DNA from: a virus
Lineage: Duplodnaviria; Caudoviricetes
Virus record (IMG/VR): IMGVR_UViG_3300031555_004271
Span: 1-64,000 of that record
Length of the DNA: 64,000 nucleotides
Reading direction: 5' to 3' (one strand)
Shown here: positions 1 through 64,000 of the stretch, one piece after another
Layout of the letters: each line of letters opens with the position of its first letter
Position numbering within the stretch: the first letter of the stretch is position 1
Notes under the pieces: generated by a model
Database searches by the model: none
Seen by the model: the letters and a program-made list of their open reading frames with translations, nothing else
Told to the model about the DNA's origin: nothing
Translations under genes and position numbers: made by a program

Positions 1-90
1 TTTTTTAAAGATGTTGAAAATATTTTTTTTTTTCAAAATTAAAAAAAATTACCGGTGGATGAAAAATTTTAATAAAATTAAAAAAAAAAA

Positions 91-130
91 AAAAAAGAAA
101 CCCTCAATTAAGAGGGTTTCTTTTTTTTTT
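91..130. terminator. Bidirectional intrinsic terminator
   Basis: gaaaccctc-aattaa-gagggtttc flanked by A and T runs, just after the stop of 133..693. Confidence 0.8.
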
Positions 131-132
131 AA

Positions 133-693
133 TTACTCTTCATCGTTATCGATAATTTCTAAATCCTGCTCATCTTTATGAACATACAATTTAGAAAAAT
201 CTACACTATTATAAATCTGATTTAGTTCTTTATACTCAAAAACTAAGTTCTTATTTAAGGTAAACGTACCATCTTCTTTTAATCTACCAATCCACCAAGA
301 TGTTACATGTTCACCAGTTTCTGCATCTTTAATAGCAAAACATAATTTGTTAAAATTCTTTGAATCGGACTTTGAATCAAGATACAGACCTACATGAGAC
401 ATAAAATCCTTATACTCAGGTTTTCTTGCTTTAAGATTCTTGATTCTAAATCCTTTAAAGAACTCATGATTGATAGTACCATTAGGGTAAATGGGACTAA
501 ACTTATCTCTAAAGATTTCCTTGTTTCTTAAAACAAAATCAGCCTGTTCAGGAGTATAATCATCAGAAGGCTTCATCATTTTAATAGACTCTAGAATAAT
601 TGCATCAGTTAACAAATTCTTACAACCACTATAAATGTTCGTTAATACATCTGATGCTCTCTTTAAATTCTCAATTCTGCTTTCGTACTTCAT
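133..693 (-). CDS. Hypothetical protein, 186 aa
   Basis: ORF with gaaagga RBS and downstream terminator; no recognised motif. Confidence 0.8.
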   Translation of the reverse strand: MKYESRIENLKRASDVLTNIYSGCKNLLTDAIILESIKMMKPSDDYTPEQADFVLRNKEIFRDKFSPIYPNGTINHEFFKGFRIKNLKARKPEYKDFMSHVGLYLDSKSDSKNFNKLCFAIKDAETGEHVTSWWIGRLKEDGTFTLNKNLVFEYKELNQIYNSVDFSKLYVHKDEQDLEIIDNDEE

Positions 694-730
694 TTTACTA
701 ATTATCCTTTCGTTTATAAAAATTTTATAA

Positions 731-764
731 AATGGGTATCCTTTGGTAGATAAGGATACCCATT
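731..764 (-). terminator. Hairpin/terminator after the vWA gene
   Basis: atgggtatcc...ggatacccat inverted repeat. Confidence 0.6.
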
Positions 765-773
765 CTACATTAC

Positions 774-3041
774 TTAGTTAAAGTATACCTTTTCGTAACT
801 AGTTTTGACAACCAAAGTATTGTCATCCTTAGTATAAATATACTTGTCCTTATCAACTACCAATTCTTCCCACCAAGAACTAGTGAGAACCTTAGCAATC
901 TTAATCGTATTCAATTCAATACGATTCTCAATCAACTTACTCTTAATACTCTTCAACAGAGATTCAAGTTCACGCTTTTCTTCTTTAGAACCTTTAATAA
1001 AATCCTGAAGAACAATCTTTTCCACATATTCATGGTAATTATGAATCTCGGAACACACAAAATTTGATGCTTTATTCTTAGCTAGATTGGTATTGTAAGT
1101 CTCTAGACCCTTCTGAATAGAAGGAATGGAAGCACTACCCTTAAGCTGGAATTCGAGTTCTCTAGCTTCATAGTAGTCATTCTCATTCTTTTCAGTTACC
1201 TTACGATTAACACCACCGTAGGTTAAGAACTCATTCAGACCATGTTCCTTTAGAACTTCAACCTGTTCTTCAGTATATGCAGTAGTACCATCAGGTTCAG
1301 ACATATACTCTTTGAAGGGATGAATACCAATCAGATAGTTAACAACCTTTTGCTGAACTTCCAGCTTAGTATTTTCAATAACAGTATCCATTACCTTATC
1401 AATACCAGAATCCTTTAGATACAGACGATTGATAATGGGAAGAACAGTTAGATCGATATCAAAGATGTTCTCACTATGTCTATCAGTAGAAGTCAAGAAA
1501 CACATAGCATCAGTACCAATTAGATCATTCTGAATGCCAACTAGAGTATCACGAGTTTCATCACTCAGCTTTACTCTAATAGTATCCATATTTAGATGAC
1601 CATCTTTTACGATAGTATGAGTCTGGAACTGCTTAGAATCAATTACTTCAGGTAGACCGACCTTCTTAGCACTCTTAGGATTGAGAGTTACAACGCCATC
1701 TCTGGTGAACTTGATAGAGATATTGAGCATGGTCTTGTTGAAAACTAGATTGTCATTGAAAGGTGCAAGAATCTCATAATCTCTCTTAGGCTCAAACAGA
1801 TTGAAAGTATCAACTACCTGTAGACCAATTCTCTTGTAGGAACTAATGGAAGGAATGTAGTAGTTGCCTTCATTGGATAGAATCTTTAGAAGATCCATAA
1901 CGCAGAAAGCATCATCAGCAGGAACATAATTCTCAGGTGCTTCACCAGACTTCATTCTTTCCTTATTGACGAAGATAGCCTTGTTCAGAGACTTAGTGAA
2001 CTTACTAGTTTCATCAATGGTAAATGCTTTCAGCTGCTCATCAATGAAGTACTTATCCTTAACATCCTTTAGAACGTCTAGACATACTTCTCTATTACCG
2101 CTATAGTAGTTCTCATGAGCATAAGCATACAATAGATTCAGAACAGTAGTATCAAGGATTTTACCATTCTTCATAGTTCTATACTCTACAGGATTGTCAT
2201 TGATAGTAATAGTTGTAATAGCATTCTCAGGTAGAATTACCAAGAACTGATTCTTACGCTTTTCAATGGAAGACAATTCCATATTGTTCTTCATCAACTT
2301 AGCAGACTTGCTATTCAGATATAGAATCTCGCAATCAGGTGCTTTGATTTCTACATGTTCGACAACCATATCCTTAACTCTTTCATAGTTGTGAGTAAAG
2401 ATTTCAGAGTATTCCTTGATGTTAGAGGAGTGTTCGTATTTACCAAACTCAGAACCTTCTGCTAGAGTAGTTAAGAACTTCTTGTCATAATAGTAACCAT
2501 AACCTAAAGTGTTTAGAGCCATGATATCCTTGCTGAAAGAATGTGCAATATCACAAGTCTTGTTATAATCCTTTTCAGGAGAAATATAACAGCAAGAACA
2601 ACCATCAGTGAATAGAGTTACATTGTAGTAGGGGCATAGAGGCTTCATTTCATCAATGATGGACTTTACAAGTGCCATAGGTTCATGAAAACAAGTACAT
2701 CCAACACAATGCTTGATAGAATCGATTAGTTTGTCTACACCCTCAAAATCGTCATTCTCAGTCTTTCTATAACCTTTAATGACAATACCATTCTGACCTT
2801 CAGAAGAGAACCATACTACAGAAATGTAGTCACCTACAGGAATAGCTCTGAAAGTCTTCTTTACATCTTCCATTAGAGCTACAATACTTCCAGACATAGA
2901 GTAGGATCTGTCTAAAATGTGAATATGATGCATTCTATCAATGGTTTTGCTTTCCTTCTCATTCTCAGGGCTATAGTTGATGAGAAGAACGTCACGGGGT
3001 TTGCCTGCGATTTTGATTGTGGACTTCTTGTAAGTTGACAT
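774..3041 (-). CDS. von Willebrand factor A (vWA) domain protein, 755 aa
   Basis: HIHILDRSYSMSG (DxSxS MIDAS), GCT and TLFTDG motifs in the N-terminal third; aaaaggag RBS. Confidence 0.8.
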   Translation of the reverse strand: MSTYKKSTIKIAGKPRDVLLINYSPENEKESKTIDRMHHIHILDRSYSMSGSIVALMEDVKKTFRAIPVGDYISVVWFSSEGQNGIVIKGYRKTENDDFEGVDKLIDSIKHCVGCTCFHEPMALVKSIIDEMKPLCPYYNVTLFTDGCSCCYISPEKDYNKTCDIAHSFSKDIMALNTLGYGYYYDKKFLTTLAEGSEFGKYEHSSNIKEYSEIFTHNYERVKDMVVEHVEIKAPDCEILYLNSKSAKLMKNNMELSSIEKRKNQFLVILPENAITTITINDNPVEYRTMKNGKILDTTVLNLLYAYAHENYYSGNREVCLDVLKDVKDKYFIDEQLKAFTIDETSKFTKSLNKAIFVNKERMKSGEAPENYVPADDAFCVMDLLKILSNEGNYYIPSISSYKRIGLQVVDTFNLFEPKRDYEILAPFNDNLVFNKTMLNISIKFTRDGVVTLNPKSAKKVGLPEVIDSKQFQTHTIVKDGHLNMDTIRVKLSDETRDTLVGIQNDLIGTDAMCFLTSTDRHSENIFDIDLTVLPIINRLYLKDSGIDKVMDTVIENTKLEVQQKVVNYLIGIHPFKEYMSEPDGTTAYTEEQVEVLKEHGLNEFLTYGGVNRKVTEKNENDYYEARELEFQLKGSASIPSIQKGLETYNTNLAKNKASNFVCSEIHNYHEYVEKIVLQDFIKGSKEEKRELESLLKSIKSKLIENRIELNTIKIAKVLTSSWWEELVVDKDKYIYTKDDNTLVVKTSYEKVYFN

Positions 3042-3064
3042 GATGTTTTACTCCTTTTCTGTTA

Positions 3065-3337
3065 TTAGTAGTTTTCAAATAGATATTCGTACATTTTATG
3101 TGCTAATGCTTCACAGATTCTTTGCTTATCTGTATTTTTAATTGCTTCATCAAATTTCTCTACAGATATATCCCAAACTCTACTATCAATAGCTTCTCTG
3201 ATATATCTTTCGATAATTTGATCATTGAAAATATACTTATTTTCTTTAAAGTATTTGTCTACATAACTAGTAACTCTTGAAACTACTGTTTTCTTAATTA
3301 GTTCTTGAATTTCCTCTTCATTGAGTTGTATATTCAT
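3065..3337 (-). CDS. Hypothetical protein, 90 aa
   Basis: ORF in operon, gaaaggtga RBS. Confidence 0.75.
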   Translation of the reverse strand: MNIQLNEEEIQELIKKTVVSRVTSYVDKYFKENKYIFNDQIIERYIREAIDSRVWDISVEKFDEAIKNTDKQRICEALAHKMYEYLFENY

Positions 3338-3351
3338 GTTCTAATCACCTT

Positions 3352-3738
3352 TCAAGTAAAAATATCTCCCTCTTCAGAATATGCTAGATGAAATCTAGTA
3401 TCATCGATATCTGGTAGACGATTGTCACTAGTCATACCAGGTAGAACTACAATACCACCAAACATTCCATCTTCAGTATGGAAGTGTATCTCATTTTCTT
3501 CATCAATTAACTCTTCTTCAAGTACTACTAATTTTAAACCAGTAACATTATTCACATCTTCAATGAACTTCAAAACGTCTTTTTCATTATTTGCAGTTTC
3601 TTCAGTCATGATAGTATAGAAGCCACCTGCATTTACAAATGAATTATGCACATGATAACCAGCTTCTTCTATGACTTTCTGTAAGGTTTCCTTTGGATCT
3701 GCAATATTCAGATCAAATTCGAATTTCTTGTTAAGCAT
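3352..3738 (-). CDS. FDL-family paralog (divergent, acidic)
   Basis: Start moved to MLNKKFEFDLN behind ggagg RBS; C-terminal NRLPDI. Confidence 0.7.
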   Translation of the reverse strand: MLNKKFEFDLNIADPKETLQKVIEEAGYHVHNSFVNAGGFYTIMTEETANNEKDVLKFIEDVNNVTGLKLVVLEEELIDEENEIHFHTEDGMFGGIVVLPGMTSDNRLPDIDDTRFHLAYSEEGDIFT

Positions 3739-4117
3739 AATTGTAATATCCTCCTTCTGTGTTATACCACTTAAAACAATAACCTGAAATGTAATTAGGA
3801 AAGTTATTAAATGTTTCTGATGGTGGTATTTTATATCTATCAAGTATTTGACAGAATTCATAATCGGTATATAGTCCATATTCTTTATGTGTATAACAAA
3901 TACAAACTACATTCAAATTATAAAGACTATAAAAACCTACTGATTTACTGGTAACACATTTAAATCCTAAATCATCTAATAATTCTACTATAGAATGTTT
4001 ATCAAAACAAGTTTCAAATCTAATTGCTATTACTTGATCATTTCTATATGAAAATGACTTAAATACTGATGTATTTAAGTCAAATTCAAATCTTTTTCTA
4101 ATTTTTTCTTTTGTCAT
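3731..4117 (-). CDS. FDL-family paralog
   Basis: MTKEKIRKRFEFDLN...NNFPNY; start at the ATGA overlap. Confidence 0.8.
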   Translation of the reverse strand: MTKEKIRKRFEFDLNTSVFKSFSYRNDQVIAIRFETCFDKHSIVELLDDLGFKCVTSKSVGFYSLYNLNVVCICYTHKEYGLYTDYEFCQILDRYKIPPSETFNNFPNYISGYCFKWYNTEGGYYNYA

Positions 4118-4488
4118 TTTTCTGCCACCGTAAAGTTCCAAGCATCACCTAATTCATAGTATAGGTCATATTTATTAAATATATTTGAAAATTCTTTAAG
4201 AAGTTTGCGACTACACATTCTATAACCATTTAGAGTATGATACAATGGACCTTCAAAGGACATAGACAGAATATGAGGATCAGCTACCCATTCAAAATAT
4301 GTTTTAGGATTTCTATCTTCATATTCGTATAGATTTTCTCCAATTTTCTTACCTTCTACACCTTTCCAATCACTCCAAGATGCCCATGCTTTACCATTAA
4401 AATAAATACAATTATCACCCCAGACTTCTCTTTTTATACACCAGTTATAGATTTCTTTTGCTAACTGTTCTACTTTGACTTTATCCAT
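4114..4488 (-). CDS. Hypothetical protein, 124 aa (not FDL family)
   Basis: ORF coupled to its neighbours. Confidence 0.75.
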   Translation of the reverse strand: MDKVKVEQLAKEIYNWCIKREVWGDNCIYFNGKAWASWSDWKGVEGKKIGENLYEYEDRNPKTYFEWVADPHILSMSFEGPLYHTLNGYRMCSRKLLKEFSNIFNKYDLYYELGDAWNFTVAEK

Positions 4489-4883
4489 CTTTCAACCCTA
4501 CTTTCTATAAGTTTTAGTACTGGAAATCTAGCATAATCCAGTATGTATTCAGGTACTATATTTACATCATTACGATTTGGAAACCAGTGAAATGAGTAAA
4601 AACATTTATGGTATGTTTTGTCATTAGTGCATACACATATACCTTCTGGTTCATTGTATATCTTAATTTTTTCTTTAGAATGTGTATAACCCATTTCTTC
4701 TAATACTGTTATAATTTTCTTATAATTGTGATCAAAATAACGATAGAAAAAGTATTTTGTATTAGGTTTACTTATAGAAATTATAGATTCATGAAAGAAT
4801 CCCATTTCTAAATCGAATTGAAATCTTTTTACTATTTTTTGGTTATTTTCCTTTATAGCTTTTAACTCTTCGATAAATTTCAT
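4470..4883 (-). CDS. FDL-family paralog
   Basis: KRFQFDLEMG...NIVPEY. Confidence 0.85.
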   Translation of the reverse strand: MKFIEELKAIKENNQKIVKRFQFDLEMGFFHESIISISKPNTKYFFYRYFDHNYKKIITVLEEMGYTHSKEKIKIYNEPEGICVCTNDKTYHKCFYSFHWFPNRNDVNIVPEYILDYARFPVLKLIESRVERWIKSK

Positions 4884-4898
4884 ATAGAACTATCCTTC

Positions 4899-5285
4899 TT
4901 AGAAAAACGTTTTATAATCTAGTATATAATCAGGTATCTTATTATAACTAACCATATCATCATAACTAAAATAATAGTATGCAAATTTAAACTCTTTAGT
5001 TTCTGGATATATAACTAATCCAACTGGTGGTGATGGTAAATAAGGAAATAGATTAATATAGTTATGTCTATATTTTAGCTTTTCTAATATTTTGATAAGC
5101 ATTTTTTTATCTTTACGATTTTTGCGACTATTAAATTTGAATCTATATTCTTTGGGAGTAGTAAAAAAGTCAGATATTCCGTATGAATTATCTCTAAATA
5201 ATTCCATTTCTAAATCAAATTGGAATCTTTTTACTATCTTCTGATTATTCACTTTTATAGCTTTTAACTCTTTTATAATCTTCAT
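4899..5285 (-). CDS. FDL-family paralog
   Basis: MKIIKELKAIK...KRFQFDLEME...NKIPDY; N-terminus nearly identical to 4470..4883. Confidence 0.85.
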   Translation of the reverse strand: MKIIKELKAIKVNNQKIVKRFQFDLEMELFRDNSYGISDFFTTPKEYRFKFNSRKNRKDKKMLIKILEKLKYRHNYINLFPYLPSPPVGLVIYPETKEFKFAYYYFSYDDMVSYNKIPDYILDYKTFF

Positions 5286-5764
5286 TTCATCAACCAACTC
5301 ACTATTCTATCCCATAATGTTAGTTTGTATTCTAAAACATAATCTGGAATTTCATTAATCTTAGAACTTGCAAAATCTTTAAATAGTTCAGGTTGTTTCT
5401 CTTTAATCTGCATAAATTTAGCTAGATGATAATTCATATCTTCAAAAACATTACTGTATTTTGAATCAATTATTCTAGATGGAGAACCTTCATGAACGTA
5501 TAACCATGCTCTTTTAGAAGTGGTATTAATTGAAATACCAATAGGTACTTGACTGATATCGTAAAAATCTGTAATTAAATATCCTAATTTTCTTAGGATA
5601 TTTTTAAAAGCTTTTAGTTTTAGGTAATCTCTGTCTTTATGGAATTTAAAACTATACACTCTAGAACCTAATACATTCATTGAATTTAATCGACCAACAT
5701 TTAAATCAAAATCGAATCTTTTTATAATAGTGTCATTCTTTTTCTTTTGATCTTTGATTTTCAT
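5282..5764 (-). CDS. FDL-family paralog with amphipathic C-tail
   Basis: KRFDFDLNVG...NEIPDY..LWDRIVSWLMK; start at ATGA overlap. Confidence 0.8.
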   Translation of the reverse strand: MKIKDQKKKNDTIIKRFDFDLNVGRLNSMNVLGSRVYSFKFHKDRDYLKLKAFKNILRKLGYLITDFYDISQVPIGISINTTSKRAWLYVHEGSPSRIIDSKYSNVFEDMNYHLAKFMQIKEKQPELFKDFASSKINEIPDYVLEYKLTLWDRIVSWLMK

Positions 5765-6270
5765 CAGAAGTACATCCACCATTCTTTTAGTTTTTGATGT
5801 AATGGTAATTTGTAATTAACAATGTAATCTGGTAACTTATAGGTCTTAACATTTCTTTCATTTAGAACATATACGTTATAAGGAATACTATTAGATTTGA
5901 CTAACAAGCCAGGATTACTATTATAGATTTTAGAACACTCATAACTTAACTCATACATATTGAAGTTTGTACTATTAGTAACTATTTTCCTACAACTACT
6001 ACCATATGCATAAAACCAAAATTCTTTAGTATTTTGATTTATAGAAATTCCTTCAAAATTTCTTCTTAAATTATATCTGTATTTTTCAATATCATATTCT
6101 GTACGATAACCTAATTTTTTGAATACTTTGATAAAGAAGTATTCAGAGTTATAATGGCATGATTCATCAAACTCAAAACAATAGATGTCGTCATTTATTA
6201 CTCTTGTAGGTTGAAATAAGATTCCTAAATCAAACTGAAATCTATCTTTAATAGTTGTCTTCTTCCGCAT
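5764..6270 (-). CDS. FDL-family paralog with amphipathic C-tail
   Basis: DRFQFDLG...YKLPDY..LHQKLKEWWMYF; start uncertain (6270-6318). Confidence 0.75.
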   Translation of the reverse strand: MRKKTTIKDRFQFDLGILFQPTRVINDDIYCFEFDESCHYNSEYFFIKVFKKLGYRTEYDIEKYRYNLRRNFEGISINQNTKEFWFYAYGSSCRKIVTNSTNFNMYELSYECSKIYNSNPGLLVKSNSIPYNVYVLNERNVKTYKLPDYIVNYKLPLHQKLKEWWMYF

Positions 6271-7192
6271 ACAACTCACTCGCCTTTTTAGGTTCATTGA
6301 TATTAGTAAAGTAGTCAAATAAGAATTCTTTCTGAGCTTTAGTTAGTCTTTTTATCTCATTCTTTGTAATAGATGGAATTCCTAAACCTGGACTATGAAT
6401 TAGTACCCACCCCTTTTCAGTTAGGAAATCTGCACCACATTCAAATCCAGTTAAATAGTCTTTATCCTTATAATATGCTTCAAACTCTTCTTTATAACGT
6501 GATAAATCAATAAGTTCAGAATCATGGCTACTCATATATCGTTCAGGATCTCTAAGCATAATACAAGAATAAGGCCAACATTGATGATCTCCCCATTCTA
6601 CTTTATAAAATTTGCCACTAGGGTCTAGCCAACCATATTCTGGTTTTACTTTAGTTGCTTTTAGATAAGAATCTAAAATAGGTTCACTAGTATTAAACTC
6701 TGTATTTTTCATAGATGGAGATTTGGCATAATTATACATACACTCAATACTTTCTAGAATGTCTGAAACATAATTGTCTTTTATACTACTTGTATCTAAT
6801 TCACCATTTTCTCTCCAATCCAATAAACAGTCAATGAGATCACTATAAATTCTATTAGTCTTAGCAGATTCTTCCTTGATCTTCTTATTTTCCTGTGTTA
6901 CCTTAGAATACTGAGTGAAGATGTTATCGTTATTCAAATCATCAGTTAGATATACTAGTTCAAATGTACCGTCTCCACTATTACCTCTAAACTCAGCATT
7001 GCCCATTAGAATGTTTTGAACATGAATTTTCAGTTTACCTAATGATTCATCACTACCTTGCATACAAGAAAGTAATAATTCCTCTACAGTCTCATAAGGT
7101 TTATGCTCTATGAAAAACCATTCTTTGGCAATTCTAGTTATGAAACTACCTTCTATACTGAATTGTAATTTCTTAGTCTCCAACGCTATCAT
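6248..7192 (-). CDS. Hypothetical protein, 314 aa
   Basis: Long ORF; YGWLDPSG...GDH motif, function unknown. Confidence 0.8.
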   Translation of the reverse strand: MIALETKKLQFSIEGSFITRIAKEWFFIEHKPYETVEELLLSCMQGSDESLGKLKIHVQNILMGNAEFRGNSGDGTFELVYLTDDLNNDNIFTQYSKVTQENKKIKEESAKTNRIYSDLIDCLLDWRENGELDTSSIKDNYVSDILESIECMYNYAKSPSMKNTEFNTSEPILDSYLKATKVKPEYGWLDPSGKFYKVEWGDHQCWPYSCIMLRDPERYMSSHDSELIDLSRYKEEFEAYYKDKDYLTGFECGADFLTEKGWVLIHSPGLGIPSITKNEIKRLTKAQKEFLFDYFTNINEPKKASELYAEEDNY

Positions 7193-7472
7193 CCTTTACT
7201 TTTAGATTGATTTCATTGATTTTCTTTATAGTTTCATTGTGCTTCTTAAGGTTATTAGTACATTGAAAAATGAGTATTCTATCAGTTACTTGATTGACAG
7301 TTATACCATCCCAGTAGATTTTTTGTCCACATTCATGGCAATACTTTTCTCTTTCCTCATAGTAATGAAATACTGTACCACATTGAGGACACTTAAATAT
7401 GACTTTTCTCATATCTTCCCTACCCCATGCATTGATTCTATCTGCAATGGGTAGTAAACCTTTTTCATTCAT
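7173..7472 (-). CDS. Zinc-ribbon protein, 99 aa
   Basis: CPQCG...CHECGQKIYW. Confidence 0.7.
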   Translation of the reverse strand: MNEKGLLPIADRINAWGREDMRKVIFKCPQCGTVFHYYEEREKYCHECGQKIYWDGITVNQVTDRILIFQCTNNLKKHNETIKKINEINLKVKDDSVGD

Positions 7473-7839
7473 AGTTAAACAAATCCTTTCCTTCTTTTCT
7501 TACTATAGAGTATCCTTCTAATAAGTATTTAGGAATTTCGTTTACATAGTCTTGCATAAAGAACAATACTTCATCTGTTGTATAAAATGTTTTAAGATTG
7601 TGATTTACAATTACACCAGTTAAAGTATAATTAGAAATACTACCTGTTGAACATTTAAGTCTTCTATAGCCTAAATCGTCTAAAGCACGAGTTAGTATTA
7701 AGTAGTCTGGAAAATAGTTTTGATGATTTTCATCTAGAAAGAATATAGTCGAATGTGGTCTATCTGGATCATAAGGTTTAAATACTCCTATTTCTAAGTC
7801 GAATTGAAATCTTTTTAGAATTTCATCATTCTTTTTCAT
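7465..7839 (-). CDS. FDL-family paralog
   Basis: KRFQFDLEIG...NEIPKY. Confidence 0.85.
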   Translation of the reverse strand: MKKNDEILKRFQFDLEIGVFKPYDPDRPHSTIFFLDENHQNYFPDYLILTRALDDLGYRRLKCSTGSISNYTLTGVIVNHNLKTFYTTDEVLFFMQDYVNEIPKYLLEGYSIVRKEGKDLFNYE

Positions 7840-7841
7840 TT

Positions 7842-8180
7842 TTAAACTATCCTCATTAATTCATATAGGTAATCTGGAATTACATTATTTCTAGATGACT
7901 GTTCGCTAATTCCGTCTTCAGCAAACATCCAATACGACTTGTTTTCTAAAAGTATAGAAATTCCATATCGATTATCTAATTCACAAATATCCGTTCTTTC
8001 AAAACCAATCTTGTTAAGTGTATCAGCCAAAAGATATATGTCTCTTTTACTATTAGAATCCATTGTAAAAGGACATATTAGTTTTCCCTTACTTTCATGT
8101 AGTTTATAAGTAATAGTTACAAATCTACCTACATTTATATCAAAACTAAATCGTTTCATAATTTCTTCAATTCTGTCCAT
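7842..8180 (-). CDS. FDL-family paralog
   Basis: KRFSFDINVG...NVIPDY. Confidence 0.85.
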   Translation of the reverse strand: MDRIEEIMKRFSFDINVGRFVTITYKLHESKGKLICPFTMDSNSKRDIYLLADTLNKIGFERTDICELDNRYGISILLENKSYWMFAEDGISEQSSRNNVIPDYLYELMRIV

Positions 8181-8502
8181 TTAAATCCTCCATATATTCA
8201 TACAGATAGTCTGGAATCTCATTATCATCGTAACTATCATCACCATCATCTAATGTATAAAACCAGTATGTTTTATTTGTTAGATTTATAGAAATACCAT
8301 CTGCGTTCTTATAAGTAAAATATGTATTATAGTTCCTTTCGAAACCTAGTTTTTTAAAAATTTTCATTAAAAATTCTAGATCTTCTTTATTGTCATTTTC
8401 AAAAGGACAGATTGTATCACCATCTGTATTACTAATATGTCTAAGTCTTCCAGTCATTACATCAAATTCGAATCTTTTTAGAATTTCTTCATTGTTTTTC
8501 AT
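8167..8502 (-). CDS. FDL-family paralog
   Basis: KRFEFDVMTG...NEIPDY. Confidence 0.85.
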   Translation of the reverse strand: MKNNEEILKRFEFDVMTGRLRHISNTDGDTICPFENDNKEDLEFLMKIFKKLGFERNYNTYFTYKNADGISINLTNKTYWFYTLDDGDDSYDDNEIPDYLYEYMEDLNGQN

Positions 8503-8821
8503 TACCTAATCTCTCCATGTATTCATATAGATATATTGGAAGTTCATTATCAGTATATTTTTCTCCACTAAAACATTCTTGATAGTAACTGTATGTCTTT
8601 TTAGTTATATTGATATTCACACCATCTATTGTCATAGGAACATTCCAGATATTAGTATTTTTAAATCCTAGATTACTAAAAATCTCAGCTATAAAAATTA
8701 CATCCTCACTATTATCTCTTTCAAAAGGACAAATTATGAATCCAAATGCAGAAGTATATGATCTAAGTCTTCCAGTCATTACATCGAATTCGAATCTTTT
8801 TAAAATTTCATCTCTAGTCAT
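8489..8821 (-). CDS. FDL-family paralog
   Basis: KRFEFDVMTG...NELPIY. Confidence 0.85.
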   Translation of the reverse strand: MTRDEILKRFEFDVMTGRLRSYTSAFGFIICPFERDNSEDVIFIAEIFSNLGFKNTNIWNVPMTIDGVNINITKKTYSYYQECFSGEKYTDNELPIYLYEYMERLGNEKQ

Positions 8822-9132
8822 GTCATTCCCTCTTTGAAATACTCTGGTAGTTCATTATCAAAGTCAGAAAATTCTTCTGATTCATCATCCTGTTCAAAGA
8901 ACCAATATTCCATATCTTCTTTACTTACTGAAACTCCATCATAGTCATCAAATGAATACAAACTACAATAATGATCTTTCTTAAAACCTAGTATTTCTAA
9001 AATAGCTATAAAGAATTTTCTTGTAGGTGGATTACCGACTATAAAAGCACAAGTATCTTCATCTGGAATATTTTTAAATCTACCCATTTCTAGGTCAAAT
9101 TTGAATCTCTTAGCTATTTCTTCATTCGTCAT
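8818..9132 (-). CDS. FDL-family paralog
   Basis: KRFKFDLEMG...NELPEY. Confidence 0.85.
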   Translation of the reverse strand: MTNEEIAKRFKFDLEMGRFKNIPDEDTCAFIVGNPPTRKFFIAILEILGFKKDHYCSLYSFDDYDGVSVSKEDMEYWFFEQDDESEEFSDFDNELPEYFKEGMT

Positions 9133-9448
9133 ATAGTTTCCATTCCTTTAAATAGTCCGGTATTTTAATGCAATACTTATCAATATCAGGATTCAGTTCT
9201 TGCCAAGTCCAAAAATTCTCAGCACTTTTATCAATTGATATACCATCAGCAAACCTAGCTTTTAGTAAATCTTGAGGGATATAGTAATCTAATTTCCTAA
9301 GAATACTTTTAAAAACCTTAAATTCTCGTTCTCTATCATTTAATACTTCACTGAATTTGAATATACTTAGATGAGAGTTTAAACTAGAACTGAAAAGACC
9401 CATTTCTAAATCGAATTGGAATCTTTTTAGAATTTCTTCATTCGTCAT
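9122..9448 (-). CDS. FDL-family paralog
   Basis: Start moved to MTNEEILKRFQFDLEMG behind gaaagg; IKIPDY. Confidence 0.85.
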   Translation of the reverse strand: MTNEEILKRFQFDLEMGLFSSSLNSHLSIFKFSEVLNDREREFKVFKSILRKLDYYIPQDLLKARFADGISIDKSAENFWTWQELNPDIDKYCIKIPDYLKEWKLYDE

Positions 9449-9452
9449 TATG

Positions 9453-9803
9453 TTACCTTTCTTGATACTGGTAATCCAATAGATACTCTGGATAGCTATT
9501 ATGTACAAGTTTTCTACCTGCTGAATATGTAGTATATGAGTTAGATAATCTAAAATTTTTCTTGTTTGTATTTATAATTATTTCTGCTATATTCATAAAA
9601 TTACGAGGAGTACTGTGATCTTCATATCCTAGTTTCTTTAAAGCCATCATTAACTTTAGAGTTTTATCACTGATAGAATGATCAAACTGTTTGTAGTGAT
9701 TCTCATCAACGATATCAATTATACATAATATATTGAAGTTAGATTTAAATAATCCTAAATCTAGATCGAATTGGAATCTTTTTAGAATTTCTTCATTTGT
9801 CAT
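9453..9803 (-). CDS. FDL-family paralog
   Basis: Start moved to MTNEEILKRFQFDLDLG behind gggag; NSYPEY. Confidence 0.85.
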   Translation of the reverse strand: MTNEEILKRFQFDLDLGLFKSNFNILCIIDIVDENHYKQFDHSISDKTLKLMMALKKLGYEDHSTPRNFMNIAEIIINTNKKNFRLSNSYTTYSAGRKLVHNSYPEYLLDYQYQER

Positions 9804-10134
9804 TATAATTCTCCCTAACATATTCAGTTATATAAATTGGAATGTTATTTGTAGGATAAGTATCATTTGGATACAAGTAACTATACAGTTTATATCTTAA
9901 ATCTACTATAAGTCCTGCAATAATTTTTGAAGTAGCAAAGAATTGATTAGCTGGATACGATCTATATCCTAATATAGTTAGGATTTCTGCAAGAACATGA
10001 ATTTCTAATTTATTGAAGGTTGAAAATGAACATAATGCATCACCATGACTCGTTATAAATAGATGCATATCCATATCAAATTGAAATCTTTTTATTATCT
10101 TTTCATCAATAGTAATATAAGATTGATCCATCAA
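9793..10134 (-). CDS. FDL-family paralog
   Basis: KRFQFDMDMH...NNIPIY. Confidence 0.85.
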   Translation of the reverse strand: MMDQSYITIDEKIIKRFQFDMDMHLFITSHGDALCSFSTFNKLEIHVLAEILTILGYRSYPANQFFATSKIIAGLIVDLRYKLYSYLYPNDTYPTNNIPIYITEYVRENYNDK

Positions 10135-10522
10135 CTCTCAACGGCTCCTTTTTCTCAACAGTATATCCACAATCACTATATTCTATGTCGTACCTTGATA
10201 GCATATACTCAATAGCTGGTTTAAAGTATTCTGGTATTTCATTTTTATCCTCTAATGTAAAGAAGCTTAATCCATCAACAACCATAAAATCATTGTTTAA
10301 TCTATCAATTGCTATACCTTCTGGATGTGGAATTTCTATAAATGTCGAATTTTTATAATTCATACAACTTTCTAAGAGTTCTATAAAGAACACTATTTCA
10401 TAAGGTTTATCAGTTCTAAAAATTACTAAATTCTGATCGCCATTTTTAGAAGGATTAAATCTACCCATTTCTAGATCGAATTTGAATTTCTTAACTATAT
10501 CTAAATTGTAAACTTCATTCAT
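10106..10522 (-). CDS. FDL-family paralog
   Basis: KKFKFDLEMG...NEIPEY. Confidence 0.85.
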   Translation of the reverse strand: MNEVYNLDIVKKFKFDLEMGRFNPSKNGDQNLVIFRTDKPYEIVFFIELLESCMNYKNSTFIEIPHPEGIAIDRLNNDFMVVDGLSFFTLEDKNEIPEYFKPAIEYMLSRYDIEYSDCGYTVEKKEPLRVDGSILYYY

Positions 10523-10863
10523 TTTAATTCCACCTTTATTCCTTGGAGATATGAAGGTATTCCATTTGTTAATGATATTGTATATTCACTTAAATGCGTA
10601 ATAAAACTATATCGTTTTCTATCAATATCCATTAGAATTAGTAATGGAAAATTATCTGTAAGGAAAAAATGTTTTATATCACTACAAAATATAGTATCAT
10701 ATCTAATGTAGTTCAAAATATAAGTAACTAATAGAAATTCATCTCTATTACATACTCTGATAACACCAAAGTTATACAAATCAGTCCTTATATAATCATT
10801 TTTAAATATACCCATTTCTAAATCAAATTGAAATCTTTTAACGATATCATAGCTAACTTCCAT
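10519..10863 (-). CDS. FDL-family paralog
   Basis: KRFQFDLEMG...NGIPSY. Confidence 0.85.
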   Translation of the reverse strand: MEVSYDIVKRFQFDLEMGIFKNDYIRTDLYNFGVIRVCNRDEFLLVTYILNYIRYDTIFCSDIKHFFLTDNFPLLILMDIDRKRYSFITHLSEYTISLTNGIPSYLQGIKVELK

Positions 10864-11176
10864 TTTCTAAATACTCCTTTATGTAATCAGGAATTTCATT
10901 ACATATTTTATAATCATCTTCATTAACATATACTGTAAGCAGTGTATTATCAGTTGTATCTATAAGTATACTATTTGAACATCCAAATCTATTTTTTGGA
11001 TTAACATACCAACTAAAGCCAATTGAAATGAGTAAATTAGAAAAAGCTTTTAAGTCATTCAAGTTTCCTTTAAATGTATAAGCATTGTTAACATATTCAT
11101 TAAATCTACCCATTCCTAGATCGAATTTAAATTTTTTAATAGGATTTGATATGATATCACTTGGCATTAGCAGCAT
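10853..11176 (-). CDS. FDL-family paralog
   Basis: KKFKFDLGMG...NEIPDY. Confidence 0.85.
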   Translation of the reverse strand: MLLMPSDIISNPIKKFKFDLGMGRFNEYVNNAYTFKGNLNDLKAFSNLLISIGFSWYVNPKNRFGCSNSILIDTTDNTLLTVYVNEDDYKICNEIPDYIKEYLENGS

Positions 11177-11483
11177 ACTCCTTTATATAGTCAGGTACTT
11201 TGGTAACACTTGAATTTGTATCCTTTACATAACATAGTGTGTATAGTTTAGAGTTACCTTCAATTAATACTGCATTATACACGATTAACAAATTTTCTTC
11301 TTTAGCAACTTCAAATGATACTGAATATTTATGTACATGAAAACCTAAAGTATCCAATATTTCAAACAGAACTTTACTTTCATTTGGATGATCATAAAGT
11401 AATAGACAATATGACGATTTACCGAATCTACCCATTTCTAGATCAAATTTAAATCGTTTAACGATGTTTTCATAAGTCTCCAT
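11157..11483 (-). CDS. FDL-family paralog
   Basis: KRFKFDLEMG...TKVPDY. Confidence 0.85.
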   Translation of the reverse strand: METYENIVKRFKFDLEMGRFGKSSYCLLLYDHPNESKVLFEILDTLGFHVHKYSVSFEVAKEENLLIVYNAVLIEGNSKLYTLCYVKDTNSSVTKVPDYIKEYAANAK

Positions 11484-11826
11484 TTTTCATATACTCCTCT
11501 ACATAATCAGGAATTTCATTGACATCATTATGCTCTCCACAAATAATTATAGTTTCTGGATCAAGGTACTGATAGATTTTACCTGTTATTTTATCTTCGT
11601 ATACAATTATATATGGTACAAAGTCTATATGATTCATCATATATCCACCAAATATAAATCCACAATTATTTAAAAATCTTTTAAAATTTTTTAATTCCTT
11701 GTAAGTCAAAATCCGAAATATATATTTTTTAGTTCTAGGTTCATACCAATAATGTGATACACTTTTAAAAATACCCATTTCTAAATCAAATTTGAATCGT
11801 TTAACAATATCCTGATTGATTTCCAT
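11470..11826 (-). CDS. FDL-family paralog (first gene of array A)
   Basis: KRFKFDLEMG...NEIPDY; aggagg RBS. Confidence 0.85.
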   Translation of the reverse strand: MEINQDIVKRFKFDLEMGIFKSVSHYWYEPRTKKYIFRILTYKELKNFKRFLNNCGFIFGGYMMNHIDFVPYIIVYEDKITGKIYQYLDPETIIICGEHNDVNEIPDYVEEYMKNGDL

Positions 11827-11856
11827 AGTATTAAAACCTCCTATTCCTTATAAAAA

Positions 11857-11870
11857 GAATATATAGATAA
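11857..11870 (-). promoter_or_regulatory. Putative early (virion RNAP) promoter
   Basis: minus strand ttatctatatattc, upstream of array A; motif recurs before early units. Confidence 0.55.
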
Positions 11871-11907
11871 AACCATTTTTAACAGTTTAAAAATAAAAAT
11901 TCATAAT

Positions 11908-11919
11908 AACAAATAATTG
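11908..11919 (+). promoter_or_regulatory. Putative late promoter AACA-N6-TG
   Basis: aaca-aataat-tg upstream of hsp20. Confidence 0.45.
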
Positions 11920-12028
11920 CAAAGAGTTATCTATGATACTAGCTAATAGTTACTTTTTATTTTATTTATAATTTTTCGCCTCACCCCCCCTTATATTTTA
12001 TTCTTATTATTTCTGGAGGTTTCTTATC

Positions 12029-12409
12029 ATGGATTTAATGACAACTCTTAATTGGTTAATGGACTGGGATCAACCATCTTATAAATTTAATCGTTCAGTT
12101 TTAGATTCTAGACCTTACCAAATTAGAAAAAAAGAAAATAGTGTTATTATCACTCACAACTGCCTTGGTATTCCTGAAGAGAATATTGATATTTCTATTC
12201 AGACCGAAAACCATCGCTCCTATTTGGTAATTCAAGGTAGCTATACTGATGAGGATACTAATAACAATTATTCTGTGAATTCTCGTTTCACTGTTGATGA
12301 AACACAGATAAGTGATATCGAATGGGCAGCTAAGAACGGTATCCTTACTGTTGAAGTTAAGTTCAAAAAACCTGAAACAAAGAAGATTCCTATCAATAAA
12401 AAGAAGTAA
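12029..12409 (+). CDS. Small heat-shock protein (Hsp20/alpha-crystallin)
   Basis: LGIPEENIDISI, AAKNGILTVEV, C-terminal KIPI (IxI) motif. Confidence 0.85.
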   Translation: MDLMTTLNWLMDWDQPSYKFNRSVLDSRPYQIRKKENSVIITHNCLGIPEENIDISIQTENHRSYLVIQGSYTDEDTNNNYSVNSRFTVDETQISDIEWAAKNGILTVEVKFKKPETKKIPINKKK

Positions 12410-12442
12410 TTTTTCATTTTTACAAATGCTAGTTAATAAAAA

Positions 12443-12476
12443 AAAGAGAAGTACCTTATTATAGGTACTTCTCTTT
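12443..12476. terminator. Bidirectional terminator between convergent genes
   Basis: aaagagaagtacct-tattat-aggtacttctcttt. Confidence 0.85.
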
Positions 12477-12482
12477 AAGTTT

Positions 12483-13445
12483 TTATAGTATATGCCAATG
12501 AATATGGTTTTCTCTTAACATATAGTCATAATCATAATTATAATTACATCTATTACTAGGTCTAGTACCATTATACTGTTTATATTTAACAAAGTATCTT
12601 TTCCATTCGCTAAAAGCGTTTACTGCAGTTTCAGGTAGTTCATTAATATGATCTTTAAAGAAATCTAATGGTAACTCTAAACCATTTATATGTCTTGCAA
12701 TTCGATAAGTGTTATAGTTTATAACATCTTTCCAATTTATAGAATTTTTATATTTCAGTAAAAATTCTTCATTCAATATCAACTTTAATCTCTTTTTCAT
12801 GAATGAGTCATTTGGAAAGTGTACATTCAATATACTAGTAAACGCATACACGTTAATGTAATCCTTATACGTTTCAAAATTCCTAGGTTCATTTAATACA
12901 TTTGCTTTAAGTGATACTGTATTCCAATCTAACTTTTCTTTATACTGTTCTATTGTCTTAATATTAATATCAGCATTTGATGATAATGATAAAATTAAAC
13001 TCTCTTTATTTTCTTTACCATTTAAAATATACTCTCTAGTTTCACTAGGTAGATTTTTTAGTTTTACAATTGCAGTATAATAAGGTTTTAATTCATCTTT
13101 GAAGTTCTTGAGAAATTCTATACTAAATCTAGAACCGCTACTTTCATAGACAAAAGTACCCCAATTGATGTAGTCTCTATTCTTATCTAAAAACTCGGTA
13201 TGCATACTTGGATGTACATTTATCTTTGGAATTACTCCAGATATATTTTCCCAGAACTCATCAATGAACTCATTACTTAAAGTTTTACGTTCTATAATGT
13301 TATGCCAACCTAACTTATCTTTATACTTTCTAACAAGTTCTAGATCATCAGTTCTAATACGTCTAGTAAGTTCATACTTATTATCACCATATTTTAACAG
13401 TATATCAAACTCTTTTTGTTTAGCAGTTTTCTTTTTAGTTCCCAT
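12483..13445 (-). CDS. Tryptophan-repeat helical protein
   Basis: Periodic (L/I)(D/N/G)W repeats (KLGW, YINW, KLDW, SINW); paralog of the next gene. Confidence 0.7.
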   Translation of the reverse strand: MGTKKKTAKQKEFDILLKYGDNKYELTRRIRTDDLELVRKYKDKLGWHNIIERKTLSNEFIDEFWENISGVIPKINVHPSMHTEFLDKNRDYINWGTFVYESSGSRFSIEFLKNFKDELKPYYTAIVKLKNLPSETREYILNGKENKESLILSLSSNADINIKTIEQYKEKLDWNTVSLKANVLNEPRNFETYKDYINVYAFTSILNVHFPNDSFMKKRLKLILNEEFLLKYKNSINWKDVINYNTYRIARHINGLELPLDFFKDHINELPETAVNAFSEWKRYFVKYKQYNGTRPSNRCNYNYDYDYMLRENHIHWHIL

Positions 13446-13466
13446 AATTTTTCTTCCTCACTTTGA

Positions 13467-14408
13467 TTAAAATTGCCATATATACTTTTCAGCTAGTTTT
13501 ACATGTTTGAAAATGTCGTCTTTATGGTTATTAAATTCTTCGATTGCCTTATCAATTTCTTCTTTAGGTAAGATATCTCTATACTTTTTGAAGAAGCTAT
13601 TAGATACTATATCAACTTTAGTATCATCTCTAGCTACTACATCTATTGATTGAAAAGTATACCAGTTGATTGTCTGACTCCAATCTAGCATATCCCTATA
13701 TTCTAATAGGAAATCTTCTTTTAAGACAATATTAATACGTTTTAGTATACTAGAATATTGTATACTGTAATTATCAAACATATCATGTAATTTTGTAAAT
13801 TCAGAAATGTTAATTCTATCTTTGTACTTTTCAAAATTTTTTCTATTACATAACTCATTAGAACTATAAGACAGTAAATCCCAATCTAAAACATCCTTGT
13901 ATCTATCAATATAGTTCATACTGACAGTTGGTAGATTTGATAGAGTCCTAATTGCATTTATATGCTTCTTCTCTAATAGTATATAGTCCATTGTTTCTTG
14001 AGGTATATTCTTTACATGATCCATTCCACGATAGATAAAACTACCAAGATAGTCATCTAATTTGTCTTCAAACTTTTTATAAAAGTCTAAAGTAAATCGA
14101 AATGGACTTATAGTAGTAACGATATCATACCATCTAATGACGTCTTTACAAGCTTCTAATATGTCAATTTTCATATTAAAAGTATGGTCAGTTATATTCA
14201 TATAGGTCTTTATATCTTCCCAAAACTCTTCAATTATTTCATTAGTTAGTTTCCTATTAGCTAAAGTTAACCAGTCTATTTTATCTCTATTATTTCTGAT
14301 TATATCGATATCCGTTATTTTTATTTTCTGAGTAAATTCATGTTTGTTACCATTGTAATTCAATACCATATCGAATTCTCTTTGTTTTGGTGTTTTTGAT
14401 CTAGTCAT
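13467..14408 (-). CDS. Tryptophan-repeat helical protein
   Basis: KIDW, VIRW, VLDW, MLDW repeats; N-terminus KQREFDMVLNY matches KQKEFDILLKY. Confidence 0.7.
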   Translation of the reverse strand: MTRSKTPKQREFDMVLNYNGNKHEFTQKIKITDIDIIRNNRDKIDWLTLANRKLTNEIIEEFWEDIKTYMNITDHTFNMKIDILEACKDVIRWYDIVTTISPFRFTLDFYKKFEDKLDDYLGSFIYRGMDHVKNIPQETMDYILLEKKHINAIRTLSNLPTVSMNYIDRYKDVLDWDLLSYSSNELCNRKNFEKYKDRINISEFTKLHDMFDNYSIQYSSILKRINIVLKEDFLLEYRDMLDWSQTINWYTFQSIDVVARDDTKVDIVSNSFFKKYRDILPKEEIDKAIEEFNNHKDDIFKHVKLAEKYIWQF

Positions 14409-14452
14409 AACTATATCTAACTAAACTCCTTTCATTTATGTTTTTACTAAGT

Positions 14453-14468
14453 TTAGAATATATATCTC
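14453..14468 (-). promoter_or_regulatory. Putative early promoter
   Basis: minus gagatatatattctaa upstream of 14408. Confidence 0.55.
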
Positions 14469-14506
14469 TATAGAACTTTAACTTTTTAATGTCTTATATA
14501 TCCAAA

Positions 14507-14518
14507 AACAAAGTATTA
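14507..14518 (+). promoter_or_regulatory. Putative late promoter AACA-N6-TA
   Basis: aaca-aagtat-ta upstream of an RNAP gene. Confidence 0.6.
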
Positions 14519-14552
14519 ATGTCTATAAAATGAAAGGAGGAAATCCAAAAAT

Positions 14553-16297
14553 ATGCCGAGAGTATTAACTGATCAAGAAAAGAAATACCTTCTATCATTA
14601 AAAAAAGAGGATATGTCACTTGATTTACTAAAGGACTTATTTGCAGTTTCTCAGAAGAATCCTAAAGCTAAGTTTGAACCAAATGATAAAGTTCAGTTTA
14701 AAACTAAAGAGTATTATAATGCTAAACTAGTTACTACTACAGTTGGTAGGTTCATTGTAAATAAATGCTTATTAGAACCAAAGATTATCGAACTAATTGG
14801 TTATCAAGATATAATTATTGATAAAAAGTCTATGAAGGGTCTAGATCAGAAAATCATAGATGAGTGTTTATTAACTGAAAAGATTACAATGACTGATTAC
14901 CATGACTATCTAGACCAATGTAACTGGTTAGCATATGGTTGTACTTACTTTATTGTACCTTCTTTGGATACTAGTATGTTTATAGTAGATAAAGAAATTT
15001 TAGATATGAAACAAAGACTAATTGAGGAAAATAAAGAAGCTGTACAAAATAACGATGTTAGTACAATTTTCAATATAGAACAAGAGCTATTAAAAGCTTC
15101 TAAAGAAAAAGTAAAGGATATTCCTGGATACCAAATCTACGCATCTGGTGCTAGAGGTAGTTTTGATAACAACTACAAGAACAGCTGCCTCATGAGAGGT
15201 TCTGTTATGAACTTCACTGATCCATCTAAATTTGAAGCATCTATGGCATCCTTAGTAGATGGAATTCCCAAAGAAGATTTCCATATTTATGCCAACATTT
15301 TAACTGCAGGTACTTATGCAAGAGCTAAACTATTACACTTGGTTCTTAAATTCTTTAATTGCTGGGAGAGTAACTTACTTAATCAGCAGCTTATATAAAA
15401 TCGTAAAAAAAGAGAGCCTAGTTGCAGCTAAACTCTCTTTCTCATTTAGAAATTATCGAATGTAATTCAATACACTATGTACTTTACTATTAGTATTTTT
15501 ATAGTGGATTGCATTCAATAATTCTTCCTTCTCCTTTTCGTTAATGTTTAGGTTGGAAACTGTTACCATTAGCTTAAAAGCATCAGAATTATCTTGTCGA
15601 ATTTTCATATCTTATATCAACTCCATTCTGTGAATAAGCAAGATTTGTATCACGATAAAACACTTATCCTTATCCCATCAGAATTATAATATATAGATAT
15701 AAAAAATTTCTTTACGGTTTTATATAAGTTCAACGACTAAATAGAATCTGAATAGATTCTAAATAAGAATTACTAGAATTTTCTAGTAAAGATATAGTCT
15801 TATCTTTAGTGTAATCTAAAGTTTTATAGCATAGGACTAATAACCCTATGCAAAAATGTATGAAGAATACTGAAGTTGGTGGTTATCTAGTAAAACAGAG
15901 TCGTTCAGGCTATCAACATCTAATGTTAGACGAAAAAGATTCTGATTGTGGAACTAAAAAGTTCCTTGAGATACTACTAACTGATAAAAATAAAGGCTTA
16001 TTCCTATTAAGATGGATACAGGATTCTGATGGAAAGTTAGTTCTATTAGATGCTGATAATGTAAAATCCTATATTGGAAAGAAAATTAGAATTAGATCTC
16101 CTCTATATTGTACCAATGATAGAATCTGTAGTAAATGTGCAGGTGAGTTGTATTATAAACTTGAAATGCCAAATATTGGCTTAATTGGTGACCGTATAGC
16201 CAGTACTATCATGCAGAAGTCTATGAAACAATTCCACGACAGTACTATCAAGACAACTGTCATCGACTATGAATCTCACTTAGAGAGAATCGGTTAA
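14553..16297 (+). CDS. rpoC: RNA polymerase beta-prime C-terminal-part subunit (probably virion RNAP), spliced: join(14553..15326,15863..16297), 402 aa
   Basis: Splicing restores bridge helix TYARA|KNTEVGGYLVKQ, followed by SDCGT, RSPLYC..ICSKCAG and KQFH; the track splits it into two ORFs. Confidence 0.85.
15405..15440 (-). terminator. Terminator of the intron-embedded antisense gene
   Basis: minus RNA AGAGAGUUUAG-CUGCAA-CUAGGCUCUCU-U6; G.U pairs form only on the minus strand. Confidence 0.75.
15453..15608 (-). CDS. 51-aa ORF inside the intron P6 loop, antisense to the intron
   Basis: MKIRQDNSDAFKLMVTVSNLNINEKEKEELLNAIHYKNTNSKVHSVLNYIR; ggagttga RBS of the same form as the amidase gene; own promoter and terminator. 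Confidence 0.65.
   Translation of the reverse strand: MKIRQDNSDAFKLMVTVSNLNINEKEKEELLNAIHYKNTNSKVHSVLNYIR
15686..15700 (-). promoter_or_regulatory. Putative early promoter inside the intron
   Basis: minus atatctatatattat. Confidence 0.55.
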
Positions 16298-16304
16298 TGT
16301 AAAA

Positions 16305-16347
16305 AAAATTGACTTAATACCCTATAAAAAGGTATTAAGTCAATTTT
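16305..16347. terminator. Bidirectional terminator
   Basis: aaaattgacttaatacc...ggtattaagtcaatttt. Confidence 0.85.
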
Positions 16348-16350
16348 AAT

Positions 16351-16893
16351 TTAAAATCGAATATTGTTGAAAAGTGTAAATTTATCAATATCCTTTCTTG
16401 GACCATCATCTAAAATACCCCAACCACCAATTGCAATAGGTCCATCCCATACTTTATCTAATTCTACATGGAGTATATTAGTATTCCTAACTTTACTTAT
16501 TACAATTGAATGATTATAAACTCTTTTACCATTTATAAAAACTTTATATGATTTATAGTCATCATCTTTTTCTATTTTTCTAAATTTTCTTTCTTTTTTT
16601 AGTTCTTTTATTAAATCTCTCACAAATTTATGTTCTGTTTCTATTAAGGATAAATCAATATTGAAGCATTTTACTCTCATATTGTAATCTTTTGAAAATT
16701 TCCTAATAAATCGTCTTAATTTAAATGGTGATGGTATTGTATCAAATGTAATACAGAAGAGTTTAATTCCCTCAAATTGGAAATCGAAAAGAAATTTCTT
16801 AAAAGGAAATTCATTATCAAAATTCTCATCAGTCATTTCATATGTATAGAACTTAGGTAAACATATTTCTAAACCTTCCATTGAAAGAAACAC
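16351..16893 (-). CDS. Divergent FDL-like protein, long form
   Basis: FKKFLFDFQFEG; shares FxxxPS..xxRxFI with the next gene. Confidence 0.7.
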   Translation of the reverse strand: MFLSMEGLEICLPKFYTYEMTDENFDNEFPFKKFLFDFQFEGIKLFCITFDTIPSPFKLRRFIRKFSKDYNMRVKCFNIDLSLIETEHKFVRDLIKELKKERKFRKIEKDDDYKSYKVFINGKRVYNHSIVISKVRNTNILHVELDKVWDGPIAIGGWGILDDGPRKDIDKFTLFNNIRF

Positions 16894-16904
16894 ATCCTTT
16901 CTAA

Positions 16905-17420
16905 TCAGAAATCTATGTTTTCAAAATCCACTAATACAGTTTTCGCTTCATCCTGATAACTGCTAATGTTTATAAATATGTCATATATACGACCATTAGA
17001 TGCATGTAAACTTACAATCGTTTTATTATCATTAAACCATTTGTAAATGCCAAAAATACATTCAAACATAGGTTTGTTGTTTACATAGATATGCGATTCC
17101 TTTTTATCTAATCTTTTTTGATTAAATATATTATACATTTCTTTAACTGTTAAATCTAATTCATGTCTTCCTTTATAATATCTTTTTGATTGGTAAGTCT
17201 TTATTCGATATTCTTCGTTTATAGCTTTTATAAACTTTCTAAAATTCTCTCTAGAAGGTACTTTATGAAATACAATTATATAGTCATGAGTATCCATTTC
17301 TACATTGAAAATCATACTTTTTAAAGATATTCTTTTACTAAATTCTGATTCATTAATTTCTATCAGTATATTGTCTTTAGGCGAATATCTACTATTACTA
17401 CTGAATCCGATTTTTGCCAT
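16905..17420 (-). CDS. Divergent FDL-like protein, long form
   Basis: LKSMIFNVEMD...FHKVPSRENFRKFI. Confidence 0.7.
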   Translation of the reverse strand: MAKIGFSSNSRYSPKDNILIEINESEFSKRISLKSMIFNVEMDTHDYIIVFHKVPSRENFRKFIKAINEEYRIKTYQSKRYYKGRHELDLTVKEMYNIFNQKRLDKKESHIYVNNKPMFECIFGIYKWFNDNKTIVSLHASNGRIYDIFINISSYQDEAKTVLVDFENIDF

Positions 17421-17438
17421 TATAAGATTCTCCCTTTG

Positions 17439-17747
17439 TTAATTCCTTATAAATTCGTTATCTCCAATTTGTATGTAATCATCATATCCAGCAATAGATG
17501 ATGCTATGAATGTAAGTTTAGTTATTCCAATATCACAGTTTTTACTAAAGATAACTATTCTAGTTGCATCTTTAAAGTATATGCTTCTTGTATTAGTTTC
17601 ATTAACACAGCCCTTAGCTTCCAGTATCTTTATGTAGTTTTTAAGATGTCTATTATTCAGAAATAGTATCTTAGTTGCACCTTTAATACCTAAGTGTAGA
17701 TCAAATAGGATCTGCTCTATTTTAAATGTATCTTGTTCATTCATCAC
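17439..17747 (-). CDS. FDL-like paralog (array B)
   Basis: IEQILFDLHLG...IGDNEF. Confidence 0.8.
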   Translation of the reverse strand: MMNEQDTFKIEQILFDLHLGIKGATKILFLNNRHLKNYIKILEAKGCVNETNTRSIYFKDATRIVIFSKNCDIGITKLTFIASSIAGYDDYIQIGDNEFIRN

Positions 17748-18016
17748 ATATCCCTCACTCTTATAAACTCATCATCTTTTATATGCAGATAATCAGAACC
17801 TATTTTAATCCATATTCTACCTCTAATGTTTAGATTTAAACCATTACTATCTATAAAATGCATGACTTTCTCACAATCTTTTCTTTTGGCAAGTATTTGT
17901 AAGAATGGATCAATGTCAGATCTATCTGCAAATTCTATTCTAATACATTCATTTAATCCTAATAATAGTTCGAATAGAATCTGTTCAAAAGTAATTATTT
18001 TATCCGTTAATAGCAT
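17744..18016 (-). CDS. FDL-like paralog (array B)
   Basis: TFEQILFELLLG...IKDDEF. Confidence 0.8.
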   Translation of the reverse strand: MLLTDKIITFEQILFELLLGLNECIRIEFADRSDIDPFLQILAKRKDCEKVMHFIDSNGLNLNIRGRIWIKIGSDYLHIKDDEFIRVRDM

Positions 18017-18293
18017 AAAAATCCATCCATTCTACAAATGAGTTATCGTTTATTTGGTAGTATTCGTATTTTTTATTATAATTATAATTATCAAAATACC
18101 CTCCTCTATAGATTACTAAATGAATAGGTGTTCTTACATATATAGATAAATCATTACGATGATACTTATTATCTATTATCAACTTATAGTATTTAGATCT
18201 TTCTGTTTCATCAATAAAACGTATTTCAACCATATCAGTTATATGTAATTTTATATCCATTATAATTCTTTCAAAAGTAAATGTATTATACAT
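18000..18293 (-). CDS. FDL-like paralog (array B)
   Basis: TFERIIMDIKLH...INDNSF. Confidence 0.8.
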   Translation of the reverse strand: MYNTFTFERIIMDIKLHITDMVEIRFIDETERSKYYKLIIDNKYHRNDLSIYVRTPIHLVIYRGGYFDNYNYNKKYEYYQINDNSFVEWMDFYAING

Positions 18294-18309
18294 TAAACTA
18301 TAACCTCAC

Positions 18310-18579
18310 TTACCATAGTTTCTTAAATCTATTATCATCTACTTGAGTGTATCTTTTCTCAGCATACCAACTCTTACTAGGATCAGTATACATTAATATA
18401 CTAGAAAGTGTACTTACAAATATTGTCATCTGATTATCATATTTTTCGTCTTGTAACTTCAAGAAATATTTTGCTCGTTCTTTGGAATCCCAAAATTCAA
18501 TTTCAACACATTTATCAATTCCTAGAAGTACATCAAATAGAATCTGTTCAAAAGTAACACTATTTTCTTTATCACTCAT
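18310..18579 (-). CDS. FDL-like paralog (array B)
   Basis: TFEQILFDVLLG...VDDNRF. Confidence 0.8.
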   Translation of the reverse strand: MSDKENSVTFEQILFDVLLGIDKCVEIEFWDSKERAKYFLKLQDEKYDNQMTIFVSTLSSILMYTDPSKSWYAEKRYTQVDDNRFKKLW

Positions 18580-18856
18580 TTTTCTTAAACCTCTTTATCT
18601 CATCAATGAATTCATCGTATTCTATATGTCGGAAATCAGCACCTTTACCACCATGTTTTCCGTGTTGATTGCTATATACAATAAGCATCTTGTTATAAGG
18701 TTTTATACTATCAAGACTTAGATGTCTAAACTCAAAAAGTTCTATTCTGTTTCTAAAATCATCAACTACGCTTATATCATCAAAACGCAATCTTACTACT
18801 GTATATACTCCTAGAGATAAATCCATTAAAATCTTTCTAAATGTCACTGTTTCCAT
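18572..18856 (-). CDS. FDL-like paralog (array B)
   Basis: TFRKILMDLSLG...IEYDEF. Confidence 0.8.
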   Translation of the reverse strand: METVTFRKILMDLSLGVYTVVRLRFDDISVVDDFRNRIELFEFRHLSLDSIKPYNKMLIVYSNQHGKHGGKGADFRHIEYDEFIDEIKRFKKNE

Positions 18857-19124
18857 ATTCTATTCCTCTTAATTGAAAGTTATTGTCTTTTATATAGTCA
18901 TATGTAGCATGATTAAAATTTTTACTTGCGTAATTGTACATTGATATATGATAATCTTTCCAATCCAAATCAAATAAAAGATTTTTAATTTTAACATTTT
19001 TTAACTTGAAATAGAAATCTCTAGCTATAAAGAAATCACCAAAGTATATTCTAACAGAATTATAGATGTCTAGTTGTATATCGAATAAGATTCTTTCAAA
19101 AGTTACAGTATTTTCCTGCTCCAT
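18837..19124 (-). CDS. FDL-like paralog (array B)
   Basis: TFERILFDIQLD...IKDNNF. Confidence 0.8.
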   Translation of the reverse strand: MEQENTVTFERILFDIQLDIYNSVRIYFGDFFIARDFYFKLKNVKIKNLLFDLDWKDYHISMYNYASKNFNHATYDYIKDNNFQLRGIEYGNSDI

Positions 19125-19142
19125 AAAATCCCTCTCTTCTAA

Positions 19143-19424
19143 CTAACACTTAGTAAGACAATCATTATCTTTATCATACATATAATGTGCATCATAAGCA
19201 ATACATTTATAAGGTTTCGGTGCTTTTACTATTAGCATATGTTTATTAAAAGTAGTATCATAGCAAAATAGATAGATTATATTTTTACTATTTTTTGGCG
19301 GTTGTATATATTTCTTTACAAAACTTTTCTTGCAAGATAGATTTTCAAAATACACTACAACACTTTTATGAAAACCCATTTCTACATCAAATAGAATCTT
19401 TTTAAAGGTAACTATATTTTCCAT
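19143..19424 (-). CDS. FDL-like paralog (array B)
   Basis: MENIVTFKKILFDVEMG; start moved to the internal Met. Confidence 0.75.
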   Translation of the reverse strand: MENIVTFKKILFDVEMGFHKSVVVYFENLSCKKSFVKKYIQPPKNSKNIIYLFCYDTTFNKHMLIVKAPKPYKCIAYDAHYMYDKDNDCLTKC

Positions 19425-19446
19425 ATGTAATTTCCCTTTCATCTAA

Positions 19447-19872
19447 TCAAAAAATGTGTCTTTTCTCATAGAAAATTTTATCAAAATTATAACCATCAAC
19501 TGTTACTTCGTCAAAAATTTTCTCAGAATATTGAATATATTTCATGTATCTTTGTTTTCTATAATGTTCTTTATAAAAACAAATTGGTCTATTATGAAGC
19601 TTCACAATAGCTATTTGATTTAGATCACCATTTTGATTTAGATATTTTAATACTATATCTACATTATCTGATTCTAATTCATATTCATGCCAAATAAGAG
19701 ATCGATCTTCTATCTTATAATCTTCTTTTAATGCTTTTGCATATTTCTTAAGCTCATAATAGTTCAAAAATTGAATGCATAATTCATTATTCTTATAAAG
19801 ACCTAACTCTAAATTAAAAAGTACTAAATCTAAAAACTTATGTACTACATCTTTATCTTCCATATATTTCAA
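19447..19872 (-). CDS. FDL-like paralog (array B, first gene)
   Basis: LDLVLFNLELG; gaaagg RBS. Confidence 0.7.
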   Translation of the reverse strand: MKYMEDKDVVHKFLDLVLFNLELGLYKNNELCIQFLNYYELKKYAKALKEDYKIEDRSLIWHEYELESDNVDIVLKYLNQNGDLNQIAIVKLHNRPICFYKEHYRKQRYMKYIQYSEKIFDEVTVDGYNFDKIFYEKRHIF

Positions 19873-19905
19873 TTTTCCTTTCTTTTAAGAAAATAGTAGA
19901 TTTTT

Positions 19906-19917
19906 AACAATACAATA
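19906..19917 (+). promoter_or_regulatory. Putative late promoter AACA-N6-TA
   Basis: aaca-atacaa-ta. Confidence 0.6.
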
Positions 19918-19951
19918 AAACTATATAAATCCACAAAGGAGGTTTTATAAA

Positions 19952-20296
19952 ATGACACTTGCTCAATACAAGACTCTTATGGATGGTTTAGATGTCAATA
20001 AAGATGTTGCATTTATCTTTACTGCTGAAAATACTAAAATCATGCCAGAGCGTTATCCAAAGATCGAAATTGATGAAGCAAATGAACTATTAAAAGCATA
20101 CATTATCCATCCAGGTTCTAAGACTGATAAGCCAATCTATACATTATCTTTCGTATGTACATTAGATTCTGTATTTGCTATTCAGTTTAGAATTAGAGAT
20201 GGTGTATATACTACTAATGAAAAGGGTGAAAAAGTTTTTACACCTAGTCTACAAGAACAAGTTGATGATGCATACTACATCGGACGCTATAGCTAA
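19952..20296 (+). CDS. Hypothetical late protein, 114 aa
   Basis: aaggagg RBS, own promoter and terminator. Confidence 0.8.
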   Translation: MTLAQYKTLMDGLDVNKDVAFIFTAENTKIMPERYPKIEIDEANELLKAYIIHPGSKTDKPIYTLSFVCTLDSVFAIQFRIRDGVYTTNEKGEKVFTPSLQEQVDDAYYIGRYS

Positions 20297-20328
20297 TTCT
20301 TAAATCAAAAACTTAAACCAACTTAAAT

Positions 20329-20375
20329 GAACCTTATACCAATTTAGAATATTGGTATAAGGTTCTTATTTTTTC
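20329..20375 (+). terminator. Intrinsic terminator
   Basis: gaaccttataccaat-ttagaat-attggtataaggttc followed by a T-rich tail. Confidence 0.8.
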
Positions 20376-20378
20376 AAA

Positions 20379-20394
20379 TTTAGAATATATATTT
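20379..20394 (-). promoter_or_regulatory. Putative early promoter pointing to array B
   Basis: minus aaatatatattctaaa, same as the 14453 and 63551 motifs. Confidence 0.45.
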
Positions 20395-20432
20395 CAAACT
20401 ATCTTTAATTCGAAAAACTCATTTTTTCTTTT

Positions 20433-20447
20433 AAATATATATACTAA
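20433..20447 (+). promoter_or_regulatory. Putative early promoter
   Basis: aaatatatatactaa. Confidence 0.55.
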
Positions 20448-20481
20448 CATTGTATTATTATAAAGTAAAGGAGAACTTTAT

Positions 20482-20781
20482 ATGTCAATTAGAGTAAAAC
20501 TTATAGTCAAGAGAACTAACGAGGAAATTGATGAACCCATTATTTGTCCAGAAGCTATGAATGATCCAGATAATTTAGCTATGAGAAAAACTAAAAAAGA
20601 AGAAAAGAAATTTGTTAAGGATTATGACACTATTAAAAAAGAATTAGATAAAGTTATGAATAGAATTGATTCTTTAATGGACGATTATAATCATCCGAAT
20701 TATTGGGATAATCTTAAAATGTTAAGCAATTTTGCAACAGTATTAAAATGGGTTTTAGATGAAGGTAAATCAGATTTATAA
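20482..20781 (+). CDS. Hypothetical protein, 99 aa
   Basis: aaaggag RBS. Confidence 0.8.
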   Translation: MSIRVKLIVKRTNEEIDEPIICPEAMNDPDNLAMRKTKKEEKKFVKDYDTIKKELDKVMNRIDSLMDDYNHPNYWDNLKMLSNFATVLKWVLDEGKSDL

Positions 20782-20810
20782 ATCCAAAGAAATGAGGTAA
20801 TGCGAGAACT

Positions 20811-22423
20811 ATGAAAACCGAATTTGTAAATCTAGAAAGTTTGTATGATCCAGAGAGAGTTATTACAAATCCACAACCACTAACAAAGGAAAAGACTTTC
20901 TCCGATGATGGTCTTTTCTCAGAGAAACTATTTGGTAAGAACAACAGTGACAATGACCTACTATCATATTCTTGTGAATGCGGTAAATACAAAGGAAAGT
21001 TCTTAAGAGGTTTTACTTGTGACGAATGTAAAACTGAAGTAAAGTTCCAAGAACCTATGTTAGAGAAGCTAGCATGGATTTCTCTAGGTAAGTATCACAT
21101 TATCAATCCCGTATTCTATTATGAAATTGCTAAACTAACATCTGGTGTTCAGAAGTTAAATGACATCATTTCTTATGATAAGAAAATTGACAAAGATGGT
21201 AACATTATTGATGATGAAAAAGGAAAGTTCAATAATTCTGGTCTAGTATTTTTCAAGGAGAATTTCTTTGAGGGCGAGAAGATTCTAGACTATCTATATG
21301 AGAATTCTAAATATAAGAACAAAGATACTGTGTATAATCTGTTACTAGAACATCAGGATAAGATCTTCCTACAACATATTCCAGTATACGACACTCTATT
21401 GAGACCTGCAAGTGTGACTTATAAGGACAAACCTGTGTTTAAGTTTGATGAGATCAATAACTCCTATAACTTCATCATCAAACTATCTAACATGATTAAC
21501 AAAGAATCTAAGGATTTTGATTTAGTTGTACTACCTAACTTGTTCAACATTCAGAATAAGATGATTCTAGTATTTAATAAGATTATCGAAAATCTTGCAG
21601 GTAAGAGTGGCTTTATCAGATCCTCAGTGCTCGGTTCTAGACTTAACTATAGCAGTCGTTGTGTTATTACACCTATGGAAGCTGGTTATGATGTAACCGA
21701 AATCGTATTCCCTTATCTAGCATTTGTTGAACTGTATTCCTTCCAGTTAATCAATATGTTAAGTAAGCTAAAGAAGATTTCTATGTTAGATGCACAAAGA
21801 ATTGTATATGAAGCACAGGCTAATTTCAATAGAGAGGTTTACAATCTATGTCTAGAATTGGTTAAGAAAACCAAACATGGATTGTTAGTAATAGGTATTA
21901 GAAACCCGACAATTGCAAGAGGATCTGTACAGGTACTTCGAATTGCTCATGTAAAGGAAGACATTTCAGATTTAACAACGTCAGTTCATAACTGTATCTT
22001 AGAGTTATGGGGTGGGGATTGAAATTTCGTAGTCGTCTGTGTTAGTAATAATACAGAGTATCATTTCAAGAATTGCTGGAAAACCTTAAAAGATGATCAG
22101 CATCCAGTTATATACTGGTTCAACGACTAATACCTTAAGAATTTAGGGTTAGTATGAAACATTCTTTATAGAATGAAGATATAGTCTGAACTCTATAGTT
22201 ATATAGAGTTTGTAAGTCTAATAAACTTACTTCAACATGTAAATAGTACGATGGTGACGTTGTTAACTTCTTCCCACTAATGGATAATGAATACAAGACT
22301 GAGTTCTACAGAGTTTTCAGTCCTGATAAGATGTTCATTAGTAACAATACTGGTGCATTTAATGCTAAACTTTCTATTGACCGTGATCAAGTTATTGGTA
22401 TTCATCAGTTTAATCTAGACTAA
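20811..22423 (+). CDS. rpoC: Non-virion RNA polymerase beta-prime N-terminal subunit (AR9 gp270-like), spliced: join(20811..22019,22247..22423), 461 aa
   Basis: FSDDGLFSEKLFG, CECG..CDEC zinc site, RLNYSSRCVITP, RNPT; splicing gives catalytic GGD|YDGDVVNF. Confidence 0.9.
22020..22246 (+). ncRNA. Group I intron (227 nt) inside the catalytic DxDGD motif
   Basis: IGS ucgua-Guc pairs the 3' exon uacga (P10) and 5' exon gaU (P1); P aauugcugga 22071, R guucaacgacua 22118, P8 cauucuuuauagaaug, S 22176, terminal G 22246. Confidence 0.9.
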
Positions 22424-22437
22424 TGAGGTCATTTCAC

Positions 22438-22920
22438 ATGAGTAATATTTACGAAGGTTTAATAGAAGGATTAGAAGAAGCTCTGGAATACGAAAAAGGT
22501 AATTTAGAGCTTCCTACTAAAATCCTAACTACAACAAAAAATAAGTACAATCTAAAACCTAGTGATATCAACAAGTTAGTCATATTAGATAGATCTCAGA
22601 TTGAAGAAAATCCTATGTTTTGGAGAAATGAAGTAATACAAGCGTATTGTATTACAAGAGAATTTGGTAGTCCTGCTGATTTTAGATTTAGTACAGAGAA
22701 TTCTGTATGGATTGGTATCTATGATGAAGATGCTAAAGCTTATAAGAACAAAGTAAGATATTTTTGCACTAGTTATGGTGGAATGTGTGGTTATAAGTTT
22801 AAGACATTCTTCAATGAAAAAGAGATAGATAACAACAATGATCTAAGTGCTCAGATATTCCTATTAGAGACAATAAATTCACTATTAGATTTAGGAATTT
22901 TAGGATTACCTAATAAGTAA
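22438..22920 (+). CDS. Hypothetical protein with an antitoxin-like N-terminal helix
   Basis: Start moved to MSNIYEGLIEGLEEALEYEKG behind gaggt. Confidence 0.7.
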   Translation: MSNIYEGLIEGLEEALEYEKGNLELPTKILTTTKNKYNLKPSDINKLVILDRSQIEENPMFWRNEVIQAYCITREFGSPADFRFSTENSVWIGIYDEDAKAYKNKVRYFCTSYGGMCGYKFKTFFNEKEIDNNNDLSAQIFLLETINSLLDLGILGLPNK

Positions 22921-22926
22921 AGTATA

Positions 22927-22970
22927 AAAAGGAAAGATTAACCAAATGTGTTAATCTTTCCTTATTTTTT
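22927..22970 (+). terminator. Intrinsic terminator
   Basis: aaggaaagattaac...gttaatctttcctt plus T run. Confidence 0.8.
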
Positions 22971-22971
22971 T

Positions 22972-22983
22972 AACAATACATTA
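22972..22983 (+). promoter_or_regulatory. Putative late promoter AACA-N6-TA
   Basis: aaca-atacat-ta. Confidence 0.6.
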
Positions 22984-23037
22984 GAAACTTTAAACCATTA
23001 AAATTTTTATTACAAAAAGAGAGTTGGTGAATATCAT

Positions 23038-23772
23038 ATGGATTTTGATATCAATTCTTTTCTTGAACTTCTTATTGGTAGCGTAAAAGGAAGAGAGATT
23101 CCTTTTATTTACTATATGATAATTCTGATAGCATTATTGACTTTTTTTGCTATCAGAGATTTTTTATTAGTAAAGAAAGAGGATTTAGAAGAAAATAGAA
23201 AATCAAAGATTTCTGATTTTACATTAGATATAGTAACATCTTTAGTATCAAGTGTTATTTGTCTATCTTTATCAGAAAATACTTTAGTTTCTGTTCTTCT
23301 TGGTATTTTAAGTGCTATTTATATAGTACCTAAAATATCACCTAAGATTATCAAAAAGAAAGATAGTGGAAAAGAAGATAAAAAAGCTATTGAAAATAAT
23401 GTAAATGTTGTAATTAACAATAACACTGACGATGAAAAAGAAAGTCTATTACCATCTTTCTATGATCCTAACAATTTGAAGCTACCTGAGAACATAACTT
23501 CTTATAATCAGCTCAATATCATAATGATTCTTGAGATGTATGGTTATATTTCTCCTAATCAGAAGTTCAAAATGATTACTCAGTCATTATTTGAAACTCC
23601 TGATGAACAAGTAGAAAAGCTATTAGAAATGTATGTTTTGAATAAAGACGAATTAGACGAAGCTAGAGCTATATTAAATCTAATAAAGCTAAACAATCGT
23701 TTAATCTCTAAAGAAGAAGCATTACATTGTATAATGGAAGTAAAAAATAAAGGAAATCAGAAAGGGGGGTAA
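23038..23772 (+). CDS. Membrane protein (holin-like, about 3 TM) with a soluble C-terminal domain
   Basis: Hydrophobic segments at about aa 21-40, 60-78 and 82-98, then a charged linker. Confidence 0.55.
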   Translation: MDFDINSFLELLIGSVKGREIPFIYYMIILIALLTFFAIRDFLLVKKEDLEENRKSKISDFTLDIVTSLVSSVICLSLSENTLVSVLLGILSAIYIVPKISPKIIKKKDSGKEDKKAIENNVNVVINNNTDDEKESLLPSFYDPNNLKLPENITSYNQLNIIMILEMYGYISPNQKFKMITQSLFETPDEQVEKLLEMYVLNKDELDEARAILNLIKLNNRLISKEEALHCIMEVKNKGNQKGG

Positions 23773-23780
23773 TTGTATAA

Positions 23781-24890
23781 ATGAGAAAAGTAAACGTTAG
23801 TGATATAGCTAAACATGAGGGAGAATTTCTGGCAAGAGACGTCTTTCATAATGGACAATTACTCGCCCAAAGTAACTCTGTAATTGATACATCACTTATT
23901 AATAGAATAACTGAATTAAGTGATCATATTTTCTATATTTTTACTTATAGTAGTGATACCTTAAATAACGACATTACAAATCTTATTACTGATGACATCT
24001 TAGACATCATTAAACATGAAATGGATTTGATACTTAAACGTTATTCACATTCTGGTATAGAAGATATAGATTTACTCAAAAAAATCATAGATATTTTCTT
24101 AAACAATATCCTAAGAGAGAAGTATTTCAAGAACTATCTAGAGAATTTGTTTATTCTAAACTCTAAACTATTTGGTCATTCAATCAGAGTTACTATTATA
24201 TCTCTTATTTTAGCTATAAAGGCTAATTTAAGTAGCGATCTAATCAATGGCATTGCTATTGGTAGTATCTTACATGAAATTGGTAGAAACAAGTTATTTA
24301 TAAAGTTTCCAATTTTAGCAGAAACTAATCATAGTTATAGTTTCGAAGAATATACTTTAATTAAAACAGTTCCAACGCTAGGTTATAATGAAGTTCTTAA
24401 TAACAAGCTAGTACCACCAGTTAGTAAAAAAATTATCTTAATGCATGATGTATGGGAGGACTTTGATAAGTCATATGATGAAGATAAAAAACTCCATATG
24501 TCATTTCCATCATACTATCAAGATAAAAAAATTGAAAGCGAACAAAAAGGTATAGCTGTAAATATTGTACAGGCTGCAAACTATTTTGATATGTTTGCTA
24601 TGAAGTTTAAGAATAGTTTCCCATCACTAGATGATCGTAAAAATATAAACAAGTTCTTTGTAAAAAATTCTAATAACATCTTCTCTAGAGAAGCATCTGA
24701 ACTCATAACAAAATATATCTCATACTTTTCAGTAGGTGAAAAAGTAACACTCTCTAATGGTAAAAAAGCAACTATAGAAAAACATACTAATGATCCAATG
24801 CATCCAATTGTAAGATTAAAAGACGATACTATACTAAATCTATCTGATGTTAAAGATAAGATTTCAATTGTTAGCATGATCAGCAAATAA
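23781..24890 (+). CDS. HD-GYP-like protein, degenerate active site
   Basis: FLARDVF..GQLL N-terminus, HSIRV, LHEIG, PTLGY, FSVGEKVTLSNG..A..HPIVR C-terminus. Confidence 0.75.
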   Translation: MRKVNVSDIAKHEGEFLARDVFHNGQLLAQSNSVIDTSLINRITELSDHIFYIFTYSSDTLNNDITNLITDDILDIIKHEMDLILKRYSHSGIEDIDLLKKIIDIFLNNILREKYFKNYLENLFILNSKLFGHSIRVTIISLILAIKANLSSDLINGIAIGSILHEIGRNKLFIKFPILAETNHSYSFEEYTLIKTVPTLGYNEVLNNKLVPPVSKKIILMHDVWEDFDKSYDEDKKLHMSFPSYYQDKKIESEQKGIAVNIVQAANYFDMFAMKFKNSFPSLDDRKNINKFFVKNSNNIFSREASELITKYISYFSVGEKVTLSNGKKATIEKHTNDPMHPIVRLKDDTILNLSDVKDKISIVSMISK

Positions 24891-24915
24891 AAAAGGAAAG
24901 AAGTGATAAGAATTA

Positions 24916-26178
24916 ATGAAAGGTATGTCAAAGAAAACAGTAATAACTTGTAATGTTTCTAACTCTATTTGCTCTCTCTTAAGTTCTATGACAGGCTTTG
25001 CTAAAGATCTTATCATGGATTTTTTCCCAGATGAATACTTTAAAAGTGTTTATGTTTCTACTGCATTAGCCTCATCTGAACAAGCTGGTGTAAACGATGA
25101 TGATATTCCATTAAAACATTATCCACAGTTATCAATAACGCCTTCATTTGTCCCGGATTATGATGATACTTATGGTGGTCCATATCCTACTTGGAGACGT
25201 GGAGTATTTCAAACATTTAATCACTATTCTGATCGATATGGTTATAAGAAAGTTTTTTACAATGATGAAGATAACCTTATAATCTCTGCTATACCTAATA
25301 GAATCAAATTTTCTTTTGATTACAAGATAAAAGTAGAAACTTATTTACAAAAGATGGATGTTGTCTATATGCTTAGACAAAAATTCCATAATAATGACAG
25401 AGTCTATTGGAATAACCAGTTATTAAAAGCTCAAATTCCAAATACTCTTATAAAAGCATTATCTAGTTGTAAAGATTTAGATATCAAAGATCCTCATGAC
25501 AGAGAGAAATTTTTAGACTATCTTAAAAATCATTCTCAAGGTCATATAGAACCAGTTATATATACTGGTAGTGGTAATCATACATTTGTCCATACCTATG
25601 CAGCTAATATTCTAGTAACTGTTGAAAATCCTCCAGATACTGATGAGAAAAATGTTAGTAAAGTCAATATGGCTAGTCATGAAGAGGTAGTAGAAATGAC
25701 TCTAAATATGGAACTATGGATTCCTTCAAACTATATGTTTGAATGTAATTCTTTACCAACAGGTAAGTATGAACCTACTTTAGAAGAAAGTAAGGTGTAC
25801 ATTTTTGGTAATGTTCCTCTTAGACCAAACAATACTTTCATGGATAAAACTCTTATCAAATGGCAAGAACTTCTAACTGAAGTAAATACTCCACTAGATA
25901 GTATAGACATGGACGATTTCTTACCTTTTGAAACTCTAGAATATGTAAATGAACAGTTAGAAAAAAGAGATTATGAATGTCTTGATTGTACTTTTATGTT
26001 CGTTTTATATAGAGATAGGAAAAAACTAGAATATGGTAAAGATTTTCTTGTTGATTGGAAAAACAAGAAAGTTGTTTTGGTTAACCCTTTATTTAATTAT
26101 AATCATTATATTGGTTGCTATGCTAATCAGGCGACCCTATATGAATGGAAAGAAATAAAGAGAAGAAAAGAAGAATAA
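24916..26178 (+). CDS. Hypothetical (probable virion structural) protein, 420 aa
   Basis: Long ORF in a late operon; no motif recognised. Confidence 0.7.
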   Translation: MKGMSKKTVITCNVSNSICSLLSSMTGFAKDLIMDFFPDEYFKSVYVSTALASSEQAGVNDDDIPLKHYPQLSITPSFVPDYDDTYGGPYPTWRRGVFQTFNHYSDRYGYKKVFYNDEDNLIISAIPNRIKFSFDYKIKVETYLQKMDVVYMLRQKFHNNDRVYWNNQLLKAQIPNTLIKALSSCKDLDIKDPHDREKFLDYLKNHSQGHIEPVIYTGSGNHTFVHTYAANILVTVENPPDTDEKNVSKVNMASHEEVVEMTLNMELWIPSNYMFECNSLPTGKYEPTLEESKVYIFGNVPLRPNNTFMDKTLIKWQELLTEVNTPLDSIDMDDFLPFETLEYVNEQLEKRDYECLDCTFMFVLYRDRKKLEYGKDFLVDWKNKKVVLVNPLFNYNHYIGCYANQATLYEWKEIKRRKEE

Positions 26179-26179
26179 A

Positions 26180-26215
26180 AAAATGGAGAATCACATTTAG
26201 TGATTCTCCATTTTT
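26180..26215. terminator. Bidirectional terminator
   Basis: aaaatggagaatcac...gtgattctccatttt. Confidence 0.85.
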
Positions 26216-26224
26216 AATTAAAGA

Positions 26225-26527
26225 TTAATCCTGAGCAGCAGTTTTACCATCATCTTCGCTCTGAACAGCAGTTACGTCAGTTAAAACTACTTCATAAACA
26301 GCACCCTGGACAGGAATTGCATTAACAGCAAATAAAGGACGATCTAAACCTAATGCATCATAAGTGGTAACACCAGCCTCAACCATAATTACTTTATGAC
26401 CTGCATCAGTAGCCTCAATTTTAGTTACCTTGCAAACTTTACCATCAAAACGAACTTTGTCACCAACTGCGACCCAGCCCTCTAGACCTAGAGTCTTAGA
26501 CTGAACTCTCTTAATTACCATAGCCAT
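26225..26527 (-). CDS. Small beta-rich late protein (probably structural)
   Basis: Start moved to MAMVIK behind gaaaggag; high-expression codon style. Confidence 0.7.
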   Translation of the reverse strand: MAMVIKRVQSKTLGLEGWVAVGDKVRFDGKVCKVTKIEATDAGHKVIMVEAGVTTYDALGLDRPLFAVNAIPVQGAVYEVVLTDVTAVQSEDDGKTAAQD

Positions 26528-26581
26528 AATTCTTTTATCTCCTTTCAAAATTTTATTTTTTAACTAATATATAATTAGTTT

Positions 26582-26596
26582 TATTAATATGTTGTT
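26582..26596 (-). promoter_or_regulatory. Putative late promoter(s) AACA-N6-TA
   Basis: Overlapping aaca-acatat-ta and aaca-tattaa-ta on the minus strand. Confidence 0.55.
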
Positions 26597-26732
26597 TGTT
26601 AAATATTCCAATTTTTCTTCATTTCCTTTTTAAGTTTTAATGCAACTATTAGATTTCTAACATTTATGATAAGTGCTATAACATTTATAATTAATGCGAC
26701 ATAACATAAAACTATAATAAAAATCCTTTCAT

Positions 26733-27794
26733 TTATATGAAATTTGACTTTAGCTTTATACGGTTTAACTTAGTTCCATAATCCTTTTCTATAGAATTAT
26801 AGAGTATTTTTACTCGATTACTACCCATAACTGAATTTTGTCTTTTCAAGTTATAATACAAACCCATATTTACATCAGCATCAGAATAGATAGTAATATC
26901 CATATTGAGAAATCCTAATCTAGCAAAATGGTTTACTATCAAACCATAACCTTTACCATTAACTGAAGTAAAGATTTTGTTTTCTGTATTTCCTTTATAG
27001 AAATACTCTCTAATACCAACTATATCAAATGGACCTTCTGACATTACTAGCTCTATCTTTGGTGTTAATAAATCTATCCTAGAACTACATGTATAAAATC
27101 TTTTTCCAGCTTGATTATTAAAAATGTTATACATATAGTATCGTTCATTTTTCTTACAATTAGGATCTATATTACGGAATATAATGTATGATTGATCGGA
27201 ACTTAAGAAACCTATATAGTTTCTAATAATGTTCTTTAGCATATAATCATTTAGATTTATATCCTCAATCTCATTTTGTTCTATAAACTGCTTAAATGAG
27301 AATATAACTTTATAATCTTGTATATATTGTTCTGGTTCTAGATCAAAACTATAGCGAGAGTTAATGTAGTCTAACTTTGCTTTTTCTCTAGAAGTTCCAT
27401 TAAAATCTGGTAGTACTAGATTCTCCTTTTTCAATAAAGACTTTACATCATAAGTACTGTCTGAAAATTTTTTATTTTTTCTTGTTCTTGTATTTTCCTT
27501 ATTGAATTTTTCCAATTCTCCCATGAGTACATAATCTAGAACATTTATATCCTTAAGAAAGTTTCTATCAACATTTCCAGAACTAGTACATTTCTGACAG
27601 TAATATGGAAAACAGTAAGCATTGTCTAATCCAATATACATATGAGTATGAAGTGCTGACTTTTGTGAATCTCCACAGTAACAACACCGTATCATCAATT
27701 CGTTCTTTGCACTGTTTAAATTAGCAGGATGTACATTTGATTGTATACTTTTAATAAGTCTTAATTTTAAGTCTTCATGTGTCATATCAATCAT
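26733..27794 (-). CDS. DNA primase (T4 gp61-like, Zn finger plus TOPRIM)
   Basis: RCCYCGDS...YCQKC, SEGPFD, YSDADV. Confidence 0.85.
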   Translation of the reverse strand: MIDMTHEDLKLRLIKSIQSNVHPANLNSAKNELMIRCCYCGDSQKSALHTHMYIGLDNAYCFPYYCQKCTSSGNVDRNFLKDINVLDYVLMGELEKFNKENTRTRKNKKFSDSTYDVKSLLKKENLVLPDFNGTSREKAKLDYINSRYSFDLEPEQYIQDYKVIFSFKQFIEQNEIEDINLNDYMLKNIIRNYIGFLSSDQSYIIFRNIDPNCKKNERYYMYNIFNNQAGKRFYTCSSRIDLLTPKIELVMSEGPFDIVGIREYFYKGNTENKIFTSVNGKGYGLIVNHFARLGFLNMDITIYSDADVNMGLYYNLKRQNSVMGSNRVKILYNSIEKDYGTKLNRIKLKSNFI

Positions 27795-28602
27795 CCATTT
27801 CTACTCTATATGATAAAAGTGACTCATATAGTATATTAGGAATCTTATCTTTATATTCATCAGCTACTTTCTTAATTAAAGCTTCTTTTTCTTCTTTATA
27901 CCATTTAAATGCAGTTATTTCATCTTTAAAGAATTTTGTTTTTTGTTTACCCAAAATATTTAATCCTGCTTGATAGCAATCGTATTTTTTAACATATTTT
28001 ACTCCAATTACACAATCTCCTCTAAACTTTTCATTTCTTATAAAAAGTTTATTAATTCTATCTGGAACAAAGCAACAATTATCACTATTGTAAATCTTAT
28101 TATGCTTAACTATAATATCTTTATCTAAACACATAGTTTCATTTTCTACAGTATAATAGTTTTTGTCAAACCAAAATGCAAAATTATCGTAATTAAGCCA
28201 TTCATCACTAACTTTACAATCTATATAAGTTGGAAGTTTCTTTAAAGACTTTTTATCATAACATCGCACTAACATATCACGCCATGTATCATAACATTTA
28301 CTATGTTTGCCATTTTCCATTATTAAATGGCTATGTTCTTTATAAAGACCTAAACATCCAACATCTAAGATAGTTTTTTGAAATGGATTCTTTACATTAT
28401 TTTCTAAAATATGATCTAGTCTCGTTATATACGTATATTCATTCTCATCTAAAAATTTAATTTCAACTTTTTTATTACTTTCGTAATTTACAATTTCAAA
28501 AGGTGTATTATTTATAGTCTTTATATTTTCTTTAAAATCATCTTTATTTAAAGGATTGAACGTTCGTCCAATATATTCATCTTTTAAATTAGTATAAAAC
28601 AT
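27787..28602 (-). CDS. Free-standing HNH homing endonuclease
   Basis: YDTWRDMLVRCY, CLDKDII..NKIYNSDNCCFVP..IN, AP2-like C-terminus. Confidence 0.8.
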   Translation of the reverse strand: MFYTNLKDEYIGRTFNPLNKDDFKENIKTINNTPFEIVNYESNKKVEIKFLDENEYTYITRLDHILENNVKNPFQKTILDVGCLGLYKEHSHLIMENGKHSKCYDTWRDMLVRCYDKKSLKKLPTYIDCKVSDEWLNYDNFAFWFDKNYYTVENETMCLDKDIIVKHNKIYNSDNCCFVPDRINKLFIRNEKFRGDCVIGVKYVKKYDCYQAGLNILGKQKTKFFKDEITAFKWYKEEKEALIKKVADEYKDKIPNILYESLLSYRVEMDD

Positions 28603-28635
28603 ATTACCGATTATTCTCCTTTCTAATCAAAAAAT

Positions 28636-28674
28636 TTTCCCTATAATTCTTAGTTTTTAAGAATTATAGGGAAA
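28636..28674 (-). terminator. Intrinsic terminator
   Basis: tttccctataattctt...aagaattatagggaaa. Confidence 0.8.
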
Positions 28675-28682
28675 TAAAATTT

Positions 28683-30179
28683 TTATATCAGTTTTATAAA
28701 GCTTAGAATTTCATCAGCAAGATCGTCCACTCTACAGATAATTTCTTCTGGTTCATACTCTTCAGTCGGATTGTACTCTTCAAAGGGGATTAGATAATTG
28801 TACTTACTAACAGAAATATTACCAACTAGTTTGATTATCAGTTTAGACTGAATAATGTTTTGACTAATGTAACTGTACTTATTACGAATTAGATCTTTAT
28901 AAGTTCTAGATTCAGTAATTCTTTCAAATAGTTTAGAATTCTTAGTTGTCATACGTTTTTCATTGAGTCTATCTGGGAGCGCTATGATATACTCAGCTAA
29001 ACAACTATAATCGTTCATCTTTAACCATTTGTAAAGTAGAATTACTAGATAGATATACTCATCACGATTACAATTATACAGATTACTATAAGAACCCATA
29101 TATTTTGCAAAGAATAGAAATAACAAGTTAGTCTGAAACTTATTAATGTGAATATGTTTTTTGTAATACTCAAATTCATCCTGAGAAATTCTAATTTTAA
29201 ACTCATTCTGAATATTTTCAATCTGATACTGAATGGAAAGCTGATTAATAATGATTTTACTCTCGTCTCGCTTACTCATATTAGCTTCCCATTTATCAAA
29301 CATTGTTAATCCTTCACGATCAACTTGATTCAGATTAACAGGTTTAAACGTAATCTTGTAGTTCTTAGAGAATTCAAATGTAATCTTACGTTTAATAACG
29401 ACATGGAATAGATTAATGATATTTCTATCACTAATAGTTTTAGGTAGAATACCAATTACTATGTCCTTCAAAAACTCCATAGTAATGACATTTACATCTT
29501 TGGATTTATTAGTTAGTAGATTCCAGATAGTCTTATCACTATATTGTGTGGATACAACACGAGAATAAACAAATCTGTGAATCTTGTTCATCATTTCAAT
29601 TTTTCCTTGATAAAGCTTTATAATAGCTTCAAAAACATCATATAAAGTATCATTTACCTCGTGTTTTCTTCTCTCGCAAAATTCAGTAATTAAAGGAATA
29701 GATAGTCGAATACTTTCTGCTGCTTTTAATAGGATTTTTACATGTTCATCTGTGAACTGTAATTCTTGGTTGATCTTCTTAGTCTTTTTAGTTTCCTCTG
29801 TCTGTTCATCAAGCTCTTCTACATAATTACCGTTTATATACTCACTAACAAAATTTTTCACTGTTTTGTTATTAATAACAGTAACTATATCATTGATCAT
29901 TTCTTCTTTAGTATATTCATTTTCTAGATTCTTTACTTTATATGCAATTTGTAGGTAAGGAAGTATAATTTTTTCATTACAAGTATTAAAAACTCGTTTT
30001 ATAGAATCTGTTATAAGATTATTGATGGTATAGTATGAACGTTTCTTTAATGAGAAATCATTCATGTGGGATATTCCATCTTCATTGAAAATCTTATCGA
30101 ATTCTATGATAACGAATTTTCCATCTTCATTTTCATGTATAAAATCATCATAGATAATCTTCGCATTTCCTATTTCCAA
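28683..30179 (-). CDS. Promoter-specificity (sigma-like) subunit of the non-virion RNAP, AR9 gp226 / phiKZ gp68-like
   Basis: Motifs recalled from AR9 gp226 in the same order: FDKIF..DGISHMNDFS..KRSYY, KKINQELQFTD, YSRV..T.YSD..IW, C-terminal D.LADEIL..I.LI. Confidence 0.75.
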   Translation of the reverse strand: MEIGNAKIIYDDFIHENEDGKFVIIEFDKIFNEDGISHMNDFSLKKRSYYTINNLITDSIKRVFNTCNEKIILPYLQIAYKVKNLENEYTKEEMINDIVTVINNKTVKNFVSEYINGNYVEELDEQTEETKKTKKINQELQFTDEHVKILLKAAESIRLSIPLITEFCERRKHEVNDTLYDVFEAIIKLYQGKIEMMNKIHRFVYSRVVSTQYSDKTIWNLLTNKSKDVNVITMEFLKDIVIGILPKTISDRNIINLFHVVIKRKITFEFSKNYKITFKPVNLNQVDREGLTMFDKWEANMSKRDESKIIINQLSIQYQIENIQNEFKIRISQDEFEYYKKHIHINKFQTNLLFLFFAKYMGSYSNLYNCNRDEYIYLVILLYKWLKMNDYSCLAEYIIALPDRLNEKRMTTKNSKLFERITESRTYKDLIRNKYSYISQNIIQSKLIIKLVGNISVSKYNYLIPFEEYNPTEEYEPEEIICRVDDLADEILSFIKLI

Positions 30180-30277
30180 TTTAGTCCACCTATCCTTCCA
30201 TTACTATTTACACTTTTGGTAAAAAATAAGTCTTGTTGACCTATTGATAATATATTTTTATAGAAAAGTTTAACGTT

Positions 30278-30532
30278 TTAAAATTTCTTATCTACGTCAT
30301 TGAAAAACAAATCTTCAATAGGAAATACGAAGAACTTACCATCATCCCAATCAAAACCAAGTCCAGCAAAAGGAAGACAAATAGTGCATGGACTAGGACC
30401 TATATATGCTTTACCAGATAAAGGTTTAGATCTTATAGCAATAGGAATATCTTTATTATCATCATTTACTATTTCATTTAGAACGTCTTTTAGTTGTCCT
30501 ATAGTTAAATACTTTTTTTCTTGATTTTTCAT
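30278..30532 (-). CDS. Hypothetical early protein, 84 aa
   Basis: ggagg RBS, early motif upstream. Confidence 0.75.
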   Translation of the reverse strand: MKNQEKKYLTIGQLKDVLNEIVNDDNKDIPIAIRSKPLSGKAYIGPSPCTICLPFAGLGFDWDDGKFFVFPIEDLFFNDVDKKF

Positions 30533-30566
30533 TTTTTAAATACCTCCATTTTTTATATTGCTATTT

Positions 30567-30581
30567 TTAAGATATATAGTC
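30567..30581 (-). promoter_or_regulatory. Putative early promoter
   Basis: minus gactatatatcttaa. Confidence 0.5.
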
Positions 30582-30607
30582 ATAACTAATTTTAAACTAT
30601 GACTTAA

Positions 30608-30619
30608 AACAATTTTATA
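30608..30619 (+). promoter_or_regulatory. Putative late promoter AACA-N6-TA
   Basis: aaca-atttta-ta. Confidence 0.6.
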
Positions 30620-30690
30620 ATAGAGTATAATGAAAAATGTATTTTTTTTTATACTAAAGATTCTATAATGAAGAAAGGAATGTAATAAAT

Positions 30691-31743
30691 ATGGATAATG
30701 TTAAATTTTGTCAAGCTGTTCCTTCTTTAGAAGTTGTTTTAAAGTTTTTTTATGATGACGAGACTATTAAAGAAGTAGTTATTGAAGAAGGTAAATTATT
30801 AAAAAATGTATCTTATCTAGATATGGATAGTGGTGAAATAAAAACTGTTAACGGTTTATTGAAAGCTATTAACTTTACTTCTAGAGCATTTACATCTGGT
30901 AGAGATTATTGTATTCATGATGATGAATCAGTATTTGATAAATATGTAAGAATTAATTCTTTAATTCTAGACTGTTCTGATAAATATGAATGTAATGTAA
31001 TTTCTATTCCAGTTAGAATGTTAAAAGATGTTGGAGGCATGGAAAATGCTCCTGTTATTGCTATTAATGGTGTAAGATATGCAAATATGGCTACAGCTAT
31101 TGCTAATGCTGAAACTGGTAGTACTGTTACATTAGTAGAAGATACTGCTGATGATGGTATTAAAATTGAAGAGGGTAAAGAGATTGTAATTGACTTAAAT
31201 GGTCATACTTATTCATTACTAGGTGGTGTTGGTAGTCCTGGTACTACTGCTAATGGTCTACAACTACTAGAAGGTAGTAACGTAACTATTAAGAATGGTA
31301 CTCTAACAGTTCCTTATACTCATAAGGATAAATTTGGTACTGGCATCCAAAACTATGCTAACCTAACATTAGAAAATGTAATTCTTGATGGTAAACATCT
31401 AGATAGACATGCTTTTAACAGTGGTGTATCTTATGCACTATCCAATAACTGTGGTACTATTAACATTATCGGTAACACTAGTATTATCGCTAATGACGAT
31501 GGTGATAAGGCATTTGCATTTGATGTTTGCAAGTTTAGGGATTATGAACCTCCTATCGTAAATGTTAATACAACTGGTACTATTCGTGGTAACATTGAAG
31601 TCTCTGAAGGTTTAGATGCTAACTTAAGAATTACTGGTGGTACATTTACTATGGATGTATCTAAATGGGTACCTGAAGGCTTTGCTGTTACTGCAAATGA
31701 AGATGGTACTTATACTGTTAAGGCAGAAGAAGTTACTGAATAA
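30691..31743 (+). CDS. Probable virion protein with a pectin-lyase-like beta-helix domain
   Basis: INGVRYANMATAIANA..GSTVTLVED, IVIDLNGHT, VTIKNGTL, LTLENVILDG repeats. Confidence 0.6.
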   Translation: MDNVKFCQAVPSLEVVLKFFYDDETIKEVVIEEGKLLKNVSYLDMDSGEIKTVNGLLKAINFTSRAFTSGRDYCIHDDESVFDKYVRINSLILDCSDKYECNVISIPVRMLKDVGGMENAPVIAINGVRYANMATAIANAETGSTVTLVEDTADDGIKIEEGKEIVIDLNGHTYSLLGGVGSPGTTANGLQLLEGSNVTIKNGTLTVPYTHKDKFGTGIQNYANLTLENVILDGKHLDRHAFNSGVSYALSNNCGTINIIGNTSIIANDDGDKAFAFDVCKFRDYEPPIVNVNTTGTIRGNIEVSEGLDANLRITGGTFTMDVSKWVPEGFAVTANEDGTYTVKAEEVTE

Positions 31744-31750
31744 AAATTTA

Positions 31751-31786
31751 AAAGTAAGTATAGGCTTAATTGCCTATACTTACTTT
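31751..31786. terminator. Bidirectional terminator
   Basis: aaagtaagtataggc-ttaatt-gcctatacttacttt. Confidence 0.85.
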
Positions 31787-32598
31787 CTTTTACTAAATAC
31801 GGATTTAAATCCAGATGCTTTCTTTTTATTAATTGTTTTACTAGTACTAGGTTTCTTAGCAGCTGCTTTTTGTACAGCTTGATTATATTGTGTATTAGAA
31901 TTTCTAGCTTTAGCTTCTCTTTCTTTTCTCTTTAGATCAGCATACTTTTTCTTAACAGCTTCATATTGCAAGTACTTAGATTCTTGAGACATTATAGAGT
32001 TAAGTAATTCTAATCTAGTAGTTTTTGTAATTTCAGTTGAATTTCTTTCAATTTCTGATTTTGTATATAATTTCTTTTCATTAATGTATTTACAAGCATA
32101 ATAGCATGATTTTTCAAAACCAAATATCTCTACTGGATTAGTTACTTTAGGACGATTCTTTAAAGCTTCTTTAGAGTATTTTGTAGATTTCAACATATCT
32201 ACTAAAAGATGTTCTTGATTTAATACATATGTGTAAGTAAACATCATATGAGGAGAATTACTAAAGAAATTCATGGAGTAATCATTAATAGTAGAGAACT
32301 TTTCTTGTGTTTTATCTGTTGGAACAAACTCTAAAACCACATCATAATAGATTTCTTTATAGGTTTCTGATGGGATCTTAAACCAAAAGAAGTATACATT
32401 TTTATCTATATAGACTTTATAACTAAAAGTACCATTTTTAGTAGAATTTTTAAGCAAACTATAGTATTTCGCATTAAGGTTCTTTTTGATTTCCTCACGT
32501 TTACCCATCATAGAACTACCTTTACCCGTTGGATTGGTAAGAAATTGATCAAGTGTTATAATAGTTCTTCCATTGAATATAGGAAAATTTAGTGGCAT
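31780..32598 (-). CDS. Hypothetical late protein with a basic C-tail, 272 aa
   Basis: ORF with a late promoter at 32621-32632; Lys-rich tail. Confidence 0.75.
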   Translation of the reverse strand: MPLNFPIFNGRTIITLDQFLTNPTGKGSSMMGKREEIKKNLNAKYYSLLKNSTKNGTFSYKVYIDKNVYFFWFKIPSETYKEIYYDVVLEFVPTDKTQEKFSTINDYSMNFFSNSPHMMFTYTYVLNQEHLLVDMLKSTKYSKEALKNRPKVTNPVEIFGFEKSCYYACKYINEKKLYTKSEIERNSTEITKTTRLELLNSIMSQESKYLQYEAVKKKYADLKRKEREAKARNSNTQYNQAVQKAAAKKPSTSKTINKKKASGFKSVFSKRK

Positions 32599-32620
32599 TT
32601 ACAATCACCTACTTTCTTTA

Positions 32621-32632
32621 TAATAAAGTGTT
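32621..32632 (-). promoter_or_regulatory. Putative late promoter AACA-N6-TA
   Basis: minus aaca-ctttat-ta. Confidence 0.55.
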
Positions 32633-32657
32633 TAAAGTATGATTAAAAAGTCAAAAA

Positions 32658-32686
32658 AAAAGTGAACTATGAGTTAGTTCACTTTT
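32658..32686 (-). terminator. Intrinsic terminator
   Basis: aaaagtgaact...agttcactttt. Confidence 0.7.
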
Positions 32687-33080
32687 AAGTTAGATAGTAT
32701 TCTAGAAAATCATACACAAATAAATCATCTTCTATATCATAATTTGGTTCTATATTATTAGTCTTTGCTTCTGCCCAAATAATCTGATTCTTAAAATCCT
32801 TAAGAAATTCTGAAATAAAATCTTTTCCATGTTCTTCAATATAGACATTCATAGTAATAAAGGGTGATGTTATTACTCTTATAAATTCTATCCAGAAATT
32901 AGAATTGTTATACCATTCTTCTCCATAATCTCTAATACACCAAGTATTTGCCGCAAAGTATTTTGTATCAGAACATTCTTTTATGTAATATATATTGGGT
33001 TTTGGATATTTAAAAATTTTTTCATAGTTTCTTAATTTACAATTGAAGATCTGTTTTTTAGTTGGTTTAGGAAAATCCAT
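32685..33080 (-). CDS. Hypothetical protein, paralog of the next gene
   Basis: FP..TKKQIFN.K..NY, YGEEWY.N..FWIEF. Confidence 0.8.
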   Translation of the reverse strand: MDFPKPTKKQIFNCKLRNYEKIFKYPKPNIYYIKECSDTKYFAANTWCIRDYGEEWYNNSNFWIEFIRVITSPFITMNVYIEEHGKDFISEFLKDFKNQIIWAEAKTNNIEPNYDIEDDLFVYDFLEYYLT

Positions 33081-33491
33081 TTAAATCCTCCTAGGTTTTA
33101 TAATCTTTTCTTCATTAAAGAATCTTTCTAAAAACTCAGTGTCATCTTCTTCAAGATATTTTCTATTGATAAGTGGTAATTCTAACTGACATTGAGTGCT
33201 AAAAGCTTCTCCATAAAGTATCTGTTTCTTAAAGTCTATAAAAAATTCCATAACCAGTTTTTTACTACCATTGTTTATAAAAAGTTGTAAGTAACCATAC
33301 ACCTCATATATACGATCTACAAAATCAATCCAAAATGCTGGATTAAGATACCATTCATCTCCATATTCAACGATATTCCAATATAGAATCTTTTCATTAT
33401 CACCATACCCTTGTATACATTTGAAAATTTGATTGTAGTTCTTTACTTTTATATTGAATATCTGATTTTTAGTAATTATAGGAAACTTCAT
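33081..33491 (-). CDS. Hypothetical protein, paralog of the previous gene
   Basis: MKFPIITKNQIFN.KVKNY, YGDEWYLN..FWIDF; start moved to the internal Met. Confidence 0.8.
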   Translation of the reverse strand: MKFPIITKNQIFNIKVKNYNQIFKCIQGYGDNEKILYWNIVEYGDEWYLNPAFWIDFVDRIYEVYGYLQLFINNGSKKLVMEFFIDFKKQILYGEAFSTQCQLELPLINRKYLEEDDTEFLERFFNEEKIIKPRRI

Positions 33492-33524
33492 TATATACAT
33501 TCCTTTCATAATAGTATTCTACAT

Positions 33525-33540
33525 TTAGTATATATAGATA
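33525..33540 (-). promoter_or_regulatory. Putative early promoter
   Basis: minus tatctatatatactaa. Confidence 0.6.
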
Positions 33541-33560
33541 AAATAATGATAAAAATCTAA

Positions 33561-33598
33561 AAAAAAGAAAGTCTTAAACATAGTAAGGCTTTCTTTTT
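33561..33598 (-). terminator. Intrinsic terminator
   Basis: aaaagaaagtctt...aaggctttctttt. Confidence 0.7.
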
Positions 33599-33604
33599 AT
33601 ATCT

Positions 33605-33814
33605 TTATTCCTCCTTATTTTCCTCTTCTTTTCTGAACGTTACTTCATGTTCATAGAAAACCAAGTTAGAACCATGGGAATCTCTAACCTCAACAAGCTT
33701 TCTACCAGCACAATTTCTAGAGTATCTAATGACAACACCATCATGCCACCACAAACCACACTCGGTATAAGATACTAAGTCACCTACTTTGAACTTATTT
33801 TCTCTTTCAAGCAT
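33605..33814 (-). CDS. Small KOW/SH3-like protein, paralog of 34236..34430
   Basis: ENKFKVGDLVSY...DGVV..NC.G..LV. Confidence 0.7.
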   Translation of the reverse strand: MLERENKFKVGDLVSYTECGLWWHDGVVIRYSRNCAGRKLVEVRDSHGSNLVFYEHEVTFRKEEENKEE

Positions 33815-33841
33815 ATTTGTTACACATTCCTTTATAAAATT

Positions 33842-34204
33842 TTATGAAGCAATATAGTCTTTATACTTAACCATATCCTGCTTAAAACGAATCCAGTCAC
33901 CAATAGAAGGTGTAGGAAGTCTATACTCCTTATTAGAATAGTAAGAAGTAGTCAAAAAGATACCGAATTCCAAATTACGATGTTCGATTACCTTTCTGTA
34001 ATTTTGGTTTTTACCAGATTTAGTATGTAGAAATGTATATCTACCAAACTCATTAACACTTCTAGTGTTTACTTTGACGATATCATTTCCGCATTTAATT
34101 TCTACTAATCCGTCAGGATTCTCTTGGTAATTAATACCCCAAAGATCATTTGCATAGTTTAACAGATTTACATAATCAGGGGAAGAAGCAGGTTGGATAT
34201 TCAT
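33842..34204 (-). CDS. Hypothetical protein, 120 aa
   Basis: gaaagg RBS. Confidence 0.75.
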   Translation of the reverse strand: MNIQPASSPDYVNLLNYANDLWGINYQENPDGLVEIKCGNDIVKVNTRSVNEFGRYTFLHTKSGKNQNYRKVIEHRNLEFGIFLTTSYYSNKEYRLPTPSIGDWIRFKQDMVKYKDYIAS

Positions 34205-34235
34205 ATAAAACCTTTCCTTTCTATCTAATACATTA

Positions 34236-34430
34236 TTATTTTCTTAACATAATTTCACTTTCATATAAAACCAAAATAGAACCATTAGAAGTTCTAATAC
34301 GGACTAAGTTCTTTCCAGAACAGTTTTTCAAGTTCCAGACAACTACACCATCATTTTTCCAAACACCACGATTGTAATAGATGACTAAATCACCTATCTT
34401 GAACTTATTTTCTTCTTTTGTTATATCCAT
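34236..34430 (-). CDS. Small KOW/SH3-like protein, paralog of 33605..33814
   Basis: ENKFKIGDLVIY...DGVV..NCSG..LV. Confidence 0.7.
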   Translation of the reverse strand: MDITKEENKFKIGDLVIYYNRGVWKNDGVVVWNLKNCSGKNLVRIRTSNGSILVLYESEIMLRK

Positions 34431-34432
34431 TT

Positions 34433-34621
34433 TTATTCACCTTCTTTATTAAATTTTGCCTTATTTTGTTCTATAAGTGCTTCAAGACTCATAGTTTCAA
34501 TAAGACGGATATTAATAGATTCTATATTTTTCTTTTTATTAGTTTTATTGTTTACTTTTTCATTAACCTCTTTCTTAGCTCCTTCAATATCTCGTTTTCC
34601 AAATTCATTAAACATACTCAT
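34433..34621 (-). CDS. Hypothetical protein, 62 aa
   Basis: gaggag RBS after an early promoter. Confidence 0.7.
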   Translation of the reverse strand: MSMFNEFGKRDIEGAKKEVNEKVNNKTNKKKNIESINIRLIETMSLEALIEQNKAKFNKEGE

Positions 34622-34651
34622 AATCTCCTCTTTATTATATTTATTTCTATA

Positions 34652-34685
34652 TTAATGATATATATCTATAAAGTCTTAAAATGCG
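34652..34685 (-). promoter_or_regulatory. Putative early promoter with an upstream CGCATT box
   Basis: minus cgcatt-N15-tatatatcattaa, same spacing as at 47703-47736. Confidence 0.6.
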
Positions 34686-34688
34686 AAA

Positions 34689-34728
34689 TTTTAGAGTATA
34701 ATCCTTTAATTGGATTATACTCTAAAAA
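34689..34728 (-). terminator. groEL terminator
   Basis: tttagagtataatcc-tttaatt-ggattatactctaaa. Confidence 0.8.
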
Positions 34729-34734
34729 TACTTT

Positions 34735-36474
34735 TTATCTACTCATAGGATTTGTAGTAATAAACTGATTACTAGTAGCTAATAGACCAATGATAGAGAA
34801 GCTAGCTTTAATGATCTCGATGTCAGTCTGAGCGGAGTTAATTACATTAGTTTCATTATCTTTCTCATATCTACGTAACTTTACATTATAGACCTTATCT
34901 TCATTCAAACAAGTATCCATAATCTTTTCAGCTTTATCATTGGAAATATGAGCATTATCTAATACAGTTAAGAAAGATTTCTCAAATGCATATAGAATCT
35001 TTTCAATGACGAAAGTAATAGCACTCATGAAACTATCTCTATCATCATAAATGTTACTTAGATAATTTAAACGATCATCATTTACAGTATCTTCAATGAT
35101 AACATCTTCATACTTCATAATTAGTTTAGGTAGAATCATGTTACCACCGACTACATAACCATACTCAATTGAAGAACGACATGCATATACAGCGTCTTCC
35201 ATTAGGAACTTTCTAGTAGTTCTTTCCATTTCAGAACCACCACCAACATAGAGAGTTGCCATAGAAGATGTTAAAGTAGCAATACGCTTCTTAATTTGGA
35301 ATAGATCCTTTTCACGATTATCATGAACTTCGTCCATATGGTATAGTCTTTGATATTCGTCTTCTAGATTTTTTATATGTTCCTGAAGTGCATTTGCATT
35401 AGAAGTATAACCATCACCGTCAATAAATGTAGTTCTTAGATCATCACCCTTGATTCTCTTACATCTACCTAGATCTTTAATAGAGAATTCTTTGATATCT
35501 TCCATACCATTATACTTATCATAGTAGTGACAACCTAATGCTAGAGCTAAATCCTCAAATCTTTCTCTACCATTTTTAGTAGAAGCATCAATGTCGATAG
35601 CGACTACTGGAAGGTGTTTATTTTTTTGTAAATTAGCATCAAAGAAAGACTTAACAGAACTAGTATAATTAGTAGCAATTAGTACTAAAGGAATATTCTG
35701 TCTGATACATACAGTATCCATAACACTAGCAATAAAATCGATTTCATCATCAGACATGATATCATTCATCATGAATACTAAAGCATTTTCATACTCTACT
35801 GAAATACGATCACTTTGGTTGGCCATTCTCGCATTAATCCAACCTCTAGGTACTTCAATACCTTGTACTTTCTCGAAATAGTCCTTACTAGACTTACCAT
35901 TTTCTAGATTAATGAAACCATAACGACCGATGGACTTGAAAATATCACAGAATAGTTTACCAGATTCTTGATTGTTATTGCAAGAAATAGTGGCAATTTT
36001 AGTAATAGTTTCATCAAAATTATCATCAGTAATTTGGGTTGCATTATCTAGAATCATAGTTTCAAACTTTTCAGATAATACAGTGAAAATCTCTAGAATA
36101 TCCTGTGGAGCTAACTCTAGTTCTTTTGAAATTTCATTAATAGAATTGAATAACTCATTAGCAATAATGACTGAAGAAGTACTACCATCACCAACAGTTC
36201 TAACTAGGGACTTAGAAATCTTCTTAACGATATCTAATACAGTACGAGAGATATCATAATTGTAGTTCATAGCCTTTAAGATAGTATAACCATCTTTAGT
36301 CATATAGTGGTCACCAAGTCTATCTTCAATGATAGTAGTAGAACCATATGGACCTAGAGATTTACTAACTTCTTGTGCTATTTTGTTTAAAGTAGACTTA
36401 ATCTTTTCTTTAGCTTCAGTTTCATCTATAATGTTAGAATTAAGAAATATGTTATCGATTGTTGTTTGAGCCAT
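34735..36474 (-). CDS. groEL: GroEL-like phage chaperonin, 579 aa
   Basis: SLGPYG, TKDGYTIL, VGDGSTSS, LYVGG, VVGG motifs. Confidence 0.95.
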   Translation of the reverse strand: MAQTTIDNIFLNSNIIDETEAKEKIKSTLNKIAQEVSKSLGPYGSTTIIEDRLGDHYMTKDGYTILKAMNYNYDISRTVLDIVKKISKSLVRTVGDGSTSSVIIANELFNSINEISKELELAPQDILEIFTVLSEKFETMILDNATQITDDNFDETITKIATISCNNNQESGKLFCDIFKSIGRYGFINLENGKSSKDYFEKVQGIEVPRGWINARMANQSDRISVEYENALVFMMNDIMSDDEIDFIASVMDTVCIRQNIPLVLIATNYTSSVKSFFDANLQKNKHLPVVAIDIDASTKNGRERFEDLALALGCHYYDKYNGMEDIKEFSIKDLGRCKRIKGDDLRTTFIDGDGYTSNANALQEHIKNLEDEYQRLYHMDEVHDNREKDLFQIKKRIATLTSSMATLYVGGGSEMERTTRKFLMEDAVYACRSSIEYGYVVGGNMILPKLIMKYEDVIIEDTVNDDRLNYLSNIYDDRDSFMSAITFVIEKILYAFEKSFLTVLDNAHISNDKAEKIMDTCLNEDKVYNVKLRRYEKDNETNVINSAQTDIEIIKASFSIIGLLATSNQFITTNPMSR

Positions 36475-36513
36475 ATCTAGACTCCTTTCTTTTCTTAATC
36501 TATATGAAAAAAT

Positions 36514-36554
36514 AAAAAAAGAAACTGCCTTGTTCCCAGCAAAGCAGTTTCTTT
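36514..36554 (-). terminator. Intrinsic terminator 40 nt upstream of groEL
   Basis: minus aaagaaactgctttg-ctgggaa-caaggcagtttcttt-U run. Confidence 0.8.
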
Positions 36555-36560
36555 ATAAAT

Positions 36561-36754
36561 AGAAAAGTATACTTAGAGAAGTCACTCAAGTATATTTTAA
36601 TTATAACCTTCTCCAGAACTATAACAAAATATCTTCTCTAAGTAGTACTTTCTTTGTAATAAGATAAGTGTTATTTGAAAATATACATCCGCCATCCCAC
36701 TGAAATCAAGATATATAATTCTCAAAAAACTTATATTCGTCTCTATCTTATTAC
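36561..36754 (-). ncRNA. Candidate structured RNA with two long hairpin domains
   Basis: Arms 36744-54/36656-66, 36710-26/36674-89 and 36633-53/36561-81; G.U pairs favour the minus strand; early motif at 36759-72. Confidence 0.55.
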
Positions 36755-36758
36755 ATCT

Positions 36759-36772
36759 TTAAAATATATAAC
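36759..36772 (-). promoter_or_regulatory. Putative early promoter
   Basis: minus gttatatattttaa. Confidence 0.45.
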
Positions 36773-36794
36773 TATAAATCATTATAATACGTTT

Positions 36795-37136
36795 TTAACG
36801 AATCATAATTTTTATACAGTTTTCATCTATAACCAATGTTTTAAAAATTTCATTACATTTTTTAGAATTATTAAAAAATTCAATCACATTTCTTATTTCA
36901 CCATCAGACACTTCTAAAACAATGTCTTTAAACTTATTACAATTATTGTTATAAATGGTATAACCTTTAAAACCTTCCAATACTTTATACTTAATAGATC
37001 TTTCATCTAATAATAAAAGTAATTCGATAAACTTAAAAGCTTCATTTAAAAAAAGGGTAGCTTCTAATAAGTTTTCAACCTTGTTATCATCTACCCATGT
37101 AGTAAGTACTTTAAATTTTTTCAATTTTGGATTCAT
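36795..37136 (-). CDS. Hypothetical protein, 113 aa
   Basis: aggtga RBS. Confidence 0.7.
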   Translation of the reverse strand: MNPKLKKFKVLTTWVDDNKVENLLEATLFLNEAFKFIELLLLLDERSIKYKVLEGFKGYTIYNNNCNKFKDIVLEVSDGEIRNVIEFFNNSKKCNEIFKTLVIDENCIKIMIR

Positions 37137-37227
37137 TATTTTGAATCACCTGACTTTCTGTAATTTTATCAATCATCAATAAATGGTATTTTCGCCTAAT
37201 TACAGAAATCAAAATGAATGAAATTTT

Positions 37228-37496
37228 TTAACGTTGATTGTAGATTTTATTCATATCACCATAAGCTTTATCCTGTTCGATCTTAGCCATGGCTTGTGCT
37301 TTTGCCTTTTCTTTTTCTTCTAAGAGTTTAGTTCGTGCTTCACATATTTCTTTTAAAAAAGCAATCTCACTATTAAGAACTTCGTCTAAAGAAATTTGTC
37401 CTGCAAACAGGTCTAAAACTGAGACAATGAAGTCACTATCAGCTGCTCTTGAAAGTTTATAACTTACGTTGCCGTGCTCGTCCTGTTTATTCGTGT
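37228..37496 (-). CDS. Start-less open frame: probable -1 frameshift extension of the upstream gene
   Basis: About 90 open codons (YTNKQDEHG...QISLDEVLNSEIAFLKEICEARTKLLEEKEK...) in the -1 frame after CCTTTTT at 37497-37503; no usable start codon. Confidence 0.6.
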
Positions 37497-38984
37497 AAAA
37501 AGGATTGTTTCGATATCTACAGGAATGCCAGGTAGCTTAGTCTTACAGTGAGAACAAGTTACATTATGAATTTCATAATCAATCTTATACTTACCTAGCT
37601 TCTCCTCAATAGCATTCTCTAACTGTTCGCCATCCTTATTGGATAACTTCAGTAGGATATTTAACAATCTAGCCTTATCAGCAACCTCATAATAAGTTGC
37701 CTTACCAGTATTATATGTCTGAGCTAAGTCTAGCATGTACATATGAGAGATGAATAACATAGCACTAAATGCATCAGCATACTCTTGTAGAGTCTGCTGA
37801 TTAGAGATCTTAAGTAGAGATAGATGATCATGTAGAGAAGGAGTAGATACATCTACGATAATCTTACTATCATTTAACATAACTCTTTCATCCTTATGAA
37901 CAATAGATGCAGCAACTAATTCTTCACCAGTCTTAATAGAACCAATGATTTCATCACGCTTCTCATAAGTAGCTCTATCTCTAACTTCTACTAGAGATTG
38001 GTTGTTTACAGTTACAGAGGTAGTTTTACCACACTTACCACAGGTAATATCAAAATCATTGTTATCAATGAAAGTTTGACAATAAATACCAAATAGTAAA
38101 GTAGATAGATCATTAAAGGATGTAATCTTAAGCCAGTTATTGAAATCAGGCTTAGGGATAGACATGGTATGGATCTTGTTATAAACAGTTCTATATAACT
38201 TTTCTCTCATCTGGAAAATATTACCATCAGAGTTATTAATAGCATTCTTTTCAGCTAGAGTTAAACCAGACATATTTGCTGTATAACCAGACTGACAACA
38301 AATAACAGTAAATGTAGCAACATTATTATTGAAAACTAGATCAATATCCTGTGCTTGCTGAATTGCAGGTTTATTAGTAATAGTAATCTCATTTAGATCA
38401 ACTGTAATCTTATCCATAAATGCTAATTTAGGATTATTACCTCTAGAAGAGACTCTGTTATTAGCATAACTATGATAGATATACTTTTCTTCATTTTTAG
38501 ATTGAGTTACAGTTTCTTCATTTAATGCTTCTTCTACAGATTTATCAGAAGATTCCTCTTTAGAAAAATCAATGTCATCTGCATTAAAATCAATACCGAA
38601 ATCAATATCGTTATGGATATAATTGGCTTCTTCTTCAGGTTCTTCATCAAGATTTCCTAATACAGAACTAAGTCCTGCAGATTCATCCATAGGAATATCT
38701 GAAATATCTAAAGTAGATTTAACATGAGTTTCATTAACTTTAGCATCAATTGAAGTGACATTGGCTGTTATTACACCATTTGCTTCTTTAGTAACCTCGT
38801 CTCTTACAGCATTTAGTTTAGCTAAAATCTGTTCTTTATTACCAGATTTTAGTAGTTCGTCTAAAGACGCTTCTTCAATCTTAGTTTCTCTTGCAGAAAG
38901 TGTATTATCATCAATCAAAATATTGTCAATTTTAGAATTTTCATTTAGAGTATCATTAAACTCTACTGGAATATTTTCAATCAA
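37464..38984 (-). CDS. Baseplate hub / tail assembly chaperone (T4 gp26-like C-terminal domain)
   Basis: Two CxxC pairs (ITCGKCG, VTCSHCK), acidic N-terminal half, downstream of a gp25-like gene. Confidence 0.55.
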   Translation of the reverse strand: MIENIPVEFNDTLNENSKIDNILIDDNTLSARETKIEEASLDELLKSGNKEQILAKLNAVRDEVTKEANGVITANVTSIDAKVNETHVKSTLDISDIPMDESAGLSSVLGNLDEEPEEEANYIHNDIDFGIDFNADDIDFSKEESSDKSVEEALNEETVTQSKNEEKYIYHSYANNRVSSRGNNPKLAFMDKITVDLNEITITNKPAIQQAQDIDLVFNNNVATFTVICCQSGYTANMSGLTLAEKNAINNSDGNIFQMREKLYRTVYNKIHTMSIPKPDFNNWLKITSFNDLSTLLFGIYCQTFIDNNDFDITCGKCGKTTSVTVNNQSLVEVRDRATYEKRDEIIGSIKTGEELVAASIVHKDERVMLNDSKIIVDVSTPSLHDHLSLLKISNQQTLQEYADAFSAMLFISHMYMLDLAQTYNTGKATYYEVADKARLLNILLKLSNKDGEQLENAIEEKLGKYKIDYEIHNVTCSHCKTKLPGIPVDIETILFTRINRTSTAT

Positions 38985-39057
38985 AATCTTTTACCTCCTC
39001 TTTAAAATAACAAGAATTATTTTAGTGTTACTATATACTTTTTATTATAAAAAATTC

Positions 39058-39480
39058 TTAAATATATACTTTACTAATAATCTTACCAGTTTTACCAACT
39101 TTTTCAAAAGTTAAAACCATATTGTCTTTAGAATTAACTAGGTTTATAAGAACACCAATAGTATTCTTCTGTCCACCTTTATCGCTATCAATAACCTCTA
39201 CTAGAATATTCCCTATTTTAGAATTAGGAATATATCTATTTATTTGATTTCTAGCTCTTTCATTTATCTCACTCAATGTAATCTTATCCATAAATTCAAA
39301 TTCATAATTAGCAATTCCAATACCCATATCTGGATCATCTGGATAACTCATAGGTTGCATTATAAAAAGTCTTTGGATTAATCTTGCTAATGCTGGCAGT
39401 TCACCATATGTAGATACTTTTCCAAAATCATCAATTGATAGAAAACATTCATTTTTCATACATTCTTCAATATTAGCCAT
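39058..39480 (-). CDS. Baseplate wedge protein (T4 gp25-like)
   Basis: IQRLF..QPMSYPDDPDMGIGIANYEFE. Confidence 0.7.
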   Translation of the reverse strand: MANIEECMKNECFLSIDDFGKVSTYGELPALARLIQRLFIMQPMSYPDDPDMGIGIANYEFEFMDKITLSEINERARNQINRYIPNSKIGNILVEVIDSDKGGQKNTIGVLINLVNSKDNMVLTFEKVGKTGKIISKVYI

Positions 39481-39520
39481 TCTCTATAATCCCCTTTCTT
39501 ATTCATTTAAAGATTGTTTG

Positions 39521-39545
39521 TAATTACTTGTTAAACAAATATATA
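39521..39545. promoter_or_regulatory. Back-to-back late promoters
   Basis: minus aaca-agtaat-ta (39521-32) and plus aaca-aatata-ta (39534-45). Confidence 0.6.
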
Positions 39546-39586
39546 AACAATAAAAAACTTGCTTTATGAAAGACGGTGAAAAAATA

Positions 39587-40414
39587 ATGGAATTTTTAAA
39601 CGAAAAATTATTATCTGAAGGACTCTTTAGTAGTTCTTTACAGGAAATTTCATATACAGATGTTTTAGAACAATTCAAAAAGCTAAATAAACAATTATCT
39701 GAGGCTATTAAAAAAACTACTGCTTGTAAATCTATTAAAACATATGAAGAGATTTATCCTAACATATTTGTTATATCCAATAAGGATTATAGAATGACAA
39801 TGCAGCAGTATGTTAGTGAGACTTTCTCTATTTTTGATTTAGCTAGAGAATCTGAAATGACTGAGAATATCGTTATTAGTGAACTTAATAGTATCTTTGA
39901 TGAGATTAACTATGCATATAAAGATGTATCTATTACATTTTTAAGAACTAATGAAGGTAGTGATACTTATAGATTCTATGCTTATTTAGATTTTAAGAAA
40001 TGTCTAAAGAATATTTTAAGTTACAAGCAACCTAAAGAGCAATTATTTGCTAAAGATATGATCAAAGAGTTTAAGGATAAAAAGGATACTGTAATTACTA
40101 CTATTAAAAAGCATCCTTTAGGAAAATCTTTACGATTTGATAAATCCTATGAATCTGAAATTTATAAATACCAAGCTACTTCTGGTAGTGGTATTTGCTA
40201 CTGTTTACAGAGTGATACTAATGGCTTTATAGATAAAGATTTTAGTAACTTTACACCTAAACTAAGTTCATGGTCAGTTAGTATGAATCTGGCATATGAG
40301 TTAAGTGAAACTATTTTAAAGGATACTCATATGACCTTAACTAGATTCCCTAATAGAAATGGTAGTTCTAGTTTATGGCTAATTAGTAATCCAAATATAA
40401 AAATAACATATTAA
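39587..40414 (+). CDS. Probable internal head protein (LxE N-terminal motif)
   Basis: MEFLNEKLLSEGLF; late promoter; start moved to the internal Met. Confidence 0.6.
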   Translation: MEFLNEKLLSEGLFSSSLQEISYTDVLEQFKKLNKQLSEAIKKTTACKSIKTYEEIYPNIFVISNKDYRMTMQQYVSETFSIFDLARESEMTENIVISELNSIFDEINYAYKDVSITFLRTNEGSDTYRFYAYLDFKKCLKNILSYKQPKEQLFAKDMIKEFKDKKDTVITTIKKHPLGKSLRFDKSYESEIYKYQATSGSGICYCLQSDTNGFIDKDFSNFTPKLSSWSVSMNLAYELSETILKDTHMTLTRFPNRNGSSSLWLISNPNIKITY

Positions 40415-40430
40415 AAGGAGTTGAAATAAT

Positions 40431-41390
40431 ATGGCTTTTAAAATAGCAATAAGTGCTGGTCATGGTCGATATACTGCTGGTAAACGCTGTATGAAAGCTA
40501 TTGACCCTAATGAAACAAGAGAATGGGTATTAAACTCTAGAATTGCTGAAAAAGTAGAAAAAATTTTAAAAGAATATTCTGATTGTGAAGTCCTACGTGT
40601 TGATGATAGAGATGGTAGTACTGACATTAGATTAATTGATCGTGCAAATGCATCTAATAATTTTGACGCAGATTTTTATTTAGCTATCCATCATAATGCT
40701 GGTATTAAAGGCAATTCTGGTGGTGGTATTATGGTATTCTCATATAAGTATGGTTCTACAGAATCTTTTGAATGGCAAAAAGAGCTATATAATGCGCTAA
40801 TTAAGGAAACTGGTTTAAAAGGTGACAGAAGTAATCCAATAACTAAATCTAGTTTATATGAATGCCGTGTACCCAAAGCACCTGCAATTTTATTAGAATT
40901 AGGTTTTATGGATAGCACTACTGATACACCTATTATCTTAACTGAAAAGTATGCAGATCAATGTGCAAAAGCTATTACTGATGTAATTATTAAAAGAGAA
41001 AAATTAACTAAAAAGATAGTTAGTAAACCTGTTGTATCTGAACCTAAAGAAGAAATTATTATCGATAAAATAGATGAGTATTCTTTAACTGATTTTGTTA
41101 AAGACGTTCAGAAAGCATGCGGTGCTAAAGTTGATGGTATTGCTGGTTCTGAAACTCTATCTAAAACTATCACTATTTCTGCAACGAAAAACAATAAACA
41201 CGCAGTAGTTAAGGCTATTCAAAAGAGATTAACTACTCTAGGTTATACTCAAGTAGGTACTATTGATGGCGTTGCTGGTGCTAAATTTACTACAGCAGTT
41301 AAAGCTTTCCAAAAAGATAATAATTGCACTAAAGATGGTGAAATTACAGCCAAAATGACTACTTGGAAAAAATTATTAGGTATGAAGTAA
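40431..41390 (+). CDS. N-acetylmuramoyl-L-alanine amidase (Amidase_3) with peptidoglycan-binding domains, endolysin
   Basis: ISAGHG, NE..E, LAIHHNA, LLELGFMD; C-terminal IDGVAGAKFTTAVKAFQKDN..KDG. Confidence 0.92.
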   Translation: MAFKIAISAGHGRYTAGKRCMKAIDPNETREWVLNSRIAEKVEKILKEYSDCEVLRVDDRDGSTDIRLIDRANASNNFDADFYLAIHHNAGIKGNSGGGIMVFSYKYGSTESFEWQKELYNALIKETGLKGDRSNPITKSSLYECRVPKAPAILLELGFMDSTTDTPIILTEKYADQCAKAITDVIIKREKLTKKIVSKPVVSEPKEEIIIDKIDEYSLTDFVKDVQKACGAKVDGIAGSETLSKTITISATKNNKHAVVKAIQKRLTTLGYTQVGTIDGVAGAKFTTAVKAFQKDNNCTKDGEITAKMTTWKKLLGMK

Positions 41391-41399
41391 ATTATAACA

Positions 41400-41429
41400 A
41401 ATGAGGATATCTGAAAGGATATCCTCATT
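41400..41429 (+). terminator. Intrinsic terminator
   Basis: aatgaggatatc-tgaaag-gatatcctcatt. Confidence 0.75.
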
Positions 41430-41461
41430 TAATTTTTCCCTAACAATTTTAATACATCTAT

Positions 41462-41473
41462 AACAAACTATTA
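41462..41473 (+). promoter_or_regulatory. Putative late promoter AACA-N6-TA
   Basis: aaca-aactat-ta. Confidence 0.6.
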
Positions 41474-41513
41474 ATAAGTCATTTATTCCAATAGAAGTAG
41501 GTGAAATTGTATA

Positions 41514-42089
41514 ATGAAACTAAATGAGAATCAAATTGAAATTCAATCAAAAACTATGTTTTTGAAAGATATAGCTTCAAATTTTTATAAAGAACTACCA
41601 TTTATCGATAAGTTCAATGCTACAGAAATGAATAAGATGAACTATGATTTACGTTTTGTCACTTTCAAAAAAATTGAAAGAATGATGAAAGTATCACAGT
41701 TCTACAATAGTCTATATTCAGTAAGTTTGCCTAACGAAACTAAACTCCATGAAGAAAAACTTAAACATATGAGATGGTTTGTCGATAAGTACAAAGATAC
41801 ACTAAACTATACTGATAGAATCAAATTTACATTTACACTTATAGATCCTGATTGTAACTATTCAGATGGCGTATATGAACAGTATAGTCAACTAAATTTC
41901 CAAAAGATTCTAGAAGATGGTAGAAAGATTATTAGATCCATTGCAGGAAACTTTAAGATTCTACATCAACACAATAACAGAACTATGGAAAAGTTTGAAA
42001 TATATGATGCTCCTAATAGTAATTTCGTATTTCGTTTATGTTACTATCCAAATAAGAAAGCTTGGATAGAAATCGAGAGTAAGGAGTGA
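41514..42089 (+). CDS. Hypothetical late protein (MKLNE start)
   Basis: aggtga RBS, late promoter. Confidence 0.75.
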   Translation: MKLNENQIEIQSKTMFLKDIASNFYKELPFIDKFNATEMNKMNYDLRFVTFKKIERMMKVSQFYNSLYSVSLPNETKLHEEKLKHMRWFVDKYKDTLNYTDRIKFTFTLIDPDCNYSDGVYEQYSQLNFQKILEDGRKIIRSIAGNFKILHQHNNRTMEKFEIYDAPNSNFVFRLCYYPNKKAWIEIESKE

Positions 42090-42096
42090 TTCATAT

Positions 42097-42864
42097 ATGG
42101 CTAGAACTATTTTTAAATGTCCATATTGTGATAATAGATATATAGCTAATGATAAGAAGGATTATCCAAAAGCTAAGTCTGCACTCTATACACATATGGA
42201 AACAACACATAAAGACAAATTAGGTGATTTATCACCTGCACAAGCTTACTTCAACTTTAAGTATAAAAAAACTCATGGTTCTTGTGTAATGTGTCACAAA
42301 GAGACTAAATGGAATGAATCTGTCGAACGATATGAACGATTCTGTTCTGAAAAATGTAAAGAAGCTTATCGTGAAATGTTTAAGCAGAGAATGATGAAGA
42401 AGTATGGTAAAGAACATTTGTTAGATGATCCTTCACAACAAAAAAAGATGCTCGAAAACCGTAGCATTTCTGGTAAGTATAAATGGAGTGATGGTAAATC
42501 AGAAACCAAGTATACTGGTAGTTATGAGAAAGAATTCTTAGAGTTCTTAGATGTGGTTATGAATATGTCTCCTACTGATGTATTTTCTCCAGCACCACAG
42601 ATTTTCCATTATGAATATGAAGGTAAAGACCATTTCTATATACCTGATTTCTATATTGCAACTTTAAATCTAATTGTTGAGATTAAAGATGGAGGTTCAA
42701 ATCCTAATAACCATCAGAAAATTCAACAAGTTGATAAAGCTAAAGAAAAGTTAAAAGATACTGTAATGAAAAAGCAAAAAGAACACAATTACATTAAAGT
42801 GATTGATAAAGATTACAGTATTTTCTTAAACTATCTGTTAGAACTAAAGTATAAAGAAAATTAA
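42097..42864 (+). CDS. Zn-finger plus TnsA-like PD-(D/E)xK nuclease (T4 gp4 head-completion-like)
   Basis: CPYC...H...H; CVMC..CSEKC; YTGSYEKEFL, FYIPDFYI, IVEIKDG. Confidence 0.7.
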   Translation: MARTIFKCPYCDNRYIANDKKDYPKAKSALYTHMETTHKDKLGDLSPAQAYFNFKYKKTHGSCVMCHKETKWNESVERYERFCSEKCKEAYREMFKQRMMKKYGKEHLLDDPSQQKKMLENRSISGKYKWSDGKSETKYTGSYEKEFLEFLDVVMNMSPTDVFSPAPQIFHYEYEGKDHFYIPDFYIATLNLIVEIKDGGSNPNNHQKIQQVDKAKEKLKDTVMKKQKEHNYIKVIDKDYSIFLNYLLELKYKEN

Positions 42865-42881
42865 AAGAGGTGAAATTAAAA

Positions 42882-43490
42882 ATGATCCTTAATGAAAAAC
42901 AAATAGAAATGTATAATGATTGTATTTTCTTAAATGAAGGTTTATTTAAATCTAGAGAAGAAAGACGACAGGAAAAAGAAAGAAAGCGTCAAGAAAAGGA
43001 AAGATTAAATAAATGTAAACAGGAAGCTTATAATCAAGCAAAGAATAATGCATTGAAAATGTGTCCTTCTCTACAATCAACTTGTAAGACAGCTATAACT
43101 GGTTTCAATAAACCAAAAATGCCATACCTGAAGATTGATACAGATATTAAAAAAATTAGTCAATGGATGTATCGTGGAGATAGTCCAAGTTATGAACATG
43201 GTGAGTATACGTTATATTTTTTAATACTAACTGTACCACACCCATATGCAGATTCAATTAAAGGATATGAAAAAGATGAAGATGGTGAAAATATCGGTTA
43301 TGCAAATAATTTAAAAAATTATTTAGCCTATATCCATAATTCATTAGAAAAACGAATAGGTAATAAAAATTTTAAAATAGATGTTTTTAGAGAACATGAA
43401 CATGGTGAAAAAGAATTTTATATATATGGAATTGATTTTAGAGAAGAATACAATAAAATCTTTGAATCATTAAAGAATAAGAATAATTAA
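42882..43490 (+). CDS. Probable internal head protein (LNE motifs)
   Basis: MILNEKQIE...FLNEGLF. Confidence 0.6.
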   Translation: MILNEKQIEMYNDCIFLNEGLFKSREERRQEKERKRQEKERLNKCKQEAYNQAKNNALKMCPSLQSTCKTAITGFNKPKMPYLKIDTDIKKISQWMYRGDSPSYEHGEYTLYFLILTVPHPYADSIKGYEKDEDGENIGYANNLKNYLAYIHNSLEKRIGNKNFKIDVFREHEHGEKEFYIYGIDFREEYNKIFESLKNKNN

Positions 43491-43510
43491 AGTACAATGA
43501 AAATAAAAAA

Positions 43511-43546
43511 AAAAGAGATATGGTTACAAAAACCATATCTCTTTTT
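43511..43546. terminator. Bidirectional terminator
   Basis: aaaagagatatggtt-acaaa-aaccatatctctttt. Confidence 0.85.
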
Positions 43547-43549
43547 TAC

Positions 43550-44197
43550 TTAGATTACTTCACCAGGTTTAGCACAAGATGCTAACATATCATAGATTCT
43601 ATCATAGGTTTCCTTAGAAATTTTACCCATAATAGAATACATATTGTAGCAGATACTATTTAGATTTCTTAGGTCAATATTTGCATCATATTCAATGTAA
43701 CCATTCATGAAAAGAATATGCATCATGAACTTATAGTTTTCGAAATCAATCTTTCCATTTCTGACATTTCTAGTAAATAGACCTACTAAGAATTGAGTAT
43801 CATCATCCAATGTTTGCATTTTACTAGTTACATTAGAATTGATATATTCTACAATTTGTTTAGTTTTATATTCTGTACTATTCAGACTACTAAGTTCATC
43901 ATATCTCTGTTTAAAAGCTTCTGTATTAAGCTTTTCCTGAATTGCATTGAAAGGAATATGATACCAATTATCGATAAGAACTTTATCAACTTTAGTTCCA
44001 TCAGGTCTGATAACACAGTTGAATTCTGCTACATACTTACCTACAGAAACTTCATCTTTACCCTCAATAGTAAACAGTACAGAATCACCATTTTCTACAG
44101 GAATCGTCTTGTCAAAACATTCTCCTGTAATAGTAATTCCATTGTTTTCTTCTTCAGGATTCATCATATCCTTTTCTAAATCTTGAGCGTGAGGCAT
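43550..44197 (-). CDS. Hypothetical protein, 215 aa
   Basis: aaggag RBS. Confidence 0.8.
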   Translation of the reverse strand: MPHAQDLEKDMMNPEEENNGITITGECFDKTIPVENGDSVLFTIEGKDEVSVGKYVAEFNCVIRPDGTKVDKVLIDNWYHIPFNAIQEKLNTEAFKQRYDELSSLNSTEYKTKQIVEYINSNVTSKMQTLDDDTQFLVGLFTRNVRNGKIDFENYKFMMHILFMNGYIEYDANIDLRNLNSICYNMYSIMGKISKETYDRIYDMLASCAKPGEVI

Positions 44198-44209
44198 CTT
44201 TATTCTCCT

Positions 44210-45784
44210 TTACTTTTGATTTAAAACATTGTTGATTCTTTCAAATATAGCTTCACTGACTTTTGTATTAAAGTCACCATTTAGCATTTCTGTAAAGATT
44301 TCTTTCTTCATAGACAGAATATCAGAATCTTCTATGATAGAATTAATTCTATCTAGAATTTTTACATTTAGATTCTTTAATTCGCCTTTTATCATACTAG
44401 TAAGGATTTCATTCTTAACTAATTTCAAATCCTCATCAGCTTTATGTCTTTCAGAACCAAGCCATCTACACATTTCAAAATTAGGATTACCAGATTTACA
44501 AACTGCAATACAGAAATTGTTACTTATAAACCAATCATTATAATTGATTTTTTTAATTTCCATTAATTGATCCTTAAAATACTTGAGCATTTCTTTAATA
44601 GAAAAATATTTATCTCTATCATGTAATAAGAAATCTACAAGATTTTCATCTTCAATATACTTACTAAACTTGACTACAAATTCCTTAAATCTCTTTTTAT
44701 CATTTCTACTAAAGTCTATAAACACATCTCTAGTAAATTTACTCCAATCGATTTGTCTACAATAAGTTTCATAGAAATCATTAGAATATCTACCGTAAAG
44801 AACATTAGGATTTATTGAGAAACTATCCCAGAGTATGACTTCTGGATTATGAGAATTTTTTTCTATGAATTTTTCAGTAAAATTTACATTTTGATTGATG
44901 TATATCCTATATCTTTTGAACATACTCTTTTGTTTGAATCTTAGAATAAGATTCTCAGTTATATTTTGAGTTCTAAAGATAGTAGTAAGAATATTATCAA
45001 ATACATAATCTCTTCGATTTTTCTCTAAATCTTTACATTTCTTTACTGTATTGAGAATTGTAAACAAATGATCCTCATCGAAATCATGTGAATCTAAAAG
45101 AGTTTCTAATAAATGACTAGTAGACAAACTAAACTTGTAGATATCACTAAATTCTTTACCTGAACTTAAACTTTCAATCATAAACTGTAAACATTCTTTA
45201 TCATAGGTCTGTTTCTTATTACCATAGAAGGTAGATTCATCATAAAAGTACTTAAAGTACTTCTTTACATGCTTAGTCTCTAATGGAATATTTTTACTAA
45301 GAATAGTCTTCCAATTTAGTTTGTCAGCATATTTCTCAATAATCTCATCGTGTTTCTCAAAATCCAATCTATTAGAAAGTTCACTCGGATACAGTTCAGC
45401 AACTTTGAAAATATCTACAAAAGACATAGTTATAGAATTGGTATCAATGATTCTTAAGAGGAATCTAAAATCGATAATAGGAAGATTTAAAATAAGATCC
45501 TTATAGGAGGTTCTTCTACAATCTCCATAACAGTCATAGTATAGGTATGTACCACTTAAAGCCTCATCTTCACTACGACTACAATTAGATTTAACCCTTT
45601 CACCAGTTTCTTCATCGATATGATAATAAATACATAATAGATCATGTACATTTGTCAGATCTACTAAACCTTTATAATAATCGTTTTTAATCATTGCATA
45701 GAACTTTCTTTCATCGTTGTCTTCAAATGTGAAGGTGTAAAAACCATCATCATCGTATAGTCTTCTTTTACGCATTTTCATCAC
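44210..45784 (-). CDS. Tryptophan-repeat-like helical protein, 524 aa
   Basis: EKYADKLNWKTI, ILWD, QIDWSKF repeats as in 12483..14408. Confidence 0.65.
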   Translation of the reverse strand: MMKMRKRRLYDDDGFYTFTFEDNDERKFYAMIKNDYYKGLVDLTNVHDLLCIYYHIDEETGERVKSNCSRSEDEALSGTYLYYDCYGDCRRTSYKDLILNLPIIDFRFLLRIIDTNSITMSFVDIFKVAELYPSELSNRLDFEKHDEIIEKYADKLNWKTILSKNIPLETKHVKKYFKYFYDESTFYGNKKQTYDKECLQFMIESLSSGKEFSDIYKFSLSTSHLLETLLDSHDFDEDHLFTILNTVKKCKDLEKNRRDYVFDNILTTIFRTQNITENLILRFKQKSMFKRYRIYINQNVNFTEKFIEKNSHNPEVILWDSFSINPNVLYGRYSNDFYETYCRQIDWSKFTRDVFIDFSRNDKKRFKEFVVKFSKYIEDENLVDFLLHDRDKYFSIKEMLKYFKDQLMEIKKINYNDWFISNNFCIAVCKSGNPNFEMCRWLGSERHKADEDLKLVKNEILTSMIKGELKNLNVKILDRINSIIEDSDILSMKKEIFTEMLNGDFNTKVSEAIFERINNVLNQK

Positions 45785-45983
45785 CTTTATGTTTTAGATT
45801 TCTTTCAACTTCGTTTAAATAGATTTGATCGATACTGACAAATTCTTGCCTAGTATCTTTTTTTATTCTATATGTTATGTTTGACTTAGCTTTTTGAATA
45901 GATGGTGCAGTAGTGTATGCTTTATAGTTTCCGATAAAACCACTGTTACTATATACGGGTCCGTCATACAAGTATGTTTTCAT
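45768..45983 (-). CDS. Hypothetical early protein
   Basis: Start moved to MKTYLY behind aaaaggag. Confidence 0.7.
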   Translation of the reverse strand: MKTYLYDGPVYSNSGFIGNYKAYTTAPSIQKAKSNITYRIKKDTRQEFVSIDQIYLNEVERNLKHKGDENA

Positions 45984-46025
45984 GTTGTCATTCTCCTTTT
46001 TAGTATTTATCATTGGTTTCTACAA

Positions 46026-46040
46026 TTAGTATATATATTT
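46026..46040 (-). promoter_or_regulatory. Putative early promoter
   Basis: minus aaatatatatactaa, identical to 20433-20447. Confidence 0.6.
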
Positions 46041-46080
46041 AAAAACCAATTAGGTACTTTTTATAGAAAAAACATGGAAA

Positions 46081-46092
46081 AACAACCTTTTA
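46081..46092 (+). promoter_or_regulatory. Putative late promoter AACA-N6-TA
   Basis: aaca-accttt-ta. Confidence 0.55.
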
Positions 46093-46116
46093 ATTTCCAT
46101 TAAAGAAGGTGTATTT

Positions 46117-46596
46117 ATGAGTTTCATAGACAAACTAGCCATTTTTATATCTAGAACTGCCAAAGTAGCCAATATAGTTTCAAAAGGACTTTCCATCTCA
46201 GATGAAGTTATAAAAGAATTCAGTAAAAGTGGTACTGATCCTAGATTATCCAGACCTGTTAGAGAAATAATGGAAGTATTAGATACATACAATATCCGTT
46301 ATGAAACTGAAAAGAAGTTTGATGATTGTAGAAACATCCGTTGTTTACCATTTGATTTTTGCATTTATACTAACAACAGATTTTTCTTAATAGAGTATGA
46401 TGGATTGCAACACTATGAACCTTGTTTTGGATTAAATGAAGAACAGAAATTAGAGAACTTTAATCGTACTAAATACAATGATAGTATAAAAGAACAGTAT
46501 TGTCGGGATCATAACATTACACTTCATAGAATTAGGTATGATGAAGATCATGTAACAAAAATTACAGCTATTCTAAGAAGACATAGAATGATATAG
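46117..46596 (+). CDS. Vsr/DUF559-like PD-(D/E)xK endonuclease
   Basis: EKKFDDC...LPFDF, IEYDGLQHY, D..K..YC..HNI.L.RI.Y. Confidence 0.8.
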   Translation: MSFIDKLAIFISRTAKVANIVSKGLSISDEVIKEFSKSGTDPRLSRPVREIMEVLDTYNIRYETEKKFDDCRNIRCLPFDFCIYTNNRFFLIEYDGLQHYEPCFGLNEEQKLENFNRTKYNDSIKEQYCRDHNITLHRIRYDEDHVTKITAILRRHRMI

Positions 46597-46630
46597 GATT
46601 AAGACTTTTAAAGTCTTAATCCTATTATTT
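46593..46630. terminator. Bidirectional terminator
   Basis: ataggattaagact-tttaa-agtcttaatcctat. Confidence 0.8.
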
Positions 46631-47425
46631 TTATTCATCATCTTCAAATACTACTGTTAAGTAAATAGTACCACTTTCGCCAATAGCATATGTTTCATCT
46701 TCAATATCTGTAGTATCTACAATTTTTTCAATAAAACCTAATTCTTCAACTAGATCAAATGTGTCCTTATTAATCTTATAGAACATTAGAGTATCTAATT
46801 CAACTACAGTTATAGAATTATCAATTTCCTCTTCTTGAGTCTCATCTAGATTAGTTATAATAGTTTCTTCATCATCTATAGGAGTATATGATTGATCGTC
46901 TTCATTGTAAACAACAGCAATCGTATCATTCTCAATACTAGTTGTGCTTTCTACAATACTATCGATATTCAAATCAGTTAGTTCATCATCTAACATTTGA
47001 TCGATACTACTCTCATCGTATATAACAGCTTCTTTAGAAAGTTGATGTTTATCAGGTATATATTGGAATTCATTAGCAATCTTCTTATATAGTTCAGCAG
47101 TGAAAGAATCCAAACCTTCAGAAGATTCTTTAGAAGCATTTTTCTCCTTAAATGCAAAGTCTGTAATGTTTTTCTTCATATCAGCTTTTTGCTTTATATA
47201 ATTCAGTTTTGCAGTTTTAAGGGATATCAAGTTACTAGTTTGATCTTTAACGAATGATAGACTTCCTCTAGCTTGTGATCCTTTTATAGCATCAAAATGT
47301 CCTTTTAATTCACTGTATAAACTATCTAACTCATCGATCTCTTTATTGATCATTTCCATTTCATCATCAAAAAGACTCTTATCATACATTGATTCTTGTT
47401 TCTTTTCATTAGTCACTTCTATCAA
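46631..47425 (-). CDS. Hypothetical late protein, coiled-coil plus acidic
   Basis: gaaaggag RBS, late promoter at 47452. Confidence 0.8.
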   Translation of the reverse strand: MIEVTNEKKQESMYDKSLFDDEMEMINKEIDELDSLYSELKGHFDAIKGSQARGSLSFVKDQTSNLISLKTAKLNYIKQKADMKKNITDFAFKEKNASKESSEGLDSFTAELYKKIANEFQYIPDKHQLSKEAVIYDESSIDQMLDDELTDLNIDSIVESTTSIENDTIAVVYNEDDQSYTPIDDEETIITNLDETQEEEIDNSITVVELDTLMFYKINKDTFDLVEELGFIEKIVDTTDIEDETYAIGESGTIYLTVVFEDDE

Positions 47426-47451
47426 CTCCTTTCAAAAAAAGGTAAAAATTT

Positions 47452-47463
47452 TATAGATTTGTT
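47452..47463 (-). promoter_or_regulatory. Putative late promoter AACA-N6-TA
   Basis: minus aaca-aatcta-ta. Confidence 0.55.
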
Positions 47464-47490
47464 ATTCTCTATACTTTTCTGTATAAAGAA

Positions 47491-47522
47491 ATAAGAGAAG
47501 AGGGGTTACCTCTTCTCTTATT
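47491..47522 (-). terminator. Intrinsic terminator
   Basis: ataagagaagagg...cctcttctcttat. Confidence 0.8.
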
Positions 47523-47532
47523 ATAATTTTTA

Positions 47533-47616
47533 TCACAAAGGTCTCTCACTTACATAATTTACATCTAAAATATCTTGAGTACGGTTTGTTTTCATATATA
47601 GGGATGGTGTATACAT
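47533..47616 (-). CDS. 27-aa peptide MYTPSLYMKTNRTQDILDVNYVSERPL
   Basis: aaaggag RBS 9 nt upstream, early promoter and terminator flanking; below the track cutoff. Confidence 0.55.
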   Translation of the reverse strand: MYTPSLYMKTNRTQDILDVNYVSERPL

Positions 47617-47702
47617 TTTAAAACACTCCTTTGTAAACTAATGTTCCTATAGAGTTAAAGAACTAGTTTACGAATTTTGAAAGGTTAACTCTTAGTAACT
47701 CT

Positions 47703-47736
47703 TTAATGATATATAGATATAAAGACTAATAATGCG
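47703..47736 (-). promoter_or_regulatory. Putative early promoter with a CGCATT box
   Basis: minus cgcatt-N15-tatatatcattaa. Confidence 0.6.
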
Positions 47737-47748
47737 TAAAGATTCTTC

Positions 47749-49484
47749 TTAATCTCTAGTTAGAGTGTATAATGTCTGAATACCCTCATTACGAAGAACT
47801 CTAGTAGTTTTACCTGTAACGTCTAGTAGGTATTTAGATGAGTTAATCAACTTTTCACATTCAGCATTTGCTTCTTGTGAGTAGACAGATCTTAGTGAAA
47901 CCGTGTCACCGTCAAACAATAATCTTATGCTTTAGAATTGTTAATTCTAAAATGCTTTGTATTTCAATACAAAGATGAGACTATATCTTTATATTCTCAT
48001 TTTCACTATACTTATAGTGTAAATTAGTCGTTGAACTAGTATAATTCTAGCTGCTGATTATCCTTTAGGATTTTCCAGCAATTAAAGAACTTTATAGCGA
48101 ACTTTTATGGTTAATCCGCTCCCAATGCTTCCAACATGGTATTATGAGGTATAATGGTGTCAATATAGTTGATATTTTCATCTATAACAGGACTATCCTC
48201 ACTCCTAGTAATTACAGGATACTCATCATAGTATTTATTGGCAATCTCAATCTGTTGAGTCTTATAAGTAGTCATTATCTTGATTCTACTAGGGTAAATA
48301 CTTTGATAGTTTTCAATAGGAAATCGAGTAACATATACATGTTTATCTTTACATACTCTAGTAGCGACAATATAGATAAGATCTAGTAGAGTAAACTGTC
48401 TTTTAAGCTCGTCTTGGAATAGATTTAATGGAGTATCTTTTACACTACCATCATCCATCTTAACAGGAACTAAAATAGGGTCTAGTCTGTTATCAGGAGA
48501 TTTGATGTAAAGATTCAACATTCCCTTGATCTTCTCAGTTGTAAACTTGGACATTGGATTCACCAGTGTATAGTACTTTCCATTAGCAGCTTTAAGTTCA
48601 CGTACTGAAGCAAAAGTTTCTCTAGCAAAATTATCAATCTCATATTGGAAGAAAGGATAGAAAAGGTTACATAAATGGGATAAAGGAATACCAGTATATG
48701 TAAACTTTACTAACTGATCTGCAGGTTTATTGGAATTAACACGACCTGCTGAGATAACACCTCTAGTACTATAGTCCACTGTCTTGCCGAGCAGACTATT
48801 CTTGAGAAGTCCACTCTTACCCTTAATATAGCTAGTCAAGTATTCATAAATCTCAACTAATTGTTTCTGTAATCTACTTTCAGTAATATGACCCATAAAA
48901 TCAAAGTCACTATTAGAACTAGCTAGGGAAATTAGATTAGCATACATTTTGTTAATCTCATCTTCAGAAACTTTACCATGGTCTAATTTCTGTATATTAG
49001 AATCTCGGTAGGATGCAGGAATTACCAACCAGTACTTGACAAAGATCTCATCAATATCTAACTTGTTAAGTAAGTCTATAGTTCTATCACGTTCACCAGA
49101 TCCAGATTTTTTGAACTTTAGTTTCTTAAAGTTGTCATACAACCAATTAATACCAGTATTACCATTTACATTGTCGGCAACTAACTCGCCTTTCTCATTA
49201 ATTGAGAAATAACCACTACCATCAATGACTCTGACAAAGTTTCTATTCATCTTAGTAAGTCTCTGGTATAATAAAGGATGTAGAAAATGTCCTTTTAAAT
49301 CTATATATCCGAATAAGGTTCTTCTATCATAACTACCAACTTGACCAAAGATTCTATAAGAAAGTAGACCGTCATCAGTAGGATACCATCCTTGATCGAA
49401 TCTAATTGGATTAGTAACTTCCTGTAAATTGTTTACTTTTATGAATTTTTCTAGGTTACAAATATCTATCTTCAAAGGAAACAT
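47749..49484 (-). CDS. rpoC: Virion RNA polymerase beta-prime N-terminal subunit, spliced: join(48114..49484,47749..47916), 512 aa
   Basis: DDGLLSYRIFG, KGKSGLLK..LLGKTVDYSTRGVIS, VTRFP; splicing gives LGAD|FDGDTVS. Confidence 0.9.
47917..48113 (-). ncRNA. Group I intron (197 nt) inside the catalytic DxDGD motif, no P8 evident
   Basis: P1 gcggaU/Guucgc, P 48075-83, Q 48051-59, R 48025-36, S 47978-89, terminal G 47917. Confidence 0.9.
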
Positions 49485-49505
49485 CCTCCTTTCATTATTT
49501 TTCTA

Positions 49506-49517
49506 TAATTGTTTGTT
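49506..49517 (-). promoter_or_regulatory. Putative late promoter AACA-N6-TA
   Basis: minus aaca-aacaat-ta upstream of the virion RNAP gene. Confidence 0.6.
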
Positions 49518-49540
49518 CTAGGATATAAAAATTGACAAAA

Positions 49541-49573
49541 AAAGATGATAGTTTTTAGAAAACTATCATCTTT
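49541..49573 (-). terminator. Intrinsic terminator
   Basis: aaagatgatagtttt-tag-aaaactatcatcttt. Confidence 0.8.
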
Positions 49574-49578
49574 GTATT

Positions 49579-50319
49579 TTAAATCACATCCATATAGAAT
49601 GTTTGTAAGTTGTAGTTATCTACTAGTTTAGTAAATCTTTCATCAGGTTTGTTATAACCATAACTAGGAATCAGGATTTCATTACCAAAACCCTGACCAT
49701 ACAGTACTATATCATAGATACACTCTAATCTATCATCTGCAAATATATCCCACTTAATTCCCATTTCCATAATAGGAATAGACTTTCTAGTATCAATAGT
49801 TGGAATAAACTCTATCTTTTCTGGATGAGCACAATCTTTAAAAAATTCTGCAGTACAATCTATTTTTGCATTGATTGAAGTATCAGATAGACAATGGGAT
49901 ACAATATAGATTTTCTCACAATATTCTTGATCTACATATTGTCGCAGGGAATATGCAAATTTTGTAAATGGAATATCCTTATAGAAATCTGGATGATTGA
50001 AGAAATCTGTAACTTCTTCTACAATATGCTTTGGTACTTCATCTACATCATTACGTTTTAACCAATCACAAGTATAGTACTTAGTTCTATCATACAGAAA
50101 ACGATTAGACATTGGTCGAATGTTCATATACTTGCGATATTCCTCTAGATTCTTAGACTCTAGAATCATTTTCAGTTGCTTTGGTACGATTAAAGCTAGT
50201 GTATCATCAAAATCTGTTACTAGTACTTTAGGCTCTTTACCAGTACGTTCCGCTGCTTCTTGTGGTGTTTGTATGATGTTATAAGGTTTGACTTCTCTAC
50301 CATTAAACAACATAATCAA
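49579..50319 (-). CDS. HAD-family 5'(3')-deoxyribonucleotidase
   Basis: VTDFDDTL motif I, YIVS, KSI, IFADDR motif IV. Confidence 0.8.
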   Translation of the reverse strand: MIMLFNGREVKPYNIIQTPQEAAERTGKEPKVLVTDFDDTLALIVPKQLKMILESKNLEEYRKYMNIRPMSNRFLYDRTKYYTCDWLKRNDVDEVPKHIVEEVTDFFNHPDFYKDIPFTKFAYSLRQYVDQEYCEKIYIVSHCLSDTSINAKIDCTAEFFKDCAHPEKIEFIPTIDTRKSIPIMEMGIKWDIFADDRLECIYDIVLYGQGFGNEILIPSYGYNKPDERFTKLVDNYNLQTFYMDVI

Positions 50320-50352
50320 TAATCATTCCTTTCTATAAAAATTTGCTAAAAA

Positions 50353-50384
50353 ATAAAGGACTGTATAAATATACAGTCCTTTAT
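50353..50384 (-). terminator. Intrinsic terminator
   Basis: ataaaggactgtat-aaat-atacagtcctttat. Confidence 0.8.
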
Positions 50385-50439
50385 TCCATCTGATAACTAA
50401 TCGATTATGCCTTTAGAAATATAGAAAGGTAAATCGCTA

Positions 50440-51282
50440 TCAGTCATCCTCCTCATCGTCATCATCTAACAAAGCCTTCATGTTAGAAGCCTTAGTTAGA
50501 CTAGAAGAAGGCTTTCTACCAGTTTTTCTAGGAGTTACTTCCTCTTCATCTTCATCATCTTCAGAAATGGCTTCAGCTCTCTTAGAACCTAGAGTGCTAC
50601 GTACAGAACGCTTTAAACCACCAGCTACCTTGCCGCCAGACTTAGCTTCACCACTTCTACCATTAATAGTAAAACCATTAACTTCAAATACGGAGTCTAC
50701 TAGGCCAGATACCATACCATAAGCAGTATTGAATAGTTCCTTAATAGCTACGATATCCATATTGACAACATCTTCAGATTCTACACCTTCATCATTGTAG
50801 AATCTTAGAGTCTGGTCGTTGCTCAATACATGCTTGTATTCTGCAGTAACTTCTGCATTCTGCACATAAGTAATGTAGACAGATACGCCATCTTCTTCAG
50901 CTACGATTTCAAACTGAGAACCATTGTTAGACTGAGCAGAGATATGGTTGATAATGATACCACCGATAGTACCTGCATCCATATCATTAGTGGGGAACAT
51001 CTGCTCTAGCTGATACTTTACCTTTGATACTTCAAGTGCAGAGAAGTTAAAGTAACCATTATCAAAAGTACCATCTTCGTTCTTAACGAACTTACCATCA
51101 TCGTCCAGAGTCTGAATTTTTAGAACCAGTTCATAGAAATTCTTATCAGACTTTCTTAGTGCTGCCAATAGAACTGTCTTATTCTCTCTCTGCCAATAGT
51201 TGGGACCACTGTTGCCCCACTTGTAAGTAATCTTTTCTCTTTCATTATTATTGCTTTTACTACCCTTATTAACTACTGCCAT
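50440..51282 (-). CDS. Probable single-stranded DNA-binding protein
   Basis: Beta-rich core, Gly/Arg linker, acidic tail LLDDDDEEDD; directly downstream of the polymerase; high-expression codons. Confidence 0.55.
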   Translation of the reverse strand: MAVVNKGSKSNNNEREKITYKWGNSGPNYWQRENKTVLLAALRKSDKNFYELVLKIQTLDDDGKFVKNEDGTFDNGYFNFSALEVSKVKYQLEQMFPTNDMDAGTIGGIIINHISAQSNNGSQFEIVAEEDGVSVYITYVQNAEVTAEYKHVLSNDQTLRFYNDEGVESEDVVNMDIVAIKELFNTAYGMVSGLVDSVFEVNGFTINGRSGEAKSGGKVAGGLKRSVRSTLGSKRAEAISEDDEDEEEVTPRKTGRKPSSSLTKASNMKALLDDDDEEDD

Positions 51283-51347
51283 TTAAAATCTTCCTCCTTA
51301 AATTTTTGGGTGTGTTAAATGTTAAAACTAGATTTAATAGAATTATT

Positions 51348-51390
51348 AAAACAGTTTCTAAATGTATTATATATGTTTAGAAACTGTTTT
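51348..51390 (-). terminator. 15-bp inverted repeat after the DNA polymerase
   Basis: aaaacagtttctaaa-N13-tttagaaactgtttt. Confidence 0.65.
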
Positions 51391-51396
51391 AACATT

Positions 51397-53328
51397 TTAA
51401 AAACTGATAAAGGTGCTATAATACTCTTTGTTATTATATTGCATGAGCTTAATACCTAGACTCTCTAATAGCAAATTACCAACACGAATGTTATCATCAA
51501 CGATATCTTCATAGTTGATAAATGGAATTAGTTCTTTAGGAATCTTAGTAACTGACTTTGGCATACAAATAGCAGTCATACCATAATGAGCTAAGTTTTC
51601 ATCATTGAAAATTTCACTCTGAATTGTCTCAAAGAACTCAGTTCCATAGATAGGTTCCAGATCAGTAATGTCATTGATCTTTAACTTCAATAGATTGACT
51701 TTAGCAGGTGTTTGGATTGTGTTATTAGGATATAACTTATTCCAAATAATAGAACCTCTAGCACTAGCTACTTGATATGCATTTTTATAAGAATCGAAAT
51801 CATTACACTTACCAGGAGTTAAAAATGTAATCTCACCATTCTTTAGAGAATTTCTAATCTCATCTTCAAATGCTTTAAAGATTCCTAAAATCTCAGCTAT
51901 GTTAATAACTGGATCGTTTAGAATCTTTTTCTCAATCATATCTGTGAAAACTTTTCTAGTACGATTGTTAACATTTGCCTTCTTAATAGACATACCCTTC
52001 ATGTCTATTTTTCTTTTGATATTACCTTCTTGTAATTCTAACTGTCCTGTGTACTGCTTCTTGTTTCGTGTAAGCATTAGTCGGGAGTAGAGGAACTCGC
52101 TCTTCATGTTGATAATTGGCTGCTTAACTTCAGTAACATTACAATTTTCTGTTAAACGATTCAATTCTTTCTGAATGAATTTTGCTAGAAATAGTATAGC
52201 TGAGTTAGGAATACTATACATCAACTTATCTGAATCTGGTAGATGTATAGTCTTGTGTACCCATTTCACATACGAGTCTAAAGCGATAAAGTTACTGTCA
52301 GTGTCGACTGTCAGTATAGTACTTCTTTCCATACTAAATGCTCTTTCAGCTCTATTCCAGTACTGATAGTCATAGACTACAAACTCTTCTAATAAACTCC
52401 ACAACTTATCTAGATTCTCTTTAGTTTCATCATTAATCTCATTAGGATCAATAATCTCAAATTGTAGAATATTCTCTAGATATTGCTTTACTTTTTCATT
52501 TTCTAAGAATTCATAGATGTTGTTCTTGTAATAGACACGATTTACAGACTCTTTATCCAATCCATTAATCAATGTCTTTAAAGCAGATTTCTCTTCTTTA
52601 GTTAGTTCAACGTCCATTATTTCATACAATTTCTCTAACAAATCTTGCTTTTTCTTTACATTTTCTTTATCTAGAACTTTTAGAATTTTCATCTCACTAT
52701 TGATGTTTTCTAGACAGTTATTGATATAAATGCAAAGATCACTGAAATTATCATAATGAACATTATTACTAAGGAAAGACTCGAAAGCTAGAATGGAAGT
52801 CGTAATTATGGAGTATCCCGTGTATGTTACAGAAGCCGGAATAACAGGATTATAGAACTGACTGTTCTTCTCACCAGTAGCACCATAATAGGAGTTATTC
52901 AATAGCTTAAATGTCTTCTGCATCATTTCATAGAATGACTCTTTAGCTACATCACCTTCATTAAGTGCTGCGAACTGAGCTTTCTTAGCAACTTTTCTTT
53001 CAGACATCAACCAGCTAACAAAGTCAGCATTTAAATTAATTGCCTTTTCATGTTGCTTGAACATAACTCCATAGCCAGTCATAATAGGTTTCTTATTCTC
53101 ATAGAAATCTAAGACATTTAATAATGTATAATCATTCTCTACATTTTCATAGTTGTTTCTAATAGTTAAATTCTTTTCATTTGAGTTAAGTTTCTGATTT
53201 TCTTCTATTTGTTTATCTATTAGTTCTTCTAAAGTTTCTCTAGGAACATCTGGTTTTAGTTTTGTTAGAGTTGCTAACATATCTCGCTTATACTTTTGTA
53301 CGAAAGTACTGTTCTGAATATCAGACAT
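51397..53328 (-). CDS. Family B DNA polymerase, C-terminal (motif B/C) subunit of a split enzyme
   Basis: ERKVAKK...KLLNNSYYG, TVDTDS, KKQY, DMKG..IKK; no DxxSLYPS or exonuclease motifs seen. Confidence 0.85.
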   Translation of the reverse strand: MSDIQNSTFVQKYKRDMLATLTKLKPDVPRETLEELIDKQIEENQKLNSNEKNLTIRNNYENVENDYTLLNVLDFYENKKPIMTGYGVMFKQHEKAINLNADFVSWLMSERKVAKKAQFAALNEGDVAKESFYEMMQKTFKLLNNSYYGATGEKNSQFYNPVIPASVTYTGYSIITTSILAFESFLSNNVHYDNFSDLCIYINNCLENINSEMKILKVLDKENVKKKQDLLEKLYEIMDVELTKEEKSALKTLINGLDKESVNRVYYKNNIYEFLENEKVKQYLENILQFEIIDPNEINDETKENLDKLWSLLEEFVVYDYQYWNRAERAFSMERSTILTVDTDSNFIALDSYVKWVHKTIHLPDSDKLMYSIPNSAILFLAKFIQKELNRLTENCNVTEVKQPIINMKSEFLYSRLMLTRNKKQYTGQLELQEGNIKRKIDMKGMSIKKANVNNRTRKVFTDMIEKKILNDPVINIAEILGIFKAFEDEIRNSLKNGEITFLTPGKCNDFDSYKNAYQVASARGSIIWNKLYPNNTIQTPAKVNLLKLKINDITDLEPIYGTEFFETIQSEIFNDENLAHYGMTAICMPKSVTKIPKELIPFINYEDIVDDNIRVGNLLLESLGIKLMQYNNKEYYSTFISF

Positions 53329-53396
53329 TTATAAAAACCACATCCTTTCTTAGTATGTAATAGATTTTTAAATGGAACTTTTTTGGATTAGGATTT

Positions 53397-53744
53397 TTAA
53401 TTTAACTTATACTCTTTTACATATTCTGGAATATCAATCATTCTACTACATAAACCAGGAAATTCACTTAAATAAGCGTTGTCAAATTTTCTTACAGCAT
53501 AAGAACTATCATTCATATCTATAGTAATATATGCTTTATTTTCCATTAATCCCTTGATATAAGGATCTTTATACATAAATACTCTATCAGGTTCATTATC
53601 ACTACGCCCAAGATTATCTAAAATTTTCAGAAGTTTAGGTGAATCTTCGTTAGTTTTGAAGTTTATAACTTTACTTGAATCTTTATTAAATACTCCCATT
53701 TCTAAGTCAAACATAAACTTTCTTTCAATGTCTCTATTTGTCAT
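53397..53744 (-). CDS. FDL-family paralog (array C)
   Basis: RKFMFDLEMG...IDIPEY. Confidence 0.85.
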   Translation of the reverse strand: MTNRDIERKFMFDLEMGVFNKDSSKVINFKTNEDSPKLLKILDNLGRSDNEPDRVFMYKDPYIKGLMENKAYITIDMNDSSYAVRKFDNAYLSEFPGLCSRMIDIPEYVKEYKLN

Positions 53745-54082
53745 ATTTGATACTCCTTTATATAGTTTGGAATTCTATTCCATCTTACTAATAATAGTTC
53801 TTTATTACTTGTAAATCTTCCAGTACAATCGCCTAAACCAAATACTTTACCTACTGGATCTATCCATACATAAGCTTCACCTTTATACAACCAATTTTTT
53901 ACTTTATCTATATCTTCACGTTCATTAAGTTCTAAATACCTATTATATCCGATATTGTATAAAAGATTGTATAACTTAAAGGCTTTTTTACCTTTTCTGA
54001 AGTATATAGTATGAAAAAATAGATCAAATCTTCCCATATTCAAATCAAATAAGAATCTTCTTTCAATTTCTTCATTAGTCAT
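53741..54082 (-). CDS. FDL-family paralog (array C)
   Basis: RRFLFDLNMG...NRIPNY. Confidence 0.85.
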   Translation of the reverse strand: MTNEEIERRFLFDLNMGRFDLFFHTIYFRKGKKAFKLYNLLYNIGYNRYLELNEREDIDKVKNWLYKGEAYVWIDPVGKVFGLGDCTGRFTSNKELLLVRWNRIPNYIKEYQI

Positions 54083-54420
54083 AATTTACACCCCATATTC
54101 AATTTAGTGTATTCCAATAGATAATCTGGTATCTCATTAAAGTATTTAAAAGCTGCTTCAGTACGTACACTAATATGACCAGTAGTATATGAGTTATATT
54201 CGTTTGAAAACCATATATACGAAGTTGAATATTCATTAGGAAAATGCTTTATTGCTTCATCAGAACCATCTCTAAATCCTATATTGGTTAATAGGATAAA
54301 CAGATTCTTATATTTGAGTGTGTCTCTAGTTTTGAAGAAAAACATACCAGCATCATCTGTTATAAATCTTCTCATATTCATATCAAACTTGAATTTCTTT
54401 TCAATCTGTTCATTAGTCAT
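54079..54420 (-). CDS. FDL-family paralog (array C)
   Basis: KKFKFDMNMR...NEIPDY. Confidence 0.85.
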   Translation of the reverse strand: MTNEQIEKKFKFDMNMRRFITDDAGMFFFKTRDTLKYKNLFILLTNIGFRDGSDEAIKHFPNEYSTSYIWFSNEYNSYTTGHISVRTEAAFKYFNEIPDYLLEYTKLNMGCKL

Positions 54421-54758
54421 AGTTGATAGTCCTTTATATATTTTGGTATTTGATTTACATTTGGATAATCACATTTATAAGTATATCTTTCAGATTTCAT
54501 AAATTCCTTTTTTTCAGGAAATAAATTTACATAGAATGTTCTAGGATTTTTATTCCGTTTCCATTCTTTTAATATACCTTTCTCTAAAAGTCCTTTATAA
54601 TAGTCTTTATAGCCAATATCTTCTAAACACTTAAGAAATTTATCATAATTAACATTTCCTTGAAAACTTATTCTAATACAATTTCTATTATCTTCTCTTT
54701 TGAATCTATCAAAATTTAAGTCAAATTCTAATCTTTTTCTAATTTCTTCATTAGTCAT
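54417..54758 (-). CDS. FDL-family paralog (array C)
   Basis: KRLEFDLNFD...NQIPKY. Confidence 0.85.
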   Translation of the reverse strand: MTNEEIRKRLEFDLNFDRFKREDNRNCIRISFQGNVNYDKFLKCLEDIGYKDYYKGLLEKGILKEWKRNKNPRTFYVNLFPEKKEFMKSERYTYKCDYPNVNQIPKYIKDYQL

Positions 54759-54764
54759 CTAATT

Positions 54765-55091
54765 TCACTCCTTTATAGATTCCCTTATAAAATCTGGAAA
54801 TCGATTTTTAGGTGTTGATTTACTATCAAAATATGGAGCAGATGGTACGATTCTATAGTTTCTTCTATCTAAATAGACCTTTATAGTATTACTATTTTTA
54901 TATTGACCACTTACATGTCTATATCCAATTCTGTCTAAAACCTTTTTTAGTTCGATTAACATACTATATGATTCACGATGATCTAAAACAAAATACACTA
55001 TTCTATGATTCTCAGTACGCTTTACTTTATAAATTCCAAGTTCTAGTTCTAGATCGAATTTGAATCTTCTAACAACATTTTCATCAATCAT
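54765..55091 (-). CDS. FDL-family paralog (array C)
   Basis: RRFKFDLELELG...NRFPDF. Confidence 0.85.
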   Translation of the reverse strand: MIDENVVRRFKFDLELELGIYKVKRTENHRIVYFVLDHRESYSMLIELKKVLDRIGYRHVSGQYKNSNTIKVYLDRRNYRIVPSAPYFDSKSTPKNRFPDFIRESIKE

Positions 55092-55399
55092 ATTTTATAC
55101 CTTTTCACATAGTCTGGTACTTTATTGTAATACCAATCAGGATTTAAATATTCGTTATTTCTTATATTGTACTTTTTATTACGAGTACTTATTGTTACAA
55201 TTATCATATTTCTTGGAGATAGGTGATATTCGTTTCTTTCAAAACCTAAATTATCCAGAATACTTATTAGTCTAAATCTAGATTTATCTCTTTTTCTTTC
55301 TATAAATCTAATTACTGTTGGATAATCACCATTTATACATCTAAATACTCCCATATTCAAATCAAATAGGAAACGTTTTTCTATTTCTTCATTTGTCAT
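55088..55399 (-). CDS. FDL-family paralog (array C)
   Basis: KRFLFDLNMG...NKVPDY. Confidence 0.85.
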   Translation of the reverse strand: MTNEEIEKRFLFDLNMGVFRCINGDYPTVIRFIERKRDKSRFRLISILDNLGFERNEYHLSPRNMIIVTISTRNKKYNIRNNEYLNPDWYYNKVPDYVKRYKI

Positions 55400-55414
55400 A
55401 ATTCTAATACCTCT

Positions 55415-55696
55415 TTAATAAAGCCTAAAGTCCTTTATATATTCTGGTGCTTCATAACTTCTATAAGTCTTATCTTTCATTCCATAAGTGAAAGTTCTAT
55501 TTACCTTATTTATGAGAATGTATTCTATATTTTCATAATCATGAGAATATATTGATGTATAAGAATAACCCCATAATTGTACTATTCTCATTATTCTTCT
55601 AGTAATTCTATATGGGGCATAAAATATTACTGAATCACCACTATATTTGATTTGTAAATCAAAATCAAATCTTTTCATAATTTCTGTATTAGACAT
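55415..55696 (-). CDS. FDL-family paralog (array C)
   Basis: KRFDFDLQ...YEAPEY. Confidence 0.85.
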   Translation of the reverse strand: MSNTEIMKRFDFDLQIKYSGDSVIFYAPYRITRRIMRIVQLWGYSYTSIYSHDYENIEYILINKVNRTFTYGMKDKTYRSYEAPEYIKDFRLY

Positions 55697-55704
55697 AACA
55701 TCAC

Positions 55705-56031
55705 CTAAAAATTATCACGTATTGAATATTCTCTAACATATTCTGGTATAGGATTTGTTACTAAACCAGATACTTTAGTGTATCTGCTATAAATGGAATA
55801 TGTCTTATTTGATATTATAATTCCAATGTATACAAAATGATTCATACTCGTTCTTGAGGCATAATTACTACGACATTCAAAACCTGCATAATTTAACAAT
55901 TCACATAAAGGATTGCATTCAAAAATACTTTTAGTTTCAAACCATATATGAAAATCATCTGAACTTAATTTTTTAAATAATCCCATTTCTAAATCGAAAA
56001 AGAATCTTTTTTCTATTTCTTTATTTGTCAT
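55705..56031 (-). CDS. FDL-family paralog (array C)
   Basis: KRFFFDLEMG...NPIPEY. Confidence 0.85.
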   Translation of the reverse strand: MTNKEIEKRFFFDLEMGLFKKLSSDDFHIWFETKSIFECNPLCELLNYAGFECRSNYASRTSMNHFVYIGIIISNKTYSIYSRYTKVSGLVTNPIPEYVREYSIRDNF

Positions 56032-56036
56032 ATACT

Positions 56037-56373
56037 CTAATCACTATCCTTTGTTAGAATGTACTCTGGAATTGGATTTTCATAATAGTTATATAATCTA
56101 GTATAATCATCATAGTAGCTATAAAGTTTACTAGTTGTATTTATAAGTATACCATCTCTAGCTAAGACTAAAACACTTATATCTTCATAGAAACCTATAA
56201 CCAATCTGATTTAAAAAGTTTTTCATCTCTTTCATTTTAGCAAAGTTCTTATTATCAAATGGATAATCTTCCTCTTTAAATACTATAATTTTTCCATATT
56301 TAGTTTCGTGACCTTTTATTAAACCTAATTCTATATCAAATAAGAATCTTTTTTCTAATTCTGTATTACTCAT
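56037..56373 (-). pseudogene. Frameshifted FDL-family paralog
   Basis: 62-aa ORF stops at 56185; the +1 frame continues FYEDISV...NPIPEYILTKDSD to TAG at 56037; total 337 nt = 3n+1. Confidence 0.75.
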
Positions 56374-56744
56374 ACATAGAATCCTCCTATAGTGTATTTC
56401 TTACAATTATGAGATATTACATAATCTTTGATATACTCTGGTAATTCAGAAATCTCTTTACTATGAGGTAAACTACGAATGCTTATATTATCATAACATT
56501 GAAAGTATTTTTCTCCATTATATATCTTGATAATTCTCTTAGATTTTCCATACTCATAGTATCCATAAACATTCTCATCTAAAAATGAGAATTTCTGTGA
56601 ATATCCATTGAATGCAAGTATGGTTTCTATATCTGAAATGTTATCATAAAAGTCATAGAAAACTATAGAACCATCGTCATTGGTTTTAAATACTCCCATA
56701 TTTAAATCAAATAAAAATCTTCTATCTTTTTCTTCTTTAGTCAT
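56370..56744 (-). CDS. FDL-family paralog (array C)
   Basis: RRFLFDLNMG...SELPEY. Confidence 0.85.
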   Translation of the reverse strand: MTKEEKDRRFLFDLNMGVFKTNDDGSIVFYDFYDNISDIETILAFNGYSQKFSFLDENVYGYYEYGKSKRIIKIYNGEKYFQCYDNISIRSLPHSKEISELPEYIKDYVISHNCKKYTIGGFYV

Positions 56745-57088
56745 TTACTATCAACTTCTTTCTTACTTATATCGTATCGTTTTATGTAATTCGGTATGGT
56801 GTTATAATAATTTTCATAACAATGCAATCGATCAACTATATGAAATTCTTTATTTTCAATGGATATATTTATACTGAATCTTTTATTAAAGTTTCTTAAA
56901 TCTTTCCTAGTGTATTTATATCCTTTTACAGTAACTTCCTTAAAACCATTATTTTCCAATAATCTTACTAGTCTTATGATATTTCTATCACATTTAAATG
57001 CACACAATTTATCGTAATGACCATATGGTTTAAATATACCCATATGAAGATCGAATAAGAATTTTTTCTCTATTTTTTCACTATCCAT
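56741..57088 (-). CDS. FDL-family paralog (array C)
   Basis: KKFLFDLHMG...NTIPNY. Confidence 0.85.
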   Translation of the reverse strand: MDSEKIEKKFLFDLHMGIFKPYGHYDKLCAFKCDRNIIRLVRLLENNGFKEVTVKGYKYTRKDLRNFNKRFSINISIENKEFHIVDRLHCYENYYNTIPNYIKRYDISKKEVDSK

Positions 57089-57099
57089 TTATAATACTC

Positions 57100-57441
57100 C
57101 TAAAGAGGTTTTTTCATGTAGTAGTTATTTACATAATCTGGAATTTCATTTACTAATCCTTTTGATATATAGAATGTGTGTATTGTAACATTGTTATTAG
57201 AGTAATGGAAAGAGTATTTTTTATCTAACCTATCAATTTCCAATATATCCTCATTACCACAGTAGTAATTGTATTCAGATTCTTTATAACCTAACTCTTT
57301 TAATATATTTGAGATCTTAAATAAGGATTCACTAGAACCCTTAAAAATCAAAAATTCCTTACCATATATTTTCTTAGTCTTAAAAATACCTACATCTAAA
57401 TCAAATTGGAATTTCTTTTCTATCTGTTTATAGTCTGTCAT
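57100..57441 (-). CDS. FDL-family paralog (array C)
   Basis: KKFQFDLDVG...NEIPDY. Confidence 0.85.
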   Translation of the reverse strand: MTDYKQIEKKFQFDLDVGIFKTKKIYGKEFLIFKGSSESLFKISNILKELGYKESEYNYYCGNEDILEIDRLDKKYSFHYSNNNVTIHTFYISKGLVNEIPDYVNNYYMKKPL

Positions 57442-57785
57442 GTTTTATAATCCTTTACATAATCTGGAAGTAAGTATATAGATTTATCCATACGCACATC
57501 ACTTTCATACTTTGTTGCAATAAACAATTTCAATTCATTATCTATACCAATTTTAATATATTTATAGTTGGTATATGGATAATCTACAGGTTGTCTAGTA
57601 TAATAATCAGTATCATGACCACAAAGATCTTTATAACCATTCTTTTTTAAAATAGTTATTACTATTAGTACATTCTGTATAGTATCACCAAAAGTTACAT
57701 CATTACGCAAATCTTTTTGATATACAGTATTTAAATCAAATATGAATCTTTTCTCTATTCTTTCATTACTTTGTCTATCATACAT
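57438..57785 (-). CDS. FDL-family paralog (array C)
   Basis: KRFIFDLN...LLPDY. Confidence 0.85.
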   Translation of the reverse strand: MYDRQSNERIEKRFIFDLNTVYQKDLRNDVTFGDTIQNVLIVITILKKNGYKDLCGHDTDYYTRQPVDYPYTNYKYIKIGIDNELKLFIATKYESDVRMDKSIYLLPDYVKDYKT

Positions 57786-58105
57786 TTGTAATACTCCTTT
57801 TCATCAAATTCGTCAATGTAATCTGGTATTTCATTAACAGTGTCATTAAAATGTCTAGCAAATATTCCATATGGTGACATTATAACATAATTTCTAGATT
57901 CCTTATAGATAGCAATTGGACTATCCCAATATATTGGAAAACCACCCTTGTATTCTAATGTGATTAGTACTTTTACAAGTTTTCTATTATCTTTTGCTCT
58001 AAAAATATAGTATCCACCCTCATTAACATTTGTATTTATAGTAAACTTGAATAAACCCATTTCTAAATCGAATTCGAATCTTTTTAAGATTTCTTCATTA
58101 GACAT
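57755..58105 (-). CDS. FDL-family paralog (array C)
   Basis: MSNEEILKRFEFDLEMG...NEIPDY; start moved to the internal Met. Confidence 0.85.
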   Translation of the reverse strand: MSNEEILKRFEFDLEMGLFKFTINTNVNEGGYYIFRAKDNRKLVKVLITLEYKGGFPIYWDSPIAIYKESRNYVIMSPYGIFARHFNDTVNEIPDYIDEFDEKEYYKCMIDKVMKE

Positions 58106-58644
58106 TTTAACACATCCTTTATACAATCAAATACAGTATACTTATACTCACTTACATATTCTGGAATTTCATTAATAGAGTTTTCCTCAAATTTACCAGT
58201 TGATCCACATAAATTAACCCAAGTATGAAATTTCTTTTCATCCTTATCTATACATAAAAATACTAATGTAATATAGTTTCTATTTTTATTATCTTTAACA
58301 AAATACTTATCATGATTAAGATTTATTTCATTTACAAAGTCTAATTCTTCTAGAATTTTTATTAACTTTAAATATAGCTTTTTATTATATGGAGGAATAG
58401 AAAATAGTATTTCTCTTGTAGGTCTATCTTCAACTTCACTAATATACATATTACCATTTGCATATGTTACAACTGTTCTACTACCATATGCAAAACTACT
58501 ATTACCAAAAGTAACAGTATTAGCACTATATGCATAGCTTCCATTATGATGATTATTTAAAATAGATTTTTCTTTAATAGATTCTTTGAATCTACATACT
58601 TCTAGATCAAATTGAAATCTTTTCAAAATTTCTTGATTAGTCAT
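58084..58644 (-). CDS. FDL-family paralog, long form (first of array C)
   Basis: KRFQFDLEVC...NEIPEY; insert with SNTVTFGNSSFAYGS repeats; amphipathic C-tail. Confidence 0.85.
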   Translation of the reverse strand: MTNQEILKRFQFDLEVCRFKESIKEKSILNNHHNGSYAYSANTVTFGNSSFAYGSRTVVTYANGNMYISEVEDRPTREILFSIPPYNKKLYLKLIKILEELDFVNEINLNHDKYFVKDNKNRNYITLVFLCIDKDEKKFHTWVNLCGSTGKFEENSINEIPEYVSEYKYTVFDCIKDVLKCLMKKS

Positions 58645-58681
58645 TTAGTTCTCACCTCTTTTATAAAACTTTCTATCTTAA

Positions 58682-58693
58682 AACAATTATATA
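58682..58693 (+). promoter_or_regulatory. Putative late promoter overlapping a divergent early-type motif
   Basis: plus aaca-attata-ta; minus caaatatatataatt upstream of array C. Confidence 0.5.
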
Positions 58694-58741
58694 TATTTGA
58701 TAAACAAATTAACTCTACAGAAAGTAGGTGACTTATAAACT

Positions 58742-59179
58742 ATGGCAAGAAAATGGATTTATTTAGATGAAGAAGTTAATACAAATGAAATAAAGGATCA
58801 AACTGGTGTTGATGCTAAACGTAAAGAACTTACTGATCGTAAGGAAGAATTAAGAAAAGAAAGAGCAACACTAGCTGGTCAGGTTAAAAACAATCTAGTT
58901 AATACAAAAAATAACTTTAATGATGAGAGAAAATTAAGACAACATGAAAAGAATCTTAATGCTAAAAATAATAACCCTCAAGTTCAGCAGGGTATAAATA
59001 CTGGTACTGCTTCATCCTCTTTATTAGATGAAGAAAAGGAAGATGCTTCCATTAAGGATAATACTTCTAAGGACGATTTCACTAAAGAAATGAAGAAAAA
59101 TCCTGAAGAAAGTATTAAAAATGAGAAGCAACCTTTACAGGAATTTGTAGAACTTTTCAAATCTTTTAAGACTCTATAA
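58742..59179 (+). CDS. Hypothetical late (probable virion) protein
   Basis: aggtga RBS; YLDEE motif, coiled coil. Confidence 0.75.
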   Translation: MARKWIYLDEEVNTNEIKDQTGVDAKRKELTDRKEELRKERATLAGQVKNNLVNTKNNFNDERKLRQHEKNLNAKNNNPQVQQGINTGTASSSLLDEEKEDASIKDNTSKDDFTKEMKKNPEESIKNEKQPLQEFVELFKSFKTL

Positions 59180-59229
59180 TTTTTCTGTGTTCCTAGTGTT
59201 GTTTTTTACTTATTAAATCGAAAGATTTA

Positions 59230-59241
59230 AACAATCTAATA
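59230..59241 (+). promoter_or_regulatory. Putative late promoter AACA-N6-TA
   Basis: aaca-atctaa-ta. Confidence 0.6.
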
Positions 59242-59303
59242 AAGCTTTATATGAGACTTTTATTTTTCACATAAATCAAATTAAGAAAGAAAGGTGTTAA
59301 AAT

Positions 59304-59795
59304 ATGTTACTTGATGATTACAAGAATGTAAATAAAAAGCTAACTTCTGAGGAAGTTGAAAAAGAGCTAATTATGCAGGAAGACTTCGATGCTATCGTTG
59401 AATGGATTCAGGAGAGTGGCTATCTAGCTAACTCTGATGAGTATTCTGTTTATGATGAAGCTGTTAGTATTCGTACTAAGAAGCTAACTGGTAAGGAAGT
59501 TATGAGTAAGGAGCAGTATGAGTCTCTAGTTCGTTCTAAGGCTGCTCTAGCTGCCGCTAAGTCTGCTGGTAGTGCTGACTACGCTAAGCTAGTTAAGGTT
59601 TCTCGTCTACGTAAGAAGCTAATTGCTAAGATCAACAAGCAGTATGCTTCTACCGCTAGAAAGACTGCTAAGGCTGCTGTTAAGGCTGCTAAGAAGACTT
59701 CTAATACTGTCGTTAAGACTGCAAAGGAAGGCAAGGGCGGTACTAATGGTACTCCTAATAAACCAAAGGTTGTTAAGGAAAGCGATAAGAAGTAA
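59304..59795 (+). CDS. Abundant basic Ala/Lys-rich late protein (probable internal DNA-binding virion protein)
   Basis: Acidic N-terminus with xxE motifs, KAAVKAAKK tail, strong codon bias. Confidence 0.65.
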   Translation: MLLDDYKNVNKKLTSEEVEKELIMQEDFDAIVEWIQESGYLANSDEYSVYDEAVSIRTKKLTGKEVMSKEQYESLVRSKAALAAAKSAGSADYAKLVKVSRLRKKLIAKINKQYASTARKTAKAAVKAAKKTSNTVVKTAKEGKGGTNGTPNKPKVVKESDKK

Positions 59796-59848
59796 TTCTT
59801 TTAGTTTTCAATAACTTTACTTTAACTAAAAAATAAAATAAAAAACAC

Positions 59849-59890
59849 AATCATACTAACTGGGTTTATTACCAGTTAGTATGATTTTTT
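59849..59890 (+). terminator. Intrinsic terminator
   Basis: aatcatactaactgg...ccagttagtatgatt plus T run. Confidence 0.85.
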
Positions 59891-59902
59891 ACTTTAGTTT
59901 CA

Positions 59903-59916
59903 TTTATATATACTAA
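59903..59916 (+). promoter_or_regulatory. Putative early promoter
   Basis: tttatatatactaa. Confidence 0.55.
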
Positions 59917-59973
59917 TAACGATAATAGTTTAACTATATCAATCTATTAGTAAGATAAGGAGAATCTAGTTAA

Positions 59974-60339
59974 ATGAAAATAGCAATGGTTTCGCAACCA
60001 ATGACAGGAAAATCAGAAGAAGAAGTTAAACGAGTTAGAAAAGATGCTATCAAAAAACTATGTGAATTAGGATATGAAGTAGTTGCAACTACTTATGTAA
60101 ATGAGGAAGAACATAAGAAATATCTAAAAAGTAAAACTATAATTCAACATCCTATTTTCTATTTATCCAAAACATTAGAACAAATGTCTTTTTGTAATGC
60201 AGTATATTTTTGTAAAGGTTGGAGTAATTCTAAGGGTTGTATGATTGAACATTATGTAGCATCTATTTATGGATTAACTATGATTTATGAGGATGATAAA
60301 GAAAGGATTGATTTCATAAATGGCAAAGAAAACTATTAA
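59974..60339 (+). CDS. DUF4406 / nucleoside-deoxyribosyltransferase-like protein
   Basis: MVSQPMTG, CNAVYFCKGWSNSKGCMIEH. Confidence 0.7.
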   Translation: MKIAMVSQPMTGKSEEEVKRVRKDAIKKLCELGYEVVATTYVNEEEHKKYLKSKTIIQHPIFYLSKTLEQMSFCNAVYFCKGWSNSKGCMIEHYVASIYGLTMIYEDDKERIDFINGKENY

Positions 60340-62230
60340 TCTAAATGAATTGATAGCTAATAAGGAAGAATTCTATCAAAAACTAGATCTGTATGAAAGA
60401 AAAGTATTAGATGTATATAAACGAAGAAAGATTGAAGTTACATTCTCTCTTAATGATGTAGTTTATGAATGTAGTTTAGCTAATCTAATTACTCAGATGA
60501 TTCTGTTTATTCCATTTGTTAATTTGAATGAAATTCCTTCTAACGATTTTGTAATTCTAGACAAGATTAAGAACTTCAGTAAAGGTACAATAATCTCATA
60601 CTTCAATGACATTATCAATCACGTTATCAATGAACTAGAGATTACTGACAAAGAGTATTATGACAAACTAAATGTTTCTATTAAGGAATCTATTAATCAC
60701 TTATCTGACTTGAGTGGTAAGTTCAATGTCTACTCTGGTAGTACTATCATGCTTCACGATTTGATAAATCTTTATAGCGAGAATGAAAGATTTAAAGAAC
60801 TAGTTGATGAAGAAGTACCTAATGGATTAGACTTCTCTGAGATTGAAGAGTTTGTCAATAAGGAATTTGATGAATTGATGAACATTCTTGAAGTAGAGGA
60901 TACTTGTTTTAGACCTTACTTTAATGCTAAGACTGGTATTAACAGAAAACAGTTTAAAGAAATTGTCTCTACGATTGCTCTGAAAGCTGACTTGGATGGT
61001 AATTTGATTCCTTATTGTATTCAAGCTAACTATCTTAAGGGTTTGAACAATATTACTGACTTCTTTATTGTTTCTATTCTGGCAAGAAAAGCCTTGATAA
61101 CTAGCCATAAGCGAGTGAAAGAAAGTGGGTATTTGACTAGAAAATTGTCACTACTTTTGATGGACACCTTCTTATCCAAGGAAGAGGATTGTGAAACTGA
61201 TGAGTATATTGAAGTTTTAGTAGATTCTAAGGATACTGCAAAACGTTACAATTTGAGATATTTCCTGAATAAAAAGGAAAATTGTCTAGAAAGATTTGAT
61301 ACTAAGTTACATGAAAACCTAATTGGTCAAACTCTAAAGTTCCGTAGTCCTATTAAATGTAAATGTAAAGATGGTAAAATCTGTCATACTTGTTATGGTG
61401 ATCTATCTAATGTGAATAATGATATTCATGTAGGTATCCTAGCAGTTCTAGAGCTTACTGAACAGCTTACTCAGAAATTGCTTAGTGCTAAGCACTTACA
61501 GACAACTGCCTCGGACGTTATCGATTGGCCTAAAGAAATGTTACAATACTTCATTGTAGATAAGGGTTCTGTATACATTGATACTGAGAAAGAAAAGTCT
61601 GGTGCATTTATCGTAATTGATGATGATGACATTGAAAGAGACGATGATGATAATAGCATCATTATAAACAAGTTCTCCATTAGAAGTCGTCTAGGAACTG
61701 AAATTGAGATTACTCCTCCTATCAGATTAGTATTCTCTAGAACACTTACTGATCTAATTGAGAATAATCCAGTAAGAGATTCCAATAACAAAATTACAAT
61801 GAGTGTTAAATCTCTATGTGCTATTAACGATGCTATCTTTACTTTCAATCTAGAGAATAATGAGCTGTCTACTTCCCTACAGGCAATTATTAATCTGATT
61901 GAAAGTTCTGATCATCTAGGTATTAGTAACATTGATGAAATGACAAATAAGTTCCTAGAACTACTAAATGAAGGTGATATTGGACTAAATGCAGTTCATG
62001 CTGAATTGATTCTAAGAGAACTATGTAGAGATGCTAATAGTCTCACTAAGAAACCTGAAAGATATGATAATGAGGAGAATTATCAGATTCTAAAGGTTTC
62101 TGATGGTATTTTCAATTCTCCTTCTTCTGCTGTATCTCTAAGTTTCGAGCATTTGAAGAAACAAATCCAGTCACCTGAACTTTATGAAAAGGATGGTACA
62201 TCTATTCTAGATGACCTGTATTTTAACTAA
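60320..62230 (+). CDS. rpoC: Non-virion RNA polymerase beta-prime C-terminal subunit (AR9 gp154-like), 636 aa
   Basis: ARKALITS...ESGYLTRKL, EDC, RSPIKC..KICHTCYG, VGILAVLELTEQLTQKLLSAKH trigger loop. Confidence 0.9.
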   Translation: MAKKTINLNELIANKEEFYQKLDLYERKVLDVYKRRKIEVTFSLNDVVYECSLANLITQMILFIPFVNLNEIPSNDFVILDKIKNFSKGTIISYFNDIINHVINELEITDKEYYDKLNVSIKESINHLSDLSGKFNVYSGSTIMLHDLINLYSENERFKELVDEEVPNGLDFSEIEEFVNKEFDELMNILEVEDTCFRPYFNAKTGINRKQFKEIVSTIALKADLDGNLIPYCIQANYLKGLNNITDFFIVSILARKALITSHKRVKESGYLTRKLSLLLMDTFLSKEEDCETDEYIEVLVDSKDTAKRYNLRYFLNKKENCLERFDTKLHENLIGQTLKFRSPIKCKCKDGKICHTCYGDLSNVNNDIHVGILAVLELTEQLTQKLLSAKHLQTTASDVIDWPKEMLQYFIVDKGSVYIDTEKEKSGAFIVIDDDDIERDDDDNSIIINKFSIRSRLGTEIEITPPIRLVFSRTLTDLIENNPVRDSNNKITMSVKSLCAINDAIFTFNLENNELSTSLQAIINLIESSDHLGISNIDEMTNKFLELLNEGDIGLNAVHAELILRELCRDANSLTKKPERYDNEENYQILKVSDGIFNSPSSAVSLSFEHLKKQIQSPELYEKDGTSILDDLYFN

Positions 62231-62239
62231 TTAAAAATT

Positions 62240-62280
62240 TGTAGAATAAGTATATAACACATACTTATTCTACATTTTTT
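62240..62280 (+). terminator. Intrinsic terminator
   Basis: tgtagaataagtat...atacttattctaca plus T run. Confidence 0.8.
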
Positions 62281-62290
62281 TGAAAGGAAG

Positions 62291-62851
62291 TTGCAAAAGA
62301 TGATGAATTTTGAATCTGAATTTAGACAGTTACAGAGTGAATTTTATAGAATACGTAGTGAATTTGATAGTTTCCAAGGTCAGATAAATACTAAGCTAAA
62401 TAATAAGTATGATTGTGATTCCGTAGAATACAAACTAGAACAGATAAGACAAAGTATAATGATTTTAGAAGCTAGAATAGAAGAAAAATTTTCACTATTA
62501 CCCCATCAGCAAGTATTAAATGTTTACTACTTAGAACATAAAGAGAACTATAATAGTGTATTCTATGATCTATATGAATTATCAGAATTCTTAAAGGAAA
62601 AGATCTTTAAAGATGAAAATGTTCATTTTAAAGTATTTAGTTATAATACTGAGTATTCTTTTCATGTAAATCTAAACTCTAGAGATACATATTTCCAGTA
62701 TTCCAATTTTGAAGCTAGAGATTTTCTAATCAAAATTCCATGTTTTGATGAAGAAAATCCAACTCTAGAACACTATAAGTATTGTATAAATACTGAAGTA
62801 TTAGTTAGAAAACTAAAAGAGACTATTTTCAATGGTATTATGACAAACTAA
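62291..62851 (+). CDS. Hypothetical protein, N-terminal coiled coil
   Basis: gaaagg RBS; C-terminus NTEVLVRKLKETIFN resembles the next gene. Confidence 0.75.
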   Translation: MQKMMNFESEFRQLQSEFYRIRSEFDSFQGQINTKLNNKYDCDSVEYKLEQIRQSIMILEARIEEKFSLLPHQQVLNVYYLEHKENYNSVFYDLYELSEFLKEKIFKDENVHFKVFSYNTEYSFHVNLNSRDTYFQYSNFEARDFLIKIPCFDEENPTLEHYKYCINTEVLVRKLKETIFNGIMTN

Positions 62852-62861
62852 TAGAAAGGAA

Positions 62862-63527
62862 ATGATTGTAATGACAAATTATCTTGATGCTAAATCTGCT
62901 ATTTCAACTTGTGAAAGCTATGTAGATAATTCTATCTCTTCAGTTTCAAACATTAATGTTACTGATGTTTCTTTAAATTCTATTCTCTCATCTAAAACTA
63001 TAGATGATTCAGGACTAAGTGATTGCGCAACATCATCAAAAACAATTACTATTAATTCAAATGATATTAGTAGTAATTGGTGGACTACTACAGGTGGTAC
63101 TTCTATAGGTACTATTAGTCCTAGTTATGATTATGTTACTGTATCTGGCACTTTAAATGGTTATCTTAGTAATAATGAAGCAAAAATACAATTTAGTATT
63201 TTAGAAAGATATTTTAAGATGGGTTTTGTTAAGTCTAATAAATACGATAAAGAGCTAACTAAGAGTGAATTCCTAGATTTAGTAACACTCTATATAAACA
63301 GACTTACTAAACGAGATGATTGTAAAGTAAGTTTTGATAAGGATATAATGTTAGAAACACTTACTTTTAATATTGATAGATCTACATCTTTCACTCTAGA
63401 TAATGATAAAGACTTATTACCAGAAACTTACCTATACTTTATGGACAAATTCTATGTAAATACAGAAAATCTCTTAGCTATTCTAAAGAAAGCTACATTT
63501 AACAGACTTCTAGATGTACAAGTATAA
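62862..63527 (+). CDS. Hypothetical protein, Ser/Thr-rich N-terminus
   Basis: C-terminus NTENLLAILKKATFN. Confidence 0.75.
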   Translation: MIVMTNYLDAKSAISTCESYVDNSISSVSNINVTDVSLNSILSSKTIDDSGLSDCATSSKTITINSNDISSNWWTTTGGTSIGTISPSYDYVTVSGTLNGYLSNNEAKIQFSILERYFKMGFVKSNKYDKELTKSEFLDLVTLYINRLTKRDDCKVSFDKDIMLETLTFNIDRSTSFTLDNDKDLLPETYLYFMDKFYVNTENLLAILKKATFNRLLDVQV

Positions 63528-63550
63528 AAATCTGTAATAAAGAATTTTTT

Positions 63551-63565
63551 AAATATATATTCTAA
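63551..63565 (+). promoter_or_regulatory. Putative early promoter
   Basis: aaatatatattctaa followed by a 10-bp leader hairpin (63569-63602). Confidence 0.6.
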
Positions 63566-63642
63566 ATTTGTATAGTACGTAAATCTTTCTATGTACTATA
63601 CAGATAAAACTTTTTTACTATTTTTAAAGGAGACTAAACACT

Positions 63643-64000
63643 ATGACTAATCCCACAATTACTAATGAATTAACTAAGAAGATCAAATCTAGTAAGATCT
63701 ATGGCTTTTTCCATAACGATCTGGACGGATATGGATGTGGTAAAGTAGGAGACTGCTTCGTAAATCTTGCAGGCGCAAGCTATCTAACTTACGGAAAAGT
63801 AGATAGCGCAATCGATGAATACTGCAATAAGACATACAAAGAATATGATGGTCTGATTGTAGCAGATCTTAATCTAAGTATGGAAAAGTTGGAAAAGCTT
63901 AACAAGCTGGTCGAAGAAGGTCATATCGTTATGTATTTTGACCATCACTTCAAGTCTTTGGATCAGTTTGATTTCTTTAAGAAGTCCAATATCATCTTCA
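63643..64000 (+). CDS. DHH-family phosphoesterase (partial, runs off the window)
   Basis: Translated by hand: MTNPT...FFHNDLDGYG...IVADLN...YFDHH; aaaggag RBS; absent from the track. Confidence 0.85.
   Translation, partial: MTNPTITNELTKKIKSSKIYGFFHNDLDGYGCGKVGDCFVNLAGASYLTYGKVDSAIDEYCNKTYKEYDGLIVADLNLSMEKLEKLNKLVEEGHIVMYFDHHFKSLDQFDFFKKSNIIF

Follow-up and report, generated by a model that had tools for sequence, protein, structure and literature searches.

A clade-restricted family of small, hypervariable proteins in two tandem gene arrays of an AR9-like jumbo phage, and a second family in a third array

What are the three tandem arrays of small genes on the minus strand of this phage genome, and what may their products do? 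The window, that is, the whole 64-kb stretch of DNA analysed here, is the first part of an 85.8-kb contig from an uncultured giant (jumbo) phage similar to Bacillus phage AR9 and PBS1. The initial annotation described arrays of 19, 10 and 15 genes filling about a quarter of the window and placed all of these ~44 genes in one family. The coordinates and gene counts are confirmed, and the arrays together cover 17.2 kb (27% of the window). The motifs described are also borne out, but a single family of 44 is not. Arrays A (3352-11826) and C (53397-58644) contain 34 members of one family, here called A/C, and the 10 genes of array B (16351-19872) do not demonstrably belong to it, so the count is 34 plus 10. 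The same array proteins are seen on several independent assemblies. The 34 A/C members comprise 32 intact typical members, one divergent member (3352-3738) and one frameshifted member (56037-56373). Array A is as follows, with E values from the A/C HMM and identities to genes of the relative G001:

11470-11826, minus: A/C member, 118 aa, first gene of array A; E 8.6e-26; recovered by jackhmmer
11157-11483, minus: A/C member, 108 aa; E 2.7e-25
10853-11167, minus: A/C member, 104 aa from refined start; E 6e-24
10519-10863, minus: A/C member, 114 aa; E 4.1e-23
10106-10522, minus: A/C member, 138 aa, C-terminal extension; E 1.4e-26
9793-10131, minus: A/C member, 112 aa; E 3e-25
9453-9803, minus: A/C member, 116 aa; E 1.4e-27
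9122-9448, minus: A/C member, 108 aa; E 8.3e-29
8818-9132, minus: A/C member, 104 aa; E 1e-28
8489-8821, minus: A/C member, 110 aa; E 1.2e-28
8167-8502, minus: A/C member, 111 aa, AF2-modelled; E 2e-33
7842-8180, minus: A/C member, 112 aa; E 5.4e-26
7465-7839, minus: A/C member, 124 aa; E 3.8e-26
7173-7472, minus: non-member, 99 aa, two CxxC pairs (zinc-ribbon type); phrog_10714, phrog_16351; ortholog at the same place in G001, 53% identity
6248-7192, minus: non-member, 314 aa; phrog_31560, E 1e-51; ortholog at the same place in G001, 47% identity
5764-6270, minus: A/C member, 168 aa, long insertion before C-terminal motif; E 1.6e-20
5282-5764, minus: A/C member, 160 aa, long insertion; E 3.3e-25
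4899-5285, minus: A/C member, 128 aa; E 7.8e-26
4470-4883, minus: A/C member, 137 aa; E 2.1e-29
4114-4488, minus: non-member, 124 aa; phrog_35453, E 1.4e-12; G001 ortholog, 67% identity
3731-4117, minus: A/C member, 128 aa; E 9.7e-28
3352-3738, minus: divergent A/C member, 128 aa from ATG at 3738; E 5e-7 (weak)

Three non-members are thus also found inside array A (4114-4488, 6248-7192 and 7173-7472). The divergent member keeps K-K-F-E-F-D-L, lacks the I-P-x-Y end and has a G001 ortholog that is 42% identical. Its ORF extends over 3352-3879, and the true start is probably rather at 3738, with a strong GGAGG 8-12 nt upstream. Array C and the gene that follows it are listed below:

58084-58644, minus: A/C member, 186 aa, ~60-aa insertion after N-terminal helix, first gene of array C; E 1.1e-21
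57755-58105, minus: A/C member, 116 aa; E 3.9e-25
57438-57785, minus: A/C member, 115 aa; E 2.8e-20
57100-57441, minus: A/C member, 113 aa; E 6.5e-26
56741-57088, minus: A/C member, 115 aa; E 9.7e-28
56370-56744, minus: A/C member, 124 aa; E 6.2e-25
56037-56373, minus: frameshifted full-length A/C member, two frames
55705-56031, minus: A/C member, 108 aa; E 1.1e-29
55415-55696, minus: A/C member, 93 aa, shortest; E 4.7e-18
55088-55399, minus: A/C member, 103 aa; E 2.3e-28
54765-55091, minus: A/C member, 108 aa; E 5.6e-22
54417-54758, minus: A/C member, 113 aa; E 1.3e-24
54079-54420, minus: A/C member, 113 aa; E 4.7e-25
53741-54082, minus: A/C member, 113 aa; E 1.2e-23
53397-53744, minus: A/C member, 115 aa, last gene of array C, ending 68 nt before the DNA polymerase gene; E 4.1e-25
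51397-53328, minus: non-member, B-family DNA polymerase catalytic subunit; 40% identical to the PBS1/AR9 polymerase and 88% to that of G001

A 61-nt DNA repeat occurs 15 times in array C. In the frameshifted gene, the N-terminal 62 aa, the front half of a broken full-length member, lie in one frame (56185-56373), and the rest, including P-I-P-E-Y, lies in the other, from ~56210 to the stop at 56037-56039. The frameshift is not at a homopolymer run.

A/C members share an N-terminal motif, K-R-F-x-F-D-L-x-M-G (F11 in 99%, F13 in 98% and D14 in 95% of 172 family sequences), a central element of F34 and L..L..LG(Y/F), and a C-terminal N-x-I-P-x-Y (P97 in 100%, Y99 in 99%). All three had been noticed, the C-terminal one in arrays A and C, and hold across the 172 sequences. 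Residues 2-6 (M-T-N-E-E) are likewise conserved. Among these sequences, about 25 positions reach a conservation of at least 60-99%. Conserved positions are mostly hydrophobic, alongside a polar set of K9, R10, D14, K77 and N94, and the stretches that separate them differ in both sequence and length. A jackhmmer search with one A/C member as query (Z=1e5) recovered 33 of the 33 motif-bearing A/C ORFs of the window and 31 more in two relatives, and picked up no sequences outside the family. The typical length is 103-138 aa (open frames of 93-186 codons), and the pI ranges from 4.1 to 10, with about half of the members acidic (4.1-5.9). No membrane-protein-type hydrophobic segment was found in the members (highest 19-aa Kyte-Doolittle mean, 1.39).

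Array B, which had been assigned to the same family, is made up of the following genes:

19447-19872, minus: B-family member, 141 aa, first gene of array B
19143-19442, minus: B-family member, 99 aa; A/C HMM E 0.018
18837-19124, minus: B-family member, 95 aa; A/C HMM E 0.0046
18572-18856, minus: B-family member, 94 aa
18310-18579, minus: B-family member, 89 aa, AF2-modelled
18000-18293, minus: B-family member, 97 aa
17744-18016, minus: B-family member, 90 aa
17439-17747, minus: B-family member, 102 aa; A/C HMM E 0.012
16905-17420, minus: long B-type member, 171 aa; G001 counterpart 28% identical
16351-16893, minus: long B-type member, 180 aa; G001 ortholog 43% identical

The assignment is not borne out: the A/C HMM reaches at best E 0.005 on these genes, iterative searches never joined the two families, and the C-terminal half is predicted to be a helix in A/C but a beta-hairpin in B. 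What links them is a weak profile similarity (hhalign probability 31-48%, P 2e-4 to 5e-4, N-terminal 37-39 columns only) and a common predicted N-terminal helix-strand-helix-hairpin. Array B encodes a second family, possibly distant kin of A/C.

The family alignment gave a confident AF2 model of an A/C member (8167-8502; pLDDT 88.6, pTM 0.79), with a helix-strand(s)-helix-hairpin-helix order. The B model (18310-18579, pLDDT 91.9) has a helix-strand-helix followed by four strands. As in the initial annotation, in which the fold was not recognised, structure searches with both models matched no known fold, and there was no consistent match in Pfam, NCBIfam, PHROGs, PDB sequences or cultured phages. 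Profile searches also looked for a known enzymatic family, which had been regarded as incompatible with the proposal of an effector library, and matched none; neither homology nor fold comparison hints at an activity. From the N-terminus, the A/C scaffold would run through a helix, a strand that closes with F, another helix that closes with L-G-Y/F, a beta-hairpin and, from the invariant proline on, a C-terminal helix; between these anchors, sequence, length and charge would vary freely. The earlier idea of a diversified family on a common scaffold is supported by this confident model, the hydrophobic conserved core and the variable segments, together with the roughly twofold divergence and the open ORFs described below.

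The best weak structural matches (RemA, Z 3.5, and several LAGLIDADG domains, Z 2.5-3.1, for A/C; R3H, Smr and KhpB, Z 3.9-4.7, for B) are nucleic-acid-binding folds, and K9, R10 and K77 are conserved. The proteins could hence be sequence-specific nucleic-acid-binding regulators, each paralog acting on a different phage or host site. They would then be comparable to RegA of T4, a translational repressor, or to the ~35-copy zinc-ribbon expansion of phage G, proposed to be small transcription factors or DNA-architecture proteins. The DNA polymerase gene comes immediately after array C, an arrangement like that of regA in T4, and RegA is the nearest named cluster in a protein-atlas feature search (score 0.75). 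However, this score is inside the tool's stated noise range, and all structural Z scores are below 5.1, which is uninformative by the search tool's own description. Alignment of the family profile with T4 RegA by hhalign gives a probability of 0.5% (P 0.11), Pfam Translat_reg is matched by 0 of 32 members, and the acidity of about half of the members is unusual in RNA or DNA binders. We consider such regulators unlikely.

The A/C family is confined to close relatives, at the same two positions. This phage has 34 copies, a complete relative whose polymerase is 88% identical has 19, and one at 77% has 14. Relatives at 46% or below have none; they include two complete records, of 263 kb and 227 kb, and four cultured phages (AR9, BpSp, SA1 and LPJP1). 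In the three carriers, the polymerase-side array has 15, 9 and 13 genes and the vWA-side array 19, 9 and 0, and each carrier has the polymerase gene immediately after array C. In the 64 kb colinear with the closest complete relative, the median best identity of A/C members is 31.6% (n=29, maximum 40%), compared with 66.9% for other genes (n=45) and 47-67% for the non-members embedded in array A; relative to their neighbours, the A/C genes have thus diverged about twofold more between close relatives. Just one member, 54765-55091, has a clear ortholog elsewhere (a G002 gene, 57% identity, SH-aLRT 100), and the closest paralog pair of the window, 8489-8821 and 8167-8502, is 53% identical. The A/C tree has a star-like shape, its terminal branches having a median length of 1.74 substitutions per site, and members group according to their array position (5 label changes vs 21.7 in shuffles, 0/200). 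These comparisons indicate that the arrays have been in position since before the split of the three carrier lineages. On our reading the arrays are old and position-fixed, and their gene content changes as members duplicate locally, are lost and diverge very fast.

Such arrays could also be left over from tandem duplication and do little or nothing specific: filler in the genome of a head-full packaging jumbo phage, now drifting under relaxed constraint, as has been suggested for the >30-gene arrays of phages G and 121Q (PMC5646251). The very long branches, the differing copy numbers, the one frameshifted copy and the complete lack of the vWA-side array in one complete relative would fit. For dN/dS, orthologs are saturated (about 32% identity) and the sole genomes closer than these are virtually identical; fast divergence alone fits positive selection or relaxed constraint alike. 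On the other hand, 33 of 34 frames are open (the chance for 110 random codons at this composition is ~7e-6), and the ~25 conserved positions, the confident AF2 models, the preserved translational coupling and Shine-Dalgarno sites and the long-held array positions all argue against filler, which we regard as quite improbable. Because the ORFs are kept open and the core is conserved, the arrays are not in neutral decay, the state that the initial annotation had named as contradicting its reading.

Two sites bear on when the A/C genes would be expressed:

11856-11868, minus: early-promoter-like motif ATCTATATATTCT, 30 nt upstream of array A first gene
58686-58698, minus: early-promoter-like motif AAATATATATAAT, 42 nt upstream of array C first gene

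The motif AWHTATATATWHT is found 11 times vs 2.9 expected, a number that 0 of 100 shuffles reach. It resembles the early consensus of AR9, AAATATATATTAT-6N-G (PMC5312081), a virion RNA polymerase promoter. Early-type promoters had been described for all the arrays; the motif heads arrays A and C, but no early-promoter-like motif was recognised directly upstream of array B. Among the in-array junctions, 21 of 28 overlap, ten via a 4-nt ATGA, and in about a dozen the C-terminal motif's K/E-E-Y codons double as the Shine-Dalgarno sequence of the next gene (AAGGAG), so part of that conservation is a DNA-level constraint. There is no terminator-like site in array C or between array C and the polymerase gene. 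The A/C genes would form two translationally coupled operon-like runs, each behind an AR9-early-like motif, and judging from this motif their products probably appear within the first minutes of infection. A common transcript probably carries array C and the DNA polymerase gene.

The same junctions bear on the suggestion that the invariant termini dock on one shared partner, which is not supported in that form: both predicted terminal helices (H4-17 and H98-109) are integral to the A/C fold, and the C-terminus partly embeds a ribosome-binding site. In the model, the constant ends look mainly like fold core or scaffold plus, C-terminally, the ribosome-binding site of the next gene, not a docking module. 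K9, R10, D14, K77 and N94 leave room for a common site; together with residues 2-6 they are not obviously scaffold, and a common ligand, partner or signal is possible.

The constant N-terminal ~20 residues might instead be a capsid-targeting or processing signal of virion-packaged proteins that are co-injected with the DNA. This would be similar to the internal-protein (IP) locus of T4-like phages, which is hyperplastic and encodes a short conserved N-terminal targeting sequence followed by polymorphic anti-restriction proteins. The strikingly conserved N-terminus, including residues 2-6, on hypervariable proteins and the hyperplastic locus between close relatives are consistent with packaging, and AR9-like phages are known to inject proteins, such as the virion RNA polymerase (PMC5312081). 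However, packaged proteins are expected late, so the early-type motif of the arrays, in place of the late AACA-6N-TA/G, counts against packaging. In addition, the N-terminal helix is confidently packed in the fold (pLDDT 86-92 over residues 1-30), and a protease-site pattern was not identified. Packaging therefore seems improbable to a similar degree as filler.

Small soluble alpha/beta proteins with hypervariable surfaces in tandem arrays also recall the immunity genes that stand in tandem at bacterial polymorphic-toxin loci, and the members might be immunity-type proteins against diverse toxins (polymorphic toxins, bacteriocins, abortive-infection or toxin-antitoxin toxins). Two members have noise-level Pfam matches, to Imm6 (E 0.06) and Imm51 (E 0.14), but each match stands alone, falls short of the threshold and concerns a different family, and no toxin-like gene accompanies the arrays. 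We consider this explanation very unlikely as a separate one; in practice it overlaps the anti-defence reading and is not separable from it here.

We favour, with a probability of roughly 45%, the reading that A/C is a multigene family confined to one clade, whose small soluble alpha/beta proteins form an early binder repertoire on a fixed scaffold, with array B as a second family. The early-promoter motifs, hypervariability and copy-number turnover make early host-interaction or anti-defence binders our best guess. The members would bind variable host or competitor targets in host takeover or counter-defence, recognising them through their variable loops and surfaces. With their fixed core and variable surfaces, the arrays resemble a host-interaction toolkit.

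The small proteins encoded by arrays A and C of the window form a real, selected and clade-restricted multigene family (the A/C family), with a fixed core, free surfaces, early-type promoter motifs and much faster divergence than the rest of the genome. The three minus-strand gene runs described in the initial annotation are present. They had been read as one family of about 44 'FDL' genes, which stands for 34 members in arrays A and C but not for the ten genes of array B, which make up a separate family.

Gene arrays and landmark genes:
774-3041: gene for a 755-aa vWA-type protein
3352-11826, minus strand: array A, on the vWA side
16351-19872, minus strand: array B
51397-53328: gene for a family-B DNA polymerase
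53397-58644, minus strand: array C, on the polymerase side

The A/C HMM recovered 33 ORFs at E-values of 1e-14 to 2e-33 and ORF 3352-3879 at 5e-7, a result that is partly circular because the HMM was built from the same array A and C ORFs. The independent test of the family was a jackhmmer search from a single member (Z=1e5). It collected 18 array A ORFs and 15 array C ORFs, together with 18 ORFs from the complete relative G001 and 13 from a third phage, and no others. The tandem expansion amounts to 34 A/C genes split over two arrays, with 10 further genes in array B. ORF 3352-3879 is a divergent member whose start is most likely at 3738, behind a GGAGG. Three genes within array A are non-members (4114-4488, 6248-7192 and 7173-7472), all with uncharacterised PHROG matches. 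In array C, the 62-aa ORF 56185-56373 forms the N-terminal part of a full-length member broken by a frameshift, and the remainder, including P-I-P-E-Y, lies in another frame and runs to the stop at 56037-56039. The frameshift in 56037-56373 (minus strand) does not coincide with a homopolymer run; it could reflect a pseudogene, a recoding site or an error in the assembly. A search for longer or fused A/C forms found none, which is weak evidence.

Against 1.84 billion representative proteins, a profile search returned 219 sequences at E<=1e-3, including 149 at E<=1e-10. Among the best 150 of the 219 matches, 130 come from outside the window, and all ten matches examined are metagenomic proteins without names. 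Across 172 sequences, the motifs of the initial annotation are borne out as an N-terminal block (I7, K9, R10, F11, F13, D14, L15, M17, G18 and F20), a set of central positions (F34; L45, I48, L49, L52, G53 and Y/F54; I70, I72, K77 and Y/F79) and a C-terminal block (N94, I96, P97 in 100%, Y99 in 99%, I100 and Y103). The stretches in between are hypervariable, as had been proposed, with less than 1 bit of conservation, and they carry the indels; insertions reach about 60 aa.

The A/C HMM matched array B at an E-value of 0.005 at best, and jackhmmer iterations did not connect the two families. With both small and enlarged profiles, hhalign gave probabilities of 31-48% (P 2e-4 to 5e-4), and the match was restricted to the first 37-39 columns. 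The AlphaFold2 models (pLDDT 88.6 for A/C and 91.9 for B) both open with a helix, a strand, a helix and a beta-hairpin, but their C-terminal halves differ, as the A/C model closes with a helix and the B model with a second hairpin. Given the weak HMM and hhalign scores, the missing jackhmmer bridge and the differing model ends, we keep separate counts of 34 and 10, for what are possibly distantly related families. One A/C-type member in the polymerase-side array of G001 (L012:7844-8209) also matches the B-family HMM, at E 7.7e-4, and is possibly an intermediate between the two families.

The window comprises the initial 64 kb of a partial viral genome, an 85,817-bp contig with a G+C content of 25-34%. 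The polymerase is 40% identical to those of Bacillus phages PBS1 and AR9, and the vWA-type protein is 42% identical to AR9 gp067. AR9 and PBS1 (Takahashivirus) are the closest cultured relatives of the carrier, with no nearer cultured phage. When the 579-aa protein 34735-36474 was used as a query for the host, a close bacterial relative was not found. G001 is a 319,626-bp IMG/VR record (CheckV 100% complete) that is colinear with the entire window and has an 88% identical polymerase; the carrier qualifies as a jumbo phage (genome >200 kb) through this colinear complete genome, the window contig itself being a fragment. Intron-split multisubunit RNA polymerase genes and the type of AT-rich early promoter motif are common to AR9 and the carrier (PMC5312081). 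AR9 differs in having neither A/C nor B members, and its polymerase and vWA genes are without preceding arrays. In the window, the RNA polymerase beta-type subunit gene 14553-16297 (plus strand) consists of two ORFs, 14553-15398 and 15848-16297, which are about 450 nt apart and both match phrog_2962.

Members of the two families in the window contig and in graded relatives (polymerase-anchored loci from IMG/VR; polymerase identities are to the window)
Window contig (85.8 kb, partial): A/C 34; polymerase side 15; vWA side 19; B 10
G001 (319.6 kb, complete; polymerase identity 88%): A/C 19; polymerase side 9; vWA side 9 and 1 singleton; B about 11
G002 (299 kb, complete; polymerase identity 77%): A/C 14; polymerase side 13 and 1 singleton; vWA side 0; B 0-1
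Relatives with polymerase identity <=46% (two complete records and four cultured phages among them): A/C 0, both arrays 0; B 0 in those searched (G005, G006 and AR9)

HMM searches of the complete AR9, BpSp, SA1 and LPJP1 records found 0 members, and tblastn with one member against 50,697 phage records gave no match. In the colinear 64 kb, the non-family genes of the window and G001 have a median identity of 66.9% (n=45), whereas A/C members have a median identity of 31.6% to their best G001 match (n=29, maximum 40%), and six of the ten B genes are without any match in G001. The non-members inside array A are found at the corresponding places in G001, at 47-67% identity. Over three phages, the best cross-genome A/C identity has a median of 32%, and the sole clear ortholog pair reaches 57%. 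In a quick maximum-likelihood tree, which has a star-like shape and terminal branches with a median of 1.74 substitutions per site, members group by array position and not by genome (5 label changes versus 21.7 in shuffles). This clustering implies that both arrays are older than the split of these phages and have mostly evolved in place, and frequent exchange between the arrays does not fit the pattern. In the polymerase-side array of G002, L015:7547-7634 and 8177-8264 share an 89-nt stretch of 91% identity, the only trace of recent gene conversion or duplication in any array.

A rival explanation for so many diverged copies is duplication filler under drift. Orthologs are saturated, and closer records are 99.97-100% identical. 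Neutral decay is excluded, as 33 of the 34 members are intact and a random 110-codon frame at the local composition would be open with a probability of about 7e-6.

Two adjacent paralogs between arrays A and B, 12483-13445 (minus strand, 320 aa) and 13467-14408 (minus strand, 313 aa), belong to phrog_3532, an uncharacterised group, and are also paired in G001, at 43-46% identity. The non-family genes 44210-45784 (minus strand), 62291-63527 (plus strand) and 58742-59179 (plus strand) are strongly diverged from G001 (32-39% versus the median of 67%), and may be further fast-evolving host-interface genes.

The arrays are tightly packed. Within arrays A and C, 21 of 28 junctions overlap by 1-31 nt, ten of them as ATGA overlaps. 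At about a dozen junctions, the K/E-E-Y codons of one gene's C-terminal motif double as the Shine-Dalgarno sequence (AAGGAG) of the next gene, which makes part of the 'constant C-terminus' a translation signal. The earlier proposal that the invariant termini dock on one shared partner found no support in these analyses: both ends are modelled as structural helices, and part of the C-terminal motif serves as a ribosome-binding site. The conserved polar residues K9, R10, D14, K77 and N94 possibly form a common site.

The early promoter consensus of AR9 is AAATATATATTAT-6N-G (PMC5312081); it shows no enrichment in the window, with 28 sites at up to 2 mismatches versus 41 expected. The enriched motif is the phage's own variant AWHTATATATWHT, with 11 found versus 2.9 expected, and none of 100 shuffles reached 11. 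Array A has this early-type motif 30 nt upstream (11856-11868), and array C has it at 42 nt (58686-58698). For array B, the nearest minus-strand motif (20382-20394) is 500 nt off, and a 16-bp hairpin follows it within 20 nt. This hairpin, near 20325-20394, has a T-run on the plus strand and resembles a terminator of gene 19952-20296, and a further early-promoter-like motif at 20433-20445 (plus strand) faces away from the minus-strand motif. We found no terminator-like sites within array C or ahead of the polymerase gene, and co-transcription of array C with the polymerase gene is plausible. Divergently upstream of array A is an Hsp20/alpha-crystallin-type small heat-shock gene (12029-12409, plus strand; Pfam PF00011, E 1.6e-5).

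The family matches no known enzymatic family in Pfam, NCBIfam or PHROGs; when 32 members were searched individually, only scattered noise matches appeared, with one member per family. Known anti-defence families gave no consistent match in Pfam, NCBIfam, PHROGs or PDB sequences. In PDB profile searches, the best E-value was 0.6 for A/C, and B had only a spurious match to enterotoxin B (E 0.1). Foldseek against the PDB gave a best E-value of 0.67 for the A/C and B models alike, and the VIA wide structural search gave a best Z of 3.5 for A/C (RemA) and 5.0 for B (2guk, without assigned function). The protein atlas had no usable match for one member and a noise-level match for another. By the tools' own standards, all fold searches with the predicted models, BFVD included, are empty. 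The best BFVD matches (E 7e-3) are uncharacterised small proteins of Leuconostoc and Acinetobacter phages. For model m066dfbce9de4, the nearest BFVD structures are four entries with adjacent accessions from Acinetobacter phage Aristophanes and two from Leuconostoc phage Ln-9 (E 7e-3 to 0.7, TM 0.4-0.6), and small paralog clusters of a similar predicted fold may occur in other phages. The members are without membrane-type hydrophobic segments. A less likely reading is that they are toxin-immunity proteins.

Three specific candidates were considered in these searches. Domains of the LAGLIDADG homing-endonuclease fold occupy 8 of the 50 rows listed by the wide structural search, but with Z of only 2.5-3.1, and the fold appeared in none of the Foldseek matches or the Pfam matches of the 32 members. 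The A/C N-terminal helix is bulky (F11, F13, L15 and M17) where the LAGLIDADG helix needs small packing residues, and the position after L15 is E in just 56% of members, in contrast to the conserved metal-binding acidic residue of LAGLIDADG; we dropped this fold for its very weak scores and unfitting motif residues. T4 RegA (PF01818) was also dropped, with an hhalign probability of 0.5% (P 0.11), an atlas score of 0.75 that is within noise, and 0 matches among the 32 members at E up to 1. A DNA mimic of the PBS1/PBS2 Ugi type was considered because the carriers are AR9/PBS1-like and the B model has the order helix-strand-helix-four-strand. In these profile and fold searches, Ugi was absent from the PDB profile matches (E up to 10) and from the listed fold-search rows, and instead of the uniformly acidic character of Ugi-type proteins, the pI of members spans 4.1 to 10.

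Nucleic-acid-binding regulators are a further, less likely alternative.

Jumbo phages G and 121Q carry tandem arrays of >30 similar genes, described as 'very similar' (Hua et al. 2017, PMC5646251). In phage G, a zinc-ribbon family has expanded to about 35 copies (Iyer et al. 2021, PMC7824862). Like these, the small-protein A/C family has multiplied in tandem to tens of copies within a single jumbo-phage lineage. Unlike them, it lacks a zinc ribbon and any match in Pfam or PHROGs, its copies are deeply diverged (closest paralog pair within the genome 53% identical, pairs typically 27-40%, around 30%) and not 'very similar' in the sense of PMC5646251, which would imply recent duplication, and its two arrays keep conserved positions with contents turning over between close relatives. 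Within a limited literature search, the A/C arrays are set apart from those of phages G and 121Q by family, by depth of divergence and by this positional conservation with turnover.

Other viruses offer further comparisons. The MGF110, MGF360 and MGF505 families of ASFV and the Bcl-2-like and ankyrin families of poxviruses are tandem paralogs with strain copy-number variation and a conserved fold at very low identity; they act in host range and immune evasion, with experimental links to the latter. Their proteins and hosts are unrelated to those of the A/C family, and a functional likeness is proposed by analogy. The hyperplastic internal-protein (IP) locus of T4-like phages carries a short conserved N-terminal sequence on polymorphic small proteins and differs between close relatives; the IPs serve in counter-defence (IPI* against GmrSD), and are late, packaged and proteolytically processed. 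This resemblance brings in the rival reading that the A/C members are injected proteins with an N-terminal targeting signal. A/C members differ from the IPs in their early-type promoter motif, in an N-terminus that lies within the predicted fold, and in far higher copy number.

Fast-evolving small proteins with many copies in viruses are usually host-interface genes. The family described here, together with a role as early host-interaction or anti-defence binders, is in our view the most likely reading as a whole, with a probability of about 0.45; the binder role would follow by analogy from viral multigene families and phage counter-defence loci. A more far-reaching version, which we consider doubtful, makes the A/C family the phage equivalent of the multigene families found in large eukaryotic viruses. 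A new small fold would then serve as a generic binder scaffold, each paralog would use its hypervariable loops to neutralise a different immune or housekeeping protein of the host at an early stage of infection, host changes would go along with a reshuffling of the repertoire among closely related phages, and the B family would be an older offshoot with a replaced C-terminus.

Dual coding, in which a protein motif is also the ribosome-binding site of the next gene, should moderate what is read into 'conserved termini' where arrays are tightly packed. The family copies fill about a quarter of the region and evolve about twice as fast as their neighbours. Should the members turn out to be counter-defence or takeover factors, they would supply dozens of naturally occurring variants of one small, stable scaffold, with which new immune targets in bacteria could be identified. 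In that case the family would also illustrate, for phages, the repertoire strategy of large eukaryotic viruses.

Follow-up and report, generated by a model that had tools for sequence, protein, structure and literature searches.

What is a complete transcription unit, pointing backward, doing inside a ribozyme that interrupts a late phage gene? The question is raised by an uncultured virus in which the gene for one piece of the virion RNA polymerase (RNAP) is split by a group I intron, and in which the P6 loop of this intron holds, on the opposite strand, a predicted early promoter, a 51-aa open reading frame (ORF), and a predicted terminator. The answer that we consider probable is that the P6 loop of a late-gene group I intron acquired a self-contained early transcription unit in backward orientation. 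The evidence is presented below from the host gene inward, and the alternative readings are weighed where the observations that bear on them are described.

The Source Phage and the Interrupted Polymerase Gene

The window (the whole stretch of DNA analyzed here) comprises positions 1 to 64,000 of an IMG/VR virus record of 85.8 kb, which was judged to be 33% complete, and its G+C content is 28.7%. Among isolates, it is closest to AR9 and PBS1, which are jumbo phages of Bacillus, and to MarsHill and S6, which are jumbo phages of Staphylococcus; the source is an uncultured AR9-like jumbo phage. Two plus-strand ORFs, at 14553-15398 and 15848-16297, both match PHROG 2962. The first covers profile positions 66-295 and the second positions 295-433, and they are therefore two pieces of one gene. 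Exon 1 (14553-15326, plus strand, 258 codons) is 43% identical to residues 7-261 of AR9 gp264, while exon 2 (15863-16297, plus strand, 144 codons and a stop) shares 47% identity with residues 264-401 of the same protein, which is annotated as the C-terminal beta′ piece (beta′-C) of the AR9 virion RNAP.

Upstream of the gene, a putative late promoter at 14507-14518 (plus strand) fits the AR9 late consensus, which consists of AACA, six bases, and TA (PMC5312081). On the other side of the gene, a predicted minus-strand terminator (16305-16347) closes a minus-strand array of early genes lying upstream of it in that direction, and would keep the transcription of this array out of exon 2.

A Group I Intron Between the Two Exons

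The 536 nt between the exons (15327-15862, plus strand) form an IA2-like group I intron of the phage type, recognized by a local match to RF00028 and by ortholog alignment. A group I intron in a virion RNAP gene, as proposed in the initial annotation, is confirmed at the sequence level, the gene being that for beta′-C. Rfam at its gathering threshold gave no match over the whole window, and the intron appeared by local search and through its ortholog only. In the local search, RF00028 scored 25 bits over 15711-15821 (cut-off 50), a low score because the loop insert splits the match. A cargo-free ortholog at the same site (L138), with which the intron of the window aligns throughout, reaches 56 bits on RF00028 and exceeds the cut-off of 50.

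The boundaries and the core agree with this assignment. The last base of exon 1 is a U (15326) and the last base of the intron is a G (15862), the latter being kept in the orthologs L138 and L139. P1 (15320-15347, plus strand) pairs the exon end (15320-15326) with the internal guide (15341-15347) and has a U.G pair at the splice site, with the U as exon end and the G in the guide. In L139, two pairs of P1 are changed on both sides with the pairing kept; exon end and guide thus both differ in this second sister genome and yet pair, which constitutes covariation of P1. The P7.1 and P9.1 stems are likewise changed on both sides in the same genome. P7 (15733-15739, plus strand) comes after the 3′ arm of P6 and J6/7, and J8/7 together with the 3′ strand of P7 (15789-15799, plus strand) carries the conserved phage group I core motif. 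The position of the junction is fixed by L140, a more distant IMG/VR homolog without the intron, which is contiguous there and reads straight across. Removal of the intron restores the reading frame conserved in PHROG 2962, L140, and AR9 gp264. Three further introns of the record share this core, namely two compact ones in other RNAP genes and one in the terminase gene.

The Enlarged P6 Loop

The P6 stem consists of a 5′ arm (15390-15407, plus strand), which overlaps the reverse complement of the terminator U tract described below, and a 3′ arm (15711-15728, plus strand), which is immediately followed by J6/7 and P7. It comprises 18 bp with one G.U pair (a C.A mismatch in an antisense RNA) and encloses approximately 303 nt (15408-15710). 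This stem closes the domain in the minimum-energy structure predicted for the sense RNA (z = -5.7 vs shuffles), and in the Rfam alignment of the cargo-free ortholog P6 is located directly before the J6/7-P7 motif. The claim of the initial annotation that an antisense cargo sits in the P6 loop is borne out.

Two complete sister genomes carry the intron at the identical site with a short, bare P6 hairpin (L138 and L139). Alignment with both places about 300 extra bases of the window exactly in the P6 loop. Given these orthologous introns with a bare hairpin, the unit is probably an insertion. The sister contigs are 3300029305_004950 (320 kb, exon 1 87% identical) and 3300031555_004294 (299 kb, exon 1 81% identical), so that the window is nearest to the 320-kb genome (87% against 81% and 83%). 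Since the window is closest to one sister and both sisters are cargo-free, the simplest reading of the alignments is a gain of the cassette in the lineage of the window. A metagenome scan found no cargo-free allele of exactly this intron, and a looser metagenome scan found no relative of this cassette. The G+C content of the cassette (about 0.30) is like that of its surroundings, and its composition thus gives no sign of foreign origin; the terminase cassette of the same genome, described further below, has a value of 0.36.

Predicted Promoter, Leader, and Terminator on the Minus Strand

All elements of the cassette were recovered where the initial annotation had placed them. The early-promoter-like site (15679-15700, minus strand) has the core TATATATTAT at 15695-15686, followed by six bases and a G at 15679 (+7), the predicted start. 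The experimentally mapped early consensus of AR9 is a 13-base AT-rich motif followed by six bases and a G at +1 (PMC5312081). The site agrees with it in 10 of the 13 bases and has the correct spacing and start G. By BLAST, the promoter stretch matches annotated early promoters of AR9 and phiR1-37, in the strand orientation that a minus-strand promoter would have. One deviation deserves attention, namely a C at position 3 of the 13-nt motif, as a promoter-like site of AR9 with the same position-3 change (g057) is inactive (PMC5312081). The same C is common in the intergenic motifs of the phage studied here, the activity of which is itself only predicted. A plain regular expression for TATATAT-type motifs revealed no genome-wide enrichment (28 sites vs 23 ± 6 under a Markov model); the placement alone is non-random, with 22 of the 28 sites falling in the 10.5% of genome sequence outside called ORFs of at least 60 aa (introns being counted as intergenic), and most of them facing the next gene.

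The predicted leader (15609-15679, minus strand) is 71 nt long with a hairpin at its 5′ end and a folding energy of -10.1 kcal/mol. It contains a Shine-Dalgarno sequence, GGAG, at 15624-15621 (minus strand), 12 nt before the ATG at 15608, a spacing that is on the long side. Behind the ORF lies a predicted intrinsic terminator (15405-15443, minus strand) that is strong on the minus strand only: the minus-strand RNA would form a 16-bp stem of -18.8 kcal/mol followed by U7, and the plus-strand RNA of the same region reaches -11.9 kcal/mol and has no U run. The cassette gene is thus flanked by a predicted promoter and a predicted terminator of its own. Promoter core, spacer, start G, leader hairpin, Shine-Dalgarno sequence, ORF, and 16-bp terminator are all intact and in order.

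Backward Cassettes in Other Introns

The initial annotation had suggested a search for homologous introns with different P6 cargo. Such introns exist: the same backward layout is present in at least 11 other intron loops, comprising that of the terminase intron of this genome and those of introns in five further contigs. The shared order is P6 3′ arm, promoter, ribosome-binding site (or none), cargo, hairpin with U run, and P6 5′ arm. The smallest cargo protein has 50 aa, the largest cargo is a four-gene operon, and in some units an ORF is lacking. In the eight cassettes that were tabulated, the same promoter core is found at the same place, 15-36 nt inside the 3′ arm of P6, and the U run of the terminator leads into the 5′ arm. 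By contrast, among approximately 110 IMG/VR loci with this intron core, most long P6 inserts contain an ORF of 130-300 aa on the sense strand, as is usual for endonuclease genes.

The terminase intron of the same genome (G000:C1, ~81580-82270; L019, 15580-16270; cassette on the minus strand) has a 14-bp P6 stem, inside which lie the same promoter core, a hairpin leader, an AAGGAG, the gene for a 96-aa protein, and a terminator. The protein has a single membrane helix and an acidic tail, and a homolog search with it returned itself only. In three IMG/VR contigs, orthologous cassettes share the promoter and the leader stem, and the protein is conserved in its N-terminal half; the indels between the protein orthologs are multiples of three, which indicates protein-level selection on this cargo. 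In the prohead-protease intron (L195) of the 320-kb sister genome (contig 3300029305_004950), the cargo encodes a 348-aa Myb-repeat protein (PF00249, E = 5e-25); another intron of this genome (L215) has the gene for a 397-aa Myb-repeat protein, and a further one a four-ORF operon. Two terminase introns of L228 have a cargo of 50 and 89 aa, respectively, and the looser metagenome scan added ORFs of 106 aa (L283) and 132 aa (L293). In three units with promoter and terminator, every ORF is shorter than 35 aa (the longest being 28 and 33 aa); these are L024, a terminase intron at another site in contig 3300029305_008869, and L186 and L176. Rfam and tRNA scans of the ORF-less cassettes of L024 and L186 found no known RNA.

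Sister introns are thus cargo-free at the locus studied here, and other introns of the phage group hold unrelated backward units. Both observations support the proposal of the initial annotation that the loop is a safe harbour for an accessory gene.

Transcript or Protein as the Product

The ORF-less cassettes imply that a transcript alone can be cargo, and therefore favor an alternative in which the antisense RNA is the working product. The early RNA would anneal to the loop of the late pre-mRNA and delay its splicing: a duplex of about 275 bp would separate the arms of P6 or attract RNase III, and the output of a virion polymerase subunit would be held back until the early RNA decays. The inferred geometry is compatible with such an effect, as a full duplex over 15405-15679 would measure some 77 nm, which is incompatible with closing of P6, and would be joined to the 3′ arm by only 31 unpaired bases. 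The timing also allows for it, many early RNAs of AR9 peaking at 20 min and thus overlapping late transcription (PMC5312081). However, the predicted antisense RNA (~15679-15405) covers the inserted loop only, plus the inner end of the P6 5′ arm. With its terminator beside the 5′ arm and its start 32 nt inside the 3′ arm, it is confined to the loop, so that neither the ribozyme core nor the exons are available to it for pairing. Considered together with the terminator at 16305-16347, this confinement suggests that the phage avoids antisense transcription over exons and core.

Further observations argue against a dedicated regulator. The introns and genes of the sister phages do without any cassette, the cargo elsewhere is clearly protein-coding with up to four genes, which would be needless for regulation, the host gene already has a putative late-type promoter, and the codon usage of the ORF looks coding (see below). 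The initial annotation had proposed a timing switch of this kind, in which the antisense transcript blocks folding or splicing of the mRNA until late infection. We consider a switch at the RNA level unlikely, although not far-fetched, and such an effect is not needed to explain the data.

The 51-aa ORF

The ORF (15453-15608, minus strand, ATG at 15608) is the only one of at least 35 aa in the loop. It has no match in Pfam and PHROGs. A tblastn search against phages, searches of the own record, of IMG/VR loci, and of the ESM Atlas, a word search of 5.8 billion proteins, and an exhaustive HMMER search of 1.84 billion representatives returned the ORF itself or nothing, and no homolog was found in the sister genomes, AR9, and MarsHill. 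Run without an alignment, AlphaFold2 models the protein as three helices (pLDDT 70.7), for which Foldseek against the PDB retrieved generic three-helix bundles only.

A protein without relatives in any database searched could belong to a decaying or neutral passenger. The cassette would then have landed by recombination between introns, the 51-codon frame would be a leftover or the result of chance, and the insert would be tolerated as P6 still closes. Several features are in line with this reading: 4.1% of dinucleotide-shuffled loops contain an ATG-initiated ORF of at least 51 aa, so that its length alone is marginal as evidence, the spacing of the ribosome site is suboptimal, ORF-less cassettes are present in related contigs, and the cassette is limited to one phage species, represented by six near-identical contigs. 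On the other hand, the ordered set of promoter, ribosome-binding site, ORF, and terminator recurs in other introns, which argues against chance, and in the window none of these elements, from promoter core to 16-bp terminator, has decayed or lost its place. A codon-usage score trained on the long genes of this phage assigns the ORF 0.247 per codon, close to the mean of real small genes (0.261) and above every one of 86 spurious ORFs (maximum 0.219); by this measure the ORF looks coding. Identical copies of the ORF are moreover found in six contigs, which come from different samples (among them IMG samples 3300029705, 3300032167, 3300024270, and 3300028242 and ENA ERZ27248436), and the two contigs with readable DNA are identical to the window across the cassette, although they differ from it in exon 1. 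We regard a mere passenger as quite unlikely.

Exchange of Cassettes Between Introns

If cassettes were exchanged between introns, they would have similar ends, with the promoter and a P6 arm on one side and the terminator U tract and a P6 arm on the other. The ends of the cassette in the beta′-C intron and those of the terminase cassette are 0.64-0.69 identical, as compared with a mean of 0.58-0.59 and a maximum of 0.67-0.75 after shuffling. This is not clearly above shuffled AT-rich sequence, and common descent is therefore plausible and unproven; a transfer of cassettes between introns is accordingly best called plausible. A more far-reaching proposal would be that the P6 loops of AR9-like phages form a general cargo slot, with cassettes that are swapped and spread by homing and with antisense RNAs that gate the splicing of late genes. 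The output of late proteins (virion polymerase, terminase, prohead protease) would then depend on the decay of early RNA. Taken as a whole, we find this proposal rather hard to believe.

That the ORF is what remains of a homing endonuclease gene by which the intron was formerly mobilized is very improbable and was rejected: such genes usually sit in the P6 loop, as the many sense ORFs in the loci surveyed above illustrate, and antisense endonuclease genes exist in phage LittleE (PMC3706429), but the ORF resembles no nuclease family in Pfam or PHROGs (in keeping with the initial annotation, which had held the cargo not to be a homing endonuclease), has no structural match by Foldseek, is not a truncated frame but a full one that has a start, a stop, a ribosome site, a promoter, and a terminator to itself, and at 51 aa is far below the size of any known endonuclease.

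Proposed Working and Implications

The reading that we prefer, a self-contained early unit lodged backward in the P6 loop of a late-gene intron, would work as follows. Its promoter would be one that the injected virion polymerase recognizes, and early in infection the unit would yield a minus-strand mRNA of about 275 nt and a small helical peptide. Late in infection, the host gene would be transcribed in the sense direction through the unit, and this transcription would pass, the terminator being weak and without a U run in that direction. The 18-bp P6 stem would subsequently join the ends of the loop, the core would fold, and the intron would be spliced out together with its cargo. The cassette would occupy the one ribozyme loop that tolerates large inserts. 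It would be the backward orientation that allows a unit with its own promoter and terminator to sit inside a gene; in the sense orientation, the terminator would end the host mRNA early and the promoter would drive exon 2 early. The comparisons establish what the intron is, that the loop is extra relative to the orthologs, that the layout recurs, and that the ORF has a coding signature; from the sequence we infer that the promoter is active, that it is used early, that the ORF is translated, and that the phage gains some benefit from it. Lodging in an intron may protect the unit from deletion and may allow both to spread together.

Phage group I introns are usually viewed as carrying homing endonucleases or nothing. 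The intron described here and its relatives appear to carry ordinary accessory genes as complete backward transcription units, with products that include small peptides, a membrane protein, and DNA-binding repeat proteins, and in one case with an operon. Self-splicing introns would thereby become a vehicle that spreads early genes between co-infecting phages, and the cargo would give selection a reason to keep an intron without a nuclease. Units of this type escape notice when annotation treats introns as non-coding gaps or simply joins the pieces of a split gene. The loop could also serve as a neutral insertion site for the engineering of large phages.

Comparison With Known Systems

One close case is found in AR9, where g190 sits within an intron of g189, the gene for the N-terminal beta piece of the virion RNAP (PMC5312081). 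In both phages, which are related, a late virion-polymerase gene is split by group I introns. However, g190 encodes an HNH homing endonuclease on the sense strand and has no annotated terminator of its own, whereas the cargo in the window is antisense and has a predicted terminator. A scan of AR9 for the 11-base core detected no antisense early-promoter motif within an intron; within its introns there is just one early-promoter motif, located on the sense strand and driving the HNH gene g190.

The initial annotation had named a sense-strand homing endonuclease as the established cargo of phage group I introns. This holds for the nuclease but is too narrow with regard to the strand, as antisense endonuclease genes have been published as well: the capsid intron of mycobacteriophage LittleE contains an antisense LAGLIDADG-like gene, gp14 (PMC3706429), and in the rDNA of Didymium the homing endonuclease gene of I-DirII is antisense with its own promoter (PMC3073962). 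Like the cassette in the window, both are genes opposite to the host strand inside a group I intron. They differ in that they are homing endonucleases serving intron mobility, whereas the cassette encodes a 51-aa protein without homologs and its relatives carry a membrane protein, Myb-repeat proteins, or an operon. In the literature that was covered, which was incomplete, we did not come across any antisense unit of a phage intron that has its own terminator and a cargo other than a nuclease.

With regard to architecture, a close system is the td intron of phage T4, in which the P6 loop holds the gene for I-TevI, a sense-strand GIY-YIG endonuclease with its own promoter that is expressed late. 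The intron in the window shares with it the IA2-type core of phages, including the J6/7-P7 and J8/7 motifs, and a cargo that is looped out from P6 and closed off by a long-range stem; a promoter of its own is predicted for the cassette as well. The td cargo is not an independent terminated unit, as the cassette described here is predicted to be.

In its genetic organization, the cassette recalls the morons of Hendrix and colleagues, which are reportedly autonomous units of promoter, gene, and terminator located between the genes of otherwise collinear phages. The likeness is that the unit is self-contained and that the closest relatives lack it at the corresponding position. The trait of a deviating base composition is not shared by the cassette (G+C about 0.30), and while morons lie between genes, the unit in the window lies in a ribozyme loop inside an essential gene. 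With these differences, it behaves like a phage moron lodged in an intron.

Cargo of the P6 loops in related introns

The 320-kb sister genome (contig 3300029305_004950) encodes backward cargo, on the strand opposite the host gene, in three separate intron P6 loops. Two of these inserts each encode a protein, of 348 aa (locus L195, 763-1836, + strand) and 397 aa (locus L215, 10119-11312, + strand), and each protein is made up of about eight Myb-like DNA-binding repeats. The third contains an operon of four ORFs of 148, 118, 193, and 68 aa (L215, 7654-9321, + strand).

Past the window end, the terminase large-subunit gene of the same record is split by a group I intron related to the beta'-C intron (G000:C1 81580-82270, corresponding to L019 15580-16270). 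Its P6 loop carries a backward unit encoding a 96-aa membrane protein with an acidic tail. The G+C content of this unit (0.36) is above that of the genome, and orthologs of the unit, with a diverged protein, are carried by three IMG/VR contigs.

The backward promoter-terminator units in the P6 loops of L024 (contig 3300029305_008869), L186, and L176, three loci on related contigs, contain no ORF of at least 35 aa. In L176, whose insert measures 830 nt, neither strand has a long ORF under code 11. The L024 and L186 units gave no match in Rfam and tRNA scans, and their product may be an RNA.

Introns without cargo

Besides the beta'-C gene, two other RNAP subunit genes in the window are split by introns from this family, both compact and without cargo, one at 22020-22246 (+ strand; PHROG 2987) and one at 47917-48113 (- strand; PHROG 2986). 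The P6 of both is a 4-bp hairpin, which shows the bare cargo slot in the same genome.

Possible variant and insertion site of the beta'-C intron

A 1.2-kb metagenome contig (L136; relevant positions 1-320) is identical to the window across exon 1, the cassette, and P8 and wholly unlike it from the expected position of the J8/7-P7 motif onward. Either the assembler joined related introns into a chimera, or the contig is a variant in which another insertion is present. In sister phage 3300031555_004294, a second group I intron (L139 4360-4500) is located near the 3' end of the beta'-C gene; it is absent from the window's gene.

By comparison with the E. coli motif, the sequence that the intron splits (15300-15330 and 15863-15890) appears similar to the bridge-helix region found in beta' of cellular RNA polymerases, with a GGY motif directly past the splice junction. 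Conserved sites such as this region are typical homing sites.

A free-standing mini-unit

A mini-unit outside introns was found at 47533-47720 (- strand), in the spacer after an intron-split RNAP gene. It comprises a predicted TATATAT-type promoter (near 47715-47706, - strand), an AAGGAG, an ORF of 27 codons (47616-47533, - strand), and a G+C-rich terminator. Its layout is like that of the intron cassettes but its position differs, being intergenic.

Follow-up and report, generated by a model that had tools for sequence, protein, structure and literature searches.

Two ORF-less group I introns at the homologous catalytic-motif codon in both RNA polymerase beta'-N genes of an AR9-like giant phage

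IMG/VR record IMGVR_UViG_3300031555_004271 (85.8 kb, ~33% of a genome) comes from an uncultured AR9-like giant phage. The window, i.e., the whole 64,000-nucleotide stretch of DNA that was analyzed, corresponds to positions 1-64,000 of this record. It encodes two paralogous N-terminal parts of the RNA polymerase (RNAP) beta' subunit, each interrupted within its catalytic motif. The non-virion (nv) gene lies on the plus strand: exon 1 (20811..22019) encodes 403 aa with the C-terminus ...LELWGGD followed by TGA, and exon 2 (22247..22423) encodes YDGDVVNFF...NLD and a stop codon. The virion (v) gene lies on the minus strand: exon 1 (48114..49484) encodes 457 aa with the C-terminus ...LEALGAD followed by TAA, and exon 2 (47749..47916) encodes FDGDTVSL...TRD and a stop codon. 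The genes were named after AR9 g270 (nv) and AR9 g145 (v). The best phage matches of nv exon 1 are phiR1-37 g274 and AR9 g270, annotated as non-virion RNAP beta' N-terminus; v exon 1 is 45% identical (aa) to Goe21 rpoC1 and to AR9 g145, annotated as a virion RNAP subunit. The two paralogs show ~24% aa identity to each other. Megablast with both genes found no match among the GenBank phages, where relatives appear at the protein level only.

Both interruptions occupy the homologous phase-0 site, after the codon (GAU) for the first of three Mg-binding aspartates, so that the motif is split as GGD|YDGD in the nv gene and as GAD|FDGD in the v gene. The original prediction had placed introns at this aspartate, and its coordinates for intron A (22020..22246, plus strand, 227 nt) and intron B (47917..48113, minus strand, 197 nt) proved exact when compared with the translations and the intronless alleles; the in-frame stop said to open each intron (TGA in A, TAA in B) is likewise seen on translation. 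Removal of the introns restores the exact reading frame of the intronless homologs in both genes. Since intronless alleles exist in close relatives, the junctions are fixed. For the nv gene these are P0005 (96% aa identity, with a C-terminus 100% identical to the window's exon 2), L009 (89%) and L010 (88%); for the v gene, exons 1 and 2 are contiguous in G002, L015, P0031 and P0032. Intron A was found in this record only and is absent from all other nv homolog clusters. Metagenome contigs scanned with the nv protein alignment yielded no confirmed relative, and a DNA pattern for the 5' end of A no match. The site of intron B is occupied in G000, G001, G003 and G004, and the G001, G003 and G004 copies are 83% identical in sequence. 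Presence or absence at one site among close relatives is a trait of mobile (homing) group I introns, and both A and B display it. The lineage is intron-rich, with 8-11 matches to the Rfam group I intron family (RF00028, Intron_gpI) per complete related genome.

The covariance scan that had been proposed as a check matched both introns to RF00028. Intron A scored 54.9 bits (E=5e-13), over the gathering score of 50, and intron B scored 46.2 bits (E=2e-10), under the gathering score yet highly significant. When the whole 64-kb window was scanned, there was no Rfam match at the gathering threshold nor at E<=0.01; the matches surface only with ~900-nt regions or in a genome-level search, and the null result for the window is a filter artefact. 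In A and B alike, the cmscan alignments show P3-P4-P5-P6-P7 as the conserved core, together with J8/7 and the P3/P7 pseudoknot. P3, P4, P6 and P7.1 were confirmed pair by pair in both, and P7 (GACUA/UAGUC) was read directly from the sequence. P3 covaries, being UUUCA/UGAAA in A, GUUCU/AGAAU in B and AUUCU/AGAAU in intron B2. Minimum free energy (MFE) folds (z-scores -2.5 and -3.65) reproduce P1/P2, P4-P6, P7.1, P9 and P9.1, and in A also P8. One extra hairpin, P7.1, lies between the 5' strand of P7 and the 3' strand of P3 in each intron, an IA2-like trait, and by this hairpin content, rather than by comparison with a subgroup reference set, A and B are classed as IA2-like. Neither has an ORF of 40 aa or more on its coding strand, in agreement with the claim that no endonuclease is encoded in them.

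Intron A contains P1, P2, P3-P9 and P9.1. It is preceded by a U at -1, its first codon is the in-frame TGA, and its last base is G (...AAAUAG|). The internal guide sequence (IGS; 22027..22034, plus strand; 5'-UCGUAGUC, read from the sequence) is UCGUA|GUC and complements the ligated exons GAU|UACGA. GUC pairs with GAU in P1, which has 5 bp as GAU|UG/UAGUC, and UCGUA pairs with UACGA in P10. P8 is present with 6 bp (CAUUCU/AGAAUG), the P7.1 hairpin is ACCUUAA/UUAGGGU, and P5 is weak. Intron B also has a U at -1, an in-frame TAA as its first codon and a G as its last base (...UUAUUG|). Its IGS (48096..48105, minus strand; 5'-AAAGUUCGCU, established by pair check) is AAA|GUUCGCU and complements AGCGGAU|UUU, with a P1 of 7 bp (GUUCGCU with AGCGGAU) that is also recovered in the MFE fold and a P10 of AAA with UUU. 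Each intron thus has its own exon-matched IGS, as had been predicted, and in both P1 helices the splice site carries a U.G wobble; the P1 pairs were checked, and P10 was assigned by eye.

Intron B, whose P7.1 hairpin is CACUAU/AUAGUG, has neither P2 nor P8. The 59-position P8 segment of the model aligns to 0 nt, only 3 nt (AUA) stand between P3' and AAGAUAUAGUC, and the shortfall in the RF00028 score coincides with the missing P8. Intron B2 has this gap too, as do three or more further introns on related contigs. An alternative P3/P8 arrangement, in which the hairpin after P7 becomes P8, was rejected because the P3 pairing it needs is not conserved in B2; the (G/A)UUCU/AGAAU pairing is conserved there and supports the adopted P3 of B. 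P8 normally belongs to the group I catalytic domain. Given the sub-threshold score and the lack of P8, autonomous splicing is no more than presumptive for intron B.

Two core strings had been put forward as shared by A and B. Both introns do contain gttcaacgacta and aagatatagtct, but the strings are not specific to the pair: they are close to the Rfam consensus and recur without a mismatch in two other introns of the record, in a vRNAP beta'-C-like gene and in a probable terminase gene. They are a family-wide R/S consensus and not an A-B signature. Intron C (15327..15862, plus strand) is likewise of group I and has this R/S core; it sits in a gene homologous to AR9 g264, which is a piece of the virion RNAP beta' C-terminal type, and has orthologs at the same site in G001 and G002. 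A and B are 71% identical over a 135-nt core. The 3' block of A scores 38 against B, 46 against a portal-gene intron, 42 against C and 41 against intron D, and comparisons within the same phage cover the ~33% of its genome in the record (its portal gene, for example, is outside). The relation of A to B was judged from similarity rankings and from helix presence or absence rather than from a tree, the sequences being ~200 nt with non-alignable hairpins; such rankings, of short sequences with a common conserved core, have limited power against a remote shared ancestry of the two or against inter-intron recombination. P2 and P8 are present in A, neither in B, and the exon bases upstream of the site are GGGGAU in the nv gene vs AGCGGAU in the v gene.

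The first 54 nt of A after the P1 loop, which comprise the IGS, P2, P3 and P4, are ~87% identical (48/54 nt) to an intron of G001 that carries a homing endonuclease gene (HEG) and whose host gene is identified as portal by a Pfam match. The two have the string UAGUCGUCU...AUUUCAAGAAUUGCUGGAAAA in common, and their differences in P2 are compensatory (two pairs). They also have an equal IGS core (UAGUC), an equal target pentamer (GAU|UA), the same helix set (P2, P7.1, P8, P9 and P9.1) and similar L9.1 loops. Over the 3' two-thirds, identity is ~74%, not above that to several other introns. An IMG/VR pattern scan for the IGS-P2 region of A retrieved portal-type introns only, in three contigs. As for a nuclease, there is, at 1.15 kb from the v gene, a free-standing ORF of 159 aa (46117..46596, plus strand) whose C-terminal part is similar to the VSR/DUF559-type nuclease domain of intron-encoded endonucleases. 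Tblastn with five intron HEGs matched it at 46249-46593 (E 1e-19 to 6e-6); its Pfam match is a weak one, to DUF5889 only. This ORF is a lead only, a candidate for a trans-acting nuclease.

The DxDGD-coding stretch of beta'-N genes is a known intron hot spot. Judged by protein ends, v-homolog clusters (n=90) are interrupted at the site of A and B (position 0) in 9 cases, at +9 in 11, at +6 in 1 and at -6 in 2; 2 of the 24 nv-homolog clusters are interrupted, at +9. Site-0 occupancy in distant lineages such as P0079 and P0107 is read from the protein ends alone, and a search for related loci gave a single relative for P0079, at 62% and lacking the intron, and none for P0107. Group I chemistry requires U at -1, and every motif intron site seen so far follows a T-ending codon. 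This leaves only ~4 usable positions (-6, 0, +6 and +9), so that, given motif introns in both genes, identical placement is a ~1-in-4 coincidence, an estimate that presumes equal use of the sites.

The arrangement probably arose when two different ORF-less IA2-like introns from a mobile pool reached the homologous beta'-N site independently, by landing in a hot spot, which would make both mRNAs splicing-dependent. The insertion bond is the one that joins the GAU codon of the first aspartate to the F/Y codon in the Mg-binding motif NADFDGD, and A and B would be removed by guanosine-initiated self-splicing steered by their own IGS. Translation of an unspliced message would end at the opening codon of the intron, and splicing would be needed to obtain all three catalytic aspartates; the predicted need of both beta'-N subunits for splicing is supported to this extent. 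A and B would be mobile or recently lost elements, their presence varying among phages at 85-96% aa identity, and would have been drawn from a large intron pool. The motif-coding stretch would repeatedly receive and keep introns, since its sequence does not vary and imprecise intron loss is not tolerated there. What the sequences show directly is the RNA family, the junctions, the guide pairings, the presence/absence pattern and the different helix sets; that the introns splice, how they arrived and that selection keeps them is what we infer.

If the insertions stayed in the mRNA, the genes would be disrupted, or two polypeptides would have to make up each beta'-N. In the v gene an in-frame TTG does stand immediately before the FDGD exon, but nv exon 2 has no ribosome-binding site or start codon, and a split within the metal-binding loop has no known precedent. 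The strong covariance-model matches, the guide pairings to both exons, the terminal G in A and B, and exons whose conservation and frame hold in alleles with and without the intron make this very unlikely. The original prediction had offered two origins for a common intron. One, an intron resident in the gene before the nv/v duplication, has the shared position as its only argument. The introns are polymorphic at strain level in paralogs only ~24% identical; A is missing from the nv genes of relatives at 96%, 89% and 88% aa identity, as from every other nv cluster, and B from close relatives, so that neither predates the paralog split, and this origin is effectively excluded. The other has a single element moving across the paralogs, either through ectopic homing with the help of an endonuclease or through reverse splicing; it would later have diverged and adapted its guide to the new exon. 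This would fit the common insertion point and the IA2-like character with identical R/S elements. It also has a precedent 9 nt downstream, where one subfamily (IGS GCCGUC, core CGACUAUCGAAA...GAGUAGAGUA) occupies DxDG|D in the AR9 nv gene and in the v genes of L014, Madawaska and phiR1-37. Such a crossing is nevertheless unlikely for A and B: whole helices (P2, P8) differ, neither intron is closer to the other than to introns in unrelated genes, the 5' third of A resembles the portal intron instead, and the identical strings are family consensus. Moreover, the upstream exon bases differ between the paralogs, so a single guide could not serve both.

A possible, if doubtful, source of intron A is the portal-intron lineage, from which it would have come by loss of the endonuclease ORF and movement into a non-homologous gene at GAU|UA through guide-directed reverse splicing or illegitimate recombination. 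The 48 shared nucleotides of 54, the compensatory P2 pairs and the common IGS core, target and helix set all point that way, as does the presence of portal-type introns in three IMG/VR contigs. The 3' two-thirds, however, are no closer to the portal intron than to several others, a mosaic produced by recombination between introns is equally possible, and, with hundreds of copies of a 5-nt target in each genome, landing in the motif would still need selection or a nuclease. Independent arrival of two different introns remains the preferred reading. More speculatively, A may have moved between the portal and nvRNAP beta'-N genes, in either direction, via UAGUC on GAU|UA, and the ORF-less site-0 introns of both polymerases may persist by splitting the DNA targets of DxDG|D endonucleases. 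If this is true, both polymerase genes would be immune to attack by intron endonucleases in co-infection.

A picture is emerging in which self-splicing introns contest the catalytic-motif codons of jumbo-phage RNAP genes; this locus is a clean, sharply bounded new example, with at least four insertion points within ~15 nt of motif. ORF-less mini-introns alternate here with endonuclease-bearing ones, in the v gene among near-identical phages of one metagenome, and both polymerases of this phage should depend on RNA splicing. The idea that the paralogs share an intron is corrected to an attractive inference without support. Two leads emerge, ectopic transposition by a 5-nt guide and protection against the homing endonucleases of competitors. 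For annotation, the lesson is that long-window Rfam scans miss such introns and that the beta' genes get called as truncated proteins.

Small ORF-less IA2 introns in essential phage genes, such as those of the T4 nrdB type and of Twort orf142, are compact and self-splicing; they have a hairpin between P7 and P3', an early stop codon and a P8, whereas intron B lacks P8. None of these is known to us at this RNAP site. AR9 (KU878088), like the window phage, has group I introns inside the DxDGD-coding stretch of both beta'-N paralogs, and the original prediction was right about RNAP introns in AR9-like phages: GenBank joins g270 from two pieces and g145 from three. Since both genes are interrupted, both AR9 RNAPs depend on splicing. 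The AR9 introns have the same R/S core elements as A and B (GUUCAACGACUA / AGAUAUAGUC), but their sites lie downstream of the window's, at +9 nt in the nv gene (DYDG|D) and at +6 nt in the v gene (DYD|GD), and, unlike A and B, they carry homing-endonuclease genes (HNH; Hef-like). They are kin to each other, with 79% identity over 174 nt, and their long P7.1/P7.2 region marks a subfamily different from that of A and B. A group II intron also interrupts AR9 g145, close to residue 394.

The vRNAP beta'-N introns of Madawaska (Staphylococcus), phiR1-37 (Yersinia) and L014 interrupt the same gene and motif as B but differ in being at DFDG|D (+9), ~1.2-1.6 kb long and HEG-bearing; their guide, GCCGUC/GCCAUC, pairs with GAC/GAU-GGU. 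The v gene of L014 (IMG/VR UViG_3300029305_002869) is 88% aa identical to that of the window, and L014 shares its source metagenome with G001, a carrier of a B-type intron. In the immunity reading, DxDG|D homing endonucleases circulate in the same phage population. Like A and B, the group I intron of PhiPA3 gp210 lies at a conserved-Asp site in the RNAP of a jumbo phage: it is inserted in the vRNAP beta gene directly after conserved aspartates (Birkholz et al. 2024, PMC11620839). It differs in that the gene is beta and not beta', the intron encodes an active HNH nickase, and the phage is a chimallivirus outside the AR9 group. That case shows why such sites get targeted, and the role of the intron in competition between phages (PMC11620839).

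Both beta'-N RNA polymerase (RNAP) genes of the record are interrupted at the same codon, after the first of three Mg-binding aspartates of the NADFDGD motif, confirming the twin introns of the original prediction. Exon 1 of the non-virion (nv) gene (20811-22019, plus strand) ends ...LELWGGD, then TGA, and the frame resumes as YDGDVVNFF... from 22247, beyond the 227-nt intron A (22020-22246). Exon 1 of the virion (v) gene (49484-48114, minus strand) ends ...LEALGAD, then TAA, and the frame resumes as FDGDTVSL... from 47916, beyond the 197-nt intron B (47917-48113). The two proteins share 35-45% aa identity with AR9 g270 (non-virion RNAP) and AR9 g145/Goe21 rpoC1 (virion RNAP); a DNA search of GenBank with both genes found no close DNA-level relative. 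The record is 85.8 kb long, the window being its first 64 kb, and is ~33% complete (CheckV).

The RNA family was established with the Rfam model Intron_gpI (RF00028), using 900-nt regions or a genome-level search: A scores 54.9 bits, above the 50-bit cut-off, and B 46.2 bits (E=2e-10), under it. In both introns the -1 base is U and the final base is G. Each has its own exon-matched internal guide sequence (IGS), as had been proposed: the A guide, 5'-UCGUA|GUC, base-pairs without a break to the ligated exons (GAU|UACGA), and a pair check matches the B guide, 5'-AAA|GUUCGCU, to AGCGGAU|UUU. Minimum free energy folds (z-scores -2.5 for A and -3.65 for B) recover P1/P2, P4-P6, P7.1, P9 and P9.1, with P8 in A alone. 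No ORF was found within A or B, in line with the predicted lack of an endonuclease gene. An Rfam cmscan over the full 64 kb, at the gathering threshold and at E<=0.01, reported none of A, B or a third intron, C, which were recovered only in short sub-regions or by genome-level search. Routine annotation would overlook all three and call truncated beta' proteins.

Alleles without the introns are found among close relatives. An nv homolog cluster (P0005, 461 aa), 96% identical to nv exon 1, is uninterrupted through ...LELWGGDYDGDVVNFF..., and its C-terminal 58 residues match nv exon 2 of the window exactly. The nv orthologs of two complete relatives, G001 (319.6 kb; 89% aa identity) and G002 (299 kb; 88%), also lack the intron, and A was seen in this record alone in scans of relatives, protein clusters, IMG/VR and metagenome contigs. 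G001, G003 and G004 each carry a B-type intron at the position of B; it is absent from G002, the L015 contig and clusters P0031 and P0032, where the v gene is contiguous over GADFDGD. These intron-minus homologs provide independent confirmation of both junctions, and A and B are polymorphic at strain level. Contig L014 (88% aa identity; from the same metagenome as G001) instead carries a ~1.3-kb endonuclease-bearing intron at DFDG|D, 9 nt downstream. Thus a single sample (3300029305) holds two variants, about 88-89% identical in aa sequence, with alternative introns at the same v-gene motif, which suggests competition for the locus. The v genes of close relatives also have additional introns elsewhere, each with an ORF >300 aa (G002 138777-141694, loci L040/L041; L015 797-2068); one is close to residue 390, in the region that holds the group II intron of AR9, and another is at residue 234.

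The same-site occupancy had been read as one element that crossed between the paralogs or that predates their split. The latter is excluded, because the introns are polymorphic at strain level and the paralogs are only ~24% identical. The former is not supported, since A and B differ in architecture and their similarity is not special. P2 (9 bp) and P8 (6 bp) are present in A and missing from B, where AUA alone separates the 3' strand of P3 from AAGAUAUAGUC and no nucleotide aligns to the P8 of the model. P3 shows compensatory differences (UUUCA/UGAAA in A, GUUCU/AGAAU in B). By BLAST, two G002 introns rank highest for A (76.8 and 74.0 bits), followed by B (69.7 bits); for B, the same-site introns of G001, G003 and G004 (178 bits, 83% identity) precede introns of other genes, and then A. 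Over nt 11-64 (guide core UAGUC, P2, P3, P4), A is 87% identical to a 1.1-kb intron of the G001 portal gene, an intron that encodes a VSR/DUF559-type endonuclease; the two introns share the target GAU|UA and differ by two compensatory pairs in P2. In a 3'-block comparison, A scores 46 with this portal intron, 42 with C, 41 with D (a fourth intron) and 38 with B. Given these architectures and rankings, A and B are distinct subtypes of one family. Cross-paralog spread has a precedent 6 and 9 nt downstream (+6/+9), where a separate intron subfamily occurs in both paralogs across phages, but not in the A/B pair. AR9 carries that endonuclease-bearing subfamily (L001, L003, L014, L049, L051; IGS GCCGUC/GCCAUC; CGACUAUCGAAA...GAGUAGAGUA) in its nv gene and other phages have it in the v gene, evidence for spread between the paralogs at this nearby position.

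The shared core strings, GTTCAACGACTA and AAGATATAGTCT, are indeed present in A and B. They are the R and S elements, near the Rfam consensus, and are not specific to the pair, being exact also in C (15327-15862, plus strand; in the AR9 g264 homolog, a virion RNAP beta' C-type piece) and D (record 81581-82247). Their sharing thus carries no special meaning for A and B. The gene holding D was called by eye from its translation as a putative large terminase; Pfam gave no match. With 11 and 8 RF00028 matches in complete relatives, the lineage is intron-rich, drawing on one intron family. C and D each have a 340-460-nt insertion after P6 with a small opposite-strand ORF (15453-15611, minus strand, 52 aa, in C; record about 81714-82010, minus strand, 98 aa and membrane-like, in D) and a terminator-like hairpin; the orthologous C-site introns of G001 and G002 lack it. 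The P8-less layout of B (P7, one hairpin, P3' strand, J8/7 at once) recurs in at least four further introns, which sit in various genes of related contigs: L027 (1533-1733), L015 (~797-2068), L037, and the second portal intron of L025 (minus strand; R element around position 1590 of the reverse complement). This recurrence makes the layout look like that of a functional subclass and not of a degenerate copy.

The motif is a known intron hot spot, and a census of protein end points suggests that it is interrupted at several sites. Among 90 v-homolog clusters, proteins end at the A/B site in 9 (some only 32-36% identical), at +9 in 11, at +6 in one and at -6 in two; +9 ends account for 2 of 24 nv clusters. 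Every site seen is in phase 0 and comes after a codon ending in T, which the U.G wobble pair requires. That two paralogs share one position is hence a modest coincidence, with odds of about one in four. The standard argument for site choice is that endonucleases aim at invariant sequence and that losing an intron imprecisely from a catalytic codon is lethal (PMC12908238); the intron in the PhiPA3 RNAP-beta gene is a related case (PMC11620839). The ORF-less copies may have spread by reverse splicing, through a nuclease acting in trans, or by recombination when phages co-infect a cell. A candidate for such a nuclease is a free-standing 159-aa ORF (46117-46596, plus strand) located 1.15 kb away from the v beta'-N gene. 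Its C-terminal nuclease domain is VSR/DUF559-like and resembles intron-encoded endonucleases of related phages, but the ORF lacks their N-terminal zinc-finger repeats.

Both pre-mRNAs would self-splice; unspliced mRNA would yield a beta'-N fragment without two catalytic aspartates, and both RNAPs are thus presumably splicing-dependent, as already implied for AR9. The RNAP introns noted for AR9-like phages are borne out by the AR9 GenBank annotation, in which g270 is a join of two segments and g145 of three. The sequence places the AR9 nv intron at DYDG|D (P1 GACGGU/GCCGUC) and the second v-gene intron at DYD|GD, both with an endonuclease gene; g145 has a group II intron as well. In Madawaska and phiR1-37 the v-gene intron interrupts DFDG|D; BpSp and LPJP1 have no v-gene intron. 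In phiR1-37 (AJ972879.2, ~123430-124700), g178 (vRNAP beta'-N) is annotated as a single 473-aa CDS ending GGDFDGKF-stop; its group I intron, which contains g179 and has R/S elements and a terminal G before GAT ACA..., appears to be unannotated. A and B are AR9-type RNAP introns in a new position and in ORF-less form.

Follow-up and report, generated by a model that had tools for sequence, protein, structure and literature searches.

Results

The groEL locus and its neighbourhood

The stretch of DNA analysed here, 64,000 nucleotides long and referred to below as the window, is part of an IMG/VR source record of 85.8 kb with 28.7% G+C. It carries on its minus strand a gene for a groEL-like chaperonin (Pfam Cpn60_TCP1, E 8e-29), the product of which is 42% identical to that of g228, the groEL of the Bacillus jumbo phage AR9/PBS1. 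The neighbourhood is syntenic with that of AR9: a 506-aa gene matches g231 (40% identity), a 113-aa gene matches g229 (BLASTP, 30% identity, E 5e-5), and the segment under study lies between this g229-like gene and groEL. The g229-g228 spacing in AR9 is only 41 nt, within a late operon; groEL is a late gene in that phage, and the only late start site mapped for the g232-g227 block precedes g232, with no site ahead of g228. A late-type motif (AACA-N6-TA) is also present in the window upstream of the g231 homolog, at 39029.

In the window, the g229-like gene and groEL are separated by an intergenic gap of 320 nt (36475-36794), and four elements follow one another on the minus strand from 36797 to 36507, namely a promoter, two hairpins (H1 and H2) and a canonical terminator. 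The features referred to below are the following.

36795-37136, minus strand: g229-like gene, the upstream neighbour (113 aa; context only)
36755-36797, minus strand: early-type phage promoter, with CGTAT at 36791-36787 and the core TTTATAGTTATATAT, which ends at 36764 and is followed by an N9 spacer
36754, minus strand: predicted transcription start, G (+1)
36656-36754, minus strand: hairpin 1 (H1)
36697-36726, minus strand: weak promoter-like stretch beginning TTATATATCTT, in the 5' arm of H1
36598-36696, minus strand: open reading frame of 32 codons from ATG 36696 (42 codons from TTG 36725), spanning the 3' arm of H1 and the 5' arm of H2
36563-36652, minus strand: hairpin 2 (H2)
36507-36554, minus strand: intrinsic terminator
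34735-36488, minus strand: groEL-like chaperonin gene with its Shine-Dalgarno sequence AAAGGAG (36488-36482); coding sequence 34735-36474 (context, outside the cassette)

An early-type promoter and its predicted start

The promoter overlaps the stop codon of the g229-like gene. The motif emerged from a BLAST comparison of the insert with its relatives, in which only the first ~47 nt were matched, at several places in a 320-kb genome; across the five relative records, the promoter part alone recurred. An earlier note on this DNA had drawn attention to an early motif at 36759-36772, and this turned out to be the core of a genuine and over-represented bipartite promoter motif, CGYAT-N16-TATATAT, which occurs 24 times in three related genomes (G000, G002 and G004) and not once in the reversed control. 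Scored with a position weight matrix, the local promoter reached 38 bits (third in the genome) and its core 24.7 bits, the second of 171,574 positions. Alignment of the 24 promoters showed that the core is followed by nine nucleotides and then usually by G or A.

This layout resembles the early promoter consensus of AR9, AAATATATATTAT-N6-G(+1) (PMC5312081), and the traits of AR9-type early promoters are present, that is, an extended AT-rich core, a constant distance to a G/A start and repeated occurrence before early-type small genes. From the spacing found in AR9, where TATATATNNN is followed by N6 and then by G, and from the promoter alignment, we infer that transcription would start at G36754, which is also the base at which the closing stem of H1 begins. 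Taking AR9 as the model, this transcription would be early and carried out by the virion RNA polymerase.

Among the 15 early-type cores of the genome, 13 have an ORF of at least 25 codons with a Shine-Dalgarno sequence downstream, mostly 23-83 nt past +1, and the promoter described here is the only one of the 15 that is followed by a strong terminator ahead of any credible ORF. The poorly initiated 32-codon ORF mentioned in the earlier note does exist, but it has no Shine-Dalgarno sequence, whereas other early genes show an ORF with one 23-83 nt past +1, and no homolog of it was found in G000, G002, G004 or G005. We therefore judged the 32/42-codon frame to be non-coding.

Two hairpins and a terminator

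That a structured RNA could be formed upstream of groEL was borne out by the folding analysis. For the minus strand of the intergenic gap, -79 kcal/mol was obtained (z -5.4), and the predicted transcript (36754-36510), folded as a single sequence, gave -71.8 kcal/mol and three domains, for which z-scores were each obtained against 200 dinucleotide shuffles. Both hairpins had z-scores of about -4.3: H1 gave -25.0 kcal/mol (z -4.35) and H2 -25.7 kcal/mol (z -4.24). In a genome-wide scan of 100-nt windows in 10-nt steps, in which H1 was not framed exactly, the regions of the terminator and H2 were in about the best 1%.

The two domains largely have the shape previously proposed. For H1, the anticipated 11-bp stem, asymmetric bubble and inner stem correspond to a closing stem of 12 pairs (11 Watson-Crick plus one G.U), a 16-nt/6-nt asymmetric internal loop and a G.U-rich inner stem of 9+8+1+5 pairs (~23), which ends in a G-rich apex, GUGGGAUGGCGGAUG. 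H2, described before as a long stem plus an inner stem, consists of a lower stem of 7+12 pairs and inner helices of 8+5+3 pairs, with 10 nt bulged out on the 3' side and GGAGA as the apical loop. The further proposal that several G.U pairs restrict the fold to this strand was correct for one hairpin only. G.U pairs number 12 on the minus strand vs 2 on the plus strand, and H1 accounts for 8 vs 0 with no A.C mismatch, so that the strand-only fold holds for H1, which on the plus strand yielded just -11.4 kcal/mol (z -1.8). In contrast, H2 (-21.4 kcal/mol on the plus strand) and the terminator fold on either strand.

The terminator, identified by a terminator scan, has a stem at 36554-36518 with 15 pairs, a 7-nt loop (CUGGGAA) and the U-tract UUUUAUUUUUU, and folds with -18.7 kcal/mol (z -6.05). 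It lies at +201 to +248 from the predicted start, and 43 nt separate the end of its stem from the groEL ATG (36474), in agreement with the distance of about 40 nt given before. The relatives have a hairpin of different sequence as its positional counterpart.

The groEL leader

The Shine-Dalgarno sequence of groEL is located ~30 nt beyond the terminator. A groEL promoter between terminator and ribosome binding site was recognisable in none of the alleles, and the late-type motif AACA-N6-TA was not found between the terminator and groEL of the window. As groEL lacks its own promoter beyond the terminator, the latter must be leaky, at least for the late polymerase, and some early read-through into groEL is likely as well.

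The ribosome binding site has a small structure of its own, a 5-bp hairpin (window 36472-36486, minus strand; L002:2988-3007) in which the Shine-Dalgarno part GAGUC pairs with GGCUC of codons 1-2/3 and the loop contains the AUG. Its conservation extends to relatives that carry the insert and to others that lack it, L002 being among the latter.

Control of the chaperonin by a thermosensor or an attenuator, as had been put forward in the earlier note, gained no specific support from this analysis. A FourU/ROSE-type thermosensor of groEL is not supported, as the Shine-Dalgarno sequence is beyond the terminator, outside the element, and its own 5-bp hairpin is common to the insert-less L002; the groEL context is in fact the same in four insert-less relatives. 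As to attenuation, the sole alternative pairing overlaps ~5 nt of the 15-pair terminator stem, and no convincing antiterminator was found. No riboswitch or leader family matched in the Rfam search of 35500-38000. CIRCE is the operator through which HrcA acts on bacterial groESL; the inverted repeat present here, with its 51-nt spacer and differing sequence, was not accepted as such an element. In Firmicutes, a hairpin placed at +1 is a known 5' stabiliser, and in this clade hairpins at +1 recur among early 5'UTRs.

Searches for homologs of the insert

Similarity searches yielded no counterpart of the insert. Over 35500-38000, Rfam returned only sub-threshold noise at E values up to 10, and no 6S model was among these matches; over the whole window, no family reached its gathering score. 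There was no insert match by blastn against 50,697 phage records. A covariance model of H1 plus H2 found nothing in G000, G001, G002, G004 and G005, and in the two complete genomes of relatives neither this model nor BLAST located the element. Exact and gapped word scans of IMG/VR and GTDB genomes gave either nothing or chance palindromes, and a copy of TGGGATGGC in G002 was dismissed as it is inside a gene. Searches for tRNA and tmRNA in the loci around both cassettes (L006 and L004, the latter described below) were negative.

Alleles at the g229/groEL junction

GroEL proteins 84-86% identical to that of the window are encoded in five metagenomic phage contigs, two of which are complete genomes (299 and 320 kb). 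Still closer groEL proteins exist (P0001, 94%; P0010, 93%; P0002, 89% identity), and a search by groEL in metagenome contigs and genome contigs found none of the loci of these closer relatives. Comparison of the junction disclosed three alleles: empty, with the cassette of the window (predicted RNA of 245 nt), and with a different cassette in L004 (predicted RNA of ~460 nt).

In four close relatives (L001, L002, L003 and L005; groEL 86% identical), about 232 nt comprising the promoter and both hairpins are absent, and the stop codon of the g229-like gene is followed by a hairpin, the ribosome binding site and groEL within about 90 nt. The extra ~232 nt of the window are placed just before the position that corresponds to the hairpin of these relatives. 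The fifth relative, the 299-kb genome L004, carries an unrelated cassette of ~500 nt (L004:2424-3000, identical in L026:1924-2500), in which an early-type promoter is followed by a Shine-Dalgarno sequence and a 6-codon mini-ORF, ~400 nt of non-coding sequence, a strong terminator and groEL. The non-coding part has 39-45% G+C vs 25-30% in the genome, all its frames are broken, and searches of it against Rfam and for tRNA and tmRNA were negative; the only matches to a 17-mer of the L004 RNA were chance ones in coding DNA. A C-rich stretch in it, CCAUCCCAUCC, is complementary to the loop of its own terminator. From its sequence, the L004 cassette is a candidate for a large early structured RNA.

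What the two cassettes have in common is limited to the promoter and one 10-mer, and their overall similarity was not above that of shuffles; the promoter motif is repeated genome-wide, and the two terminators are unlike each other. Both cassette-bearing alleles have long-stem terminators with long U-tracts, whereas the hairpin of the cassette-less allele has a poorer U-tract. The presence, absence and replacement of the element among relatives indicate a derived, dispensable and lineage-specific cassette, located in a slot that was occupied on at least two occasions.

The shared 10-mer, GUGGGAUGGC, is at the H1 apex in the window and in the terminator loop of the otherwise unrelated L004 cassette, and a shared word of equal information was obtained in only 2 of 2000 shuffles, although the word was noticed post hoc. 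All four GGA triplets of the RNA of the window are at or adjoin the three hairpin apices, a position in which 8% of 315 genome hairpins have one (also a post hoc observation). The number of GGA is not enriched, as 22% of shuffles had at least four, and no CsrA gene was found in G000, G002 or G004. We offer a shared apical binding motif as a lead only.

Other early-type units of these genomes

Several other arrangements were observed around early-type promoters. In G002 (L039:68-300, that is, G002:266854-267086), the 5'UTR of an early gene contains, downstream of the early promoter, two long and near-perfect hairpins of ~230 nt; this double hairpin is strand-symmetric (z -4.5 and -5.0), is missing at the G004 ortholog (L045), and its similarity to the insert of the window was not above that of shuffles. 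At 47460-47742 of the window (minus strand; L047), an early promoter precedes a 27-codon ORF with a Shine-Dalgarno sequence; next come a strong terminator, a late promoter of the form AACA-N6-TA and a gene. In the G004 ortholog of this unit, the promoter, the terminator and the late promoter are retained, with unrelated filler between them. At 20300-20418 (minus strand), an early-type core is directed, in antisense, at the 3' end of gene 19952-20296 (plus strand) and straight into the terminator hairpin of that gene, with no ORF for ~500 nt. Finally, the region just past groEL (34650-34727, minus strand) consists of a 16-pair hairpin and, after it, a strong early promoter (39.7 bits) from which several small genes in a row are driven; there the terminator precedes the promoter, the reverse of the order in the cassette upstream of groEL.

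Discussion

We believe that the best explanation of these results is an early transcription cassette, specific to this lineage, that was inserted into the late operon of baseplate genes and groEL in an uncultured AR9-like jumbo phage and whose product would be a structured RNA of ~245 nt, and we put the probability of this explanation at about one half. The promoter lies upstream of the strong terminator, not after it, and the segment between them probably yields a non-coding RNA of ~245 bases. That close relatives have either no cassette or a different one gives it the appearance of a swappable early RNA cassette. Against this stand the single sequence known, the four close relatives without the element and the palindrome-like character of H2 on both strands. 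The stand-alone phage sRNA of the earlier note fits the architecture (a promoter, +1 at H1, no ORF with a Shine-Dalgarno sequence, a strong terminator), and as a transcript it is a prediction from the sequence.

Under this explanation, transcription would begin at G36754 from an early promoter of the AR9 type, used presumably by the RNA polymerase that the virion injects, and the nascent RNA would fold at once, H1 forming at the very 5' end and the second long hairpin, H2, after it. The strong intrinsic terminator ~245 nt downstream would end most transcripts, so that the main product may be a discrete, highly structured and probably stable non-coding RNA at the beginning of the infection. A minority of read-through transcripts would add some early groEL expression, and the late transcripts coming from the upstream operon would carry the same hairpins internally. 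If the RNA is functional, it most plausibly binds a protein or another RNA through its G-rich hairpin apices. One elaboration is that the g229/groEL junction is a hotspot at which early structured RNAs are swapped, these being functional decoys or sponges with a common G-rich apex for a host or phage factor (e.g. a CsrA-like protein that binds GGA loops or a regulatory RNA rich in C); we regard it as quite improbable.

The remaining explanations grant the insert a different role or none. It could be a neutral by-product of modular shuffling, in which a promoter-bearing fragment and palindromic DNA were caught in a recombination-prone slot, the RNA being without a role even if transcribed. The absence from relatives and from two complete genomes implies that the element is dispensable and could be neutral, and the replacement at the same site, the lack of insert homologs in every collection searched and the strand symmetry of H2 point the same way. 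The symmetric double hairpin inserted in another early 5'UTR of G002, and absent in the G004 ortholog, indicates that palindromic insertions arise in these phages with no obvious RNA role, and the PeSL cassettes of T4-type phages are a precedent (PMC2839356, PMC4122927). Yet H1 folds only as RNA of the transcribed strand, with its eight G.U pairs and no A.C mismatch, the base of this hairpin is the predicted +1, and the terminator is intact and strong; neutrality, although a serious rival, we hold to be rather unlikely. The main rival is a long structured 5' leader, in which the inserted early promoter provides groEL with early as well as late expression by partial read-through and the hairpins serve only as stabilisers or processing sites; this too we consider unlikely. 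It would account for the terminator having to be read through, given that no allele has a recognisable groEL promoter between it and the ribosome binding site; AR9 g228 also lacks a mapped start site of its own within the g232-g227 late operon, 'continuously expressed' genes with both early and late promoters do exist in AR9 (PMC5312081), and hairpins at +1 are recurrent in the early 5'UTRs of the clade. However, early expression of groEL does not need ~200 nt of hairpins, the promoter has a strong terminator after it and not before it, and the stronger terminators of the cassette-bearing alleles suggest insulation rather than coupling.

The earlier note had also proposed a 6S-like decoy, in which the internal loop of H1 and a promoter-like arm would mimic an open early promoter and sequester the phage or host RNA polymerase. 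The stretch in the 5' arm of H1, beside the asymmetric internal loop, does have some resemblance to the core, with 7.4 bits, a score equalled or bettered by 31 of the 171,574 positions. Nevertheless, this is weak compared with the 24.7 bits of the true core, the upstream element is missing from the stretch, which aligned to the promoter no better than shuffles did, and which is fully base-paired, not open. Moreover, both the MFE and the centroid structures consist of two hairpins and a terminator and not of a rod with paired termini, and the Rfam search up to E 10 gave no 6S match, so that we find such a decoy highly improbable. Just as hard to credit is a small hydrophobic early protein of 32-42 residues to which the hairpins would be incidental: the frame is open from ATG 36696 or TTG 36725, but the other genes of the phage have strong Shine-Dalgarno sequences and this one has none, its start codon is buried in the H1 apex, and four related records contain no homolog.

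The early RNA cassette that we favour can be compared with several known systems. In jumbo phages 201phi2-1 and phiKZ, sRNAs of intergenic and 5'UTR origin arise where a terminator lies within 250 nt of the start (PMC11512511), and both sequence traits of these sRNAs from promoter-proximal termination, a phage promoter and a terminator within 250 nt with no coding sequence, are found here. The likeness extends to the promoter being of the phage-polymerase type, to the position ahead of a structural or late gene and to the structured nature of the RNA. The 201phi2-1 and phiKZ sRNAs, however, were defined by long-read transcript ends and one of them is conserved across genera (PMC11512511), whereas the RNA described here is predicted only, belongs to a Firmicute-type, AR9-like phage and is missing from its closest relatives. 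With the early units of AR9 (PMC5312081) the cassette shares the extended AT-rich core, TATATAT(N3)-N6-G(+1), and the syntenic g231-g229-groEL context; it differs in the additional CGYAT 16 nt upstream of the core, in that AR9 has 41 nt and no early unit between g229 and groEL, and in that AR9 early units encode proteins.

In the PeSL (promoter-early stem-loop) elements of T4-type phages (PMC2839356, PMC4122927), an early promoter and a terminator stem-loop likewise bracket cargo that is swapped at one site. PeSLs, however, are short conserved repeats on either side of small ORFs and are read by the sigma-70 polymerase of the host, whereas here the promoter is the sole repeated part, the terminators are not alike and the cargo does not code for protein. 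6S RNA is in the same size range and has an internal loop beside promoter-like sequence, but the cassette matches it neither in sequence nor in structure, without the rod with paired termini and the open central bubble. As in the CsrB/RsmZ sponges, there are several hairpins each with an apical GGA, although GGA occurs only four times in 245 nt, which is not above composition, and no CsrA partner is known for the phage or its host.

Taken alone, as one sequence, the cassette is a modest and ordinary example, and it says nothing special about the regulation of the chaperonin. If it is transcribed, it would add to the accumulating evidence that small structured RNAs are produced during the first minutes of an infection by giant phages that possess RNA polymerases, and it would suggest that RNA genes are gained, lost and replaced in these phages in the same way as accessory protein genes. 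The series of alleles at a single junction (empty, 245-nt and ~460-nt) constitutes a ready comparison for the role of such RNAs.
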